Below are positions 1 through 55,558 of a stretch of 55,558 bases of DNA, one piece after another (position 1 is the first letter of the stretch; each line of letters starts with the position of its first letter). The position numbers and the translations under genes were made by a program. The stretch comes from a virus (lineage: Duplodnaviria; Caudoviricetes): positions 1 through 55,558 of IMG/VR virus record IMGVR_UViG_3300021492_000002, one strand, 5' to 3'. The notes below the pieces were generated by a model. That model was not told where the DNA came from. It saw only the letters and a list, made by a program, of their open reading frames with translations, and made no database searches.

Positions 1-1
1 T

Positions 2-232
2 AGTTATGAGTGGTTGACGTTAAAGGTAAAAGAGGATGGTGTATTTTTAGATGCTATTGTTGTTAAAGCATATGATGATTCAGATAATCGTATTGTAATG
101 CATCATGCCAATCTTGCTCCTGATTACGGTACATCTGATGTCTATCCTATTATGACAACATGGTTTGGGTATGCTTTAGTAGGTGTTGAAGATAGTTCAC
201 GTATTGATCATTTTGTGGTTGAAAAGATTTAA
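2..232 (+). CDS. Hypothetical protein, 5'-truncated by the window edge
   Basis: Frame is open from position 2 (AGT TAT GAG TGG TTG...) to TAA at 230-232, co-oriented with the downstream block. Confidence 0.6.
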   Translation, partial: SYEWLTLKVKEDGVFLDAIVVKAYDDSDNRIVMHHANLAPDYGTSDVYPIMTTWFGYALVGVEDSSRIDHFVVEKI

Positions 233-246
233 ATTTTATGTATAAT
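219..246 (+). promoter_or_regulatory. Sigma-70-like promoter TTGAAA-N16-TATAAT
   Basis: TTGAAA at 219-224 and TATAAT at 241-246, followed by a GGAGG RBS and ATG at 264. Confidence 0.55.
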
Positions 247-263
247 AATATTGGAGGATTAAC

Positions 264-3200
264 ATGGGTTTCTCAATAATACCATCGGATCATTATATAA
301 AGCCCGGTCGGATAACAGCAGCAGATATTAACCGGGCGTTTGATGATATAAATAATAGGCTTGGTGGCTCAAATTATGTTTTACCGCTTCTTGTTGCAGA
401 TACCAATATTATTTATCTTTCGCGCATTAGTGAATGGGGTCCTGATGATGTTGAAGTACATGTGAGAGATGTGACCCCTTATTCTACTGATCCAGCAACA
501 AGGACAGGTACGCTAAAGATATTGCCAAGTATTCCTACCGGTAGTTGTGTAAAGGATACCTCCACATGGGAGATTACTATTGAAGGTACGACGATTGGAT
601 CTGGGACGTTTGATGGAGCAACGCATGAGTTTAGTGGTATAGCTTTATATGGTAAGACGATAACAGTACATTTTCATTTTGATTTTGATGATTCGGTTGG
701 ATTTTTAGACGTAAGGGAGAAGGTTTTATTTAATTTCCAGCTTGCTGTAGAAGCGTTGACTGATGCTACTGATAAGCCCTGGAGTTATTATACAATTGTT
801 GGACGCGCCGAACCACTGCCTTCATTTGCGTCTTCATATCCCCATGTGCTTGTCAGATTTGATTCAAGGGTTGTTGAGACAGATGCTACAGGGACGGCTA
901 TGGTTACTGGTACCGTGTACTTTTCGTGGGGTAGTGATACGACAGGTACACATTGGGAGATCTATAAGGTTATTGATGGTACGGAGACATTAATATCATC
1001 AGGAACTGATGCTATATCAGAAAAAAATTTTAGTTTTAATGTTACTCTTACGGATGAGCGGGAGAAGGAGGTTATTTTAAAGGTTATTCTTGGTAATAGT
1101 ACATTTCCTAATGTGACTTTTACTGATAAGTGTTGGGTGATAACTGATATATCTAATGCTTTACCTCTGATTGAACAGATACCTTCATGTGTTGTTATGC
1201 CCCCACTGTGGGAGTCATTCTATACTGTTGGTTCGAGTACTTATGTCTATACATTCTATCTAACTACATCAGCTACCCATTGGGTTGGTGTTGATGATGA
1301 TAAGCGCGCGCTTAAGTTAGATATAGAGAACGACAATTATGAGATCAGGAAAACTGATGGTACATGGGCAACAATCGCTGATGCCGTTGAGAAAGTAATA
1401 GCTATTGCCCATACGCGTAATGCTAGTGGTAGCGAAAATATTTATGTATATGATCCTTATACATTAGATAGTTACATCTATGCAGGTGATGGTAACATAC
1501 CTTCCGGGGAGACCTTACTATATGTTGATTTTCTTGTAATGTTATCAAAGCAATATGATTACAGTTACATCAAATCACCCGGCGGTACTTATACCTATAA
1601 TGACAGTCCTATAGAATTTTTATATACAATAGCTGAACATGATACTGGTTTTACAGTTGTAGGTAGCAGGTCACATACGACTCATGTGCATTATTATCCT
1701 ATTTTGTCATCTTGTATTGCATTTTTTGATCCTACTAATATCAGCATGGAAAGTGGTGGTGGTGTTAGCACCCTTAGGGCTATTATTTTGAATGCTCCGT
1801 TACAGGAAGCCGATCTTATAAAATATGGGTTTATTAGCAGTTCTGCATCACCAACGTCGAAAATTGAATATCAGTATGTTATATCATGTCTGGAAGCCCC
1901 TGCGGGGATGACAGTTGAGATATATGATGATAGTGATAGCGACTGGCATCCTATTACATCAAGTAGTTATACCATTGATATAGGCGAACTTGATGGTGTA
2001 CCGGCTTATTACAGTTTCCCCGTACGTGTTGTTGGTACTACTACAGCTAATATTTTATTTAATGTGGAATTAGTTGCCAAATATCACGATGCGTCGGGTA
2101 CTGTTTCAACAGTATTAATAGAGCGCAGACATATAGCATTGGCTACGTTTTTATCTGGGGGCGCGGCGGCTTATGCAACCTCTCTCTCATTACCCCGCAC
2201 TAATTTCATGGTTTTTGTTGGTGGATATGGTATGGGTATACCGACGATTGCGAAACCAGATGTTAGTGATATTTACTTAGATAGCAGCACTCATTTGTAT
2301 TATCTTGGGCTCATCGCTCGCGAACCATTGAAAATTGCTTATGGGGACACTATAGAAGATATCATAGGAGGTGAATCAAGACTTGGTGGTGTAACACTAG
2401 AGGATATATCAGCATCCATGCTTGGGTATCGTCTTGATATGGATATTTTATTACCAGCGGGAGTGCTAAAGAGTGAAATCTATGTTGCTTATGATCCATC
2501 ATCAAAACATATCATAATAAGTAGCGAGTTTACAGGTGGTTGTATTCCTATAGGTGTATTAATAATTGAACGTTATGCTGAAACATTGTATCCGTCGTTG
2601 AAATTCATCCCCTATGTACACACGTATGTATATGAGGCAACACGTGGCTTAGAGGTGGGCCGCTTCGGTTTGGTGGACAAGGTTGGGGCAGATAGTCCTG
2701 TTATTGTTGCGACAACACATTTTGAAAATGCTGATGATTTGACAAATTTGCTTGCGCTTATGAATATTGGTGATAGTTGTTTGCTTATTGGTGAGAATTA
2801 TGCGAGTAGCGATTCCCTGAGATTCCCTTATGTGATGGGTGTAAGGAAGCTTGCGGAGGATAAGGTAAAGCTTACGATGCTTACTGATGTGGGTATGGCA
2901 ACTGTTTTAATGGAGAGTGCTAGCAAGTATGTTTATCCAGTATTAGATGTATTTAGAATTTATTATTTGGATGCATCCGGATCTCTACATACAGTCCCAC
3001 CACCTATGGGGGCGGTATATACAGGTTCAGCTATAACTGATACCCTTGTGCCATTAGCTGATTTGGGTGACGATCGAAAAATATTAGAAAATATTGGTGA
3101 GAAAGTTGTTATCATAGTTGAGCCATACATATATGTCGATAAAACTCTTTTACCTGATCCAAATATTAATATTATGAAAATGGAAGTTGTGTGCTCTGGT

Positions 3201-3380
3201 TCATATTCGATGGGTAGTGGAATACTTGTGCGACATTTTATAAGACTTGTTGATGAACATGGTATACATCATATAATGAGTATACCTGTGAAAATCATGT
3301 TATTTGGGTCTATGTATAATGCTCTTGGTGGTTGGGGTACATCTGGTGGTTCTGGTGGTCCATTTACACCTATAAGCTAA
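264..3380 (+). CDS. Large putative virion structural protein (1038 aa)
   Basis: Long ORF with GGAGG RBS and beta-rich T/S/G/Y/V composition. N-terminal 'ITAADINRAFDDI' resembles the N-terminal segments of tail-associated proteins. No family recognised. Confidence 0.6.
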   Translation: MGFSIIPSDHYIKPGRITAADINRAFDDINNRLGGSNYVLPLLVADTNIIYLSRISEWGPDDVEVHVRDVTPYSTDPATRTGTLKILPSIPTGSCVKDTSTWEITIEGTTIGSGTFDGATHEFSGIALYGKTITVHFHFDFDDSVGFLDVREKVLFNFQLAVEALTDATDKPWSYYTIVGRAEPLPSFASSYPHVLVRFDSRVVETDATGTAMVTGTVYFSWGSDTTGTHWEIYKVIDGTETLISSGTDAISEKNFSFNVTLTDEREKEVILKVILGNSTFPNVTFTDKCWVITDISNALPLIEQIPSCVVMPPLWESFYTVGSSTYVYTFYLTTSATHWVGVDDDKRALKLDIENDNYEIRKTDGTWATIADAVEKVIAIAHTRNASGSENIYVYDPYTLDSYIYAGDGNIPSGETLLYVDFLVMLSKQYDYSYIKSPGGTYTYNDSPIEFLYTIAEHDTGFTVVGSRSHTTHVHYYPILSSCIAFFDPTNISMESGGGVSTLRAIILNAPLQEADLIKYGFISSSASPTSKIEYQYVISCLEAPAGMTVEIYDDSDSDWHPITSSSYTIDIGELDGVPAYYSFPVRVVGTTTANILFNVELVAKYHDASGTVSTVLIERRHIALATFLSGGAAAYATSLSLPRTNFMVFVGGYGMGIPTIAKPDVSDIYLDSSTHLYYLGLIAREPLKIAYGDTIEDIIGGESRLGGVTLEDISASMLGYRLDMDILLPAGVLKSEIYVAYDPSSKHIIISSEFTGGCIPIGVLIIERYAETLYPSLKFIPYVHTYVYEATRGLEVGRFGLVDKVGADSPVIVATTHFENADDLTNLLALMNIGDSCLLIGENYASSDSLRFPYVMGVRKLAEDKVKLTMLTDVGMATVLMESASKYVYPVLDVFRIYYLDASGSLHTVPPPMGAVYTGSAITDTLVPLADLGDDRKILENIGEKVVIIVEPYIYVDKTLLPDPNINIMKMEVVCSGSYSMGSGILVRHFIRLVDEHGIHHIMSIPVKIMLFGSMYNALGGWGTSGGSGGPFTPIS

Positions 3381-4429
3381 TGTATAAGTATGTTAACATA
3401 GATGAAGCCGGTAGTAATGTTATTCCATTGTTTACGATGCATGGGCATATTATGCCGTGGGTTGTGCATAATGTATTTGCTAGTGAAGAAGGCTATGCTG
3501 CAACGGGTTATTACCTCCATCCATTTGATGTTGGTGGTATTAAATATTACTTTTATCATGAGCTTCCATCGGTGCCATCTACATTGAATGTTTATAGAAT
3601 TGATGGGGTACCATTGATTGAGCACGTTGATTATGATTTAGTTGGTAATAGGGTTTATCTTGATTGGTATTGGAGGTATGAGTCTATTATTATTGAAGCC
3701 GACGGCGTGAAGTTGGCTGCTGATTGGAGACCATATGAATTGTCAACAGAGCCAGTAGCTGATGCTAAGCGACACCATTTTCTTGTTCCTGTTGGAGATA
3801 TAATTGAATTTGACGGTTCAGAAGCAGGGCTTCACTATTATTATCCGCGCCTTATCCCTAGGAAGGTTTCAATGCCACCTGTTTATTATGATAGGTTTGA
3901 TTTAGTCTGGACACCGCCTTCTGGTACTATGTTATATGTTAAAGCGAAGCGGAAGAGATTTATAATTTATCAGACAGTACCATACGTAACATTAGATTTG
4001 GCGCACTATTATACATGGGATGGTTCTACATATGTTGAACATGATGTTAGTGATGTGTTATATTTTAAAAATACGGGGGAGATAAAATTTGATGATTATG
4101 TACCTTATGATGAAATAAGTTTCAAGGTTGTATCTGTTGATGGGATTGTTATGAACTTAAATATAAATCCTTCGAATCTTGAGTTATTGTCGAGGACCGA
4201 ATTCATGCCATCATTTTTAGTTGGTTATGCCATGGCATCTGATGCATTTCTTGTATCAGTTAGAGGATTTGACCACCGCATTCATTACTATGATTTTGGA
4301 GATATTAAGTCTGAGTTACACGGTATTACTGATGTTTTTTGGTTATGTGAATATAGATTATTAGATCCTCTGAAACGGTTAATGATGGTAAGACATGATG
4401 TCCATCGAAGGAGAGGAGGATATGTATAG
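3380..4429 (+). CDS. Hypothetical protein, probably structural
   Basis: ORF. Start placed at ATG 3380, which overlaps the upstream stop (TAATG). 'IEHVDYDLVGNRVYL' resembles short beta repeats of tail/baseplate proteins. Confidence 0.6.
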   Translation: MYKYVNIDEAGSNVIPLFTMHGHIMPWVVHNVFASEEGYAATGYYLHPFDVGGIKYYFYHELPSVPSTLNVYRIDGVPLIEHVDYDLVGNRVYLDWYWRYESIIIEADGVKLAADWRPYELSTEPVADAKRHHFLVPVGDIIEFDGSEAGLHYYYPRLIPRKVSMPPVYYDRFDLVWTPPSGTMLYVKAKRKRFIIYQTVPYVTLDLAHYYTWDGSTYVEHDVSDVLYFKNTGEIKFDDYVPYDEISFKVVSVDGIVMNLNINPSNLELLSRTEFMPSFLVGYAMASDAFLVSVRGFDHRIHYYDFGDIKSELHGITDVFWLCEYRLLDPLKRLMMVRHDVHRRRGGYV

Positions 4430-4841
4430 TATTGGTGAGACAGCCATTATACCGGTTTTATTTTTTGATGAGTCATATAGTCTGATGGATCCTGTTGAAT
4501 TGGAAGGGGAGTATGTTACCCTTACGATGTATCGTCTTGATGCAGCACCGTCTGTAGCGAAATTTATTGATAACTTTAAATGGATATACACAGGGGCTGC
4601 AGGCTTGTACGATCTAGAGGTTGTTGTTGAGGAGAATATACTAAGTGGTGGAGATTATTATATTGGGGCAACGAGATATGATGTGGGTATTTATGCATTA
4701 AAGGTTAAGCCGCGGCTTCCTGGCACTTATTATATTGTTGTAGAGGCTCATGCATCTGGTCTTGCTAGTGAATGTACTTTACAAACCTTTACCGTAAGAT
4801 TCATAGAGAAGAGAGACCCATCATTATTATTAATGGAATGA
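4422..4841 (+). CDS. Hypothetical protein (Ig-like beta composition)
   Basis: GGAGGA RBS before ATG 4422. 'PGTYYIVVEA' strand pattern. Confidence 0.6.
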   Translation: MYSIGETAIIPVLFFDESYSLMDPVELEGEYVTLTMYRLDAAPSVAKFIDNFKWIYTGAAGLYDLEVVVEENILSGGDYYIGATRYDVGIYALKVKPRLPGTYYIVVEAHASGLASECTLQTFTVRFIEKRDPSLLLME

Positions 4842-5242
4842 GTGAGTTAGCAACAGCGCGTGGGCTTCATCGTATAGTAATGTCGTTACCTGATGATGCA
4901 TATACGGCAACTATAAAACGATTTAAGGATTCGTTATTGTATGAGGAATCAGTTAATCTTGAGAAGCTTGATACAGAAAAGTATCTCCTAGAGTTTGTTG
5001 ATAAGTCGAGTGGTGATGGCTTGATATTTATCCAAGTTGTTAATTCTGTTGGTGATGTAGTAGCTTTTGAGGCCATTGGGGTTAGTGAGGTAAAAACAGA
5101 TGTATTATGGTTAGTTGGTTATGCAGATACCTATGGTGTACGTTATCCATTAGCAAAGGATGCATTTGTTATATTAAATCATAGTGATTTGCATTATCTG
5201 ATAAGGAAGAAATTAAAAGGTAACAGGTTTGGGAGGTCATAA
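4838..5242 (+). CDS. Hypothetical protein
   Basis: ATGA overlap with the upstream stop. Confidence 0.6.
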   Translation: MSELATARGLHRIVMSLPDDAYTATIKRFKDSLLYEESVNLEKLDTEKYLLEFVDKSSGDGLIFIQVVNSVGDVVAFEAIGVSEVKTDVLWLVGYADTYGVRYPLAKDAFVILNHSDLHYLIRKKLKGNRFGRS

Positions 5243-5739
5243 TGAATGTTGCGGTTGATAGATTCGTTGTCTTGCCTATAACATTTAGAACTAGTGGTGG
5301 GTATGCTACATTAGATCCATCTACGAACATAGATGTGGATATCACATATCTTCCGAATTTCGATAGTGATGATGGATCGACGGCAGTCAGTACATATAAT
5401 ATTTTTAACCCCCTAAGTGACCCGAATGTTTGCATTCTATCCTTCCTGTCATCGAAGAGGGGCATCTATATAGTAAAGGTAACATATACAGGGACTGAAA
5501 TATTATCAGAGCCACCAACTAAATATTTTGTTGTAACATGTGGTAATGATTATGATCCACCGCTAAAGCATACATATGTATATAATCCTCTAACTGGTAA
5601 TGTATCTGAGGTTCATACAGATTATTACAAAGATAGTGAGAGTACTGAAACCATTTTCAGGAAGAAGATTGTTGGGTTCGTCTATGAAGAGGATGGTGGT
5701 GAAGCACGGCTTAATGAGGTAACGGATAAGAATGAATGA
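5242..5739 (+). CDS. Hypothetical protein
   Basis: GGAGG RBS and TAATG coupling. 'GIYIVKVTY' is similar in pattern to the 4422 product. Confidence 0.6.
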   Translation: MNVAVDRFVVLPITFRTSGGYATLDPSTNIDVDITYLPNFDSDDGSTAVSTYNIFNPLSDPNVCILSFLSSKRGIYIVKVTYTGTEILSEPPTKYFVVTCGNDYDPPLKHTYVYNPLTGNVSEVHTDYYKDSESTETIFRKKIVGFVYEEDGGEARLNEVTDKNE

Positions 5740-5969
5740 TACGTAGGGAAAGAGAAACATATGCTGGGGCTGTCTATGTAACTGGTATACCGCTGCCTCT
5801 GACACCAAGAGCGTTTGATGGATTATACATCGGGGGACTTCTTTTGCCTTACTATGTCCCCAATGAATTCTATGATCGGTTGCAGACAGATACTGTTAAC
5901 TTTATAAATGCTGTCTTTGACTTCTGGAGGCCGGCGGGCTTATGTCACTACGTCTATTTGAAAGATTAG
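5736..5969 (+). CDS. Small hypothetical protein, possibly baseplate-related
   Basis: ATGA coupling. C-terminal 'DFWRPAG' weakly recalls the (K/R)PA(G/H) motif of baseplate wedge proteins. Confidence 0.45.
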   Translation: MIRRERETYAGAVYVTGIPLPLTPRAFDGLYIGGLLLPYYVPNEFYDRLQTDTVNFINAVFDFWRPAGLCHYVYLKD

Positions 5970-7153
5970 GTCTAGGAACAACTGATATAGATCGGACGAT
6001 CGATATCCTATTAGAGTTGCGTGATGCGCTTCAGCAGCTATCTAGGTGCGAGAAGCGCAAGCTATTAGAATCATATACTGATTTTGGTGGTTATCCATCT
6101 GATTTCAAGGAGCTTGTTGCCTTATTAACAAAGATCGAGGCATATGTTGAACTGATTGAACAGCGTTATCCTGCATTTAAGCAGTTCATCGATGATGTTC
6201 TTCGGTCACTTTATGATGTAAGACATCTTACATCTAGTGCTGTTTTTTCCTATATGGATGGTATTAATATCGATTATTATCCAGCACCTCATCTGTCATC
6301 TGTAACCGAAGAGGTTGATGTTAATGATATAGATGTTAGTGTTGTACCTTATACAGAGGATATCGAGGTTGGTGAGCATTTTATTGCATGTAGTCTTGAG
6401 CGTCAGGATAACATACAAAAGATTATATTATCTTTTAAATCTCCTATAAAGGCAACACGGATATGGATGCCAATTTTTGGTGCTAAGGTTGGGAGACTGC
6501 TTATTAATACAGTAAGCGCGGGCTTCGATTACTGGTATGGATACATTGTGCCAATCCATAGGGTTATTAATGCTGATGATAAGGTAACTATTGTTGTGGA
6601 GATGATGATGAAGCCGCGCTTCGAGGCTGTTAAGAAGCCGGCCGATGTGTGGAAATTATATAAAAAGCCTACTTGGATTGGAGATGCGGTTATTTTGAAG
6701 CCGCGCTTGGTATTAGATATATCATCAGGCGCGGGGCTTCTTGAAACAACAACATTACCAATGGTATTCGGCGATAATGGTAGTGTTGTACCGTTTGTCA
6801 AGGTAAATGGAATTTATTTCCCTGCAATTAGTCGTGAATATAGTGGATTACCATTTCCATTTCACTATGATGGGCGGTATTATTATTTCCCTATTTATAC
6901 ATCTGGTGATTTCACATCTAGTACGCCTCTTATGGGATATCGTACTGAGTACCGGTTATTTAAATCGTCATCACTTCCGGAGTTATCATATGAGGTTGAT
7001 TTTTCAGGATTTACACACTGGGTGTTTTGGAATCCTTGGAAAAATAAAATTGAAGCATATCCTTCGGAGGGATTGTTTGCTATACCTCATCTTGAGAGTG
7101 AGTTGATTATGATGCCGCCTCCTCCGACGGAATTGCCAGAGGCGCATGAATAG
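5942..7153 (+). CDS. Hypothetical protein (helical N-terminus, beta C-terminus)
   Basis: 403-aa ORF in the operon. Confidence 0.65.
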   Translation: MSLRLFERLGLGTTDIDRTIDILLELRDALQQLSRCEKRKLLESYTDFGGYPSDFKELVALLTKIEAYVELIEQRYPAFKQFIDDVLRSLYDVRHLTSSAVFSYMDGINIDYYPAPHLSSVTEEVDVNDIDVSVVPYTEDIEVGEHFIACSLERQDNIQKIILSFKSPIKATRIWMPIFGAKVGRLLINTVSAGFDYWYGYIVPIHRVINADDKVTIVVEMMMKPRFEAVKKPADVWKLYKKPTWIGDAVILKPRLVLDISSGAGLLETTTLPMVFGDNGSVVPFVKVNGIYFPAISREYSGLPFPFHYDGRYYYFPIYTSGDFTSSTPLMGYRTEYRLFKSSSLPELSYEVDFSGFTHWVFWNPWKNKIEAYPSEGLFAIPHLESELIMMPPPPTELPEAHE

Positions 7154-7161
7154 AGGCCAAA

Positions 7162-7563
7162 ATGGCAAGAGATATTGAATATAGGACATATGAGCCATAT
7201 GAGATACCGCGTGATGTCAGTCCTATATGGGTTGCGCCCCATATTGGCGACTTCGATGCTTATAGTATTTATAACTATTATCTATCTTATGTTGTTGAGA
7301 AGGTTTTGAGGTTACCATATGTTGATATTAAGGATGAGGTAGTACAACAGGGGCCGGGCTTATTCATCCCCGGTAAATATATCTTCCGTATCAAGCGTTT
7401 TGTTGCTGATGATGCGGTGCCAATTTACAGATTAAGAAAGGGCATCATTTATGTTTATGAGGAGATTAATAATATTCAAGTTTTAGAGGCTATTGTTTTG
7501 GATGAGCTTAAGTATGCGGCGGGCTTAATCAATGATGGAACATTTGGGCCTTATCTCAGATGA
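7162..7563 (+). CDS. Hypothetical protein
   Basis: ORF with GAGG RBS. Confidence 0.6.
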   Translation: MARDIEYRTYEPYEIPRDVSPIWVAPHIGDFDAYSIYNYYLSYVVEKVLRLPYVDIKDEVVQQGPGLFIPGKYIFRIKRFVADDAVPIYRLRKGIIYVYEEINNIQVLEAIVLDELKYAAGLINDGTFGPYLR

Positions 7564-8285
7564 AGGTTTATAGGAAAATAGATGCGTTTCCCATAGGTGA
7601 TGTTTTAACAGAGCTGTCTTCGATGATGTACAATGTAGATCAGACCGTTGGTCGTTTATCTCATGTTGTGGATAGGATCGATGGTGTTTCTGATTTATTT
7701 GATGAATATATAAAATTATTGCAGACAGTAGCAATTTATACAGAAGATCTTATAGGATTTGGAACATTTGAGAATATCCCCTTGGATGCTGTTGAAACGA
7801 ATGGTACTGTGATAAATGGCAAACTCTATTCCTATGTTCCTGTTGATAGTAAGTGGATTGTTAAGACGACTGTTGAAGGTCATTTATATATGGATGGTAG
7901 TGAGGTACCGATACCAAGTGAGTGTGTTGCTGAGGGGCATATAGTATTTTATGAAGGTGGTACTACGGAGGTGTTAAATCCGACAAATGTTGGGATGCTC
8001 TTTGATCGTGATATAAGTAAGGCATATCACTTGGAGGTTGCTGTTCCGGTAAATTATGAAGGAAGGATGGCACGTATTGCTGATGCATTATTTAAGATTA
8101 ATTTGCAGCCAAGAGATGGCATGGTTTTTGTTGGTGAGCTAAGGATTTATGTTAAAAGTGGTAGGATTAATGATATTTTAATTAATGGAGTATCAAGGAT
8201 GGTTGATTTGAAGTTTAAGGAACCATATATGGTATTAGAGGTTTTTGATGAGGTGGGAGACATATGGATTTACCTGAAATCATAG
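7560..8285 (+). CDS. Hypothetical protein
   Basis: ATGA coupling, 241 aa. Confidence 0.6.
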   Translation: MKVYRKIDAFPIGDVLTELSSMMYNVDQTVGRLSHVVDRIDGVSDLFDEYIKLLQTVAIYTEDLIGFGTFENIPLDAVETNGTVINGKLYSYVPVDSKWIVKTTVEGHLYMDGSEVPIPSECVAEGHIVFYEGGTTEVLNPTNVGMLFDRDISKAYHLEVAVPVNYEGRMARIADALFKINLQPRDGMVFVGELRIYVKSGRINDILINGVSRMVDLKFKEPYMVLEVFDEVGDIWIYLKS

Positions 8286-8494
8286 GATCAAGATTATCGA
8301 ACATTTCTGGTATGTGGATAAAGTTAGACCGGGAAGTTTTTGGCAGGAATATTGATGTATTTTTTGCGGAGTGGGTATCAAGAGATTATGATCGTCGTTT
8401 GGCTTTTGCTTTATGCAGTCATACGGAAGATAGTGCTGAAGGATTTAGGTATCAAGCACCAGATCTTTCACCTACCCCGAGAGGGGGTCTGTGA
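8264..8494 (+). CDS. Small hypothetical protein
   Basis: GGAG RBS before ATG 8264. Fills the gap and its stop is coupled to the next start. Confidence 0.5.
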   Translation: MDLPEIIGSRLSNISGMWIKLDREVFGRNIDVFFAEWVSRDYDRRLAFALCSHTEDSAEGFRYQAPDLSPTPRGGL

Positions 8495-10380
8495 TGAGAC
8501 CATTTATCGAACGCATAGTTCAAGACTATTCTGATAATTATGCATCAGTGTGGCGGTATTTAGAGGAATTTACAGATATCAAAGGGATATATTTTGATTT
8601 TGTTCCTACATCATTTAAGCGTTACTATGGACCATGGTATCCATTAGAATTTAGGGGGCATCGCTTTTTCTATATAGATCAAGATTCTCCATTCTATCCA
8701 TCTGATGTACTTGTTTTCTCACCATATCATATTGAAACAAGAGGTGATGCATTTTCATATCAGCAGACATCTGATCCATGGATACCAGTGATATTTTCTT
8801 ATGATAATGTAAAATTATCTATATATGGTGATGTTGTTTATAAGTTAAAGATAGGGGATAGCTTACAGGTATTTATACCTTTCTTACCTTTGATAGGGAA
8901 AATAACAGGTGATTTTTATTGTTCATATAGCGGGAAAAAGTTGTTGTATGTGTATCCTACTGTTGGTGGATTGAGCAGTGGGGTTGGTTGTATTACAACG
9001 CATACAGGCACGGGTGCAGCAGATACACGCTTTCCTGTATTGCATCCATTTGATCTAGATAGCGAGTTATCGTGGGATCAATTACTTGTTGAGTATCCCG
9101 GTATTCACTGCTTGATACCTAGTAAGGTATCGATAGTATTTACAGATGTTATCGATGTGAATTGGGATGAATTAAATGGTGAAGGTTGTGTTTGGTGGGA
9201 ATCAGGAATACCATATCTTCTACCTAGAATTGATGCAAAAGCTATTAAGATGCATTTATTTTCCGTGTCGGGAAGTAATGCTTATTGGAATATTGTTGTA
9301 TCAGTACCATCTTATTCTATTAATAACATTATTGATTTGTTGATGAATGAAACTCATTCAGTTGATGAGGAAGTTGCACCAACATGGAATGATAATGTTC
9401 TTATTTATGATTTTAGTGATTTATTTATATATACTGGGATATATAAGCTTGAAGGGAGGGTGAATTTTTGTTATAGTGGTACTATTATAGAGACAGATAT
9501 TCCTATTTCATTTGGGGTGCTACATATTGGGGATGTTGATGTTGAAATAACCAAAAAGACATATGTAAGTACTGGGGCAACTATTGTAACATACACCATA
9601 AGTAGGGGATTTGTCGAGTGTGATAGATTGAAGTATGAGATTGCTTGGAAAGAGGGGATGGAAACAAGGTATATGGAATTGGGATATTCAATCGGACAAT
9701 TAGATGCTTCACGTTCGGCAACGGATTTTAAGTTACGCATTTATTACAATGATGAGTTGGTGAAAATAATTGATATTACAGACATCAATGAAATAATGAT
9801 TAGTGATGTACCTTTGCCAATTGCTTATTACATATCTAATGAGAACCGAGTGCATGTTGAGTGGGATAATGAGACATATGAATGTTACGAAAGACTCATT
9901 AATATAACGGGTACCACATCATGGGTTGCCCTATCATCATCTCCTTACGATTGGTATCCTGCTGTTGGTGTTAACCTTGCTGCTATTTATAAACTTAAGC
10001 ATAGAACACTGGGAATAGAAGGACCGAGTATTACAGTAGAAATTAATAATGAGTTAGTGCGTACTGAGATTGTTGATGTCAATCGCAAATACATAGAAGT
10101 CGGTGAGATTGAGATTGACGCTTATGCGCGCAGGCCTCAGCTTTATTTTGTCTATGATACAGTTATCCCCAATGGGGCGGCGGGCTTCAAATTCCTAGTA
10201 TATGGTGACTTTGATGAAGCTAATTTATCTTACAGTTTTGATGGAGTACACTTTCAGCCATTTACCATGGGTGATATTATCTATTTCCCTGAGGTACCAA
10301 ATTTAGATCATCTATGGGTACGGTTTGAATCAAGTAATGTTAGATATGTGCAAAGTGCATATATTAAGTTTATCTTTTAA
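8491..10380 (+). CDS. Hypothetical protein, probably structural (629 aa)
   Basis: Long beta-rich ORF. C-terminal 'LSYSFDGVHF...LWVRF' pattern. Confidence 0.65.
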   Translation: MMRPFIERIVQDYSDNYASVWRYLEEFTDIKGIYFDFVPTSFKRYYGPWYPLEFRGHRFFYIDQDSPFYPSDVLVFSPYHIETRGDAFSYQQTSDPWIPVIFSYDNVKLSIYGDVVYKLKIGDSLQVFIPFLPLIGKITGDFYCSYSGKKLLYVYPTVGGLSSGVGCITTHTGTGAADTRFPVLHPFDLDSELSWDQLLVEYPGIHCLIPSKVSIVFTDVIDVNWDELNGEGCVWWESGIPYLLPRIDAKAIKMHLFSVSGSNAYWNIVVSVPSYSINNIIDLLMNETHSVDEEVAPTWNDNVLIYDFSDLFIYTGIYKLEGRVNFCYSGTIIETDIPISFGVLHIGDVDVEITKKTYVSTGATIVTYTISRGFVECDRLKYEIAWKEGMETRYMELGYSIGQLDASRSATDFKLRIYYNDELVKIIDITDINEIMISDVPLPIAYYISNENRVHVEWDNETYECYERLINITGTTSWVALSSSPYDWYPAVGVNLAAIYKLKHRTLGIEGPSITVEINNELVRTEIVDVNRKYIEVGEIEIDAYARRPQLYFVYDTVIPNGAAGFKFLVYGDFDEANLSYSFDGVHFQPFTMGDIIYFPEVPNLDHLWVRFESSNVRYVQSAYIKFIF

Positions 10381-10391
10381 GGGATAGAGAT

Positions 10392-11813
10392 ATGACAGAA
10401 GATAAGTTACTACAACTAATACATAATGGGGAGTTTGATGATTATATTGAAACGCTGAATCTTAGGATTAAAAAGTTGCGCAATATAGCTGATGATTATG
10501 CAAAGTTAATGGATGCGATAGAAACAAGTTTTATGTATGATTTAGATATTATCCAAAAGTGGAGCATACATGTCCTACGTGACTATCTGAGGAAGAGATT
10601 TGATGTTGTATGGGAGTGGAAGATTTCTGATTGGGATTTGGCTAATATAAAGGCGCAGTTAGCTCACAGTATTGTTGTTGATGGTGTGATGATTAAAGAT
10701 CTTTATATTTTAAATGGCAGAAGGGTTACATTCGAAGGTACATATCATAATTTAACAGATGTTAATGAGGATACATACTTCCGTATCCATGGTTACCGTC
10801 AGGCAGCTGTAGCTTTCCAGATACAGATTAGTAAAGGGGTAAAATATTTAGCAATAAACATGTTCCCCCGTTGGCATCAGTATGTATATTTAATGTCGAC
10901 TGATGGGCGAAGGTTATCTAATACAGTTCTCAATGCTGGAATTATCCTTATACCAGTAAAGGAGCCTGGCGATTATTTCCTTGTTGTTGGTGAGTTATTT
11001 GATAGAGAAAGCATCATAATGATATCGGATATTATTGCGTTGGGGGAATATCAGGATGTACCAGAGGTTACGTTCTCGTGGAAGCCGGCGGGCTTCTACA
11101 ACTATTTCTTTGCTTATCCATTATTGGCAGGTAAGACGGCTTTGAAGGTAACAGATGGTACTAATAGTGTGGATATTTCATATGGTATTAACTTTATACA
11201 AAAGTGGATGGTTGAGGAGTCTGAAGCCCATGCTTCAACCAGCATTGATTATTTAGGGACCCATTACGATAAGGCTTATTTAGTGGATTCAATATCACCT
11301 ATTGTTGCCAAAAAGATGGAGGGGGAGCGGCTTATTTACTATTTCCCCAAGTTAACCACTGTTAAAGGAAATGGCCGGCTTTTACAACTTGATCTAACCT
11401 GGAGATTCACGCGCCCTATTGACATTGATGGTGAAAGATCATTAATCGGTGTTTTTAAGTCTGATGGTAGTGATTTTGAGATTGACGGCATCTATTTATC
11501 ATTTAGTGAGCCTTTATATTTCATTGACAGAGATTATTTTTATATAAAGGATAGCAGGGGGCATATATATCTTGTATTTAGACGTGATCCAAGTGAATTA
11601 GAAGCTGGTGATGCGATATACTGGTATAATCTAAAGGATATGAGCATTAAGGTTAAAGCAACACATGGTGGTGTGTTGTTCATGGGTTCGGATAACACAT
11701 TGTTACCATTGGCACCTAAGCGTCCAATCAATTTTGAGTTAGGCGGTTATGGTGAAGGTCCATTATTAGCCCCTGGTGGAACTCCTATGGAAGAAGAAGA
11801 GGAAATATCATGA
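10392..11813 (+). CDS. Hypothetical protein (473 aa)
   Basis: Long ORF with an N-terminal amphipathic helix followed by a beta region. Confidence 0.65.
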   Translation: MTEDKLLQLIHNGEFDDYIETLNLRIKKLRNIADDYAKLMDAIETSFMYDLDIIQKWSIHVLRDYLRKRFDVVWEWKISDWDLANIKAQLAHSIVVDGVMIKDLYILNGRRVTFEGTYHNLTDVNEDTYFRIHGYRQAAVAFQIQISKGVKYLAINMFPRWHQYVYLMSTDGRRLSNTVLNAGIILIPVKEPGDYFLVVGELFDRESIIMISDIIALGEYQDVPEVTFSWKPAGFYNYFFAYPLLAGKTALKVTDGTNSVDISYGINFIQKWMVEESEAHASTSIDYLGTHYDKAYLVDSISPIVAKKMEGERLIYYFPKLTTVKGNGRLLQLDLTWRFTRPIDIDGERSLIGVFKSDGSDFEIDGIYLSFSEPLYFIDRDYFYIKDSRGHIYLVFRRDPSELEAGDAIYWYNLKDMSIKVKATHGGVLFMGSDNTLLPLAPKRPINFELGGYGEGPLLAPGGTPMEEEEEIS

Positions 11814-12826
11814 AGATTGATGCACAATATTTTGAAAATTATTTCAAGCAATATGCTGCACTTGCGCATGATATCTCCAATCTTGTTGCTTATTACCAGA
11901 ATATAACAAACATATATGATGCATTTGGAAGTGCTTTATCTGTGTTCTTCCCTGTTGAAAAGGATGAGTATTTTGTAGCTAACAAAACATTAAGGACCGT
12001 TGAATCGATTTTATCTCTCACACACCATGTGGAAACCGAGCTATCCTTTATCCGCCTGAGCACCAGTACTAACTTAAGAGTCATTCCGGCTGTTGAAAGG
12101 ACTATTGGTATTAGTAGTGTCAGAGAAGCACATGGTGTTACAACATCTATAACATATGGTGCAACGAGCCGTGAGCCATTATCATTGATAAACAGAATTT
12201 TTGTAGACGAATCACTTTATTGTGAATTGCTGTTACCATATACGGACCAATGGATTCTTGATGTAGGGTTTACTCTTATGGAAACAACCCATTGGAATAC
12301 GTTAAAAGTTTTGCAAATTCCGCCAATAGTTGTCAATATAGACAGCATTGAGGTTGGTGGTATTAATTATGAGCCTTATAATAGGCAATATCCTCATCTA
12401 TTTCAGCTTCCTGATACAGCAATTAATGCATTTAAAATCACAGGTTCATCTGCTGAAATCATTGTGAGCGGGGCTTCAGCTTCAATCATCGGATTCACAC
12501 ACATAGGAGTTTATTATAGGCGTTATCATACATATGGTGTATTTAATGCTTATTTCCATAATGATACAGATAGAGAGATATCCGTAAGTCCTGTGTATTA
12601 TATACCACCTCAGTTGTATGAGGATTATGACACTGATAGTGATATTATCATTGTAAAGTTATATAAAACAAGTACCTCACCATCGGGATTTGAACTGATT
12701 TGGACATCTCTATCACCGACATCGATTATCCTTGATGCTGATAGTGATATATATGTTGAGGTTGAGTTAAGAGGGAATGAAAAATATACGCCTTTATTTT
12801 ATGGTATTAAACTTATAGAGGTCTAA
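11810..12826 (+). CDS. Hypothetical protein, probably structural
   Basis: ATGA coupling. C-terminal 'YVEVELRGNEKYTPLFYGIKL' resembles the '...TP.l..i.l' terminal strand seen in virion proteins. Confidence 0.6.
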   Translation: MKIDAQYFENYFKQYAALAHDISNLVAYYQNITNIYDAFGSALSVFFPVEKDEYFVANKTLRTVESILSLTHHVETELSFIRLSTSTNLRVIPAVERTIGISSVREAHGVTTSITYGATSREPLSLINRIFVDESLYCELLLPYTDQWILDVGFTLMETTHWNTLKVLQIPPIVVNIDSIEVGGINYEPYNRQYPHLFQLPDTAINAFKITGSSAEIIVSGASASIIGFTHIGVYYRRYHTYGVFNAYFHNDTDREISVSPVYYIPPQLYEDYDTDSDIIIVKLYKTSTSPSGFELIWTSLSPTSIILDADSDIYVEVELRGNEKYTPLFYGIKLIEV

Positions 12827-12827
12827 A

Positions 12828-13130
12828 ATGACGGATAGTGATTTCACAGCTTTGCAGCAGCGTGTTGCTCAATTGGAAGAAACCGTTTTGGAGTGCATAA
12901 CAATCGTGCGTTCGTTGAGTGGAGTGATGGAATTATTACAGCAACGTATTGCTGATTTGGAAGATAAATCATCATTACTAGAGAAGGAGGGAGTTTTACT
13001 GAGTAATGATGATTATCAGCGTTATAAGGATATGTGGAATCGTTTGCTTATATTAGAGCAAAAATATCGTGAGTACTTAGCAAAATTACTGCGCAGTTTA
13101 AGAGAAAAGCATGTGGATCCTCTCGAATAG
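12828..13130 (+). CDS. Coiled-coil protein
   Basis: Heptad pattern LQQRVAQLE / LQQRIADLE. Confidence 0.6.
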   Translation: MTDSDFTALQQRVAQLEETVLECITIVRSLSGVMELLQQRIADLEDKSSLLEKEGVLLSNDDYQRYKDMWNRLLILEQKYREYLAKLLRSLREKHVDPLE

Positions 13131-14385
13131 TTATATTGAGGATGATAAGGCAACCGTTTTCTATGCGGCTTCAGATGATGAGTTACCAGCAATTTTATTC
13201 AAGGTTAATGATCATTATGAATGTATGTATGTGCATGGGAGAGGCCGGCCGGCTTCACTAACATCTGGTTATGTGAGACTCCCTCGTGCTAGTACTCGTT
13301 ATTATCACATAAGAACGAAATCTATTGACAGAAACATTTATGAAATTGTCCTACCGCGCCCACGGACCGGGATTGTTGCATTATATGACCTACAGTCTGA
13401 TACGTTTGTGCATGAGCTGCATTTATCAGAGCCAACAACTGATTTCGAGCATATCGTTGTTGATATTGCTGGTAACATGTTACGCATCCATATCCCCGAT
13501 AAGGTATATGGTGATTGTTATGTTACATATCATAGCACATCCACACCACCCTCACAACCCAATATTGTAACATCATTTCCTATTGTGAAAAATGGGACAT
13601 ATAATGTTGAGATAACAGAGCCGGGCCTCTACAACATTTACGTTAGAGATAAATCAGGTAATCTGTTGGGGCCTCATGCTGCTTATTATGATCCAACATT
13701 TGATAAGAAGATTGTTCTATCATCCTTAAGGCAGGTAAGTGGGGTTGTCGTGGGCACTGTTAAAAGCAATTATTATCCTGTCGTTGTTTTTAGGTGGATG
13801 GGTGAATTAGATCGGTATGTATATTTAACTACATTATTCGAGGGGCAGGATTATTTTGTAGATGAGGATCCATTCTTTGGGCAGAATATTTATGCATGTG
13901 GTTACACGAAGGAGGGTGAGGCATTTCTTGTATCTTCAGCTAGTTTGGTATTTTATCCTTGTGAGTATCTTACTGCTCCATTTCTATCCGTTGCTAGATT
14001 AAGTGAGGAGGATTTATACATGGAAGTAACAAGGATTATTGAGCATGTTATCGTCAGAGATGGGCTACGCACGGCACGCGTTACTGTTTATCCCAATCCC
14101 GATGCAAGCGGTTCGTACACAGTCCTTGATGATAGTACTGATTATCCACTCTCTCACTATGGTGATGTATTAGTCGACAGGAAATATGTTTTTGTTATTA
14201 ATAGATCTGGCACATCTATTTATGTTGCCCCCAATACAGTTTCAGGTAGTGACATTATTTCAACAGGCATAGAGATCCCTAATAATACTTATAAGATATT
14301 GGAGATAGAGACACTTCCAATGCTTTTTAGGCTTTCCAGTAGCCCATCGGCAGGTGGTAAGGTAATTATATGGGAGGTTGGCTAA
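13111..14385 (+). CDS. Hypothetical protein with Ig/FN3-like segments
   Basis: 'ITEPGLYNIYVRDKSGN' is an Ig-like strand motif, 424 aa. Confidence 0.6.
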   Translation: MWILSNSYIEDDKATVFYAASDDELPAILFKVNDHYECMYVHGRGRPASLTSGYVRLPRASTRYYHIRTKSIDRNIYEIVLPRPRTGIVALYDLQSDTFVHELHLSEPTTDFEHIVVDIAGNMLRIHIPDKVYGDCYVTYHSTSTPPSQPNIVTSFPIVKNGTYNVEITEPGLYNIYVRDKSGNLLGPHAAYYDPTFDKKIVLSSLRQVSGVVVGTVKSNYYPVVVFRWMGELDRYVYLTTLFEGQDYFVDEDPFFGQNIYACGYTKEGEAFLVSSASLVFYPCEYLTAPFLSVARLSEEDLYMEVTRIIEHVIVRDGLRTARVTVYPNPDASGSYTVLDDSTDYPLSHYGDVLVDRKYVFVINRSGTSIYVAPNTVSGSDIISTGIEIPNNTYKILEIETLPMLFRLSSSPSAGGKVIIWEVG

Positions 14386-14615
14386 TGATTGGATTTGCGC
14401 GGGTTAATGAGTTTTTTGATGTTACAGAAAAAAACGGTATAGCTAATAAACTATCTGATGCAATAATAAGGCAGATAGCTATGGAGAAGCCGGCTTCATA
14501 TAGATTAGATGGGCATGAGCTTAAGGTTGAGTATATCGTTGATGACGGCTACGGACTGCTTATTCTATTCCGTCCTAATATGCAACAGTTAGTATATATT
14601 AGAGATGGGAGATAA
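14385..14615 (+). CDS. Small hypothetical protein
   Basis: GGAGG RBS and TAATG coupling. Confidence 0.55.
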   Translation: MIGFARVNEFFDVTEKNGIANKLSDAIIRQIAMEKPASYRLDGHELKVEYIVDDGYGLLILFRPNMQQLVYIRDGR

Positions 14616-14943
14616 GGATAACATCAGGTTGTTATTGGAGGAGATGTTAAGCCGCCTTGGTGATAAGCATATTAGTAATGGTGATGCTGAGATTATAGCT
14701 AGGGCTATTACGTCCCGTCTGAAACCGTTTTTTGATAATGTAATACTACGCACAGTACAGAAGGTATCAGGTAGCGATGAGATTTCTAAGGAGATCCAAG
14801 AACTACATGATTTAATCAATGATAGGTTTACTGAGTTGCAGGTTGAGGTTGTGAAGAAGAAGGATACGATTTATTTATTAGCTAATTTAATTGCGCTTCT
14901 TGCCAATGTTATCTTGCTAGTTTTTAATCTGATGCCGAAGTAA
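14605..14943 (+). CDS. Coiled-coil protein with C-terminal transmembrane helix
   Basis: Hydrophobic C-terminus IYLLANLIALLANVILLVF. Confidence 0.6.
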   Translation: MGDKDNIRLLLEEMLSRLGDKHISNGDAEIIARAITSRLKPFFDNVILRTVQKVSGSDEISKEIQELHDLINDRFTELQVEVVKKKDTIYLLANLIALLANVILLVFNLMPK

Positions 14944-14973
14944 AGGAGCCCTCTATGAGGGTATAAAAATGCG

Positions 14974-17352
14974 ATGCTTTTATTATGGACAAATATCCCG
15001 GAAGCACGGGGATATATTGTTTATAAAGCCCCTCACTTTGTCTATCCAACAGGGAAGTTATCGGAACCGAAGTGTGTTTGTAAAGGGGATAGTGATACAT
15101 CGGATCCAGGTTTTAGCGTGCCCTCCTATGTTGATGATGGATTAAAGGGATTTTTAAGCCCGCCAGAAGGTTATAATTTTTATGCCTATACCGAAAGCAA
15201 TCACTTAGAGGTTGATACAGGTGTCTATGTTGTTGTTGCGATTAATGGTATTTGTGCATCAAGTTATTCAAATCCTGTTAGCATTGTTTCCGAGTTGGAA
15301 GAAAAAACTATATCAGTAGCTATAAGAGAGGTGCCTGTTGATGATACTGTTGTAGCCAAGCGTTTCTGTCGGTGGGGTGTATTTTTAACAAAAGTACATT
15401 GGAATTTTAATATTGATAGCATTATAAGTACTGACTATAATGTTGACATTGAATTCAGCACTCTAACCAGCGGTTCCTTTGTACTTACTGGTGTACCTCC
15501 TACTGGTAGTGAGGATGTATCAAGTAGGTCATTTTATAAGTATGCTTTCGAGCCATTAGTCATTAAGGTCAGCACTGATGGCTGTTCTATCAGTCAAGTA
15601 AATATTGCTATCGATGTTGTTTTGATTGAATACCCACTAGATGTTATAAGGGTTGCCCTAGAGAAAACAACGGTTATAGATCGTTTTGATAAACCCGAGC
15701 CATCCTTAGATTATGTCACAACGGGTTATCTTAGGAAGCCATTGATATTAGATTGGATTTATGTCGACACATCTGGTTCTTTAGATGCATATTTATTATT
15801 GCATAAGCGCGGGCTTTATCACCACTATGGTTTGTCATTGGATAATAAGTTTAAGCCACCGCTTATTTTAAGTGATACGGATGATCTAGCACTATATACC
15901 AAGGGTGATCCAGGTTCTGTAGTTATGGTAAGTGAAGGCCCGCTTCAGGTAAAGCAGGATAAGTTACCTGACATGAAGGATGTTTATTTTGAGGGCGGCT
16001 TCCTCTTAGGGCATGATAGAGAAATAAGACGTATATATCTGTTCAAGGGGGCAATTAAACATATTGATGTCCAATTTTACAAGCAGCATGATGATGCCGA
16101 ACTGACGGTTTATACACCACAGGCGGGGCTTCAAACATTTTTCATCCCTAAGGATATATTATCTGCGCAGTTCGTTACAGATATTCCATTTGATGCTGGT
16201 TCATATGTAATAATAAGTTCAACAGAAGAGCATCCTATTACTGTGGATTGTGATGTGCGTATTGAGATATGGAGAGAGTATCCACCTTGCATATGTGAAA
16301 TTACTGTTGAAGAGGAGGAAGAGGAGGGTGCGCGGCCTCTCATTTACGATGGCACTTATTTTGAAGGCGGGGCTAATGGCTGGCGCTACAAGACATATCC
16401 TTTCCAAGCACATCTATCAAAGGTGATGTTTCTTGGACATGACTTGTTTGATGTACCTGTGCGATACAATTTCTATATTAATGGAGATCTGGTAAAGACA
16501 TATGATCTTAATTTCTCAACTAGCCGCCTTCTGCAATTTGATGTAGATATAACAGTCCCAGCTAATGGTGTCCTTGTTATCGAACAGATTATTATGGATC
16601 GTACAATGTATGAGGTTACAAGGGATGTTGATGTCATATGGTCGCTTACCTTTGAGGGTGAAGGAGCATATATAGCAACATACACGGCGGCTGATTCTGT
16701 GCTCTTGAATTCGCCATCATCTAATAGTACAACAGAATTCCAGCTTATTGATGCTATTACATTTCCACATGCTGTTCATTTGACAGGCATGAGTGCTTCG
16801 GCGGCTTCTGGTAGTGATAATGCTGTATACAAGGTTGAAATACCGGATTTAGACATTAGCTATGAATTTACAGGTACATATCTATGTGACCCTGTTGTAG
16901 AGGTACCGCCTTATACTGCTATAAGGGCTTATTATAAGGTTGATGACCCTGAAGGAGGTGAGGTTGCATACCCACAAGTCCTTTTGCATATAGGCTTTTT
17001 GGCTGAACATGAGGAGTTTGTTGATCTTGATAATGTGGGTATATTTTGGTTGAGAGAGCATAGCGGGAGTCTGTATGACACTATTACTCATCAGCTTGCT
17101 TTGCCGAGTGGTACTTATAGGTGCATCTTCTTGCAGGCATCTGTTTACCAAACGCCACTGGATGAAGCAGATATTATTATTGATATAGGGGGGAGCGGAG
17201 ATACTCTTAATGTGAAGCCGGGGCTGCATAACATTTACAAAACAACGGATTTCACCTTTGGTAATATGGATACGGTTACAGTTAATTCAAGCGACCCGCG
17301 GCTTATGCACGGTATTGTTATCATGGCTATCTATCAGAAGGTTGAGACATGA
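14974..17352 (+). CDS. Large multi-domain beta protein, possibly tail-associated (792 aa)
   Basis: FN3-like N-terminus (W...GYIVY...YVVVAING...SSYSN) followed by several beta-sandwich-like units. Confidence 0.6.
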   Translation: MLLLWTNIPEARGYIVYKAPHFVYPTGKLSEPKCVCKGDSDTSDPGFSVPSYVDDGLKGFLSPPEGYNFYAYTESNHLEVDTGVYVVVAINGICASSYSNPVSIVSELEEKTISVAIREVPVDDTVVAKRFCRWGVFLTKVHWNFNIDSIISTDYNVDIEFSTLTSGSFVLTGVPPTGSEDVSSRSFYKYAFEPLVIKVSTDGCSISQVNIAIDVVLIEYPLDVIRVALEKTTVIDRFDKPEPSLDYVTTGYLRKPLILDWIYVDTSGSLDAYLLLHKRGLYHHYGLSLDNKFKPPLILSDTDDLALYTKGDPGSVVMVSEGPLQVKQDKLPDMKDVYFEGGFLLGHDREIRRIYLFKGAIKHIDVQFYKQHDDAELTVYTPQAGLQTFFIPKDILSAQFVTDIPFDAGSYVIISSTEEHPITVDCDVRIEIWREYPPCICEITVEEEEEEGARPLIYDGTYFEGGANGWRYKTYPFQAHLSKVMFLGHDLFDVPVRYNFYINGDLVKTYDLNFSTSRLLQFDVDITVPANGVLVIEQIIMDRTMYEVTRDVDVIWSLTFEGEGAYIATYTAADSVLLNSPSSNSTTEFQLIDAITFPHAVHLTGMSASAASGSDNAVYKVEIPDLDISYEFTGTYLCDPVVEVPPYTAIRAYYKVDDPEGGEVAYPQVLLHIGFLAEHEEFVDLDNVGIFWLREHSGSLYDTITHQLALPSGTYRCIFLQASVYQTPLDEADIIIDIGGSGDTLNVKPGLHNIYKTTDFTFGNMDTVTVNSSDPRLMHGIVIMAIYQKVET

Positions 17353-18263
17353 AAAAGATAATTTTTATAATATTAATTATGGCGGTGGTTTCCATATCAC
17401 AGATTATTAGCGTTGGTGAGAATAGAGCTATTATCAACTTTGGTTCTTATGAAGGCGCGAAACTGTTGATCTATGATGATGTCCATGAGCTGTATTGGTA
17501 TGACGGTTCTTGGAGCAGTGATCCCAATGAATTGGGAGGTTATACATCAATACGGTATCCTATGGAAATAACGGGGTTGGTACCGGGCAGGAAGTATTGT
17601 TTGAAGGTAGTTGGATTATCGGGTACTGCTTATAATGCACTTTCATCCACCTATTGTTTTAATACTCTTGTTAAACCTATCAAGAGATTTACAAGTTGGG
17701 ATAGTATTTATGTGGATATAGGTGTTTTTGATACCATAAAGGGGAATTTTATGATGTTTTTCCCTTATAATACAGAGCCACCGCATGTAAGTGGGCTTCT
17801 CTATCTAAAGAGATCTGGTGATGTTGATACGCTTATGTATTGGAATGGGATTCGTTGGGTTAAACTCATAGAGGTTGGAAGTGCAGGATTTGCCACTTTA
17901 TATGATGGTTCTGGCATCCGTGGTGGTACTTATAATGGTACGTCTGATGTGACGTGGTATATTGAGCCGAGCGCTACTATTGATACTCTCGGTGATAGTA
18001 TTTTTGTTAAGGATAATTCCATAGACAGTATAAAAATAAAAGATAAGTCAATTGCAACATCTGATATTGCACCAACGGGTAATAACGGGCAGGTATTAAC
18101 AATTGATGGTGGAAATGTTGTGTGGGGTGATGCTTCTGGTACAGCTCCAAGCGACCATGCATTTGATGTGCTTATAACTAATGAATCATTAGAGAAAGAG
18201 TGGAGAACACAGCCAGGCTTAAAGAGAGCAACGACAACAAATTTTGTTATATATAGATATTAA
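17349..18263 (+). CDS. Secreted fibre-like protein with FN3-like domain
   Basis: Sec signal MKKIIFIILIMAVVSISQ, FN3-like 'ITGLVPGRKYCLKV', fibre motifs 'IKDKSIATSDI' and 'GNNGQVLTIDGGNVVW'. Confidence 0.65.
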   Translation: MKKIIFIILIMAVVSISQIISVGENRAIINFGSYEGAKLLIYDDVHELYWYDGSWSSDPNELGGYTSIRYPMEITGLVPGRKYCLKVVGLSGTAYNALSSTYCFNTLVKPIKRFTSWDSIYVDIGVFDTIKGNFMMFFPYNTEPPHVSGLLYLKRSGDVDTLMYWNGIRWVKLIEVGSAGFATLYDGSGIRGGTYNGTSDVTWYIEPSATIDTLGDSIFVKDNSIDSIKIKDKSIATSDIAPTGNNGQVLTIDGGNVVWGDASGTAPSDHAFDVLITNESLEKEWRTQPGLKRATTTNFVIYRY

Positions 18264-18275
18264 TAGGAGGTAATA

Positions 18276-20231
18276 ATGAAAATATTAAAAATAATAGGAG
18301 CTATCTTACTGTTGTCATCGATGGCGTTAGGTGTTGTACCGGGCAAGCTTATGTATATGGGAAGGTTGGCTGATGCCGACAATCATGTTGTTAATGGATA
18401 TGTAGAGATGAGGTTTAAGTTCTATTCAGATAGCACAGGGACAACGCCTTTTAAAACGATTGAGTTTGTTGGTGATGATTCCATTGAGGTTTCGGCAGGT
18501 TACTTCTTTGTTGTTATGGATTTATCAGATGTTATTGATTCGCTTAATCAGACAGTGTATCTTGAGGTTGATATTTATAATAAAGGCACATCTAGTTGGG
18601 AAACATCTGCAGAGAGGGAGAGGCTTGTAGCGCAGGTGCCTTATACGATATGGGCCCGCCGATCGGCTGTTGCTGAGACTGCAAATGTTGTTGGTTCTGG
18701 TGCTGTGCAGACAAGCATGCCTATAACAGGTGATGGCACATCTGGTAATCCAATTTCGCTTACATATGGTTCGGGGCTTACACTTTCAAGTTCGGTGCTA
18801 ATTATAGACTTTGATAATAGCACTATTGATACCAATTCATCAGGTCAGATTAGAGTTAAACCGGGTGGTATAACATCAACAGAAATTGATGATGATGTGA
18901 CATTTACTAAGATTCAAAACTCATCTGGGACACTGCAGTTTGTTATTACTGATGGCAATACTGCACTACAGTTTGCAGCATCTGGGATCAATAGTGTTAG
19001 TTTTGATTCTGATAACCATAGAGTTACATATACAGCAGAGGCTAATACCAATGTACCTATTACAGGTGATGGTTCATCCGGATCACCTATTAGTTTAAAT
19101 TATGGTAATGGACTTACATTATCAGGATCGGATCTTATTATTAATGAGAGTGATATCCCATATACACCATCGGATGTGTCTGATTGGGATGGTAGTACAG
19201 ATCCTGGAAATGTGAACGATGCATTGGATCAATTAGCTAGTAGAACTGCCAATATTGAGAGTGGTAGCAATAATAATTATATCCGCAATCAATATTCATC
19301 TGCGCAAGCAGCAAGTTTTTGGATTAATGGAAAAGGTAAAGCTAGTCAATTAATTGCTGATGATGAATTCTTATTAGGCGATGTATTAAACATCTATCTA
19401 AGTAGTGATACAGTATATTATGTGTCTGATTCTGTACTGTGTTTTGGTGGGGGCTTAATTATCGAAGAAGACAATGATGTGAAATTAACGGGTGATCTTT
19501 ATATTCCGAATGCTACTGTGAATACTGCAGCAAGTACATTATTAGCTATAACAAATGGCAAAGTAGAAAAAATTCTAAAGTCAAGTGTTACGGCTGGTGT
19601 GTCTTCTATTACAGGAGGACTTGGTCTAGAACCCGATGATGCATCTACAGGTGACATTACTATGACTGTTGACATGACAGAGCTTTATCTTAAAGGACTG
19701 GTAGCAACTACATATGATTCGTTAAGGGTAAAAATAGATGGTAATACAATATGTTTTGGTGGCTCTAATGAATTACAAATTTGTTATGGTGGTATATCAA
19801 CAAATCATATTAGCGATGGTACAATTATTGATAATGATATATCTTCCAGTGCGGCTATACAGTGGACGAAGATAAGCAAATCGGGATCTTCCATAGATGA
19901 TTTAGGTGACGTAAGTACGAGTTCAGCAGCTTCAGGGGATATATTATATTATGATGGAAGTAAATGGACAATCCTTTCGGCTGGAACAAGTGGCTATGTA
20001 CTTCACACGAATGGAGCTGGAGCGGCGCCTTCATGGAGCACAATGGCCGATCTAATAGCAGGAGATGGTCTAAAATATACATCAGCCGGGAATTATAATG
20101 GTATAAATGATAAAACACTTCAAATAGATGTAGCTGATTCATCTTTAACATTTTCTGATTCCAAGTTAAAGGTTTCATTAGGCAAAGCGACCTTGACAAC
20201 AACAAATTATAAAATATATAGAAATTATTAA
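18276..20231 (+). CDS. Secreted fibre/adhesin-like protein, paralogue A (651 aa)
   Basis: Signal peptide, then a 'VP.KL.Y.GRL.DA...G...M.F..Y' N-terminal domain typical of bacterial exported fibre-like proteins. 'PITGDG' repeats, 'IDDLGDV', 'GTSGYVL' fibre motifs. Confidence 0.75.
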   Translation: MKILKIIGAILLLSSMALGVVPGKLMYMGRLADADNHVVNGYVEMRFKFYSDSTGTTPFKTIEFVGDDSIEVSAGYFFVVMDLSDVIDSLNQTVYLEVDIYNKGTSSWETSAERERLVAQVPYTIWARRSAVAETANVVGSGAVQTSMPITGDGTSGNPISLTYGSGLTLSSSVLIIDFDNSTIDTNSSGQIRVKPGGITSTEIDDDVTFTKIQNSSGTLQFVITDGNTALQFAASGINSVSFDSDNHRVTYTAEANTNVPITGDGSSGSPISLNYGNGLTLSGSDLIINESDIPYTPSDVSDWDGSTDPGNVNDALDQLASRTANIESGSNNNYIRNQYSSAQAASFWINGKGKASQLIADDEFLLGDVLNIYLSSDTVYYVSDSVLCFGGGLIIEEDNDVKLTGDLYIPNATVNTAASTLLAITNGKVEKILKSSVTAGVSSITGGLGLEPDDASTGDITMTVDMTELYLKGLVATTYDSLRVKIDGNTICFGGSNELQICYGGISTNHISDGTIIDNDISSSAAIQWTKISKSGSSIDDLGDVSTSSAASGDILYYDGSKWTILSAGTSGYVLHTNGAGAAPSWSTMADLIAGDGLKYTSAGNYNGINDKTLQIDVADSSLTFSDSKLKVSLGKATLTTTNYKIYRNY

Positions 20232-20242
20232 GGGGTGGAACA

Positions 20243-22198
20243 ATGACGCGCTATATAGCTATAATTGTATTGTTATCTTTTACACTATCATTTGCCCTTG
20301 TGCCTATGAAGATTGTATATAAGGGGCGGCTTACTGATGCTAATAATAAGGTACTAGATGGTACTTATGACATGATATTTAGGATTTATGATGGTGGTTG
20401 TAATAGTGATTGTTCGGAGTGTACAGGTACCAAGCTCACTGACGATACGGTATCTGTTGAAGTGAATGATGGTTATTTCCATCATGTTATTGATCTATCA
20501 TCTTTATCATTAGAAAAGTTAAATAAGCAGCTGTTTTTGGAGATATGGGTTAAATATGGAGATTTTGAAAGGCTGTGCCCTCGTGAGACGCTATACACGA
20601 GGGCTCCTTATACTATATGGGCGAGATCAAGTGCTGTGGCTGAAACAGCAAATGTGGTAGGAAGCGGGGCTGTTAATACAAGTGCACCTGTTACGGGTGA
20701 TGGGACAGCAAGCGGTCCTATAACATTATCATATGGGGGCGGGCTTACCCTATCAGGAAGTGCATTGATAATCGCATTTGATAATAGTACTATTGATACC
20801 AATTCTGCTGGAAAGATCCGTGTTAAACCTAGTGGTATTACATCGACAGAAATTAATGATGGAGTTGTGTTTTCATCTATACAAAACAGTTCTGGTGCCG
20901 AGCAATTTACTGTTACTGATGGCAATAAAGCATTACAATTTGCTGCATCGGGGATGAATTCCGTTTCGTTTAATTCGACTTATAATCGTGTTACCTATAC
21001 AGCAACGGCTTCAGTAAGTGCTCCTATCACAGGTAATGGAACATCGGGATCACCTATAGGTCTTAATTATGGTACTGGGCTTACATTATATAGTTCAAGT
21101 TTGATTATCGATGAGGATAATATTCCTTATACGCCTAGTGATCTAACTGATTGGAGTGGTAGTACAGATCCAGGTGATGTTAATGATGGACTGGATCAGT
21201 TGGCTGATCGTATAACTTCTATTGAGGAAGGTAATAACACAAGTTATATCCAGAATCAGTATAGCACAACACAGTCAGCGAGTTTTTGGATTAGTGGAAA
21301 TGGTAGAGCCAGTCAATTGATAGCTGATGATGAATTTCTATTAGGTAATGTATTGAATATTTATCTCAGTAGTGACACAGTATATTATGTATCTGATTCT
21401 GTACTGTGTTTTGGTGGCGGCTTAATAATTGAAGAGGATAATGACGTAAAGGTAAATGCCGATCTTTATATCCCAAGTGCATCTGTAAATGCGTCAGCAG
21501 AAACACTGTTGGCTATAACAGATGGTAAGGTTGAAAAGATATTGAAATCTAGTGTCGTAGCAGGTGTATCATCTATAACTGGTGGACTAGGGCTCAATCC
21601 TGATGCTACGACAGAGGGTGATGTTGTAATGACTGTTGACATGACAGAGCTTCGTCTTAAAGGACTAGTAGCAACTACATATGATTCACTAAGGGTCAAA
21701 GTAGATGGCAATACGATATGTTTTGGGGGATCTAATGAATTACAAGTTTGTTATGGTGGTATATCGACAAATCATATTAGTGATGGAACTATAGTTGATA
21801 ACGACATAAGTGCCACAGCCAACATAGCATGGATAAAAATTAATAAGTCTGGTTCATCCGTAAATGATTTGGGAGATGTTAGTGCATCAGGGGCAGCCAC
21901 TGGTGCGCTTCTTTATTATAATGGTTCATCGTGGATCGATTTATCTCCAGGTACTAGTGGTTATATCCTGAGAACTAATGGAACAGGCTCGGCGCCTTCA
22001 TGGAGTACATTAAATACCTTATCAGCAGGTGATGGATTGACATATGTTTCAGGTGGGCCATATGATGGTACAAATGATTTAACATTGAAGGTTAATGTAG
22101 CTGATGCATCGCTTACTATTATAGGAGGTGGGCTTGCTGTTACGCATGGAAGCCCGGTGGCTACATCAGATAATTTTAAGTTATATAATAATCATTAA
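20243..22198 (+). CDS. Secreted fibre/adhesin-like protein, paralogue B (651 aa)
   Basis: Same architecture and length as 18276-20231, with long identical peptides (ASQLIADDEFLLG.VLNIYLSSDTVYYVSDSVLCFGGGLIIEEDNDVK). Confidence 0.75.
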   Translation: MTRYIAIIVLLSFTLSFALVPMKIVYKGRLTDANNKVLDGTYDMIFRIYDGGCNSDCSECTGTKLTDDTVSVEVNDGYFHHVIDLSSLSLEKLNKQLFLEIWVKYGDFERLCPRETLYTRAPYTIWARSSAVAETANVVGSGAVNTSAPVTGDGTASGPITLSYGGGLTLSGSALIIAFDNSTIDTNSAGKIRVKPSGITSTEINDGVVFSSIQNSSGAEQFTVTDGNKALQFAASGMNSVSFNSTYNRVTYTATASVSAPITGNGTSGSPIGLNYGTGLTLYSSSLIIDEDNIPYTPSDLTDWSGSTDPGDVNDGLDQLADRITSIEEGNNTSYIQNQYSTTQSASFWISGNGRASQLIADDEFLLGNVLNIYLSSDTVYYVSDSVLCFGGGLIIEEDNDVKVNADLYIPSASVNASAETLLAITDGKVEKILKSSVVAGVSSITGGLGLNPDATTEGDVVMTVDMTELRLKGLVATTYDSLRVKVDGNTICFGGSNELQVCYGGISTNHISDGTIVDNDISATANIAWIKINKSGSSVNDLGDVSASGAATGALLYYNGSSWIDLSPGTSGYILRTNGTGSAPSWSTLNTLSAGDGLTYVSGGPYDGTNDLTLKVNVADASLTIIGGGLAVTHGSPVATSDNFKLYNNH

Positions 22199-22213
22199 TA
22201 AGGAGTGGTTGTT

Positions 22214-24298
22214 ATGAAGCCGCGGCTTCTTCTACTCATCAGCATTTTTATGATTATTAATGCATGTTTAGCAGGAGTGCCTAAAGTATTAATGATAAAA
22301 AGGCAGTTAGCTAGTAATGATGGATCTGTTATAAACGGAGATACGACTATTGCTATATGTATATATGACGTTGGGTGTAGTGGTGATGATTGTCCTGATG
22401 CATGTACCGGTAATCCTATAGTATGTGATACGCAGGTAGTAACTGTAAGTGGCGGCTACTTCTATTTTAAATTGGATTTATCATCAGTAGATGATTCCTA
22501 TCTATCTGATACTTTGTATCTTATGGTATCGGTAAAGAATGGTGGGTCTTATGAGGATTTATGTCCTAGGGAAACTCTTTATGCGACGCATGCATGTGCA
22601 CTGAGTTCACATATTGCAGATAAGTCATATAATAGTGATAGTTTAGGCGGGCATCCACCTGATTATTATTTGGATAATACGATTGACACATTTATTGCAT
22701 ACTGGGATTCCATAAGAAACATCCCTGAAGGTTTTGCGGATGGAGTTGATAATGAAGGAGTTAAAGGTGAAGGGAAAATATATCTAGTAGCATATTGGGA
22801 GAATGAGTCAACTTTAACTTATGATAATTCTTTATATTGGGATGCTGTAAATAATAGATTAAAAATAGGGCCGATGGAAGGTGTGATACCAAGTGGCATG
22901 TTACACATTGATGGAAATGGTGCAACAGGTGTTGACGAGATATATATTGAGAATCCAGGTGATAATATATTTATAAATTTTATAGCAGATGGAGATAAAG
23001 AAGCAGGCATTAAATTTAGTGGGAGTTTCACTCTTGCCCGGTTGGCTAGTACACATGACTTAAGACTTTTAAGGATTTATAATAGCACTTATGAACCATC
23101 ACTTTATATAAAAAATTCTAATGGATATGTAGGTATAGGCACAGATACACCATCAGCCAAGTTTGATGTAAACGGGGCTGCAGAAATAAATGGACAGCTT
23201 GATATGACAAGTCATAAAATTATAAATCTTACTGACCCTACTAATTCACAAGATGCTGCTACTAAAGCTTATGTTGATGCACAGGCAAGCAATGATGACC
23301 TTTCCGACAATGTTCTAAATGACCTTTCAGATGTGAATGTGACCCCTTCGGACGGTCAAGTTTTAAAATATAATAGCTCAAGTGGAAAATGGGAGGCTGC
23401 TGTTGACGATACAGGTCACTATGAACCCAAAGATACATTTATAGCATACTGGGATAGTATCCGCAATATACCGAACGATATAGCTGATGGTGACAATTTT
23501 GACACACTTAAAGCAAGTTGGTCTTATATAAAAGACATTCCGTCAGGGTTTGCTGATGGAGTTGACGACACGGGACATTTCGAACCAAAGGATACATTTA
23601 TCGCCTACTGGGACTCCATTAGGAACATCCCCAACGACATTGCCGATGGTGATGATATAGACACAATAAAAGCCGATTGGAATAACATTAAAAATATGCC
23701 TTCTGATTTTGCGGACGGAGTTGATGACACAGGTAAAACAATTGGTATAAAAGACACGATGATAGCTTACTGGGACTCTTTACGCAATGTGCCGTCAGAT
23801 TTAGCGAATGGCGATGATGTAGATACATTTATTGCGCACTGGGATTCAGTAAGAGGTAAACCACAACTGTATTGGATAAATTTGTATATTAAATTGGATG
23901 GAGATACTATTATTGATACAGTTTACAATCAAGATACAGTAAAATCAAAGGCAGTTGATAGTCTTAATTATAGAGTTGTTATTGCTAATCATTTGCATGG
24001 TGGTTCTAACCATTGGAAAGTGGAATCAATCGTGGCTTCGACGACAATTGATGATTCAACGACAGTTTATTTATGTGATGCTTCAGATGAAGCAATAACT
24101 CTAACTTTAACAGAACCTTCGGAAAATAAAGATAGATTATTAGTTATTAAAAAATTAGATAACAGTGCAAATAAAGTTACCATTGATGCTGGTTCGAGCA
24201 CGATTGATGGTTCGCAAACATATAACTTGAATTCACAGCATCAAAGTATTATATTAATATGTGACGGAACAAAATGGTGGATTATAGCGGATAAATAA
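22214..24298 (+). CDS. Secreted fibre-like protein with W-containing repeats
   Basis: Signal peptide MKPRLLLLISIFMIINACLAG and the same N-terminal domain family. 'GYVGIGTDTPSAKFDVNG', 'KIINLTDPTNSQDAATKAYVD' and 'LNDLSDV' fibre motifs. C-terminal 'LVIKKLDNSANKVTI...DGTKWWII' module. Confidence 0.75.
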   Translation: MKPRLLLLISIFMIINACLAGVPKVLMIKRQLASNDGSVINGDTTIAICIYDVGCSGDDCPDACTGNPIVCDTQVVTVSGGYFYFKLDLSSVDDSYLSDTLYLMVSVKNGGSYEDLCPRETLYATHACALSSHIADKSYNSDSLGGHPPDYYLDNTIDTFIAYWDSIRNIPEGFADGVDNEGVKGEGKIYLVAYWENESTLTYDNSLYWDAVNNRLKIGPMEGVIPSGMLHIDGNGATGVDEIYIENPGDNIFINFIADGDKEAGIKFSGSFTLARLASTHDLRLLRIYNSTYEPSLYIKNSNGYVGIGTDTPSAKFDVNGAAEINGQLDMTSHKIINLTDPTNSQDAATKAYVDAQASNDDLSDNVLNDLSDVNVTPSDGQVLKYNSSSGKWEAAVDDTGHYEPKDTFIAYWDSIRNIPNDIADGDNFDTLKASWSYIKDIPSGFADGVDDTGHFEPKDTFIAYWDSIRNIPNDIADGDDIDTIKADWNNIKNMPSDFADGVDDTGKTIGIKDTMIAYWDSLRNVPSDLANGDDVDTFIAHWDSVRGKPQLYWINLYIKLDGDTIIDTVYNQDTVKSKAVDSLNYRVVIANHLHGGSNHWKVESIVASTTIDDSTTVYLCDASDEAITLTLTEPSENKDRLLVIKKLDNSANKVTIDAGSSTIDGSQTYNLNSQHQSIILICDGTKWWIIADK
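22685..23863 (+). repeat. Intragenic repeats DTFIAYWDSIRNIP..(F/I)ADG.D, seven copies
   Basis: One copy at 22685 and six consecutive copies at 23432-23863, with synonymous divergence at the DNA level. Confidence 0.85.
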
Positions 24299-24300
24299 CT

Positions 24301-25686
24301 ATGAAACCGATAAACAGGACAACAACGCTAATATATAAGAAGGGGCGCAGGGTCAAGGTCGAGAAGTATATTAAGAGGATTTATTATCCTGACCACAACA
24401 ATCCTAAAGTTCTAAAGCCCATCATAACAGAACCTAAAGACGCAAAGATATATTATACTGGCTACAAACACGAAATAATTGACCACGATTTACTTATAGG
24501 GTTTTCTCCAAAATATAACGACTTGCCGTTCTTACGTTTTACTGACCCGAAGACAGAAAACACATGGGCTTTATGGATAAAGGGGTTCGGTAAAAATATA
24601 CCGAAGACAGGAATCCGCCCTAAATCAATCGGTAAATTAAAATACGGTATGCACTATGAGATTGACCCAAATGTTGAACTTAAATTTGAAATCTTAGGAC
24701 ATATGATTCGTAAGATTATTGTTGTTCACAAGCGCCCCGAATGGAATGAAATAACATTTATTATATCACGATTTGGTGGACATTTGATAACAGGCAAAAC
24801 TTTCGGCAAGTCCGAACCCTTATTAGCCTTTCGTAAAAACGATATAAAGCCATTATTTAAATTTTTGCGCCCCACAGTATATGATTCAAGCGAGCCCTTA
24901 AAATACCATAAACCTATGCTATTTCTTAATAATATACGGACAGGGGTTTGGGAATTAAAGATAAAGCTTTCGGGAAAGTGGCTTGATGAGGCGAAATATC
25001 CGATTTATATAGACCCGACACTTGAACTCCAACCAGATGCTGATGAAGGATATGATACTTTTATAGCCAATGATGGTTCTAGTGATTATCTTCTTAATTG
25101 TGGTGTTTTTATTGGGTTGCAGTTGAGGGCTGATAATTCTCGTGGTGAAGTAAAAAATATATTAATAAAATTTGACCTTAGCGATATTCCACAAAATTCA
25201 ACAATTATATCTTCTATCTTAAGTTTATATATGTATAGTAATCACGGCGATATAACAATCCGCAAATATCGAATTTTGCGAGACTGGGGTGAGGGAAACA
25301 AAAATGTAGCTGAAGCAACAGAAGGAGAAAGTTCTTGGGCGTGGTATGCCCGACCTAACGAATGGTCAATTTGGGGGGCACAGAGTATCGGTGAAGATAT
25401 AGCTGAAGCAGATGATGATGATACAACTATTTTATATTCGCAAGGTCGTAATATCTGGGTTGACTTTGATGTAACTGCCTCTACACAGCAAATTATAAAT
25501 ACGGGAATAAATTATGGTTGGAAACTTGGTGGTGTTAATGCACCATTGCTAAAATATGTGCGCTTTGAAGCATCAGATTGGGATATGCATCCCAAACTTA
25601 CTATAGAATATGATGATATATACTGGCATATTGGCAGAGTAGGTTGGGAAGGTCAAGGAAGACCGTTTAAGTGGATTTTTGATTGA
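24301..25686 (+). CDS. DNRLRE-domain-containing protein
   Basis: 'YPIYIDPT...DTFI...LIKFDLSDIPQNSTIISSILSLY...W...WVDFDVT...NYGW...PKLTIEY' matches the DNRLRE beta-sandwich pattern. Confidence 0.7.
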   Translation: MKPINRTTTLIYKKGRRVKVEKYIKRIYYPDHNNPKVLKPIITEPKDAKIYYTGYKHEIIDHDLLIGFSPKYNDLPFLRFTDPKTENTWALWIKGFGKNIPKTGIRPKSIGKLKYGMHYEIDPNVELKFEILGHMIRKIIVVHKRPEWNEITFIISRFGGHLITGKTFGKSEPLLAFRKNDIKPLFKFLRPTVYDSSEPLKYHKPMLFLNNIRTGVWELKIKLSGKWLDEAKYPIYIDPTLELQPDADEGYDTFIANDGSSDYLLNCGVFIGLQLRADNSRGEVKNILIKFDLSDIPQNSTIISSILSLYMYSNHGDITIRKYRILRDWGEGNKNVAEATEGESSWAWYARPNEWSIWGAQSIGEDIAEADDDDTTILYSQGRNIWVDFDVTASTQQIINTGINYGWKLGGVNAPLLKYVRFEASDWDMHPKLTIEYDDIYWHIGRVGWEGQGRPFKWIFD

Positions 25687-25717
25687 CGGTCTTTAATTAT
25701 CCATATTAAGTATATGT

Positions 25718-26191
25718 ATGAAGTTACAAAGTCTTAATATCATATTAGCGTTTATTGTTTTGTTGTTTTTTACCGACTTATCTGCAAAAACATTAGGTTA
25801 TGGTTTGATCACAGGATGTGATGTTTACCATACATATGGTGGAACTATCGGGTTCTTTACATATGGAGGACTAAAGTACTGGGGTATATCATTATCTTAT
25901 CATCAATCATGGGATGGCGATTACTGTGGTGCTAATATTACTGTGAATAATTCATATCGGTTCGAGTTCTCAAAACATATTGGTGTAAGCATAGGCAGTT
26001 TGACTGGTGTTGGTATTTTATTTACTGACAGAGTGCTGAGTGAGCATATTGAAAGTTTCATTGGGGTATTTTATAAGTGGAAGCGGGGCTTCCTTGAACT
26101 TGCATTACATACAATGGTTGATCCTTACCATAAGAAGACGTCGTTTAATAACTGTTATACAATACAAATAAAGTATTTTAGGATATTTTAG
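25718..26191 (+). CDS. Putative small outer-membrane beta-barrel protein
   Basis: Signal peptide, alternating aromatic/Gly strands, C-terminal Phe. Confidence 0.5.
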   Translation: MKLQSLNIILAFIVLLFFTDLSAKTLGYGLITGCDVYHTYGGTIGFFTYGGLKYWGISLSYHQSWDGDYCGANITVNNSYRFEFSKHIGVSIGSLTGVGILFTDRVLSEHIESFIGVFYKWKRGFLELALHTMVDPYHKKTSFNNCYTIQIKYFRIF

Positions 26192-26201
26192 GAGGCTTAT
26201 T

Positions 26202-26441
26202 GTGGCAAAGGATAATAAAAAGAAAGACAGTGGTAAGAAACCATTTTGGAAGAGCAGAACCTATTGGGGTTTGTTTATAGCAGCCATAGGTATGGTACTA
26301 AGCAAATACGCAACATCACCATGGCTGTCAATGATCGGGCATTTTTTGGAAACCTTTGGTCTTTTGCTTGCAGGTTACGGTCGTGCTAAAGCAGTAAAAC
26401 AGATAATTTTTAAGGATAAAAATAATGGAGGTGAGGAATGA
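26202..26441 (+). CDS. Holin-like membrane protein
   Basis: GGAGG RBS and GTG start. 'KPFWKSRTYW' motif followed by two TM segments and a basic tail. Confidence 0.6.
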   Translation: MAKDNKKKDSGKKPFWKSRTYWGLFIAAIGMVLSKYATSPWLSMIGHFLETFGLLLAGYGRAKAVKQIIFKDKNNGGEE

Positions 26442-26737
26442 ATATCATGGAGGTTTTTGGCAATATGGATTCGCCAATATTGGGCGCGCTTCAGCTCGTA
26501 CTTAGATTCCTTGCTGGTAAGTTCGTTAAACCGTGGTACGACGGGCAGCATACCTATGCTAAGTATCTTATAACAGATGAAGCGCAGGCCCTTTATGATG
26601 GTCTATTGCTTCTTAGAGAAAAAACAACTGATGAGGAGAAGAAGAAGACCATAGAGCAGATAATTGAGCTTATACGGAGTGTGTTTGAAGCCGCCGAGTT
26701 TGGCGTGGACTTTAGGGGTGTTGAAATTGGCGACTGA
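26438..26737 (+). CDS. Hypothetical protein
   Basis: GGAGGTGAGG RBS and ATGA coupling. Confidence 0.6.
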   Translation: MNIMEVFGNMDSPILGALQLVLRFLAGKFVKPWYDGQHTYAKYLITDEAQALYDGLLLLREKTTDEEKKKTIEQIIELIRSVFEAAEFGVDFRGVEIGD

Positions 26738-27225
26738 TGAGAAAGGTTATTGTAACATTATGTGTGTTATTTAGTTTGATTGCTGCACAGGATTTTTCCT
26801 TCCATTATTCTCCATGGGAGGCTCAGCAGGCTAGAGCTGAATTAGATTACCGATTATGGAGAGGAGGCATTGTTTATGCTAAATTTGGTATGTGGAACCA
26901 TTTTGGTGATGAGAAGGGCGCCGGTCTATATTTCGGTCTACCTGTGAAAGTTTCATTATATCAGAATATTCTTAAGGCACAGGCTTCAACTAATTACGGT
27001 TTTGGATACTTGTATCATGGTGATAAGCTTAACAAATATGCAAACGGACAGGTGAATTTTGTTCTCCATATCAAGATTGGAAATACCTACTGTCTTACAT
27101 GTTGCAAGGAGTATTCTAAGGATGTGTACCTTGATATCGGGATAGGTTATACGCTCTTTAGATATAAATATGATGATTATAAGGATGTCATTTCTATATT
27201 TTTCGGTGTATCATTTATAAATTGA
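26737..27225 (+). CDS. Putative outer-membrane beta-barrel protein
   Basis: Signal peptide MRKVIVTLCVLFSLIAA, amphipathic strands, ends ISIFFGVSFIN. Confidence 0.5.
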   Translation: MRKVIVTLCVLFSLIAAQDFSFHYSPWEAQQARAELDYRLWRGGIVYAKFGMWNHFGDEKGAGLYFGLPVKVSLYQNILKAQASTNYGFGYLYHGDKLNKYANGQVNFVLHIKIGNTYCLTCCKEYSKDVYLDIGIGYTLFRYKYDDYKDVISIFFGVSFIN

Positions 27226-27226
27226 A

Positions 27227-27445
27227 ATGAAAGGAGGTCCAGTGGATTTACGTATTATTATCTTGGTTATTTTGCTCCTCACCATTCTTTATGTTGCTGG
27301 TCCAAAGGGATTTAGTTCACCCTATCATGAGTGGTCATGGTGGGATGCTCAGATCGGTCTGGCTACATGGGTACCCCCACCTGATACCTTACCTGAACTA
27401 GACACCCTTAGTATCCGTTTTGAATTCAGGGTGGTTGAAAAATGA
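27227..27445 (+). CDS. Small membrane or secreted protein
   Basis: Hydrophobic IIILVILLLTILYVA. The true start may be the GTG after AGGAGG. Confidence 0.5.
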   Translation: MKGGPVDLRIIILVILLLTILYVAGPKGFSSPYHEWSWWDAQIGLATWVPPPDTLPELDTLSIRFEFRVVEK

Positions 27446-27446
27446 C

Positions 27447-27474
27447 TTGACAGTTGGCGCTGGCTTCATATTTT
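27447..27474 (+). promoter_or_regulatory. Sigma-70-like promoter TTGACA-N16-TATTTT, probably leaderless transcript
   Basis: TTGACA at 27447-27452 and TATTTT at 27469-27474. ATG at 27482 has no RBS. Lies at the boundary between the surface-protein and DNA-metabolism modules. Confidence 0.6.
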
Positions 27475-27481
27475 CTAACAT

Positions 27482-27877
27482 ATGATAGAAAGAAAAAGGA
27501 AAAAGGGGTACTACAAAATTTTTGCTTTCTACAACCCACAGACAAAGAAGCTCGCCTTCTCCCTCCACTGGAGAAAGCATTCGAATGGTACATGGTCACA
27601 CATATGTGATTCGGTTTATACAGATGTTAGCAAGGCATCAAAAGCGATCCAACTGTTGACAAAATTCATTAACAAGAATATTTACAAGAGGTATAAGGTC
27701 AAGGTTATCCTTATAAGCGGATTTCCATCATCGATTGTACCTCTTGGTGTTTTATCTGATAGGATTGTGTTCGTATCATATTATAATGAAAAACAATATA
27801 AGAGGTTATTAAAATTATCGGAGAGTAATTTGGTGGGAAGCCGGCGCCGCAATGAAGTACGTATATTTAATAAATAA
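27482..27877 (+). CDS. Basic hypothetical protein
   Basis: K/R-rich ORF directly after the promoter. Confidence 0.55.
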   Translation: MIERKRKKGYYKIFAFYNPQTKKLAFSLHWRKHSNGTWSHICDSVYTDVSKASKAIQLLTKFINKNIYKRYKVKVILISGFPSSIVPLGVLSDRIVFVSYYNEKQYKRLLKLSESNLVGSRRRNEVRIFNK

Positions 27878-28160
27878 GGGGAGGGTGAAGCGCGCGCTTC
27901 TTGATACTACAAAACAGAAGCGCGCCTCGAAGAAGCTTGTCGAATCATATGTCAAGCAATATGGCAGCCTGCCTAAGGCTATTGCCAAGCTCATTAAAGA
28001 AGGCTATAATGTCATACCGACAGAGATAGGCTTAGTAAAATTAATGAATGTTATACATAATAATAAATCTTTGTATGTCCCTGTTGTTCTGTTCAATGAT
28101 GTTATTATAAAGGCGGTGGCTTCCCTTCAATTCAATGTCAAAGTGAAAGGAGGATCATGA
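27852..28160 (+). CDS. Basic hypothetical protein, possibly nucleic-acid binding
   Basis: K-rich 102-aa ORF coupled to the next gene. Confidence 0.55.
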   Translation: MKYVYLINKGRVKRALLDTTKQKRASKKLVESYVKQYGSLPKAIAKLIKEGYNVIPTEIGLVKLMNVIHNNKSLYVPVVLFNDVIIKAVASLQFNVKVKGGS

Positions 28161-29017
28161 GCAAAGTGTTATCATATCTTAGAAGCTGCGCGGCTTCCTA
28201 CATTGAAAACGAACTTGAATATGCCTATAATGCGTGGATTTATGGTGTTAGGCCTGTGCTTTCGTGGCAAGTACTCCCTCTTATCAACATATCAGATGAG
28301 GCGGCTTATGGAATTGTATCATTTGATATGGAGCATCCAACATTAACGCAGGGGCTTGCTCTCTGGTCACCATTTTTGTTTAACACCTATAGAAACTTGT
28401 ACAAGGTCATGGCTCAGGATGTTGACAAGCGCAATATTCTTTTGTATCCACATCATCTCTTTCTCACGAATGAGAAAGATAAGAAACTCCATGATAAGTA
28501 CACCAAAAAGATCTCGCAGGATATGCCAATCATATGGCAGTCATCATATGTACCGCCATTTATTTATTCATATATAGCAGAAACGCCTGTGGAACATACA
28601 GATTCCATCCCCAGTGGGTTTCTGAAGAAACCATTGGATAACAGGCTACCAATTGTAGCGACAGATTATTTAACATCTGAATCAATGAATCCTTTTTCTG
28701 CCTATCTTACATCAATACCCACATTTGATGCCTTTTACATGGCATGGACATTCAAGTTGTTCCCGGATCTTGTTATAAAACAATGTGATTTGACTATATT
28801 GCCAGAGTTAAGAAGGCAAGTTGTTGCAGTTCTATTATACACCTTGTTCCCTGATAGCGAGCTTGAGCCTCTTATGGAAAAATATGATCTGAAGGAGTTT
28901 TCATCGTTTCCCGAATTTATCCGTCCATATTTGGAATTTATAAAATCATTAAAGGCACAAGAAATAATATATGCACAGGAGAAAGGAGGAAGTGATGAAT
29001 TCATCATTTACGATTAG
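28157..29017 (+). CDS. Hypothetical protein
   Basis: AGGAGG RBS, 286 aa. Confidence 0.65.
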   Translation: MSKVLSYLRSCAASYIENELEYAYNAWIYGVRPVLSWQVLPLINISDEAAYGIVSFDMEHPTLTQGLALWSPFLFNTYRNLYKVMAQDVDKRNILLYPHHLFLTNEKDKKLHDKYTKKISQDMPIIWQSSYVPPFIYSYIAETPVEHTDSIPSGFLKKPLDNRLPIVATDYLTSESMNPFSAYLTSIPTFDAFYMAWTFKLFPDLVIKQCDLTILPELRRQVVAVLLYTLFPDSELEPLMEKYDLKEFSSFPEFIRPYLEFIKSLKAQEIIYAQEKGGSDEFIIYD

Positions 29018-29699
29018 TAAACTTTACAGAGATTATGGAGTGGGCCTTTTTGCTGATGCATCACTATTATTCAACATGAGTAATTGTCAAGCATGTCCTG
29101 TCAAGGAGGATCCGATTATCGATCTTAGAGACCCACCTGTGAAGTATTTGGTTATTGGGGATTACCCGGGTCTAGAGGAGCATCAGGGAAGGCGGCTCTT
29201 TATCGGGCCAGCAGGGAGATTCCTGAGAGAGCTTTTGACTAAGGAGGGCATTGATAATGATAATGTGGCATTCCTGAATGCCTTCTTATGTTATGGTGCG
29301 CATAATCGTATTAACCATAACAACCCCATTTACTATTGCCAACCAAGGATTTTATATTATATTGCCTATTATAATCCTGAGGTTATTATATGCATGGGAA
29401 GACATGCCTGTGGTGTATTGGAGATACCGAATCAGGATCTTTATGATAAGCCGGCTGCTTATCGTTTGGAGACACCATGGTTTGAGGCCTATTTAGTAGC
29501 AACAATTAACCCAGCGTTGTATCTCAGGAATAAGTGGTCGGATGTTTTATATAAGAATATATTAATGGCTGCGAGATTAGCCAAGTGTCTTGGTGATTAT
29601 GATTGTCCAACGATTGAGAGTGTTTCGATAGGATTTCCAGATAATGTGCAAGAAACAAGACCAAGGGGGATCACATGCAATATGAACGAGGGGTATTGA
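28995..29699 (+). CDS. Uracil-DNA glycosylase, family 4-like (Fe-S)
   Basis: CQAC...GDYPGLEE...FIGPAG..L...NAFLC...C.P...PEVIICMG...NPA motifs. AGGAGG RBS before 28992/28995. Confidence 0.85.
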   Translation: MNSSFTISKLYRDYGVGLFADASLLFNMSNCQACPVKEDPIIDLRDPPVKYLVIGDYPGLEEHQGRRLFIGPAGRFLRELLTKEGIDNDNVAFLNAFLCYGAHNRINHNNPIYYCQPRILYYIAYYNPEVIICMGRHACGVLEIPNQDLYDKPAAYRLETPWFEAYLVATINPALYLRNKWSDVLYKNILMAARLAKCLGDYDCPTIESVSIGFPDNVQETRPRGITCNMNEGY

Positions 29700-30076
29700 G
29701 TGATAAGTATGTCGATGTTGATCTAAAAAATCTGAAACTTATCCGTATTAATGCACTACCGCAGACTATACAGTCATTATATCGTATGACAGTACAAAAT
29801 CTACGTAGGGCGCCTATAGTTATTGAAGCCCCCACCTTTGAGTTATTTAATCGTATTGCAGCACAGTTTGGAGCGCAAGCTGATCGCATAAAAGAAACGC
29901 GACCATTCGCAAGATTTCTGTTTGTTGCATATGCTACATATGAAAGGGAAACGTATAAACGTGAGACAATCGATGTACCAGTTATCATTTTTTATGATTT
30001 AGGTACTGATGTAGCAACGTGGTTAGCGCCCCGATTTTTTATCCCAAAGGTAGACTTAACAAAGGAATTAGAATGA
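29675..30076 (+). CDS. Hypothetical protein
   Basis: ORF filling the operon. Confidence 0.55.
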   Translation: MQYERGVLSDKYVDVDLKNLKLIRINALPQTIQSLYRMTVQNLRRAPIVIEAPTFELFNRIAAQFGAQADRIKETRPFARFLFVAYATYERETYKRETIDVPVIIFYDLGTDVATWLAPRFFIPKVDLTKELE

Positions 30077-30615
30077 TGATTGTTAGCAAACAATGCATCG
30101 GAACTGATAGAGGTCTTATCTCGCCAAGGAAGTTGGAGCCAGGCTTCATTGTCTACTCATATGCGAAGAATGTATGGATACCAAATATTTTATTGGATAT
30201 CGAGGAGGCAGGCTTCATTAACGTATTACAAATTAAAACATCCAATCCTATAGTAGGGACAATTCATGTGCCTAACATGATAGGGGTAAGATTACATGGG
30301 CGGCTTCTCCTTTTAGACAAAGAACGTTTAAATGATCGGATGCGCATAGGAATTGTTTATGGTTTTCCCATCCTTTTTGAAATAGCAAGGACTATAAGGA
30401 GTCGTATTGGTAAATTATATTTGGGGTTAGTGAATTTGCATAATAAAAATGTGCATCATAGATTACTATTAGATAGAACGCGTAAGTATCATAAGGCAGT
30501 GCCGAAGTTTGGTACTGTGCGCATAAAGGAATTTAAATGGTGTAAGATGTTGGCATATAATTTGGTATTGGAGTATGACCTTCCTACAGTAGTCAATTTG
30601 ACATTACAATTCTGA
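30073..30615 (+). CDS. Stand-alone degenerate Hint (intein-like) domain protein
   Basis: 'IGTDRGLISPRKLEPGFIVYSY' (block A-like), 'VLQIKT...GTIHVP' (block B position, no TxxH), 'AYNLVLE...VVNL' (block F/G-like, no HN). Confidence 0.55.
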   Translation: MMIVSKQCIGTDRGLISPRKLEPGFIVYSYAKNVWIPNILLDIEEAGFINVLQIKTSNPIVGTIHVPNMIGVRLHGRLLLLDKERLNDRMRIGIVYGFPILFEIARTIRSRIGKLYLGLVNLHNKNVHHRLLLDRTRKYHKAVPKFGTVRIKEFKWCKMLAYNLVLEYDLPTVVNLTLQF

Positions 30616-30626
30616 AGGAGGTTGGG

Positions 30627-32420
30627 ATGCAATTTATACCAGTAGAACATATATATGACATAACAGCCCTGCTTGCAACATATCTCCATAAATATGGTCC
30701 TGATTGGTTGAGAAAACTTAGAGAGGATTTGAAAACAACGCCATTATCGAAGCTTATGGCTAATGTTGCTACTGATATCGATATAAGCAGGATGGATGAG
30801 GAAACCGCTCGCTTATATGATTCATTATCGAAAATAGGCGGGCGCTTCGGCATAAGACGCTCACTTAATGCATTCATTACCATGGATATTGATACCTATA
30901 AAGCCAAACTAGAAGATAATAGGTATAAGCTACTCCAAGAATTTAAGTATGAATTCAATGATCCTACTTTTTTATTAAATCCCCCTGACGATGCTCCTGT
31001 CCCTAATGTAACAGAATTCGGTCAGTTCTTAGGTATTATTGATGCTCTTGTATCAAGGGCTATTCCTTTTGCTATAATAAAGGATGATGCGCTACATGTT
31101 ACATCATTATTCATAAAAACATTCATTAACATGCGTGACCTTGGATTATTTGAGAATACAACATTTGAGAACACTCATTTTCTTATTCATAATGAACAAC
31201 CGGTTGTATGGCAATCATTTGCTGAGGTAATGCAATATAGTGGTCCTTATTTAAGCAGTTTCGATACGGTATTTGTGATGCCTGAATTTCAGGGTTCCTA
31301 TGATGAATGGCAATTTATTCTTAGTCTTATTGAGCAAGCAGGTATTCCGATTTTATTTGTTGAAGGTCGAACGATTGAACCGTTCGTAAGTTACTTAACA
31401 GGTTATCTGAAAGATCAATCCGATATTGTTATATTAGATCCTAAAGAAACGAAGAGGCCGTGGGTTAATTATCTTATTAATTTCAGGAATAGGGTAAGAA
31501 GCACGCTTCATATAGGTCCAAAGTTGCAACCCACAGAGACAACGAAAGCTTATAAGTCTTATGTTCGTTCAGCGCTTCCAATTATTAAGCAGATGGAGCA
31601 TGAGAACATTTCATCTTTTATAAGCAAGCGCTTCTTCGAGCAGGAGAAAATTGTTGATGATATTATTAAGTGGATTCTCTTACACAAACATCTTGCGGTA
31701 AAGGAACCGCTGAAGCGGCCTTTTAGTATGCTATTTGTTGGTACAACAGGTACGGGTAAGAGCTATCTCGCGCGGCTTCTTATTGAATACTTCGATGTTC
31801 CTTCGTATACCATACATGGTAGCCTATTTAGTGAACAACATACGATAAGGATTTTATTAGGCGCGCCACCTAGTTATGTGGGTTTCGGTTTAGTACCTGC
31901 CTTCGAGAAGTTCTTATCACAACTAGGTGGATCAGACCAATTTCCTGCTGGTATCCTTGTTATTGACGAAGCTGAAAAGATGTGTCTTGAGGTTGTGAAT
32001 CGCATATTGGTGCCTCTTCTAGATGGTGAAGGCATACAGTTTGCTGATGATAAACATATTGTCCCGTATAATCTTATGGTGATCGCAACAGCTAACGGTG
32101 ATGCAGCAGAGCTATCTAAAAGCATAGGATTTGAACAGCAGGTTCTTGATGATCAAAAAATGGTGATGGAGGCCATTGAGAAGTACATGACACCAGAGGT
32201 ATTGGCCCGCTTCACGGCCGGGTATTTCTTTTATCCTCTTTCGGTTGATGCTTTGTATAAAATTGCTGTTAGGGAGTTTAAGCGATATGCTAATGATTTG
32301 TTTAACGATGAAGTGGCGAAAAAATTACGATCGTTTGCAGAGAGGGCCAAGCATGCAAGAGATGTGGAGCGGCAGGCCCTCATGTATGCATTCTCATTGG
32401 TGAAAGGGGGTGATTTATGA
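30627..32420 (+). CDS. ClpA/ClpB-type AAA+ ATPase (second-ring domain only) with unknown N-terminal half
   Basis: Walker A GTTGTGKS, pore loop LLGAPPSYVGF, Walker B ILVIDEAEK, 'IATAN', 'PEVLARF'. Confidence 0.85.
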   Translation: MQFIPVEHIYDITALLATYLHKYGPDWLRKLREDLKTTPLSKLMANVATDIDISRMDEETARLYDSLSKIGGRFGIRRSLNAFITMDIDTYKAKLEDNRYKLLQEFKYEFNDPTFLLNPPDDAPVPNVTEFGQFLGIIDALVSRAIPFAIIKDDALHVTSLFIKTFINMRDLGLFENTTFENTHFLIHNEQPVVWQSFAEVMQYSGPYLSSFDTVFVMPEFQGSYDEWQFILSLIEQAGIPILFVEGRTIEPFVSYLTGYLKDQSDIVILDPKETKRPWVNYLINFRNRVRSTLHIGPKLQPTETTKAYKSYVRSALPIIKQMEHENISSFISKRFFEQEKIVDDIIKWILLHKHLAVKEPLKRPFSMLFVGTTGTGKSYLARLLIEYFDVPSYTIHGSLFSEQHTIRILLGAPPSYVGFGLVPAFEKFLSQLGGSDQFPAGILVIDEAEKMCLEVVNRILVPLLDGEGIQFADDKHIVPYNLMVIATANGDAAELSKSIGFEQQVLDDQKMVMEAIEKYMTPEVLARFTAGYFFYPLSVDALYKIAVREFKRYANDLFNDEVAKKLRSFAERAKHARDVERQALMYAFSLVKGGDL

Positions 32421-32824
32421 ATTCAATAACAATCGTCGGTACCATTGCTAGCAAGATAATGCATACAAATGGTCAATACGGTTGTTACCTGAAGGATGAT
32501 GATAACCTGTTTTACGTCTGGATGAGTGAGGGTATTATAAAGAGGGTGAAGGCCGGGTCCATATTGAACAAAGGCACCGAGGTTTTTATTATAGGGCGTG
32601 TAATACATACATTTAATAAGAATGGCAAGACGATCATTGCTGTCGGCGCCTATAAGCTACAACCCCTTGCATCAGTTGCTCTTAAGAACAGCATTGTGTC
32701 TCCCAATAAGCCGAAAAAGAAGAAGGAAGAGAAAAAAGTTGTTGAAGATGAGGACGGAAACGATATAATACCTGTTAATGTCAGGGATATATTAAATGGT
32801 CAATTTGAAGGAGAGGAAGCCTAA
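32417..32824 (+). CDS. ssb: Single-stranded DNA-binding protein (OB fold)
   Basis: MNSITIVG...LNKGTEVFIIGR pattern and acidic tail. Confidence 0.6.
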   Translation: MNSITIVGTIASKIMHTNGQYGCYLKDDDNLFYVWMSEGIIKRVKAGSILNKGTEVFIIGRVIHTFNKNGKTIIAVGAYKLQPLASVALKNSIVSPNKPKKKKEEKKVVEDEDGNDIIPVNVRDILNGQFEGEEA

Positions 32825-33126
32825 TGGAAGTTGGGAAGATTTTATCTGCCTTTGTTAATAGAACAAGTGATGAAAAATATCAATTCCTGAAGAATGAGTT
32901 TGGTACATTATTGAAGTCGAGTAAGGAGCAAATTCCGCAGGATGTATTGGATCTTTTATTCGCTGTAACATATTATATACGGATTAACCCTACCCTTCTG
33001 CGGGGGCTTTCATATGTAGAATCATTAGTCAAGGCCGGCTTTAAGAATCCACGTCTTGATGAACTAAAGGATTCTATTGCAGAAGCACATAAAATTGCCC
33101 GTGAGATATTCATTTCAACAGACTAA
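32824..33126 (+). CDS. Hypothetical protein
   Basis: TAATG coupling and RBS. Confidence 0.6.
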   Translation: MEVGKILSAFVNRTSDEKYQFLKNEFGTLLKSSKEQIPQDVLDLLFAVTYYIRINPTLLRGLSYVESLVKAGFKNPRLDELKDSIAEAHKIAREIFISTD

Positions 33127-33139
33127 ATAAGGAGAAACA

Positions 33140-33562
33140 ATGAGCAAAGAAAATATAAAAGCACTTAAAAAATCACTAAGGAAGCGCATTGAATCGCACG
33201 TTGATTATTTGCAGAGGACTTATGGTGAGCTTTTACACACTAATGAGGTTTGTGCAATATGTGGAATCCTGCATGATACAATGACCTTTATTACAGATAT
33301 CGCAACAGAGATTGGGAAACTTGGTGCTGATGAGCAACGTGCTGTATTGGTCAATTTAATAGTATCATGCATAAAGCTTAAAGGCATAAAAAAGGTTTTG
33401 GTTATACCAATAAAGATGGGCTTATCCTTCCTATTTAAGACACTTCGCTTAACAGAAATCGAGATACCTGAAAAGCAGGCGAAGGCGATAATGTCCATAT
33501 ATGGTATGCTCTTTATGATAATCTCAATGGTGAAGGCAAAGGTTTGTGATGGAAGAAAATAA
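33140..33562 (+). CDS. Hypothetical protein
   Basis: AAGGAG RBS. Confidence 0.6.
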   Translation: MSKENIKALKKSLRKRIESHVDYLQRTYGELLHTNEVCAICGILHDTMTFITDIATEIGKLGADEQRAVLVNLIVSCIKLKGIKKVLVIPIKMGLSFLFKTLRLTEIEIPEKQAKAIMSIYGMLFMIISMVKAKVCDGRK

Positions 33563-33722
33563 GAAGACAAAGCCAATAGCTATTGGTATTGAAGAAATGC
33601 CATTGTACAGATCCTACCTTGATCATTACTTTATGCAGTTTTACCAGTTGATGGAATCCTTCAAGAAGTGGTTCTGTAATCTATCGGAATATCTTGGGAA
33701 GGTTGATTGGTACTATCATTAA
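33549..33722 (+). CDS. Small hypothetical protein (57 aa), absent from the supplied ORF track
   Basis: MEENKKTKPIAIGIEEMPLYRSYLDHYFMQFYQLMESFKKWFCNLSEYLGKVDWYYH* fills the gap exactly. Its TAA overlaps the convergent sigma gene stop. Confidence 0.5.
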   Translation: MEENKKTKPIAIGIEEMPLYRSYLDHYFMQFYQLMESFKKWFCNLSEYLGKVDWYYH

Positions 33723-34426
33723 GCCGCCGGCTCATCAATAATAATTGTCCCGTCAATAATCCATTCTTCAAGCTTATGAGCTTCATCAGTACTCAAACCG
33801 TAACCAATGCAGAACCCATGTTTACCCATTAATAGTGTTGATCTAATGAAGGCAAAAACGGTTGGATCGAGGTTCTCTTCCATTATGCTAAGAATCTTAC
33901 TTCCTACATCTGGTGGAGATAATTCTCTATGCGTATCAATGTCCTCATCTATTGGGATAAATCCATCCTTGGCAAGTTTGACAGCTTTACTTAGTGCTGA
34001 TTCATCATCATCGAGATCAATATTAGCCTCTGTTGTACCTGGTAATGCGATAAAATATCCACTTCTTGTTATAGCCCGTCTGATAGCCTTTCTGACATTG
34101 TAAAATACGACAGAGCTGAATGTACTCCCCTGTTCACATCTCCATGTTCTGATAGCGTTATGTAATCCTATGATAGCGATGTCATACATCTCTTGGCGCT
34201 CAAATGGTGCCCAGTGAAAGTAGTTTGTGATGATATCAACAATTAGCTTATGTGAACGCCTTATAAGCTCTTGGAAAATGCTATCATAAAGAGGTTGCGT
34301 ATCGTCGATTTTAGTAATAAGCGCTAGTTCATCAGTTTCAAGCCAGCGGAAAGCAGTTGCATATTCCTCGAACGATGCATAATCATATGTGGTGCGAGTT
34401 GTTGTTTGGTTTTCAATTTCTATCAT
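33719..34426 (-). CDS. Sigma-70-family RNA polymerase sigma factor
   Basis: Region 2 pattern ELIRRSHKLI...QEMYDIAIIGLHNAI...GSTFSS...VRKAIRRAI...IALP. Region 4 is divergent. Confidence 0.8.
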   Translation of the reverse strand: MIEIENQTTTRTTYDYASFEEYATAFRWLETDELALITKIDDTQPLYDSIFQELIRRSHKLIVDIITNYFHWAPFERQEMYDIAIIGLHNAIRTWRCEQGSTFSSVVFYNVRKAIRRAITRSGYFIALPGTTEANIDLDDDESALSKAVKLAKDGFIPIDEDIDTHRELSPPDVGSKILSIMEENLDPTVFAFIRSTLLMGKHGFCIGYGLSTDEAHKLEEWIIDGTIIIDEPAA

Positions 34427-34761
34427 GATATGATTTTTATTGTTGCTTCTATGTTATATTGAGTGTTTTTAAGGTCTGTATCTTTGCTGGGAAGCATATA
34501 TAGGATAAGCTCGCCGTCGGGCTTATAGGTGATAGCTTTAAATGGGCTATTATCTAATAACCATGTATTACCTGATTCATATTCGTTGTGTGCCAACAGA
34601 TACGCAAGAACTAATTGTTTTTTTGTGTTGTTATGCTTTGATACTATTGATTCATATAGTTGTCTATAATACTTCATCCTCAGGTAGTAGCGCGTGCTTA
34701 TAATCACCCCCGCTAATAGTATCGATAAATTCGTCAACAGTAAAATAACCCACGATATCAT
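34423..34761 (-). CDS. Membrane-anchored hypothetical protein
   Basis: N-terminal TM segment ISWVILLLTNLSILLAGVII, overlapping the helicase 3' end. Confidence 0.55.
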   Translation of the reverse strand: MISWVILLLTNLSILLAGVIISTRYYLRMKYYRQLYESIVSKHNNTKKQLVLAYLLAHNEYESGNTWLLDNSPFKAITYKPDGELILYMLPSKDTDLKNTQYNIEATIKIIS

Positions 34762-36172
34762 GTCCTTCCTCCTGATAAGTTTTTATTCTCTTTTTCACTA
34801 ATCCTTGTAATATTCCATCCTTATCATGGTCATGTAGATCAACAATCATTGGTTTACTTTTTCCTGTCGCGTGTCGGAGGATCCTACCAATAATCTGTAC
34901 ATGTAGCAGCTTGGATGCAAATGGTGTTGCATTAACAAGGCAATCGAGTCTTGGTAGATCAAATCCTTCCATAATTATTTCAGTAGTCGCAATTATTATC
35001 TGCTTAAGCTTAATGTTCTGTCGTTCCTTTTTCTTTCTTTGTGAATGTATCGCTCCAACATCATCAGGATTAACTCCCTCTTGTTTGATGAAGTTATCAT
35101 AGAGCCCATCAACCATCTTCCTTGTCGGTGTTGCAACGATTACATATTTACCTCGTTTATAAAGAGCCATTATAATGTTGAGAAGCATTCTGAGTCGTTC
35201 TTTATCTTTTGTGATGCGTGATTTTAGGTGAGCTATTTGTTTACGTGTATCTGATAAGAATGATGTAGATGGATATGTGCGCTCTGTATCAACGATATAA
35301 ACATCAGCGCGCCACAGAGTTGGATCTGTTGCTGATATTAAATCTTTACCGAGAAGCCAATGTACAACAGGGAAGAGGCCGTCGGTTCTATATGGTGTTG
35401 CTGTTAATCCTAGGCGGTACCTTGCTGGTGATAGAAGTACTGTGCGGAAGAACATTGGTGCAGAAACACGATGTACCTCGTCAGCTATGAGGAAGGGAAA
35501 TCGTTGTAGAAGCGGCGCCTTCTTCTCCATATTTCTGAAGAACCATTGATATGTAGCTATCAGGATGTCAGCATTTTTATAGTTTTTATCCTGAGTGGTT
35601 GCTATTTTCACATTCTCAAGAAACCTATGTGCTGTATTGTACCACTGATCTTGGAGAAGTTTTGTGTGGACCAATACTACTGCACGTTTTTTACAATGTG
35701 CTATAAGATAGAGAGCAACAACTGTTTTCCCGGATCCTGTGCGTGCTTGTATTATGCCACACTTTTTCTTTAGCCATTGTGAAGCCGCGGCTTCCTGATA
35801 ATCACGCAGCTTTCCATCAAAGTGCACATCCTTAATGTCTGGTGTTGTAATACGTTTATCATAATATTTTATGTTGTATGTGAGTAGAAGATCCTTTACA
35901 GGAGCATAAAGAGGTACAAGTAGATAACCGTTTTTGACGGTGTAGAATTTTAAATATTCGGCTTCTCTAATTTCAGGTATTTTTGTACCTGCCTCCATAG
36001 CTGAAATACCTGTGTAATAAGGGTTCTTGATGATGAAGCGCCGGCTTAATCTGTAATCAAAAGCTACCTTATCCTTGGGGATAGCAAGCAGATTGCTGAT
36101 AATAATAGCATTCTTCGGCTGATTATAAAACATACTTATATGTAGGTCTGTAATAGCAATCCATTCATCCAT
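34664..36172 (-). CDS. Superfamily 2 DNA helicase (UvsW/XPB-like)
   Basis: LRDYQ, ARTGSGKT, DEVH, TATP.R.DG, EGFDLP, QIIGRILR. Confidence 0.92.
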   Translation of the reverse strand: MDEWIAITDLHISMFYNQPKNAIIISNLLAIPKDKVAFDYRLSRRFIIKNPYYTGISAMEAGTKIPEIREAEYLKFYTVKNGYLLVPLYAPVKDLLLTYNIKYYDKRITTPDIKDVHFDGKLRDYQEAAASQWLKKKCGIIQARTGSGKTVVALYLIAHCKKRAVVLVHTKLLQDQWYNTAHRFLENVKIATTQDKNYKNADILIATYQWFFRNMEKKAPLLQRFPFLIADEVHRVSAPMFFRTVLLSPARYRLGLTATPYRTDGLFPVVHWLLGKDLISATDPTLWRADVYIVDTERTYPSTSFLSDTRKQIAHLKSRITKDKERLRMLLNIIMALYKRGKYVIVATPTRKMVDGLYDNFIKQEGVNPDDVGAIHSQRKKKERQNIKLKQIIIATTEIIMEGFDLPRLDCLVNATPFASKLLHVQIIGRILRHATGKSKPMIVDLHDHDKDGILQGLVKKRIKTYQEEGHDIVGYFTVDEFIDTISGGDYKHALLPEDEVL

Positions 36173-36178
36173 TGTGTA

Positions 36179-36823
36179 TTACCTCCGGGATTTAACGCTT
36201 ACCTGTGCTCCGTTATAATAGCCGCTCCTCATCGGCAGTATAACAGAGCTATGTTTCACATGCTTATGATATGGCTCGCTTTGATGGCCTAACTTCACAT
36301 GAATAATAGTTATGTTATTATTTGGTTCAATAATATAAGGCACATTGGTTCTCATTAACAAAGCATACAGGAGAGGAAATCTATCATATGGTATGTCAAA
36401 TTCGTCAGGTAGCTGTTTTACTATTTTGCTCTGATATGTTTTCTTCGCAAATGAAACAATGTGTGCTGGGACAGGAAGACTTTCATCATTTAAAAGATAG
36501 TCAATACATGCATCGGGAGGGACATCTATAACCTCAAAAAGGTCTGTTATGTGTCTAACATGGATTGGTTCTTGATCATTTATATTGATGAGCCTAACCG
36601 GGAATGTTCCTTCCAGTCCATTTTCAAAGTCAGGATAGATTTCATTTATTTGCTTCAAATATGCAGACATAGGTAGTGGCAAGACAGTCTTGTTGACATA
36701 TACAGTATCGTATGGAATGCTATACAATTTATGTATGTAACGGCTTTTATAGAAGTCCATGAAGTAAAATGGCGGTGTTGGATCAAATTTGAATCCCTGT
36801 GGTGTTAAATACCATATTTTCAT
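36179..36823 (-). CDS. Hypothetical protein
   Basis: AAGGAG RBS, 214 aa. Confidence 0.6.
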   Translation of the reverse strand: MKIWYLTPQGFKFDPTPPFYFMDFYKSRYIHKLYSIPYDTVYVNKTVLPLPMSAYLKQINEIYPDFENGLEGTFPVRLININDQEPIHVRHITDLFEVIDVPPDACIDYLLNDESLPVPAHIVSFAKKTYQSKIVKQLPDEFDIPYDRFPLLYALLMRTNVPYIIEPNNNITIIHVKLGHQSEPYHKHVKHSSVILPMRSGYYNGAQVSVKSRR

Positions 36824-36832
36824 AGTTACTCC

Positions 36833-37504
36833 TTATAGATGGATAAATATTCCTGGCGCTATTATAATGGTGTCCTCATCGGTAACAAGGTCGAATACAA
36901 CACCACTGTAATCTTCAAATATTCTAACCTCTTCAACATTGCGCACCCAGCCATCGAAGTTTGTTCCTCTCCACTTGTGTAGAGCTGGCGGCTTCCTATT
37001 ATCAGATACAATAGGTTTTAATGTTATTGCAGGTAATCTATCGCCGCTACGCAGTTCCTTGGCATCAATGTATGTCCATCCGCCCTGTCTGATAACACCT
37101 ACTCCAACATCAGCGGCGATTATAAATGTGTTAACCCTTAATGGATCTTCATCTATTGGTTGTTCCATACGTACAGCGACGGCTGCTCCCTTATAGTGAC
37201 GTATGGTCGCGCGCTTAACATTCTTCTGACAGAGAGCAAGTTTGCGTTGGTGAAGCGCGCCGGTTCTATCGTATGTTACAACCGTTGTGGCTATATCACT
37301 ATAACGCCTTAGCATTTCATTCCGCTCGAGATAGTCAAGGTTCGGATAAAGGACCTCCCATGCAACAAGACCTTTTGTTTGTTGTATGTAATTCCATGCA
37401 TCTCTAAGTGTAGGAGCTGACATGTATTCAGTCACATGTAGGTAACCACCTAATGAAAGGATATAGGCATCAATTATTTTAAAGGATCTGACGAACATTT
37501 TCAC
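36833..37504 (-). CDS. Stand-alone degenerate Hint (intein-like) domain protein
   Basis: 'DAYILSLGGYLHVTEY' (block A-like, no Cys1), 'WTYIDAKELRSGDRL', and C-terminal 'YSGVVFDLVT...IIAPGIFIHL*' (blocks F/G with Leu replacing the terminal Asn). Confidence 0.7.
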   Translation of the reverse strand: MKMFVRSFKIIDAYILSLGGYLHVTEYMSAPTLRDAWNYIQQTKGLVAWEVLYPNLDYLERNEMLRRYSDIATTVVTYDRTGALHQRKLALCQKNVKRATIRHYKGAAVAVRMEQPIDEDPLRVNTFIIAADVGVGVIRQGGWTYIDAKELRSGDRLPAITLKPIVSDNRKPPALHKWRGTNFDGWVRNVEEVRIFEDYSGVVFDLVTDEDTIIIAPGIFIHL

Positions 37505-37552
37505 CTCCCTTATGAAATAGATTCATCTAATTCATGTATTATTATTAACATA

Positions 37553-38239
37553 TCATCCACGAGTTCTTTCCTTTTCTTCACTAGATCTCTTAAGCGTCGC
37601 TCCAATGAGCTTGCGGACTGTATATCGAGAAGGCGCAACAGAATCCAAAATAGATTGTAGACTAGATCGGGCCTTCTTAATTTCCTTGTCAAATTCGATA
37701 TATTTATCATAACAAGACCTCCTATAGCGACAGTGGTCGCAGATACCGCCGATCATCACACCTAATCTGAATGGATATCTCAAGGACGTGTACAGGTAGT
37801 CAGTATAATCATTAAAGCTATCAATAATATATAGATAATTACGACGTTGCACAAGTACTTTTTGTATATCAGCTGCCATATTGAACAGCCAGAGATAGAC
37901 AGAACCAACTAAGTGAGCAAGACGGAATGATATACTAGGATTTAATGGAACCCAAATTACATCCTTCTTTATTGTTGTGTAAATGGTGCCTTTAATATTT
38001 ATAATATTAATTTTATGTCCTTGATAATGTAGAGTAACTTGGTTTGGTAATGGTTTAGATTTAAGTGAAAGTAAATCATAATGGAGTTTCCGTTCATCTA
38101 CATAACCTTTTGATATGTCTTTATAAGGAGAGAGACCTGAGTATATGAAGCCGGGGCAGATGAGTTTACCAGCAATGCTCAGAATTGATAACCTCCGGGG
38201 AATTTGTGATTCTACATATGTCCTTGTTGTTTGTTTCAT
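37553..38239 (-). CDS. Degenerate Cas4/AddB-like Fe-S nuclease-fold protein
   Basis: N-terminal 'LS......ICP' plus C-terminal CDHCRYRRSC. No recognisable PD-(D/E)xK acidic residues. Confidence 0.5.
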   Translation of the reverse strand: MKQTTRTYVESQIPRRLSILSIAGKLICPGFIYSGLSPYKDISKGYVDERKLHYDLLSLKSKPLPNQVTLHYQGHKINIINIKGTIYTTIKKDVIWVPLNPSISFRLAHLVGSVYLWLFNMAADIQKVLVQRRNYLYIIDSFNDYTDYLYTSLRYPFRLGVMIGGICDHCRYRRSCYDKYIEFDKEIKKARSSLQSILDSVAPSRYTVRKLIGATLKRSSEEKERTRG

Positions 38240-40581
38240 ACTACTGGTTCCGATAATTCAAACATCTCCGTTGTTGCACGGCGGAGCTTATAATGGAGAA
38301 CCTCTGAGAATCCTGATATCTTATTTTTTCTAACATAAACCTCAACAATGGGATTGATTAATAATTGCGTCCCCGATGCCAATATAAATGGATCTCGTTC
38401 TTCCCAGATGTATTCCTCTGGAGTTGCATCTAATTGTTTAGCAAATCTACTGTCAATGTGTAAGTTAATATCGGGTTCGAAGCCGGCCTTCCTCGTATCA
38501 GAAAAGTCTGATAAATCCCCATGTTTTTCCTTACGTAGCTCTGCTGTTGCAAATACAGGTACATTGTAAAACATGCTCATTGCTTTAACGGATTTGTAAA
38601 TATTTGACATTCGTATGTATTCATTGTCTCCTAATCCGCCTAGGTTATTGATAGAATCTATAAAGACAATAGGATATTGTCCTTCTGCTAGCACCTGTTC
38701 TATTAACCTGGAAAGGAATTCAACCGTATTGCCATCGCTTACATCTGTAATAATGATACGGGATGCCATGTTATTCTCAAAGAAGGCGAGGGCTTCCTCG
38801 ATTCTTTCAACAGCTTCAAGGGCAAAAGCTGAGCGCTTTCTTCTAAGCTTTGCATAGTGTCTGATGTGGTAAATAGGCACAGACGAAAGAATACCAAGTA
38901 GGTTCAGGTATACTCGTTTCCGCGAGTCATCGGTTGTATGATAAATTACCGTTGCATCAGGATTGTTTTTGAGTAACTGAATCATAAGATTCCTGATTAA
39001 TGAACTCTTTCCCACATGAGGATCACCACCTATAACTGTAAATGATTGTTCCTTACCGATACCATCGAATTGTAATTTAGCAAACTTCGGCCAGTCAATT
39101 TTAAAGTATTCAACTTTCTTAGGGTTTAGGAGGGTTGACTTAAAATCATCGAAGTCTTTAAGTACTGATTGTACGAGCGATTTCAATTCAGCATGATATG
39201 ACTTTTCTATTTCTTCAATTTGTTGAGCAGCATCCTTAAGCGCGGCCACACGCACTTTATTACTATCCCCATATTTTATTACATTAGCTAAATTAAACAA
39301 TAAGCGTTCGACTCGTTTATCACGTTCAACTAATGCTTGAAGCCGCCGCTTCTTTATCTCCTCCTGTAATTCCTCAATTGATATATCAACCTCTGCTGAA
39401 AGAAACTTAATCCATTTAATCCGTTCAGAGGCTTGTTCTATGGTTGCAATGAAATCTAATATGTCATCAAGCTTACCTTTATACTGATCAAATAGATAGC
39501 GATAAACAGGGATATTTATCGATGCTTCCTTTATTTCGCGCTTCCACCCTCTCTTACCTGCTATATTGAAAAGATATTCATCAGGATCCTTATAGTTCTT
39601 TGCGTGTCCATATGACCAGTCGAATATGTAAAGTGTGCCATAGAGAGGGTAGATGCGCTGAACAATGCTTGGTGTTGCTTTCCTGCCTGCATCATCATTA
39701 TCAAGCATTAATACGACGCGCTCAAAATCTAACTGTTTAAGAAGGCTAACCCGGGTATCATTCAAATGTAGTCCCATTAATGCAACAGCTGGTAAGCCGG
39801 CATATTCGAGTGTAATCACATCAGCTGGCCCTTCAACAATATAGAGGACGGGTTTTGTCTCACGATTTGCAACATTATGGATATTAAAGAGCGTGCTTGA
39901 TGGGTTGAAGTGCTTACCTTTTGAGGTTAATAAATATTTAGGAGTTTCACCATCTGGTTGCCGTACAGCAAATCCAACGATATGGGATTTTATGTCCCGT
40001 AAGACAAATAATATATTCCCGCGCTTGAAAAACTTACTATACTGTGTATCAAATATGTCCTGTATGGTTTTTAATTCCTTATCGGTGAATGTTTTTTGGA
40101 TGTATGACATAAATATATTTTTATCAGGAATAGCATATACATCAAGATCTGTCAGATATTTGAGCTCACACCATTTTCTACGAGATAGGATGGCGCGGGC
40201 TTCCTCTGTGAATCTCAGATCACGTAGAACCGAGACAAGCTTATCAAGCAGATAATCTATCGTATTTTCCTTGCGCTTGTATGTAGATATGTCAATTCCT
40301 AGGAACCGTTTCGCAAGTTCCCTTACAGTCGTTGTAATGAATTCAGGTCCGCTTATTGGCATGCCCTCCATAATATGTGCCAACTTAAATACGTCAAAGT
40401 ATTCGCCACAACGGAAGCAATAACCTCCTGTATGGTCAGCATTCATGTACCCCGATAGATCACGATCGTTATGAGCATGTTCTTTATATCTTGGGCATTG
40501 GAAGGCACGCCCCTTAACTGTTAATCCAAGAGAGCGAAGGTATTCAGGAAAGAATTGCTTAAGCTTTTCCTTTAGATCCAT
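38236..40581 (-). CDS. DNA primase-helicase fusion (Zn finger + DnaG TOPRIM + DnaB-like SF4 helicase)
   Basis: CP...H.D...CFRC zinc domain, PKYL, IVEGPADV, LDNDDAG, KDPDE, Walker A GDPHVGKS, VFIDSIN. Confidence 0.92.
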   Translation of the reverse strand: MDLKEKLKQFFPEYLRSLGLTVKGRAFQCPRYKEHAHNDRDLSGYMNADHTGGYCFRCGEYFDVFKLAHIMEGMPISGPEFITTTVRELAKRFLGIDISTYKRKENTIDYLLDKLVSVLRDLRFTEEARAILSRRKWCELKYLTDLDVYAIPDKNIFMSYIQKTFTDKELKTIQDIFDTQYSKFFKRGNILFVLRDIKSHIVGFAVRQPDGETPKYLLTSKGKHFNPSSTLFNIHNVANRETKPVLYIVEGPADVITLEYAGLPAVALMGLHLNDTRVSLLKQLDFERVVLMLDNDDAGRKATPSIVQRIYPLYGTLYIFDWSYGHAKNYKDPDEYLFNIAGKRGWKREIKEASINIPVYRYLFDQYKGKLDDILDFIATIEQASERIKWIKFLSAEVDISIEELQEEIKKRRLQALVERDKRVERLLFNLANVIKYGDSNKVRVAALKDAAQQIEEIEKSYHAELKSLVQSVLKDFDDFKSTLLNPKKVEYFKIDWPKFAKLQFDGIGKEQSFTVIGGDPHVGKSSLIRNLMIQLLKNNPDATVIYHTTDDSRKRVYLNLLGILSSVPIYHIRHYAKLRRKRSAFALEAVERIEEALAFFENNMASRIIITDVSDGNTVEFLSRLIEQVLAEGQYPIVFIDSINNLGGLGDNEYIRMSNIYKSVKAMSMFYNVPVFATAELRKEKHGDLSDFSDTRKAGFEPDINLHIDSRFAKQLDATPEEYIWEERDPFILASGTQLLINPIVEVYVRKNKISGFSEVLHYKLRRATTEMFELSEPVV

Positions 40582-40594
40582 ACCTCTTTTCTCC

Positions 40595-40622
40595 TTGACA
40601 AAGGACTAACACTCAATATATT
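40595..40622 (+). promoter_or_regulatory. Rightward promoter TTGACA-N16-TATATT
   Basis: TTGACA at 40595-40600 and TATATT at 40617-40622 in the divergent intergenic gap. Confidence 0.65.
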
Positions 40623-40630
40623 CTATCAAT

Positions 40631-40658
40631 AATATAGGTTAAGAAGGCTTTTTGTCAA
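40631..40658 (-). promoter_or_regulatory. Leftward promoter TTGACA-N16-TATATT
   Basis: Plus strand AATATA at 40631-40636 and TGTCAA at 40653-40658. Points into the primase-helicase operon. Confidence 0.65.
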
Positions 40659-40678
40659 GTGAAAAGAGAGGGGAGCAC

Positions 40679-41608
40679 ATGTTAATGGAATTAATCGATC
40701 GCTTCTTAGTTGAAGAAGCTGTTAAAGATGTTTATAAGCGTGATCCTAATCGTGTGCGTCCTACTGAAGCATCAGTGAAGATTGATGGTATCGTATATGG
40801 TTCATGTTTAAGATCTTCATGGTATTCATTGAAGCATTTTAAGCCGCGCCCTCCTGATGCACGTGCCCTTCGTGTAATGGAGGTTGGTAAAGCTCTAGAA
40901 CAATTAGAAGCGGAGCGATGTAGGCGGATGGGTATTCTGGTTGAGAAACCATTGGATTTTAAGGTACCGAATCCACTAGAACCAAATCAAATTATAAGCG
41001 GCCGTAAGGATTTTTATGTGCATGTTGATGGGCATGATTATGTAGTAGAATACAAAACTGGCTCTGGGTACCCCTTTGAGAAGAATGTTATTAAGGGGGG
41101 TAAGTCAACAATTGATCATGTACTACAGATATCACTATACCTTCATTTCGGAGACATAAAGCGCGGGCTTCTTGTATACCTTGATAGAGGCTATTCGCAC
41201 TATAAGGAATTTCTTATCTATGTTGATAATGATGGTCACATATATCAAAACAATAAGGGCATCGGTATCAAGGTCGATGATATTCTAATGCGTTATAAAG
41301 AGCTTTATCAGTATGTTACTAAAGGTATATTACCACCGAGGGATTATATTCCCTTCTATACTTATGATATGGCAACAGCTGTTAAAGAAGGACTTCAACA
41401 TGGACGGATCTCGAAATCAATGGTTACTAAATGGGAGAAGGGGAAGGCGCCGCTTATGGATTGGCACTGTCGTTATTGCCCGTTCATTCAGTATTGCATC
41501 TTCGATGTAAAGAATCAGGAGGAAGCGGATGAGAAAATTACTGGTTATAATATCGATAATTTTATTTTTGAATATTATCGTTCCTTCCTTAGCCAGCGCA
41601 AGCGTTAG
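40679..41608 (+). CDS. Cas4-like PD-(D/E)xK exonuclease
   Basis: SCLRSSWY, ISGRKD, VVEYKT, QISLY, C-terminal CRYCPFIQYC (4-Cys Fe-S). GGGGAG RBS before ATG 40679. Confidence 0.85.
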   Translation: MLMELIDRFLVEEAVKDVYKRDPNRVRPTEASVKIDGIVYGSCLRSSWYSLKHFKPRPPDARALRVMEVGKALEQLEAERCRRMGILVEKPLDFKVPNPLEPNQIISGRKDFYVHVDGHDYVVEYKTGSGYPFEKNVIKGGKSTIDHVLQISLYLHFGDIKRGLLVYLDRGYSHYKEFLIYVDNDGHIYQNNKGIGIKVDDILMRYKELYQYVTKGILPPRDYIPFYTYDMATAVKEGLQHGRISKSMVTKWEKGKAPLMDWHCRYCPFIQYCIFDVKNQEEADEKITGYNIDNFIFEYYRSFLSQRKR

Positions 41609-42908
41609 CTGTTATCTTAATAGAATATGGTACAATACAGCTGACGGACACCATTACATGGAATTGTTCATTGTTACGTTTGACGACACACCCTTTTGCA
41701 TTTATGATACTCTACATAATCTATATTATGATCCTACAAACTTTAAATGGCAATCAGATCGATATGATTGTCGCTTTACAGCAGCATTATATGAAATAAA
41801 GATGGTTCCGGGAACCCGGTATACGATTGCAATTGTTGACACAGACTCATTACATACAATATTAAGTGATTGCATTTTTGATACCTTTGGTGGTGTTTTG
41901 GATACATCACCTGTTTACCATGTTGCTGATTCACATCTAGTTAGATATTCCTTAAAGGTGGGGCGTTCGATATTTGTGTATGACTCAGCGCAGGTTAATA
42001 ACATTGGAACGTGCCCTGTACCTTTTGATACTGTTTTTGCCAAAGCATTTATGATTAAGAATGCTGATGGGACATGTACAATGCTCAGGCCTAGCAGAAG
42101 CAGTAAGTTCAGCTCTGTTTTTGCGGGCTTATATTATGATGGCTGGATATGTGGCCGCTGCTATAAATTTATTGTACCTTATGATAGTGTTGAATTTCTC
42201 GGTGTTGGATTCTCCGCAAGAACACGTACAGATCCACCGCCTGATGCTATTGAAGCTGAGCAGATGAAAATTGTAATAAATAATGCGGATACGATTTATA
42301 TTTCCATACCAGGCCCAGCCTTCATGCATAATTTTTTTGATTCAACAATCATGTTACATGAGGATGATACAATTGAGATATGCTTTTGCACACCACCAAA
42401 TAGTAATGCTGACTGTCATTATCGAGATGCACAAGTACTATTATTTGGGAATATTTATGGTTATGCATCAGTTATAAGGACTGAAATGTTTTTCATTGCA
42501 TCAGGGATACCTGATTTGGAGTTCAATCCCATGATGTTTACTACAGATCCAATGGGTGCGGGGCCTCTTGTAATAACAATGCGCTGGATTAAATCATACT
42601 ATGATGCAATGGGAGATTATCCAACTTATAATAGTTTGTACAATATCATAAGCTTTTTATATAGGTTATCACCAGAGGAATTCGATCTAAAAATAATGTT
42701 CTCAAGACATTTGCTTACCAATAATACGAAACAGCTTCATACATATGGGATGATTCCATCAACTATTATGTATGGTTCATTAGATGATGATTATGATCTT
42801 TATGTATCTGGTGATGAATATATAAGACCATATGTCCCCGTTATCATAGCGCCAAAGGTTAATGCTACTAGGCCACTGATGGCAACATTATTTATAGGAT
42901 TCCGATGA
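41529..42908 (+). CDS. Secreted Cys-rich hypothetical protein
   Basis: Signal peptide MRKLLVIISIILFLNIIVPSLA and GGAGG RBS. Many Cys and D(S/T)x. Confidence 0.7.
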   Translation: MRKLLVIISIILFLNIIVPSLASASVSCYLNRIWYNTADGHHYMELFIVTFDDTPFCIYDTLHNLYYDPTNFKWQSDRYDCRFTAALYEIKMVPGTRYTIAIVDTDSLHTILSDCIFDTFGGVLDTSPVYHVADSHLVRYSLKVGRSIFVYDSAQVNNIGTCPVPFDTVFAKAFMIKNADGTCTMLRPSRSSKFSSVFAGLYYDGWICGRCYKFIVPYDSVEFLGVGFSARTRTDPPPDAIEAEQMKIVINNADTIYISIPGPAFMHNFFDSTIMLHEDDTIEICFCTPPNSNADCHYRDAQVLLFGNIYGYASVIRTEMFFIASGIPDLEFNPMMFTTDPMGAGPLVITMRWIKSYYDAMGDYPTYNSLYNIISFLYRLSPEEFDLKIMFSRHLLTNNTKQLHTYGMIPSTIMYGSLDDDYDLYVSGDEYIRPYVPVIIAPKVNATRPLMATLFIGFR

Positions 42909-43312
42909 AAAAGATTGTTTTTATAATATTGTTAATATGTATAATAGCTTCACCTGCTGATATTAAGGTTTTTATTGATGCTATTGTTGATACCACATAT
43001 GGTGTTAATGGCTATAAATGGTGGGTCTTTTATAAGTTTGGTGACAGCACATATTTTGTAACCGATTGGGCACAGCCAATAAAGCAGTCAAAGATAAGTA
43101 ATGACACTCTTACCATATTTATCCCATTCTATGTATTCTTTGAAAATGATAGTTGCATAAGGCAGGTTGCTCTCTATCCTGTTCCTGGTACTGGTATGAG
43201 TTTGCATGTAAGAATAAGGGAGAAGACAGGAGTCGTAAAGAATTCATGTCTAAATATAGACTTTACATATTCATCCTACTTGCGTGGTGGTGTTTGGTAT
43301 CTCAAGCCATAG
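42905..43312 (+). CDS. Secreted hypothetical protein
   Basis: Signal peptide MKKIVFIILLICIIASPA and ATGA coupling. Confidence 0.65.
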   Translation: MKKIVFIILLICIIASPADIKVFIDAIVDTTYGVNGYKWWVFYKFGDSTYFVTDWAQPIKQSKISNDTLTIFIPFYVFFENDSCIRQVALYPVPGTGMSLHVRIREKTGVVKNSCLNIDFTYSSYLRGGVWYLKP

Positions 43313-44238
43313 GGCAGACTGTTATATCGGACAGTGCGGAGAATTGGTATAAGTATCGTGTTTCCAGTATTTATTGTTACGGAGGCTGGGAGTCGCCGGC
43401 CTCTGTTATAAACTACATTGGTCTGTGCAGCATACCATTTGATTCAATCTTTGCCTATGTATATATGGTATCAACAGATTCAGGTTGTTTTCCTATTTTG
43501 ATATTAAAAAGGCAGCGTGTTTGGTTGGGGTTTCGCTACATAGATGGGAAGGAGAACTGTAATTACAATCTATGTGTGAAGGGGGAGGATAGCTTATTAA
43601 TTGAAGTTATCTCAAGGGTTAATGATACTGTATGTCTTAACGACACCTGCATGGTAACCCCATTTGTGTATCACTATGTTAAAACTGATACGGCGGAAAC
43701 GCTTATTAATATTTGTACTAATGGTTCTAATGATGTGGTTATCAATGTTTATGGTGATGCTGTTTATTATGAAGCCCGCACCTATCCATTTTTTAATGTC
43801 TTAAGAGATCACGCTCTCTTTCCTATAACATTGTCATGGATTGAGTGGGTTAGCAAGTTGTTACATAGTGATTCATTAAACGTACGCAGTTTTTTAGATA
43901 TTTACTTTACATCAGAGGTTATGGGATATCCTGTTTTACCAGAGGAATATAAGTATGCGCTGGTTTATACTGATAGTATAAATTATAGTTATGGACCCCC
44001 ACGTTGTCCTGTCACTGATGAATGTTATATCGATTATGGTTATTTGTTTAGATGGGGTAAGAATAGTTATCTAAGTGGCTGGCTTACATACTTCAATCCT
44101 TATGAACATTCTGGTATCAAAGACACAACAATCAAGGAAGGGGTTTATTGGTTCACAACAAGAAGGAAGATAAATGGCACGAATACATTTTATAAAGGTT
44201 ACATTCATCCTACTATTCCTTGGTCTTTCTATCATTAA
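43246..44238 (+). CDS. Secreted Cys-rich hypothetical protein
   Basis: Start moved to ATG 43246, giving signal peptide MSKYRLYIFILLAWWCLVSQAIG. 'IGLCSIPFDSIFA' resembles 'IGTCPVPFDTVFA' in the 41529 product. Confidence 0.65.
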   Translation: MSKYRLYIFILLAWWCLVSQAIGQTVISDSAENWYKYRVSSIYCYGGWESPASVINYIGLCSIPFDSIFAYVYMVSTDSGCFPILILKRQRVWLGFRYIDGKENCNYNLCVKGEDSLLIEVISRVNDTVCLNDTCMVTPFVYHYVKTDTAETLINICTNGSNDVVINVYGDAVYYEARTYPFFNVLRDHALFPITLSWIEWVSKLLHSDSLNVRSFLDIYFTSEVMGYPVLPEEYKYALVYTDSINYSYGPPRCPVTDECYIDYGYLFRWGKNSYLSGWLTYFNPYEHSGIKDTTIKEGVYWFTTRRKINGTNTFYKGYIHPTIPWSFYH

Positions 44239-44668
44239 TGCTCAGTGTGTTCAGCAGGTTAATGCTGTTTCCAGAAGCGACGGCTTCCCTGATATATTAC
44301 TGTACATCAATGGTCTTTATGACCGTTCATATGCAATAAAAGTCGAATATGTCATGTGTGATTCTATTGATACCCTTATCTATCGCGGTAGTGGGGCTTG
44401 TTTATTAATCGGTAGTGAGCACATATTTATCTTTAATGATATTAATATCGCACATATAAGAGTCCCTGTTTTGCCTGGGCATGACTATGATTTATATATA
44501 TCTGCATTAGGTATAACAACATCGGGAAGTGATACAACAATAAGATATCACTTTTATTATGAGATAGAAAATGTGGAGGAATGGATATGCAAAGAATTAT
44601 TAATAGATACAGTAGTTGTCGATACATTGGATACATTTCCATCCTTTCCATCCTCATCAGTGTATTGA
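44174..44668 (+). CDS. Secreted hypothetical protein
   Basis: Signal peptide MARIHFIKVTFILLFLGLSIINA. FN3-like 'VLPGHDYDLYISA'. Confidence 0.6.
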   Translation: MARIHFIKVTFILLFLGLSIINAQCVQQVNAVSRSDGFPDILLYINGLYDRSYAIKVEYVMCDSIDTLIYRGSGACLLIGSEHIFIFNDINIAHIRVPVLPGHDYDLYISALGITTSGSDTTIRYHFYYEIENVEEWICKELLIDTVVVDTLDTFPSFPSSSVY

Positions 44669-47127
44669 TCAATGTTTCATTAGCTGATCCTATAGTATGT
44701 GGGACTGAGTCTAATAGTAAGTATGAGGATGTTGATAGTATGGATTTGATTTACATCATTAAAGGAGATACAAATCATGCACAGATAGGACGGTGCGAAG
44801 ATTCATATTTTAAGGCTATTTATTCAAAGGCTTTTTATCTTGTAACAGATACAGGTTGTATCCCCGTTCAGGGTGCTGGAGGTTCGCCTCTTGAATGTGA
44901 TAGTTGTAAATTTTTCTCTACATTCTGGAATATGTTCATCCATACCAATGGCGAGACATTATATGCGGAGCAACCACACTTCAGGGAAAGTGATGATGGG
45001 GACACATTTATCTTTTATGATGCTTATTCTTCTCTATCACCAGGTAACAGGATGTTATGGATCAACGTCGAAGATATTTCACCTGATACGATAAGGATTA
45101 GTACTGACCAAAATAATAAGATCCTTAGTATTGGTAAATTTAAAGAATTGTTATTATGTGATCCATCTCTTGGGGCAACTAATTTAAGGGTTGATACGAT
45201 TTTGTCATGTAATGATAATCTAGTAGTAAGCCCACCAGTTCTTTTTATGGATTCTACAACGCTTGTAAATGGCGATATACATTGGAATGAGTTGGATTCC
45301 ATCATCCAGTATCGTATCGATGAACCCCTTGATAGTATCGGTATCAGATATCTATGGATGTCTGGTGGAGAGCAATGTACACTTGACTTGATGATAAAAA
45401 ATACTCCTATATTATTCCAGTTCCTAAATAGCTATATTAATGTTGTTGTTGGTGATAGTGAAATGACGCCTAAAGATTTTGCAGAAGATTTTTGTCCTAT
45501 TGAATGCACTAGTGCTAACCATTATAATGCTTGCCTTGCGGATACTGACACATTGATAATTTTTAGGATTGATCCGGGAGCTGCTGGCACAATAGCTGTT
45601 GATCAGATTATTGTGCACTATGAAGCCGACACACTATTTTCACATGATACAACGGATGATACACTAATCCTTAATGATGGTACAACAGAGCATATCTATG
45701 TGCCTGTACCAACAGCAGGTAATGTTGGTTACAATTTGGTTGTTGGTGATACATGTAATTGGGGTAACCCCATAGGATTACATTCAGGTGGTGGCAGTAC
45801 AGACACATTAATATTTAGAGTAGGGCGCGGGCTTCGTGTTTATAATGATAAATTAGAATTATATTTAGATACAGAAAACCCTGGCTTAGAATTTAACGCT
45901 ACTGAAGATGAGTGTACGCTTTATACGTTAAGGGTAGCTAATATTGATTCAACACACATAGCAGATAGTTCCATATCATGGGTTGATCTCAGCATTGCTG
46001 TAATGGAGAGCATAAGGACCGGTAGATTGCGGGTGTTGTGGGATCCAATGAATCAAGCACTTAGTTGTACTGATGATTTGACCGATACTGTTTCCCATGT
46101 AAGGACAGTGAGACTGATACCTCCTATACAGGCTCAATCAATAGGTGATACAGGGATATGTATCTATTTGGATTCTGTTGCTATAGGCCAAACATGTGGA
46201 TGTAATGCTATCGAGCCTCTTTACAAAGAGGGAAGAGCTATAGGATTACATGCTGATACATCACTCTTTACTGTTAGTGGTGGTTATCTAACGTTGAAAC
46301 ATCCTTTCATCTCTAAAGTATTTTTCAATTATAAATCAACATCCTGTGTTGATACAGGTGATAGCAGTCCTAAAGGATCTAAAATGTATGATTATTTGGT
46401 TATTAATGTTGAGGAACCATTAGTTGCAGTAGGCAGCACCCCTGTTGATACCCTTGATACAACCAAGATACAACTTTCACTAGCATATGATGAAGATCTA
46501 TTCACCATTGACACAACAGCACCTGATACATGCCAGCTTACCATAAGGGATAGGAGCATAACATGGAGATACATTGACACAAGTGTTGCTGATACCATAT
46601 GTAACCGTTGCGGGGGCGGGGCTTCACTTTCGGGATGGGATACAATACAGATGTTTCCTCAGTACAGCAATTGTATTGTCCTTAATAGTACATCCTCTGA
46701 TGGTGTATTAGACGTAATGATTGATCCTGATAATGATATGGACATGCCTGTATATAGATGGCGATCTAACTATAATAGCTCTTTCCAGACGATTATTTTA
46801 CATGTAGTACAACCATTGATTGCCACAGACTCAACATTGGATACGATTAAAATATTATTCAGATATAGGAGACCGAGCATTCATGCGGACATAAAGCTTG
46901 ATTATAGGCTACTGGACAGTACACGCAGCACAATAGCTAGTGGTTCCAATATTACAATTGTTGGGTCTCCATTTCCTACAGGTCCTCCCAAAACACATAC
47001 ATATAAAATAACATGTGATGATATAAATATAACAAGATATATCCAACTTGACATAAAGATGAGGAGTAAATATGGTGCGCCGATTTATCTGGGCGACATT
47101 AGTATTATTTATAAGCGCCGCTATTAA
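44581..47127 (+). CDS. Large secreted Cys/Asp/Thr-rich fibre-like protein (848 aa)
   Basis: N-terminal hydrophobic segment ending VSLA. Fibre-like motifs 'IDSTHIADSSISWVDL' and 'IRDRSITWRYID'. 'IGRCEDSYFKAIYSKAF' is related to motifs in the neighbouring genes. Confidence 0.7.
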   Translation: MDMQRIINRYSSCRYIGYISILSILISVLINVSLADPIVCGTESNSKYEDVDSMDLIYIIKGDTNHAQIGRCEDSYFKAIYSKAFYLVTDTGCIPVQGAGGSPLECDSCKFFSTFWNMFIHTNGETLYAEQPHFRESDDGDTFIFYDAYSSLSPGNRMLWINVEDISPDTIRISTDQNNKILSIGKFKELLLCDPSLGATNLRVDTILSCNDNLVVSPPVLFMDSTTLVNGDIHWNELDSIIQYRIDEPLDSIGIRYLWMSGGEQCTLDLMIKNTPILFQFLNSYINVVVGDSEMTPKDFAEDFCPIECTSANHYNACLADTDTLIIFRIDPGAAGTIAVDQIIVHYEADTLFSHDTTDDTLILNDGTTEHIYVPVPTAGNVGYNLVVGDTCNWGNPIGLHSGGGSTDTLIFRVGRGLRVYNDKLELYLDTENPGLEFNATEDECTLYTLRVANIDSTHIADSSISWVDLSIAVMESIRTGRLRVLWDPMNQALSCTDDLTDTVSHVRTVRLIPPIQAQSIGDTGICIYLDSVAIGQTCGCNAIEPLYKEGRAIGLHADTSLFTVSGGYLTLKHPFISKVFFNYKSTSCVDTGDSSPKGSKMYDYLVINVEEPLVAVGSTPVDTLDTTKIQLSLAYDEDLFTIDTTAPDTCQLTIRDRSITWRYIDTSVADTICNRCGGGASLSGWDTIQMFPQYSNCIVLNSTSSDGVLDVMIDPDNDMDMPVYRWRSNYNSSFQTIILHVVQPLIATDSTLDTIKILFRYRRPSIHADIKLDYRLLDSTRSTIASGSNITIVGSPFPTGPPKTHTYKITCDDINITRYIQLDIKMRSKYGAPIYLGDISIIYKRRY

Positions 47128-50100
47128 TGCTTACCCTGTTACAGCAGTTAATAGTCTTCCTGATAGCTTTACTACATCTTTAAGGATTATTGATATCGAA
47201 GGCCGGCCTATTAAGGTTTCCTCTGTTGATACCATTATTATTGAGACATTTTATGATACTATTAATACACATGACACGATTTTATTTCTTACGTCATATA
47301 CAAGTATTTTCCAGTTTATTGAGTGGATAAAATATTATAGTGGAAATTACTATGTAAGGTTGAAGCCCGGCTTCGGTAGTAAAGGGACAAGTACTGATTC
47401 AATAAGAGGGCCGTGGCCTCCAGTAATGCATGAGGTTTATCAGGGAGATACATTATACTTGTATGCCCGTATTTACTTACATATAAGGTGGGCACCATTT
47501 GAACATGCGTGGAACGATCAATTAAGTTACATACGATTATTATACATATGGAATTCAACAGCAAGCAAGTATGTCCTTCACAAGATATCTACAGTGCAAT
47601 TCGATCCAATTACTATTGGAAGGACAAACAGGCATGAGCTTTATAAAGAGGGATTGTTTTGGGGATTAAATCTACGGAAGATCTATTTTCATTGTGATAC
47701 TACCATTACGACGGCTTCAAGTCCTAAAACTATTTGTTACTTACACTACCCCGTTGACCTTGAGCTGATTCACAAGAAATTTTCGACTTATGACCGTTAT
47801 TTTATATTAAACAGTCTTAATATGTGTCGTTTTATTGCTGATAGTGATAGCTCAGCATCAAGTACATCTCCTATAAAACACATAATGAATGCGGGCTTCA
47901 TTGATGACATAGCATCAATTATCTCGCAAGACATATCATTAGATGGTATAGGCTACATCAGTGATATTAGTACGCATCAAGATACATATGTAATCGTTAT
48001 AAATGGTATAACGAAGAGAAAATATCGTTTCTCTGGTATAACAGAGAGTGATTCACTTAATCCTGTTGATTCTGTTGTTGTTTGCAAAGGTTATGGTGTT
48101 TCTGATAGCGTATTATATTTCCGTGCTCATAATGATACGGCTGTTATTGTTCTTAAGGCGCTGGCTTCCGACTCCTTTTACATCGCACTTTGTGCCATCG
48201 TCAAGGTTGACACAACCATTGATAGCTCAAGGCATTTAACTTATATTGATTACTTACCAGTCGGGATTTTTAGGATTCCACGTCGAACAAGTGGCGGCGG
48301 CTTAATAACAAGATTCATATCATGTGATCACTCGGACTTTCATATCGTGCAGCCTGGATTAATGCCAATCGTTTATGATACTCTGTCAGAAATGCCCGAT
48401 ACAATAGGCGCGCCTCTCTTCAGATGGGTTGCTCTTACAAAAGGGATTATAACACATAATGATTCAACTAAGCTAGTAGCCGTTGCCATAATTAAGGACA
48501 CAGTGCTTGTGTGGGATGTAACGAATGATACGACCATTATGTTTGGTTTACCTATTAGTGTGGATACGACATACTATTATACTGAAATAGCATCCCAACC
48601 ATATGATACATCCCTAATCGTATTCCTCCTTGATAATGATGATGAATTATTGTATATCCTTACCATCAACTATGATCTTTCATGGGATACTACAAGCATC
48701 CACCTACCATATCTCGGACAGAGAAAGTTTGTTTTTGCAACAACATGCGTTGACACAGGACCTTACTATGAGTACCCCATAGGGTGTAATTGCGACACAT
48801 CAGATAATGTATGCGATTCATTAAAATGGGATTATGAACTTATAGAACCTATAACGAAGTACTCCTATCATACTATTTATCCACTTGTGTACGATAAAAG
48901 GGACGAGTACTACACATTACTTAATTTAGATGATTCAATTGATGTCAGATTCGATTCTTTGATATATTTCTGGTCAATGACAATAAGAGATCTCATAGAA
49001 GATGCCTTTGACGGCATTCAGTGGATTGATGTTAAACCAACATTAGCTGGCAGATCCAATTTACTTCATCAACCTTTCATTTATTATAAGCTCCCGGGTT
49101 CATGGCACTGGGACATAAGAGGTGGAACATATGGACCTGCTGTTGGTTGGAATAGCAGTTCCGTTTACCATGAATTGAACTGCCGCTATGCATACCTTTT
49201 GTCACCGATACGCAATAATTTATCAGATGGGAGGCTTCGATATTGTCTAAGGGCATACCGCAACTATCCCTTACGCTTAAGATTTGTTTATACAGACCCC
49301 AGTGGTATCTCAAATCCATCAGGGGTATACCCATGTGTTTATAGAATAAGTTTAAAGGGGAAATATTTTTCTAGCACTCGTATGTCAAGTTCATGGTATT
49401 GGGCACACAGAGTCTATCCGCGTTATTCATATGACTTCCAGATAGAAGTAGATCCTGGTACCGTGCCTGAAATGATTATAGGTACATGGTTCATTGAGTT
49501 TACTATGAATTCTGCAATATATACTGACACAGTTTTTATAAGAAATCAGGTTAACCATACGGGTATTAGATACTATGTAGAAGGATTTGATTTTGCTAAT
49601 ATTGATTCTTTATTTACCACCGTTTGGTGGGAATATGGGCGTCCATCGTATGCAACTCTTCAATTCGATTTTTATTTTATTGATTATACACCACCACGAA
49701 GCGGCGCGAGTATTACTGTCCTTGGATATCTTGATAAACACCAAGCTGATACATTATTTAAAAATGATAGCATTTGTGGTAGATGTATTGACACATTGAC
49801 ACCCTATTATATCAATGTAGTACATAGAACAGCTAGTGGATTAATATCATTAACTAACGGGTTTATAGGCTTGATTATGGACAGAGAATTTGATTTCCGC
49901 AATGATGGATGGTTACAGGGGATACCTACATATTATTGGGATAGAAATGCTGAAACATGGCATCCAACTGGTGTTGATAGCCATATTATTGATCTTCACA
50001 TTTATTATGGAAGGCCGGGCTTCATCGATGCAACACCTAACTGTGTAATTACCTATAATGGTTATCGATATCGATCTCGCCATATTATTAATCCTAATGA

Positions 50101-50161
50101 ATATGGGACGTGGGGGTTAAGAAGGCGGCGCTTCTGGAATGGTATTAAGCTCCCGCCGTGA
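47072..50161 (+). CDS. Large secreted hypothetical protein (1029 aa)
   Basis: GAGGAG RBS, signal peptide MVRRFIWATLVLFISAAINA, beta-rich. Confidence 0.7.
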   Translation: MVRRFIWATLVLFISAAINAYPVTAVNSLPDSFTTSLRIIDIEGRPIKVSSVDTIIIETFYDTINTHDTILFLTSYTSIFQFIEWIKYYSGNYYVRLKPGFGSKGTSTDSIRGPWPPVMHEVYQGDTLYLYARIYLHIRWAPFEHAWNDQLSYIRLLYIWNSTASKYVLHKISTVQFDPITIGRTNRHELYKEGLFWGLNLRKIYFHCDTTITTASSPKTICYLHYPVDLELIHKKFSTYDRYFILNSLNMCRFIADSDSSASSTSPIKHIMNAGFIDDIASIISQDISLDGIGYISDISTHQDTYVIVINGITKRKYRFSGITESDSLNPVDSVVVCKGYGVSDSVLYFRAHNDTAVIVLKALASDSFYIALCAIVKVDTTIDSSRHLTYIDYLPVGIFRIPRRTSGGGLITRFISCDHSDFHIVQPGLMPIVYDTLSEMPDTIGAPLFRWVALTKGIITHNDSTKLVAVAIIKDTVLVWDVTNDTTIMFGLPISVDTTYYYTEIASQPYDTSLIVFLLDNDDELLYILTINYDLSWDTTSIHLPYLGQRKFVFATTCVDTGPYYEYPIGCNCDTSDNVCDSLKWDYELIEPITKYSYHTIYPLVYDKRDEYYTLLNLDDSIDVRFDSLIYFWSMTIRDLIEDAFDGIQWIDVKPTLAGRSNLLHQPFIYYKLPGSWHWDIRGGTYGPAVGWNSSSVYHELNCRYAYLLSPIRNNLSDGRLRYCLRAYRNYPLRLRFVYTDPSGISNPSGVYPCVYRISLKGKYFSSTRMSSSWYWAHRVYPRYSYDFQIEVDPGTVPEMIIGTWFIEFTMNSAIYTDTVFIRNQVNHTGIRYYVEGFDFANIDSLFTTVWWEYGRPSYATLQFDFYFIDYTPPRSGASITVLGYLDKHQADTLFKNDSICGRCIDTLTPYYINVVHRTASGLISLTNGFIGLIMDREFDFRNDGWLQGIPTYYWDRNAETWHPTGVDSHIIDLHIYYGRPGFIDATPNCVITYNGYRYRSRHIINPNEYGTWGLRRRRFWNGIKLPP

Positions 50162-51023
50162 TGAACTTGGCAAGTGATTTATTATTAACGATGCTATCGA
50201 ATGTAGCCTCGCCAGCAATGCGTCTTAATAAAGCATTTATCTTTACTAACATCTTACGAGGGGTTTTATCATAACCAAGAAGCCGCGCGGCTTCCATGCT
50301 TACAAACATATTATCCACCACATCATAAGCAATCTTTATCCCTTCTGTAGGTCGATCCTGTGTGTAGACATTGATAATATCAATATGTAATGAAGCCACG
50401 CTCGAAACCTTTTCAACTTTATATAGTGATTTAATCATCGTCTTTCTAAAATCCCCTCCAGGGCTATCCTTCTTAACCTTCTTCGCCAGTTTCCTGCTCC
50501 AAGCAATATTAGAAACAAAGACAAATGGGACGCGACTGCTCAACCATCTATAAATACCCATCATAAACCTAGAGAAGCCCGCTCTATCAAATGCCTGTGG
50601 TGGCATATTAAATTCGTTTTCCGATATCAAAGCCGCTGCATTCAGAATAAAAACACCAACAAGTGCATCATAACCCGCAACAGCATCATAGATCTCCTTT
50701 TCGATGCTTTGTTTAAATGAATTCTGAAGAATTGTTATATTCCTCTTAATCCTATCGGGTAAGGATTGTAATAACTTACTGTCAGATGTATGTCTTATAG
50801 GATCGATTATTAAAATAGGAAAGGATGATGCCAATGTTGTTGCATAATGGAGTATAAGATCTTCACAATGTGAGTTAGGATACATTAGAAATTCATGGAT
50901 GCCTATGGAAGGAAGAAAGATCCGATCAAGCTCTATTATGCCTGATGCAATGAAAGGATTGTCGTTATTATATATCCCTTCCTCTTCTATGAGCTTTTTC
51001 ACATCAAAATAATCAAGCTTCAT
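50145..51023 (-). CDS. RecA/RadA-like protein with degenerate Walker A
   Basis: 'IASGIIELDRIF...GIHEF' N-terminal signature, 'ILIID', 'FVFVSN', 'SPGGDFRK'. The P-loop position reads MYPNSHCE. Adjacent to PolB. Confidence 0.6.
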   Translation of the reverse strand: MKLDYFDVKKLIEEEGIYNNDNPFIASGIIELDRIFLPSIGIHEFLMYPNSHCEDLILHYATTLASSFPILIIDPIRHTSDSKLLQSLPDRIKRNITILQNSFKQSIEKEIYDAVAGYDALVGVFILNAAALISENEFNMPPQAFDRAGFSRFMMGIYRWLSSRVPFVFVSNIAWSRKLAKKVKKDSPGGDFRKTMIKSLYKVEKVSSVASLHIDIINVYTQDRPTEGIKIAYDVVDNMFVSMEAARLLGYDKTPRKMLVKINALLRRIAGEATFDSIVNNKSLAKFITAGA

Positions 51024-53284
51024 ACTAATACTCCCTCCTTTATGTTGAATCCAAACTTCTCCAGTAATTTAGATAATTTATCGGAATAATACTCATATGC
51101 AAGATCAATTTTATCCTTCCAATTCGGATCGTACTCTCTATCGACAAGATGATAATGTCTATTTTTGTTTACGACATATTCAACCTTCGTGCCGTGGGTT
51201 ATCTCACTTATCCCATGTCGTTCCATAAGCTGGCGGGCAAGGCGGGCTTCAACACTATTCTTGTTCTTGTATTCATCAGGCTGACTCTTTGATATCGATG
51301 TAGACATAATAAATTTCTCTACAGGAAACTTTGTAAGATCAAGATACTTATGTAATAATGATTGATCCTCACCATAGAATATAACGCGAACAATATCCCA
51401 TAAACATTCCTTATAAATAGGCGGCTGCTTCGGTGATGCTAAAGCCGATCCCTTAAAGATAATGGTATCACCATCCTTTAGAACATAACTCTTCATGGCT
51501 ATCGAATACATAGCATCATATTCCTCTTGCTCCATGAATGTTGTAATGTTTTCTTTATCAATGCCATACTTCTCATGTATATAAGCCGCGACGGCTTCAT
51601 TTATCTCATTTACATCAACGTAATCTGATATATAAACACCATCGGTATCGTATTCTATAACACTGTCTCCAAGCTTATTAATAACGAAACTTATAACATC
51701 ACGACAGAAGCCAACCACTGCAATAGCAATGGAAAGATCACCTACCTTTGAATTTTTGTTTCCATGTATTCCATAGATTGAGTTCATAACAACCTTACGC
51801 GCAACCTGAGCTGCTTGTGTCGCTTTATACTCAGGACTATCCTTTTTTAACTTTGATAATTTTTTCTTAAGCGTTTTTCTATCGTTATACATCTCCTTAA
51901 GGACGAGACGGTAAATGCTATCAGATGATTGATCTATCTCAACAACAATCGTTTTATCAAGATTATCGTCAGGTACCTCTATGATTAAGGATGTATCCTT
52001 CCAGTACGCATTAATATTATCTTGGTAATCCTTAACCTCGATAATTTTTGTTGTATCGGGACCAGCATTTAATGTTATGAGTGAGTTAGGATAGAAGGAG
52101 CTGAAATCGATTTTATACACAGGTTTGAAGTAACCTTTCTTTTTGACACCGATAAGCGCGCCTTGGTATTTATTCCATATCTTCTTTGTATTAAATGATG
52201 CTATGCGTCCATCTAATCCGTATTTCTGTGCATTGGAGAGAAGCCCGATGACCTTTTTCTTAAATAAGCCGCGCAGCGTTACGATACGTGGTATAAAGGC
52301 AGGGTATGAATTCATAATAGCATCAAGAGGAACCTGCATGTATTCAGCTAGTGCAATAATGTTATCAATGTAACGCATAGCAAGCTGATATGTTAAAATA
52401 ATGTCATTCTGATGGTATCTTTCTAATTCCTTTGTTCCTACCCATTCACTCATGTTCATGTGTGGAAGGCGGATGGCTTCATATCCAAAATACTCACCTA
52501 CCGTTTCCAGCTTTTTATTCTGTAGTTTTCCCAGTAGTGATTGATCTTTGTCAACTGATTCCCATACATCATAATGGAGGAAGCCGCGCGGCTTAATCTC
52601 TATTGACGACCCTTCCTGTGTTGCAAGGAATAGACGCTCAAATTCATCTATAAGGTCCAATCTTACACATCTTTCATAAATGTAACGCAGATCGAAGTGC
52701 TTGGAATAATAACCTGCTAAAACAGTAGGTTTTACTTCTGCAATAGTCCTAAGAAACCACAGTAATAGTTCCCTTTCCTCCTGTTCTGTACCTGATGTAT
52801 ATCTTGCTAATAGCCGTTCTCCATCATAGATACCCAATGCAATAATAGGATCTGTATCGTAATTGGCAAATTCGCCTGCATGGCTAAGAACCTCGATATC
52901 GAATGATGCTACCCGTACGGTTGATTTACAGTTGAAAAGATGTGGTGCAAAGACATAGAGTGCTTCGTTTGCAGCGAGGTGGAAGTATGGAAGCCGCCCG
53001 TTTTTTAAGCGATGCACCTTGCGTCGGAGATAATTGCGGTCAATTTTGTTAATGGGAAAACCACATACATCTTCATCAACTCTTCTCGATGCAAAGACAC
53101 AGATTGAAGCCGGCTCCAATGTTCCAATAACTCTGAAGCGTGTAAGTTCATAACGCTGCGAGAATGATGGAACAAAAAGTAGCTCCCCTACCGGTAGTTT
53201 AATGTACTTACCATCCTTGTAATCTGTGAGAAGGAAGCCTCGCCCTTTTGCGAAGTATAATTTGAGTGGTACCGATATTTGCAT
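51020..53284 (-). CDS. polB: Family B DNA polymerase with 3'-5' exonuclease
   Basis: ExoI FDIE, ExoII YSKHFD, ExoIII YHQND, motif A DFSSFYPN, motif B KVVMNSIYG, motif C YDTDG. Confidence 0.95.
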   Translation of the reverse strand: MQISVPLKLYFAKGRGFLLTDYKDGKYIKLPVGELLFVPSFSQRYELTRFRVIGTLEPASICVFASRRVDEDVCGFPINKIDRNYLRRKVHRLKNGRLPYFHLAANEALYVFAPHLFNCKSTVRVASFDIEVLSHAGEFANYDTDPIIALGIYDGERLLARYTSGTEQEERELLLWFLRTIAEVKPTVLAGYYSKHFDLRYIYERCVRLDLIDEFERLFLATQEGSSIEIKPRGFLHYDVWESVDKDQSLLGKLQNKKLETVGEYFGYEAIRLPHMNMSEWVGTKELERYHQNDIILTYQLAMRYIDNIIALAEYMQVPLDAIMNSYPAFIPRIVTLRGLFKKKVIGLLSNAQKYGLDGRIASFNTKKIWNKYQGALIGVKKKGYFKPVYKIDFSSFYPNSLITLNAGPDTTKIIEVKDYQDNINAYWKDTSLIIEVPDDNLDKTIVVEIDQSSDSIYRLVLKEMYNDRKTLKKKLSKLKKDSPEYKATQAAQVARKVVMNSIYGIHGNKNSKVGDLSIAIAVVGFCRDVISFVINKLGDSVIEYDTDGVYISDYVDVNEINEAVAAYIHEKYGIDKENITTFMEQEEYDAMYSIAMKSYVLKDGDTIIFKGSALASPKQPPIYKECLWDIVRVIFYGEDQSLLHKYLDLTKFPVEKFIMSTSISKSQPDEYKNKNSVEARLARQLMERHGISEITHGTKVEYVVNKNRHYHLVDREYDPNWKDKIDLAYEYYSDKLSKLLEKFGFNIKEGVLV

Positions 53285-53358
53285 ATCAAAGCCTCCTTTT
53301 CAACTCCTTTACCACAGCGGGCAGAGGGGCACCTGTGCGGTGCAAAGAGGATTATTCA

Positions 53359-54012
53359 TTACATAATACCAAATGATAATTCTCTTAAATACTCGATCCC
53401 CGTTGCTAGGTTATCAAATCTTACATCAATCATTTCATCGATGAATGGATGCATATGCTTGTCATCCGTTATAACGGCCACTATATGCTTTCGTTGATTG
53501 TATGCCCATGCAAGCTCACATATGCATCCTATTGATATATCACTTGTGAAACCATCTTCGATGATAGCGAATAATATATCCGATTGCGAGAGCATCCAGA
53601 AGTCGCGCCTCATATGATACTTCATTGAAAGAGCCACCTTGTCGGATCTTAATCTAATATAAGTATGATTATCTTTACCGACAGGTTGACCCGGAATAGC
53701 TGCCTCCTTTAACAGAATAGGTAGAAAAACTTTTAAGCCCGCCGACCTTAATTCATCAGCTATTGAGGATAACCTGTGTTTCACTACATCCCAGGGAAGT
53801 CCTGTTATCGGATGCGAAATATAAACAGATAGCTGACGAGTTGCAAATGTTGGACTTGTATTAACAGTTGCGGGTAATGAGTCATTAACGCCATATGTTG
53901 AACCTGTGTTATCTATATGTTTCCAATGTTCCTCTTTACATGGCATCTCGTAAGGATAATTGGGGATTATCTGAGGCCAACCGTCTTTTTCAGGATGTTT
54001 GCACATTCTCAC
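53359..54012 (-). CDS. Nucleoside 2-deoxyribosyltransferase-like / nucleotide N-glycosidase fold protein
   Basis: VYISHPITG, RRDFWMLSQSD, SIGCICELAWAY motifs. Confidence 0.7.
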   Translation of the reverse strand: MRMCKHPEKDGWPQIIPNYPYEMPCKEEHWKHIDNTGSTYGVNDSLPATVNTSPTFATRQLSVYISHPITGLPWDVVKHRLSSIADELRSAGLKVFLPILLKEAAIPGQPVGKDNHTYIRLRSDKVALSMKYHMRRDFWMLSQSDILFAIIEDGFTSDISIGCICELAWAYNQRKHIVAVITDDKHMHPFIDEMIDVRFDNLATGIEYLRELSFGIM

Positions 54013-54380
54013 CTCCCTTTTGGTATCTCCAATCTCTCTAATATATAATGATGCACATAATACTTGTCAAGGATATTTTTTATATTTATAGATACAGAAT
54101 TTTTGTTAGATTTATTAAGCGCCCGCTTCAATATAAAAATATACATATCCTCATTAAAAAATATAATCAGCAATGGGGTTAAGCCCCGCACAATGGCATT
54201 ATTCCATAGTTTGTCAAGGAGAGACTTCGTTACTCGAAAGCGCGGCTTCCCCGTACTCTTAACCTCGATAGCATACTCATCACTAACAACATCTACATCA
54301 CCATGCGTAGAACCACTAGCTTTTGTAAACCTTCCTTTACATAAGGATCTAACTATTTCCTCGGCTTTTCTCCAGTTCAT
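54009..54380 (-). CDS. Holliday junction resolvase-like PD-(D/E)xK nuclease
   Basis: W..AE...SGS..GDVDV....IEVKST...PLLII pattern. Confidence 0.75.
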   Translation of the reverse strand: MNWRKAEEIVRSLCKGRFTKASGSTHGDVDVVSDEYAIEVKSTGKPRFRVTKSLLDKLWNNAIVRGLTPLLIIFFNEDMYIFILKRALNKSNKNSVSINIKNILDKYYVHHYILERLEIPKGR

Positions 54381-54434
54381 GATTATATGATTATGATATA
54401 CTTGCCCCTAATGTTATTAAAAAATAAATTTAAC

Positions 54435-55013
54435 TTAACAACACAAGAATTTTATATATCTGAATTCCTTTGCATAAATATATATTAAGGCTCCATCTCT
54501 CAGAGCATTTTTCAAATCAATGAAGCACCACTGCTTATCACCCACATTAATAAATCCATTACCACATATAAAATTACCACATTTAGGACATTTATTCACC
54601 AAGTATTGCACCTCCAATATCTCTTCTGGCGTTGCAGAATACTCTTGGTATATAGGAACACAGCAAGACTTTATTCTATAGAAAACAAATGGTGATGCGA
54701 TAAGATATGGTGGTATAAAGTCAACATCTTCAATTGAGGCCGGCGCTTCAGAACCATCAAACGCATTAGTAGTTAATAAATAAATGTTAACTCCACCCAT
54801 ATTAAGAAGGGTGATCATATTATCAAAGAATTTATCATAATCAAAGTTAATAGCAGATTCTATTATCCTGTTAATGTTAGATGATATCGGCTTCAACTTT
54901 AGCTTTTTTGTATCTTTACTTTTAGAGAATATAATATAGTAATACATATTAATGTCCTTCATTCTTTTGAAATATCGAAACAACCCTGAATCGATGATTA
55001 GTTGAGCGAACAA
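54435..55013 (-). CDS. Hypothetical protein with CxxC motif
   Basis: ORF with CPKCG. Start uncertain (may be ATG near 54947). Confidence 0.5.
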   Translation of the reverse strand: MFAQLIIDSGLFRYFKRMKDINMYYYIIFSKSKDTKKLKLKPISSNINRIIESAINFDYDKFFDNMITLLNMGGVNIYLLTTNAFDGSEAPASIEDVDFIPPYLIASPFVFYRIKSCCVPIYQEYSATPEEILEVQYLVNKCPKCGNFICGNGFINVGDKQWCFIDLKNALRDGALIYIYAKEFRYIKFLCC

Positions 55014-55539
55014 TACCTATTGTGCCAACCAATTTGTACATATCTTTCCTATACATAGGAAGAATTTGATCAAGCCAGCATAGGAAGCCACCGGGTTCCA
55101 ATACAATCCACGCCTCCTTAACAACCTTGTTTCTATTTATCATAGGTGTGCCATAATGTTCAGCATCCTCAGCCGTATACGGTGGATCGGCAAGAATCAA
55201 ATCGAATTTTTCTGGCGGGAAGTACATAGATAATTCATGTGCATCACCCACTACATCCGGGAATAAATCAGGGTTGATATCAAATGTCGTTTCGCACTCG
55301 CAATTCCATGTACCCTTCTCCACCTTCCCAGAGAACAAATGTAATATTTCTTTAGCATCGGGGAAGAGAGCATGAATCCTACGTAAGTACGACGGAGGAT
55401 ATTCACCATAATATTTTGCCTTTGAACTATAATTGTTGCCAATCATCCATATGCCATATAACCAACCATGTGATACAACGACGGGTGGGTATTTAGGAAA
55501 TTCTTTGGCATAATTCTTTGCTCTCTCTTCCAGTGTCAT
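54949..55539 (-). CDS. DNA amino-methyltransferase (N6A/N4C)
   Basis: SAM-binding LHLFSG and catalytic FDLILADPPY. AAGGAG RBS before ATG 55539. Small, with no obvious large target-recognition domain. Confidence 0.8.
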   Translation of the reverse strand: MTLEERAKNYAKEFPKYPPVVVSHGWLYGIWMIGNNYSSKAKYYGEYPPSYLRRIHALFPDAKEILHLFSGKVEKGTWNCECETTFDINPDLFPDVVGDAHELSMYFPPEKFDLILADPPYTAEDAEHYGTPMINRNKVVKEAWIVLEPGGFLCWLDQILPMYRKDMYKLVGTIGIVRSTNHRFRVVSIFQKNEGH

Positions 55540-55558
55540 ATTTCTCCTTTCCATTTTA

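Follow-up and report, generated by a model that had tools for sequence, protein, structure and literature searches.

Among the described systems closest to the signal reported here, Chi sites are asymmetric, GC-rich, frequent oligomers acting in one orientation, fixed in sequence for the enzyme of the host and skewed with replication. The stoperators of cluster A mycobacteriophages are fixed 13-bp repressor sites, about 20-35 per genome, asymmetric, scattered inside and between the genes of the phage and oriented with transcription. The GC clusters of yeast mitochondrial DNA, together with other GC-rich mini-elements, form short GC-rich islands in AT-rich DNA; the yeast clusters are insertions of 30-50 bp, thought to be mobile, and some lie within coding sequence. 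As for primases, T7 gp4 reportedly uses the site 5'-(G/T)2GTC-3', and the other sites compared here are those of DnaG, of AtTwinkle, 5'-(G/C)GGA-3', and of Aquifex, d(CCC). DnaG primases are reported to start from the middle base of d(CTA), d(TTA) or d(CTG), with primers beginning pppAG (PMC2978363). The Aquifex primase is described as initiating on G/C-only trinucleotides, read by its authors as thermal adaptation (PMC2532735), and a relative of the T7-type primase-helicase as requiring two cryptic 3' bases (PMC5737085). HIP1 (GCGATCGC) of cyanobacteria is a hyper-abundant short motif, which the published account describes as conserved between genomes, inside and between genes, and as having no known function (PMC5861425); this conservation indicates that selection, not chance, maintains it. 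Finally, the uptake sequences of Pasteurellaceae (USS) and Neisseriaceae (DUS) comprise hundreds to thousands of asymmetric motif copies on both strands, and are reported to fall in several reading frames and at poorly conserved residues, with shifted peptide frequencies (PMC2817400).

Whereas HIP1 is a fixed 8-bp palindrome periodically distributed on a cellular chromosome, the signal described here is found in a phage, is asymmetric and randomly spaced, and has a G-or-C core of variable length. USS and DUS are fixed 9-12-mers tied to bacterial natural competence, while the phage has no uptake step and its core is degenerate. Unlike in Chi, only 6 bases are fixed; as with stoperators, the site is an asymmetric one dispersed in a phage, but it is degenerate and occurs about 400-540 times. 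In contrast to the yeast clusters, 8 of the 9 runs of G or C (S-runs) checked are in-place substitutions. Primase sites would share with it a specific 3' element with one or more uncopied bases, followed by copied bases 5' in the template, and an information content falling with distance; the CTT of the phage fits d(CTN) and a pppAG start. They differ in spanning 3-5 nt and in not being known as extended selected elements written into genomes.

The window, that is, the whole stretch of 55,558 nucleotides analysed, has a GC content of 38.1%, not the 35% given in a previous sequence-only reading, which had drawn attention to a dispersed GAAG-S4-8-CTTC quasi-palindrome. All the copies quoted in that reading were found where it had placed them, and its claim of at least 15 exact copies agrees with the 15 counted. 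The elements of the window are listed below by coordinates, strand and description.

1302..1313, unstranded, two-flank element AAGCGCGCGCTT
4707..4718, unstranded, two-flank element AAGCCGCGGCTT
6514..6525, unstranded, two-flank element
6610..6622, unstranded, exact copy GAAGCCGCGCTTC, identical in G001
6698..6708, unstranded, two-flank element
11081..11096, unstranded, exact copy GAAGCCGGCGGGCTTC
14486..14497, unstranded, exact copy GAAGCCGGCTTC
14649..14658, unstranded, two-flank element
15805..15816, unstranded, two-flank element
15934..15946, unstranded, exact copy GAAGGCCCGCTTC
20321..20332, unstranded, two-flank element
22216..22229, unstranded, exact copy GAAGCCGCGGCTTC, commonest 14-mer, reads KPRL
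26080..26092, unstranded, exact copy GAAGCGGGGCTTC
27887..27900, unstranded, exact copy GAAGCGCGCGCTTC, the only one of 15 differing in G001 (right flank T>C)
31713..31722, unstranded, two-flank element
33031..33041, unstranded, two-flank element
35509..35522, unstranded, exact copy GAAGCGGCGCCTTC
35781..35794, unstranded, exact copy GAAGCCGCGGCTTC, reads EAAAS
36036..36047, unstranded, two-flank element
38236..40581, - strand, gene of the primase-helicase (Zn-binding Cys, DnaG core, Toprim, DnaB-like C-terminal), a candidate for reading the signal
38479..38491, unstranded, exact copy GAAGCCGGCCTTC, within the primase-helicase gene
39339..39352, unstranded, exact copy GAAGCCGCCGCTTC, within the primase-helicase gene
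41159..41170, unstranded, two-flank element
41444..41455, unstranded, two-flank element
47362..47374, unstranded, exact copy GAAGCCCGGCTTC
50010..50023, unstranded, exact copy GAAGGCCGGGCTTC
50121..50134, unstranded, exact copy GAAGGCGGCGCTTC, reads RRRRF
50279..50294, unstranded, exact copy GAAGCCGCGCGGCTTC
51020..53284, - strand, family B DNA polymerase gene, replication module (context)
51239..51249, unstranded, two-flank element
52154..52164, unstranded, two-flank element
52581..52594, unstranded, two-flank element AAGCCGCGCGGCTT
54117..54128, unstranded, two-flank element
54238..54248, unstranded, two-flank element
54949..55554, - strand, DPPY methylase-like ORF, runs off the window end, rejected as cause
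2157..54748 (span), + strand, 36 single half-sites, S-run (at least 6)-GCTT
+ strand starts, 1-12 of 36: 2157, 2657, 5929, 6728, 7350, 7516, 10174, 11373, 12468, 13243, 15993, 16122
+ strand starts, 13-24 of 36: 16799, 17295, 18772, 19449, 20735, 21416, 26482, 28188, 28300, 30298, 30837, 31769
+ strand starts, 25-36 of 36: 32204, 33000, 36987, 37208, 40018, 40192, 42123, 45823, 46610, 47891, 48293, 54738
300..54189 (span), - strand, 29 single half-sites, AAGC-S-run (at least 6) as read on +
minus-strand starts, 1-10 of 29: 300, 6635, 15156, 17215, 20662, 22150, 24730, 26688, 27838, 27918
minus-strand starts, 11-20 of 29: 29448, 29826, 33721, 37253, 38148, 39238, 39794, 40841, 40996, 43772
minus-strand starts, 21-29 of 29: 47113, 49699, 50575, 51583, 52266, 52991, 53107, 53735, 54181

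The 15 copies were not reproduced by shuffling, which supports the claim of a dispersed motif far too frequent for chance. Specifically, the expected number was 0.03 (maximum 1) in 200 dinucleotide shuffles, 0.10 (maximum 2) under a 3rd-order Markov model and 2.7 (maximum 8) under a 5th-order model, in which the 6-mers of the motif are already reproduced; synonymous-codon and codon-order shuffles (200 each) gave 0.3 (maximum 2) and 0.0 (maximum 1). The reversed controls CTTC-S-GAAG and TTC-S-GAA yielded 0 copies. The half-site SSSSSSGCTT[AC] had 60 exact matches in the window against 0.62 +/- 0.81 expected, a count reached by 0 of 100 shuffles. At least one AAG/CTT flank was present on 112 of the 182 G/C runs of at least 6 bases, in agreement with the statement that most of them are bracketed, and on 54 of the 66 runs of at least 8; both flanks were present on 32 runs. 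The figure of roughly 100 sites was also a fair one, since 97 S-runs of at least 6 carry an AAGC/GCTT flank and 128 GCTT[CA] have at least 5 of their 6 upstream bases G/C.

A complete, myovirus-like genome of 176 kb is filled with the signal, at about one per 450 bp. The phage carries about three copies per kb, the density per strand is about one per 0.65-0.9 kb, and the degenerate sites number some 400-540 per genome. Spacing is random (CV 0.95), with neither regularity nor phasing seen, and within genes the sites favour no particular position. Among 90 sites, 47, 19 and 19 fall in the three frames and 5 are intergenic; as non-coding DNA makes up 5.8% of the genome, coding and intergenic densities are equal. 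The examples KPRL, EAAAS and RRRRF translate as had been claimed, and the idea of a nucleic-acid-level signal overriding protein sequence holds for codon choice and some residues. In the commonest frame, that of 47 of the 90 sites, the translation is K-[PRAG]n-[LF], and of the nine S-runs in the primase-helicase gene one falls on an insertion of two residues, as might be expected if the signal were a by-product or artefact, arising from codon usage, a recurring peptide motif, mobile mini-insertions, assembly or adapters. Nevertheless, the signal is also borne by the two remaining frames and by intergenic DNA, 8 of the 9 S-runs lie in ungapped alignment columns, S-run lengths are not multiples of three, and the same sites are present in three independent assemblies differing by 4-9%. 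The shuffles and this three-genome comparison refute the by-product or artefact reading, to which we give practically no credence. It is instead well supported that the sites arose by substitution at tolerant codons and poorly conserved residues, not by insertion.

With regard to its structure, the unit, an asymmetric half-site, spans about 11 bp, approximately one helical turn, and has the form 5'-SSSSS(G)GC|TT(C/A)-3'. It is well supported that a stretch of 6-8 bases, either G or C being accepted, closes with (G)GC and precedes TT plus C/A, that half-sites occur on both strands, and that two facing half-sites sharing one S-run make up the GAAG...CTTC quasi-palindrome, most often GAAGCCGCGGCTTC. 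The position matrix has C in 82-86% at -1, T in 76-80% at +1 and 54-64% at +2, C/A at +3, and G in 61-66% at both -2 and -3, while deeper into the S-run the G-versus-C preference is absent. Of 226 ends of long S-runs, 97 are GC|TT, whereas for S-runs of 3-4 nt the share is 4.8%. By the number of G/C among the six upstream bases, from 0 to 6, the 614 GCTTC pentamers are distributed as 15, 50, 84, 75, 100, 138 and 152; they thus form two classes, and the second mode is missing in control pentamers. One or two A/T bases are tolerated in the S-run.

The quasi-palindromic copies are real, but the palindrome is secondary to the half-site: two-flank elements number 53 against about 68 expected if both ends were independent, and in the window single half-sites exceed them (65 vs 32). 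This bears on the candidate hairpin or processing sites, in which the palindrome, taken at face value, would act as cruciform DNA or as an RNA stem-loop for processing, termination or promoter function. Some copies are indeed perfect palindromes (AAGCCGCGGCTT 11 times and AAGCCGGCTT 5 times in G001). With RNA parameters, 39 GAAG..CTTC sites had at 37 C a mean fold energy of -3.54 kcal/mol versus -2.90 with shuffled cores, 24 of the 39 folding lower than their shuffled-core versions, and at 65 C one of -0.65. As cores are no more self-complementary than shuffled ones and the folds nearly unstructured at 65 C, as positions within genes are unbiased and as no Rfam family matches the motif, the hairpin reading is largely refuted and very improbable. 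The Rfam result and a literature text search for the motif strings, which returned no describing paper, are in line with the earlier view that the motif is undescribed.

Comparison with the relative G001, 92% identical, speaks for selection. Third-codon-position divergence is 6/116 (5%) in sites, lower than the 2671/16049 (17%) found genome-wide (p 4e-4) and the 350/1315 (27%) of short S-runs (p 9e-9), and 14 of the 15 exact copies are identical, as opposed to 43% of random windows. In addition, where none of 4 neighbouring non-synonymous positions is G/C, the synonymous positions upstream of GCTT[CA] have a G/C fraction of 0.33, rising to 0.87 where all 4 are, so that whole sites are selected. 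The proposed methylation-directed mutation by a phage methylase is not supported: the DPPY methylase-like ORF is rejected as cause because G001, from which it is missing, has the motif at full density.

In a molecular drive resembling HIP1 or uptake sequences, a repair, recombination or transmission process with a preference for near-consensus sequences would keep turning near-sites into sites, which would have no other use for the phage. The abundance, the all-frame placement at poorly conserved residues and the proteome shift are similar to those of uptake sequences, and the conservation across genomes is similar to that of HIP1. Close strains show losses, mostly C>T, and one clear gain, and a phage-encoded UDG-superfamily glycosylase could bias repair towards G:C. 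However, synonymous positions adjoining GCTT[CA] are G/C-enriched only together with the remainder of the run, which excludes a simple position-independent bias acting next to the pentamer; a core taking either G or C is hard to square with sequence-specific repair; C5 methylase, N6/N4 methylase and type IB topoisomerase were not detected in G001; and the mechanism of such a drive would itself be unknown. We regard molecular drive as unlikely.

Among relatives, the signal is absent from all the more distant ones examined. L169 and L134, whose primase is homologous and for which growth at high temperature is predicted, have no such flank; the one analogous lineage, L170, predicted to be cold-adapted, has the flank TTCG-S-CGAA; and L184 and L188, AT-rich phages with homologous primases, each have dense GC-rich motifs of their own. 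Each of 10 hydrothermal-vent runs contains half or more of the sampled words, and one of these runs is possibly the source. In conclusion, it is well supported that this uncultured tailed phage of hydrothermal-vent samples carries, throughout its genome of about 176 kb, a lineage-specific DNA-level signal maintained by selection.

The motifs of L184 and L188 would also suit a Chi-like signal, an asymmetric GC-rich oligomer taming a helicase-nuclease, either one of RecBCD/AddAB type from the host or the SF2 helicase and Cas4-like PD-(D/E)XK nuclease that the phage itself encodes, and thereby protecting phage DNA ends or starting recombination. The unit is asymmetric, dense and on both strands, and GAAGCC(S) resembles the reported Chi of Staphylococcus aureus, GAAGCGG. 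Against this, known Chi sites are fixed, while here only GGCTTC is. Site orientation tracks gene strand (233:80) and flips with short gene blocks, with no single switch at an origin; about half of this bias is coding opportunity, the ratio being 1.5-1.6 in motif-free proteomes. Being largely a coding effect, it lends support neither to a Chi-like role, which we find quite unlikely, nor to priming.

An array bound by an abundant dsDNA-binding protein of phage or host, with a role in genome organisation, compaction, packaging or self-marking, is possible though somewhat doubtful. Such a protein would read GGCTTC in the major groove and the S-run via the minor groove or DNA shape, where G:C and C:G look alike. 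The footprint of about one helical turn, a core distinguishing S from W and not individual bases, the occurrence of both orientations, the equal density in coding and intergenic DNA, the conserved synonymous positions and the selection of whole sites are all compatible with it, and most phage ORFs belong to no known family, so the reader could be among them. On the other hand, no candidate was identified, about 540 sites per genome would demand a very abundant protein, phasing is lacking, and the tolerance of A/T bases fits a stability threshold better than shape readout.

As our best guess, possible rather than probable, we tentatively propose that the half-sites may serve the DnaG-type primase of the phage, which is fused to a DnaB-type helicase, as strong sites of priming. 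Their architecture would match a primase site, with a specific 3' part followed by a 5' (template) part constrained in base-pair strength only, and the density per strand is on the scale of Okazaki fragments. The primase-helicase is a protein of 781 aa with conserved N-terminal cysteines, a DnaG core, a Toprim domain and a DnaB-like C-terminal domain. The proposal also draws on the initiation reported above for the DnaG, Aquifex and T7-type enzymes, on the hydrothermal-vent runs and on the predicted growth temperature. Priming had not been among the candidates of the sequence-only reading. Several points weigh against the proposal: characterised primases require just 3-5 specified bases, and to our knowledge dedicated extended priming sites occur in no genome; L169 and L134 lack the flank, and that of the cold-adapted L170 would need a pyrimidine start; and the spacing is not regular. 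Growth at about 65 C is predicted from a proteome IVYWREL fraction of 0.427, and here the formula, made for cellular proteomes, is a further point against.

Under the priming proposal, the enzyme would recognise d(CTT), which falls within the d(CTN) class of sites that cellular DnaG primases use, and would start at its middle T, so that the primer would begin pppAG; copying of the S-run would then give an all-G/C primer of about 8-10 nt. At about 65 C, in a genome of 38-40% GC, only all-G/C primers would stay annealed until polymerase hand-over, and selection would therefore keep hundreds of half-sites on both strands.

All 15 exact copies of GAAG-S4-8-CTTC (S being G or C) listed by the sequence-only reading were found at its positions. 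Their excess held against Markov backgrounds (0.03 copies in 200 dinucleotide shuffles, 0.10 from a third-order Markov model) and against codon-preserving ones (0.3 copies in 200 synonymous-codon shuffles, 0.0 in 200 codon-order shuffles). A fifth-order Markov model, in which the motif's own hexamers are already included, gave 2.7 expected copies, and the reversed controls gave none in the window. The statement that most runs of six or more G/C bases are bracketed also proved right, an AAG or CTT flank being present on 112 of 182 runs of at least 6 bases and on 54 of 66 runs of at least 8, and the three reading frames quoted for individual copies were correct.

When the ends of the G/C runs (S-runs) were aligned outward to read their flanks, short runs (3-5 bases) showed no flank preference. 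Runs of at least 8 bases ended in C in 82-86% of cases; next came T (76-80%), a second T (54-64%) and then C or A. G was favoured (61-66%) at the two positions preceding the terminal C, and deeper in the run neither G nor C was preferred. The GC|TT junction was found at 97 of the 226 ends of runs of at least 7 bases, compared to 4.8% in short runs. The cores vary both in sequence and in length (4-13), so that no single fixed palindromic word lies behind the excess. In G001, a longer record from the same phage group, 53 runs carry both flanks, against about 68 expected if the ends were independent, with a slight excess at length 8 only (24 against 19.8). The perfect palindromes of G001, AAGCCGCGGCTT (11 copies) and AAGCCGGCTT (5 copies), are the product of two GGC|TT ends on one shared run. 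Since two-flank runs do not exceed the independent-end expectation, the unit is not the quasi-palindrome originally proposed, but the asymmetric half-site 5'-S(6-8, ending GGC)-TT-C/A-3'.

The window contains 60 exact matches to SSSSSSGCTT[AC], against 0.62 expected. GCTTC and GCTTA alone have a raised G/C content on their upstream side, over 6-7 bases, after which it returns to baseline. In G001, the 614 GCTTC pentamers fall into two classes, a background class and one preceded by G/C-rich sequence; in the latter, the number of G/C bases among the six just upstream is 4 in 100 cases, 5 in 138 and 6 in 152. Control pentamers are missing this second class. By our own arithmetic, with the background subtracted, there are about 540 half-sites in the 176 kb of G001, a density of about 3 per kb, while a stricter run-based definition gives 389 elements, one per 452 bases. 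The grammar, our main clue to mechanism, consists of six fixed bases (GGCTTC) and, on one side only, 6-8 strong-pairing bases that may be either G or C. It would suit two sorts of reader, a process needing hybrid or duplex stability and a protein reading the minor groove. That the half-sites form a protein-binding array is possible though less likely than not in our view, and ranks just behind the priming reading given below. The suggestion of hairpin or processing sites did not hold: cores are barely more self-complementary than shuffled ones (fold energy -3.54 versus -2.90 kcal/mol at 37 °C), the arms are not more complementary than composition predicts, and the folds melt at 65 °C (-0.65 kcal/mol), so a hairpin or cruciform was rejected. 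No known RNA family was found in Rfam.

The 55,558 bases of the window (38.1% GC, tightly packed ORFs) are estimated to be 32% complete. Over about 51 kb they are 91-93% identical to G001, which has 175,796 bases and 40.2% GC and is rated 100% complete; G001 is in turn about 96% identical to G002, a second longer record of 147,433 bases. The large terminase, portal and tail-sheath-like protein genes of G001 indicate a tailed phage, probably with a contractile tail. The following genes and ORFs of the window are relevant here.

Genes and ORFs in the window
22744-25611: tail-fibre-like protein, recognisable gene
28971-29699, + strand: UDG-superfamily glycosylase (Pfam E 8e-15)
38236-40581, - strand: primase-helicase of 781 aa with DNAG_N, Toprim and DnaB_C domains
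54949-55554, - strand: ORF that runs off the end of the window and has a DPPY amino-methyltransferase motif
Elsewhere in the window: recognisable genes for an AAA ATPase, an SF2 helicase, a Cas4-like PD-(D/E)XK nuclease and a family B DNA polymerase

The closest solved relatives of the primase-helicase are bacterial DnaG primases. Beyond the phage's own group, neither this protein nor the polymerase has a relative above about 31-34% identity in any collection searched, and a search of genome contigs returned distant relatives only (26-34% identity). A megablast search with 10 kb of the window gave no match among cultured phages, all polymerase matches to cultured phages lie below 22% identity, and a search of 5.8 billion proteins yielded one distant polymerase homologue (28% identity), whose contig was not found among viral contigs. 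No tRNA was found in the window or G001, and neither of the two short basic ORFs (27482 and 27852) matches a Pfam family. Side observations concern other parts of the gene map. Two adjacent 651-aa ORFs (18276-20231 and 20243-22198, + strand) are paralogues with about 70-72% DNA identity, as judged from cross-hits in the window-G001 comparison. The tail-fibre-like gene at 22744-25611 is the stretch most diverged from G001 (72-80% identity or unaligned) and is probably a host-range region. A sub-threshold match to a nucleoside 2-deoxyribosyltransferase (53359-54012, - strand; 25.3 bits against a cut-off of 28.8) marks a putative enzyme that could bear on the phage's nucleotide or base metabolism. 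Very large family-less ORFs are found in the window (848 and 1029 aa, 44581-50161, + strand) and in G001 (1337-2353 aa, 124650-147084), the 1337-aa ORF having an endolysin-like C-terminal part.

As to placement, the 90 two-flank sites of G001 are distributed over the three reading frames (47, 19 and 19) and intergenic DNA (5, matching the non-coding share of 5.8%), with no position bias inside genes, and half-sites occur in every frame and in either orientation. These frames and intergenic sites, together with the codon shuffles and the independent assemblies, rule out peptide, codon-usage and assembly-artefact readings. Spacing, for which a periodicity test had been suggested, was not regular, the coefficient of variation being 0.95 against 0.995 ± 0.049 for random placement (by this simple test only, the HIP1 study having used a damped-sine fit). 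The longest element-free stretch of G001, 3.1 kb at 109820-112963, is compatible with random placement, for which the mean maximum gap is 2.9 kb; it covers the two genes after the portal gene and a 448-aa ORF, possibly capsid genes.

On the sense strand, the S-run-GCTT form outnumbers the AAGC-S-run form by 233 to 80 across all four genome regions. In proteomes of distant relatives devoid of the motif, the former is encodable 1.5-1.6 times as often as the latter, so much of the orientation bias is coding opportunity. When looked at for a preference for the lagging-strand template, the bias follows the gene strand and is in part coding opportunity. As a separate observation, a strong GC skew (+0.2 to +0.29 in the window and G001) tracks the coding strand, its sign reversing from gene block to gene block, and the sense strand is rich in G and T.

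Whether copies lie at tolerant sites was checked in the primase-helicase gene: in a 20-sequence alignment, of about 24% identity and hence with uncertain gaps, 8 of its 9 S-runs in the window fall in ungapped, poorly conserved columns, the remaining one coinciding with a two-residue insertion. The sites arose by substitution, and a mobile GC-rich mini-insertion was rejected on the same alignment.

To what extent the sites are maintained can be read from the divergence between the window and G001.

Window-G001 differences in an alignment of 50,864 bases
All sites: 3900 of 50864 differ, 7.7%
Third codon positions, genome-wide: 2671 of 16049 differ, 16.6%
Third positions, short G/C runs: 350 of 1315 differ, 26.6%
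Third positions, two-flank sites: 6 of 116 differ, 5.2%
First and second positions, two-flank sites: 1 of 246 differ, 0.4%

Third positions of two-flank sites are thus more conserved than those genome-wide (p 4e-4) or in short G/C runs (p 9e-9), and among long runs 17 of 218 flanked third positions differ, compared to 13 of 75 unflanked ones (p 0.03). In G001, 14 of the 15 exact copies and 27 of the 32 two-flank copies recur with no base changed, compared to 43% of length-matched random windows. The contrast is weaker between G001 and G002, where 228 of 294 elements (77.6%) and 66.5% of random windows are identical. Among close strains, elements decay chiefly by C>T changes; the polarised changes, four element-breaking ones on one branch and one clear gain, are too few to weigh. 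Likewise, when window positions 30001-42000 were compared with contigs from four sequencing runs, none of the 40 variant places listed, out of 198, fell in the four exact copies, an uninformative count with 0.2 expected. At synonymous positions within the six bases upstream of GCTT[CA], G/C rises from 33% when none of the four non-synonymous neighbours is G/C to 87% when all four are; controls give 30-46% with up to three such neighbours, their four-of-four classes being small. This dependence on the neighbours indicates that whole sites are favoured, and not lone G/C bases beside the pentamer; a simple bias of mutation or conversion acting locally is thereby ruled out. A process acting only on near-complete sites remains compatible with these synonymous-position data; a consensus-dependent drive appears unlikely to us.

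HIP1, uptake sequences and Chi are hyper-abundant short motifs of cellular chromosomes, most of them poorly understood. The element resembles HIP1 and uptake sequences in abundance, placement and conservation between related genomes, but lacks the features that define the two, namely a fixed word, a palindrome requirement and periodicity. Chi sites are fixed oligomers recognised by RecBCD/AddAB-type enzymes, and in the element only GGCTTC is fixed; a Chi-like role appears unlikely to us, somewhat more so than the drive. Full-text searches of open papers found no mention of the motif and no similar phage element. We class the element with the hyper-abundant dispersed oligomers, with an unusual grammar and a directly testable hypothesis.

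Among the loci examined, the signal is specific to the lineage of the window, G001 and G002. No GC|TT ends were seen in 80 viral loci that encode a homologue of the primase-helicase (21-34% identity), and their long G/C runs, compared at equal GC content, are about one tenth as numerous. Of 51 metagenome loci with a related polymerase, the 28 with a length of 6 kb or more were analysed, and the signal appeared only in G001 itself (48 of 112 ends). An exact 14-mer scan of IMG/VR hit at least 114 stretches; among the matches listed, several copies were present only in records of this phage group. A 183 kb record (L059) was rejected as a second carrier, as 7 GCTT ends out of 34 were not convincing. 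An analogous, weaker pattern with another flank, TTCG-S-CGAA, was detected in L170, a viral locus with CG|AA at 14 of 56 run ends (corrected p 3e-6); its positions 1-17766 encode a primase-helicase 22% identical to that of the window, and hold 17 S4-CGAA half-sites in 17.7 kb, and this phage is predicted to grow at low temperature. Two further AT-rich loci of the same primase group carry a dense repeat of CATCCGGGCG(G) (L188) and dense GCGCGGC/GGCGCGCC-type runs (L184). Lineage-specific GC-rich motifs may be common among such AT-rich phages.

Turning to partner enzymes, methylation-directed mutation had been named as one candidate origin of the motif. The DPPY ORF is 97% identical in G002 and missing from G001, the window-G001 alignment stopping at 54955, which makes it an accessory gene at a strain-variable junction. 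As far as phage enzymes are concerned, its absence from the motif-bearing G001 rules out the phage methylase as the motif's partner. Of the Pfam methylase families, PF00145 and PF01555 were searched for in G001, and neither has a match there; the same holds for a type IB topoisomerase. As partners, a C5 methylase and a type IB topoisomerase were rejected or are missing from G001.

When words were sampled from a 10 kb stretch, half or more of them were present in each of ten sequencing runs, nine labelled as hydrothermal vent metagenomes and one as a marine metagenome; one is possibly the source. The proteome has an IVYWREL fraction of 0.427, which corresponds to about 65 °C by the growth-temperature formula 937F - 335, built for cellular proteomes, and lies near the top of 80 relatives (median about 27 °C). 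These data point to a host that is likely thermophilic. The UDG-superfamily glycosylase, whose nearest protein-atlas clusters are viral UDG only, with no hint of a host there, would suit a phage whose cytosines are subject to rapid deamination.

The reading that we tentatively rank first is that the half-sites are priming sites of the phage's DnaG-type primase-helicase, a ranking based on the grammar, the encoded DnaG/DnaB fusion and the DnaG trinucleotide precedents. For T7 primase, a recent paper reportedly found that flanks outside the pentanucleotide matter. Cellular DnaG primases are described as starting on d(CTA), d(TTA) or d(CTG), from the middle base, with pppAG primers, in one account (PMC2978363); the authors of a study on the Aquifex primase present its G/C-only initiation trinucleotides as a thermal adaptation (PMC2532735), and a plant relative of the T7 enzyme is described as requiring two uncopied 3' bases (PMC5737085). 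Judged from sequence, the fit to a DnaG-class trinucleotide lies in C(-1) T(+1) T(+2), the most constrained positions, on the 3' side of the copied stretch. The primase would read C-T-T and, on the template 5'-S...S-G-G-C-T-T-3', would make a primer pppA-G-C-C continued with G/C only; each site would combine an initiation trinucleotide with the template for an all-G/C primer. It is possible, and we hold it with well under even confidence, that a thermophilic phage wrote several hundred such composite priming sites into its coding sequence, reshaping its proteome, for lagging-strand synthesis in AT-rich DNA at about 65 °C. The orientation data give the priming reading no help. Predicted-thermophilic relatives are without such sites, and L170 misfits the thermal argument. 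By analogy, the TTCG-S-CGAA pattern of L170 hints that other phages with a fused primase-helicase may have their own versions, with flanks tracking primase specificity.

Such a grammar suggests a function in which the strength of base pairing is read, in an element harboured by a small, tractable phage genome and strong enough to alter codon choice and amino acids. A direct bench test is at hand, the 781-aa protein being one enzyme that lends itself to assays with oligonucleotides. If the priming reading is true, this would be the first genome known to have evolved extended priming sites, and replication would have adapted to heat in a way of a new kind; if it is false, the phage would still be a clean system for how a dispersed signal persists in coding sequence.
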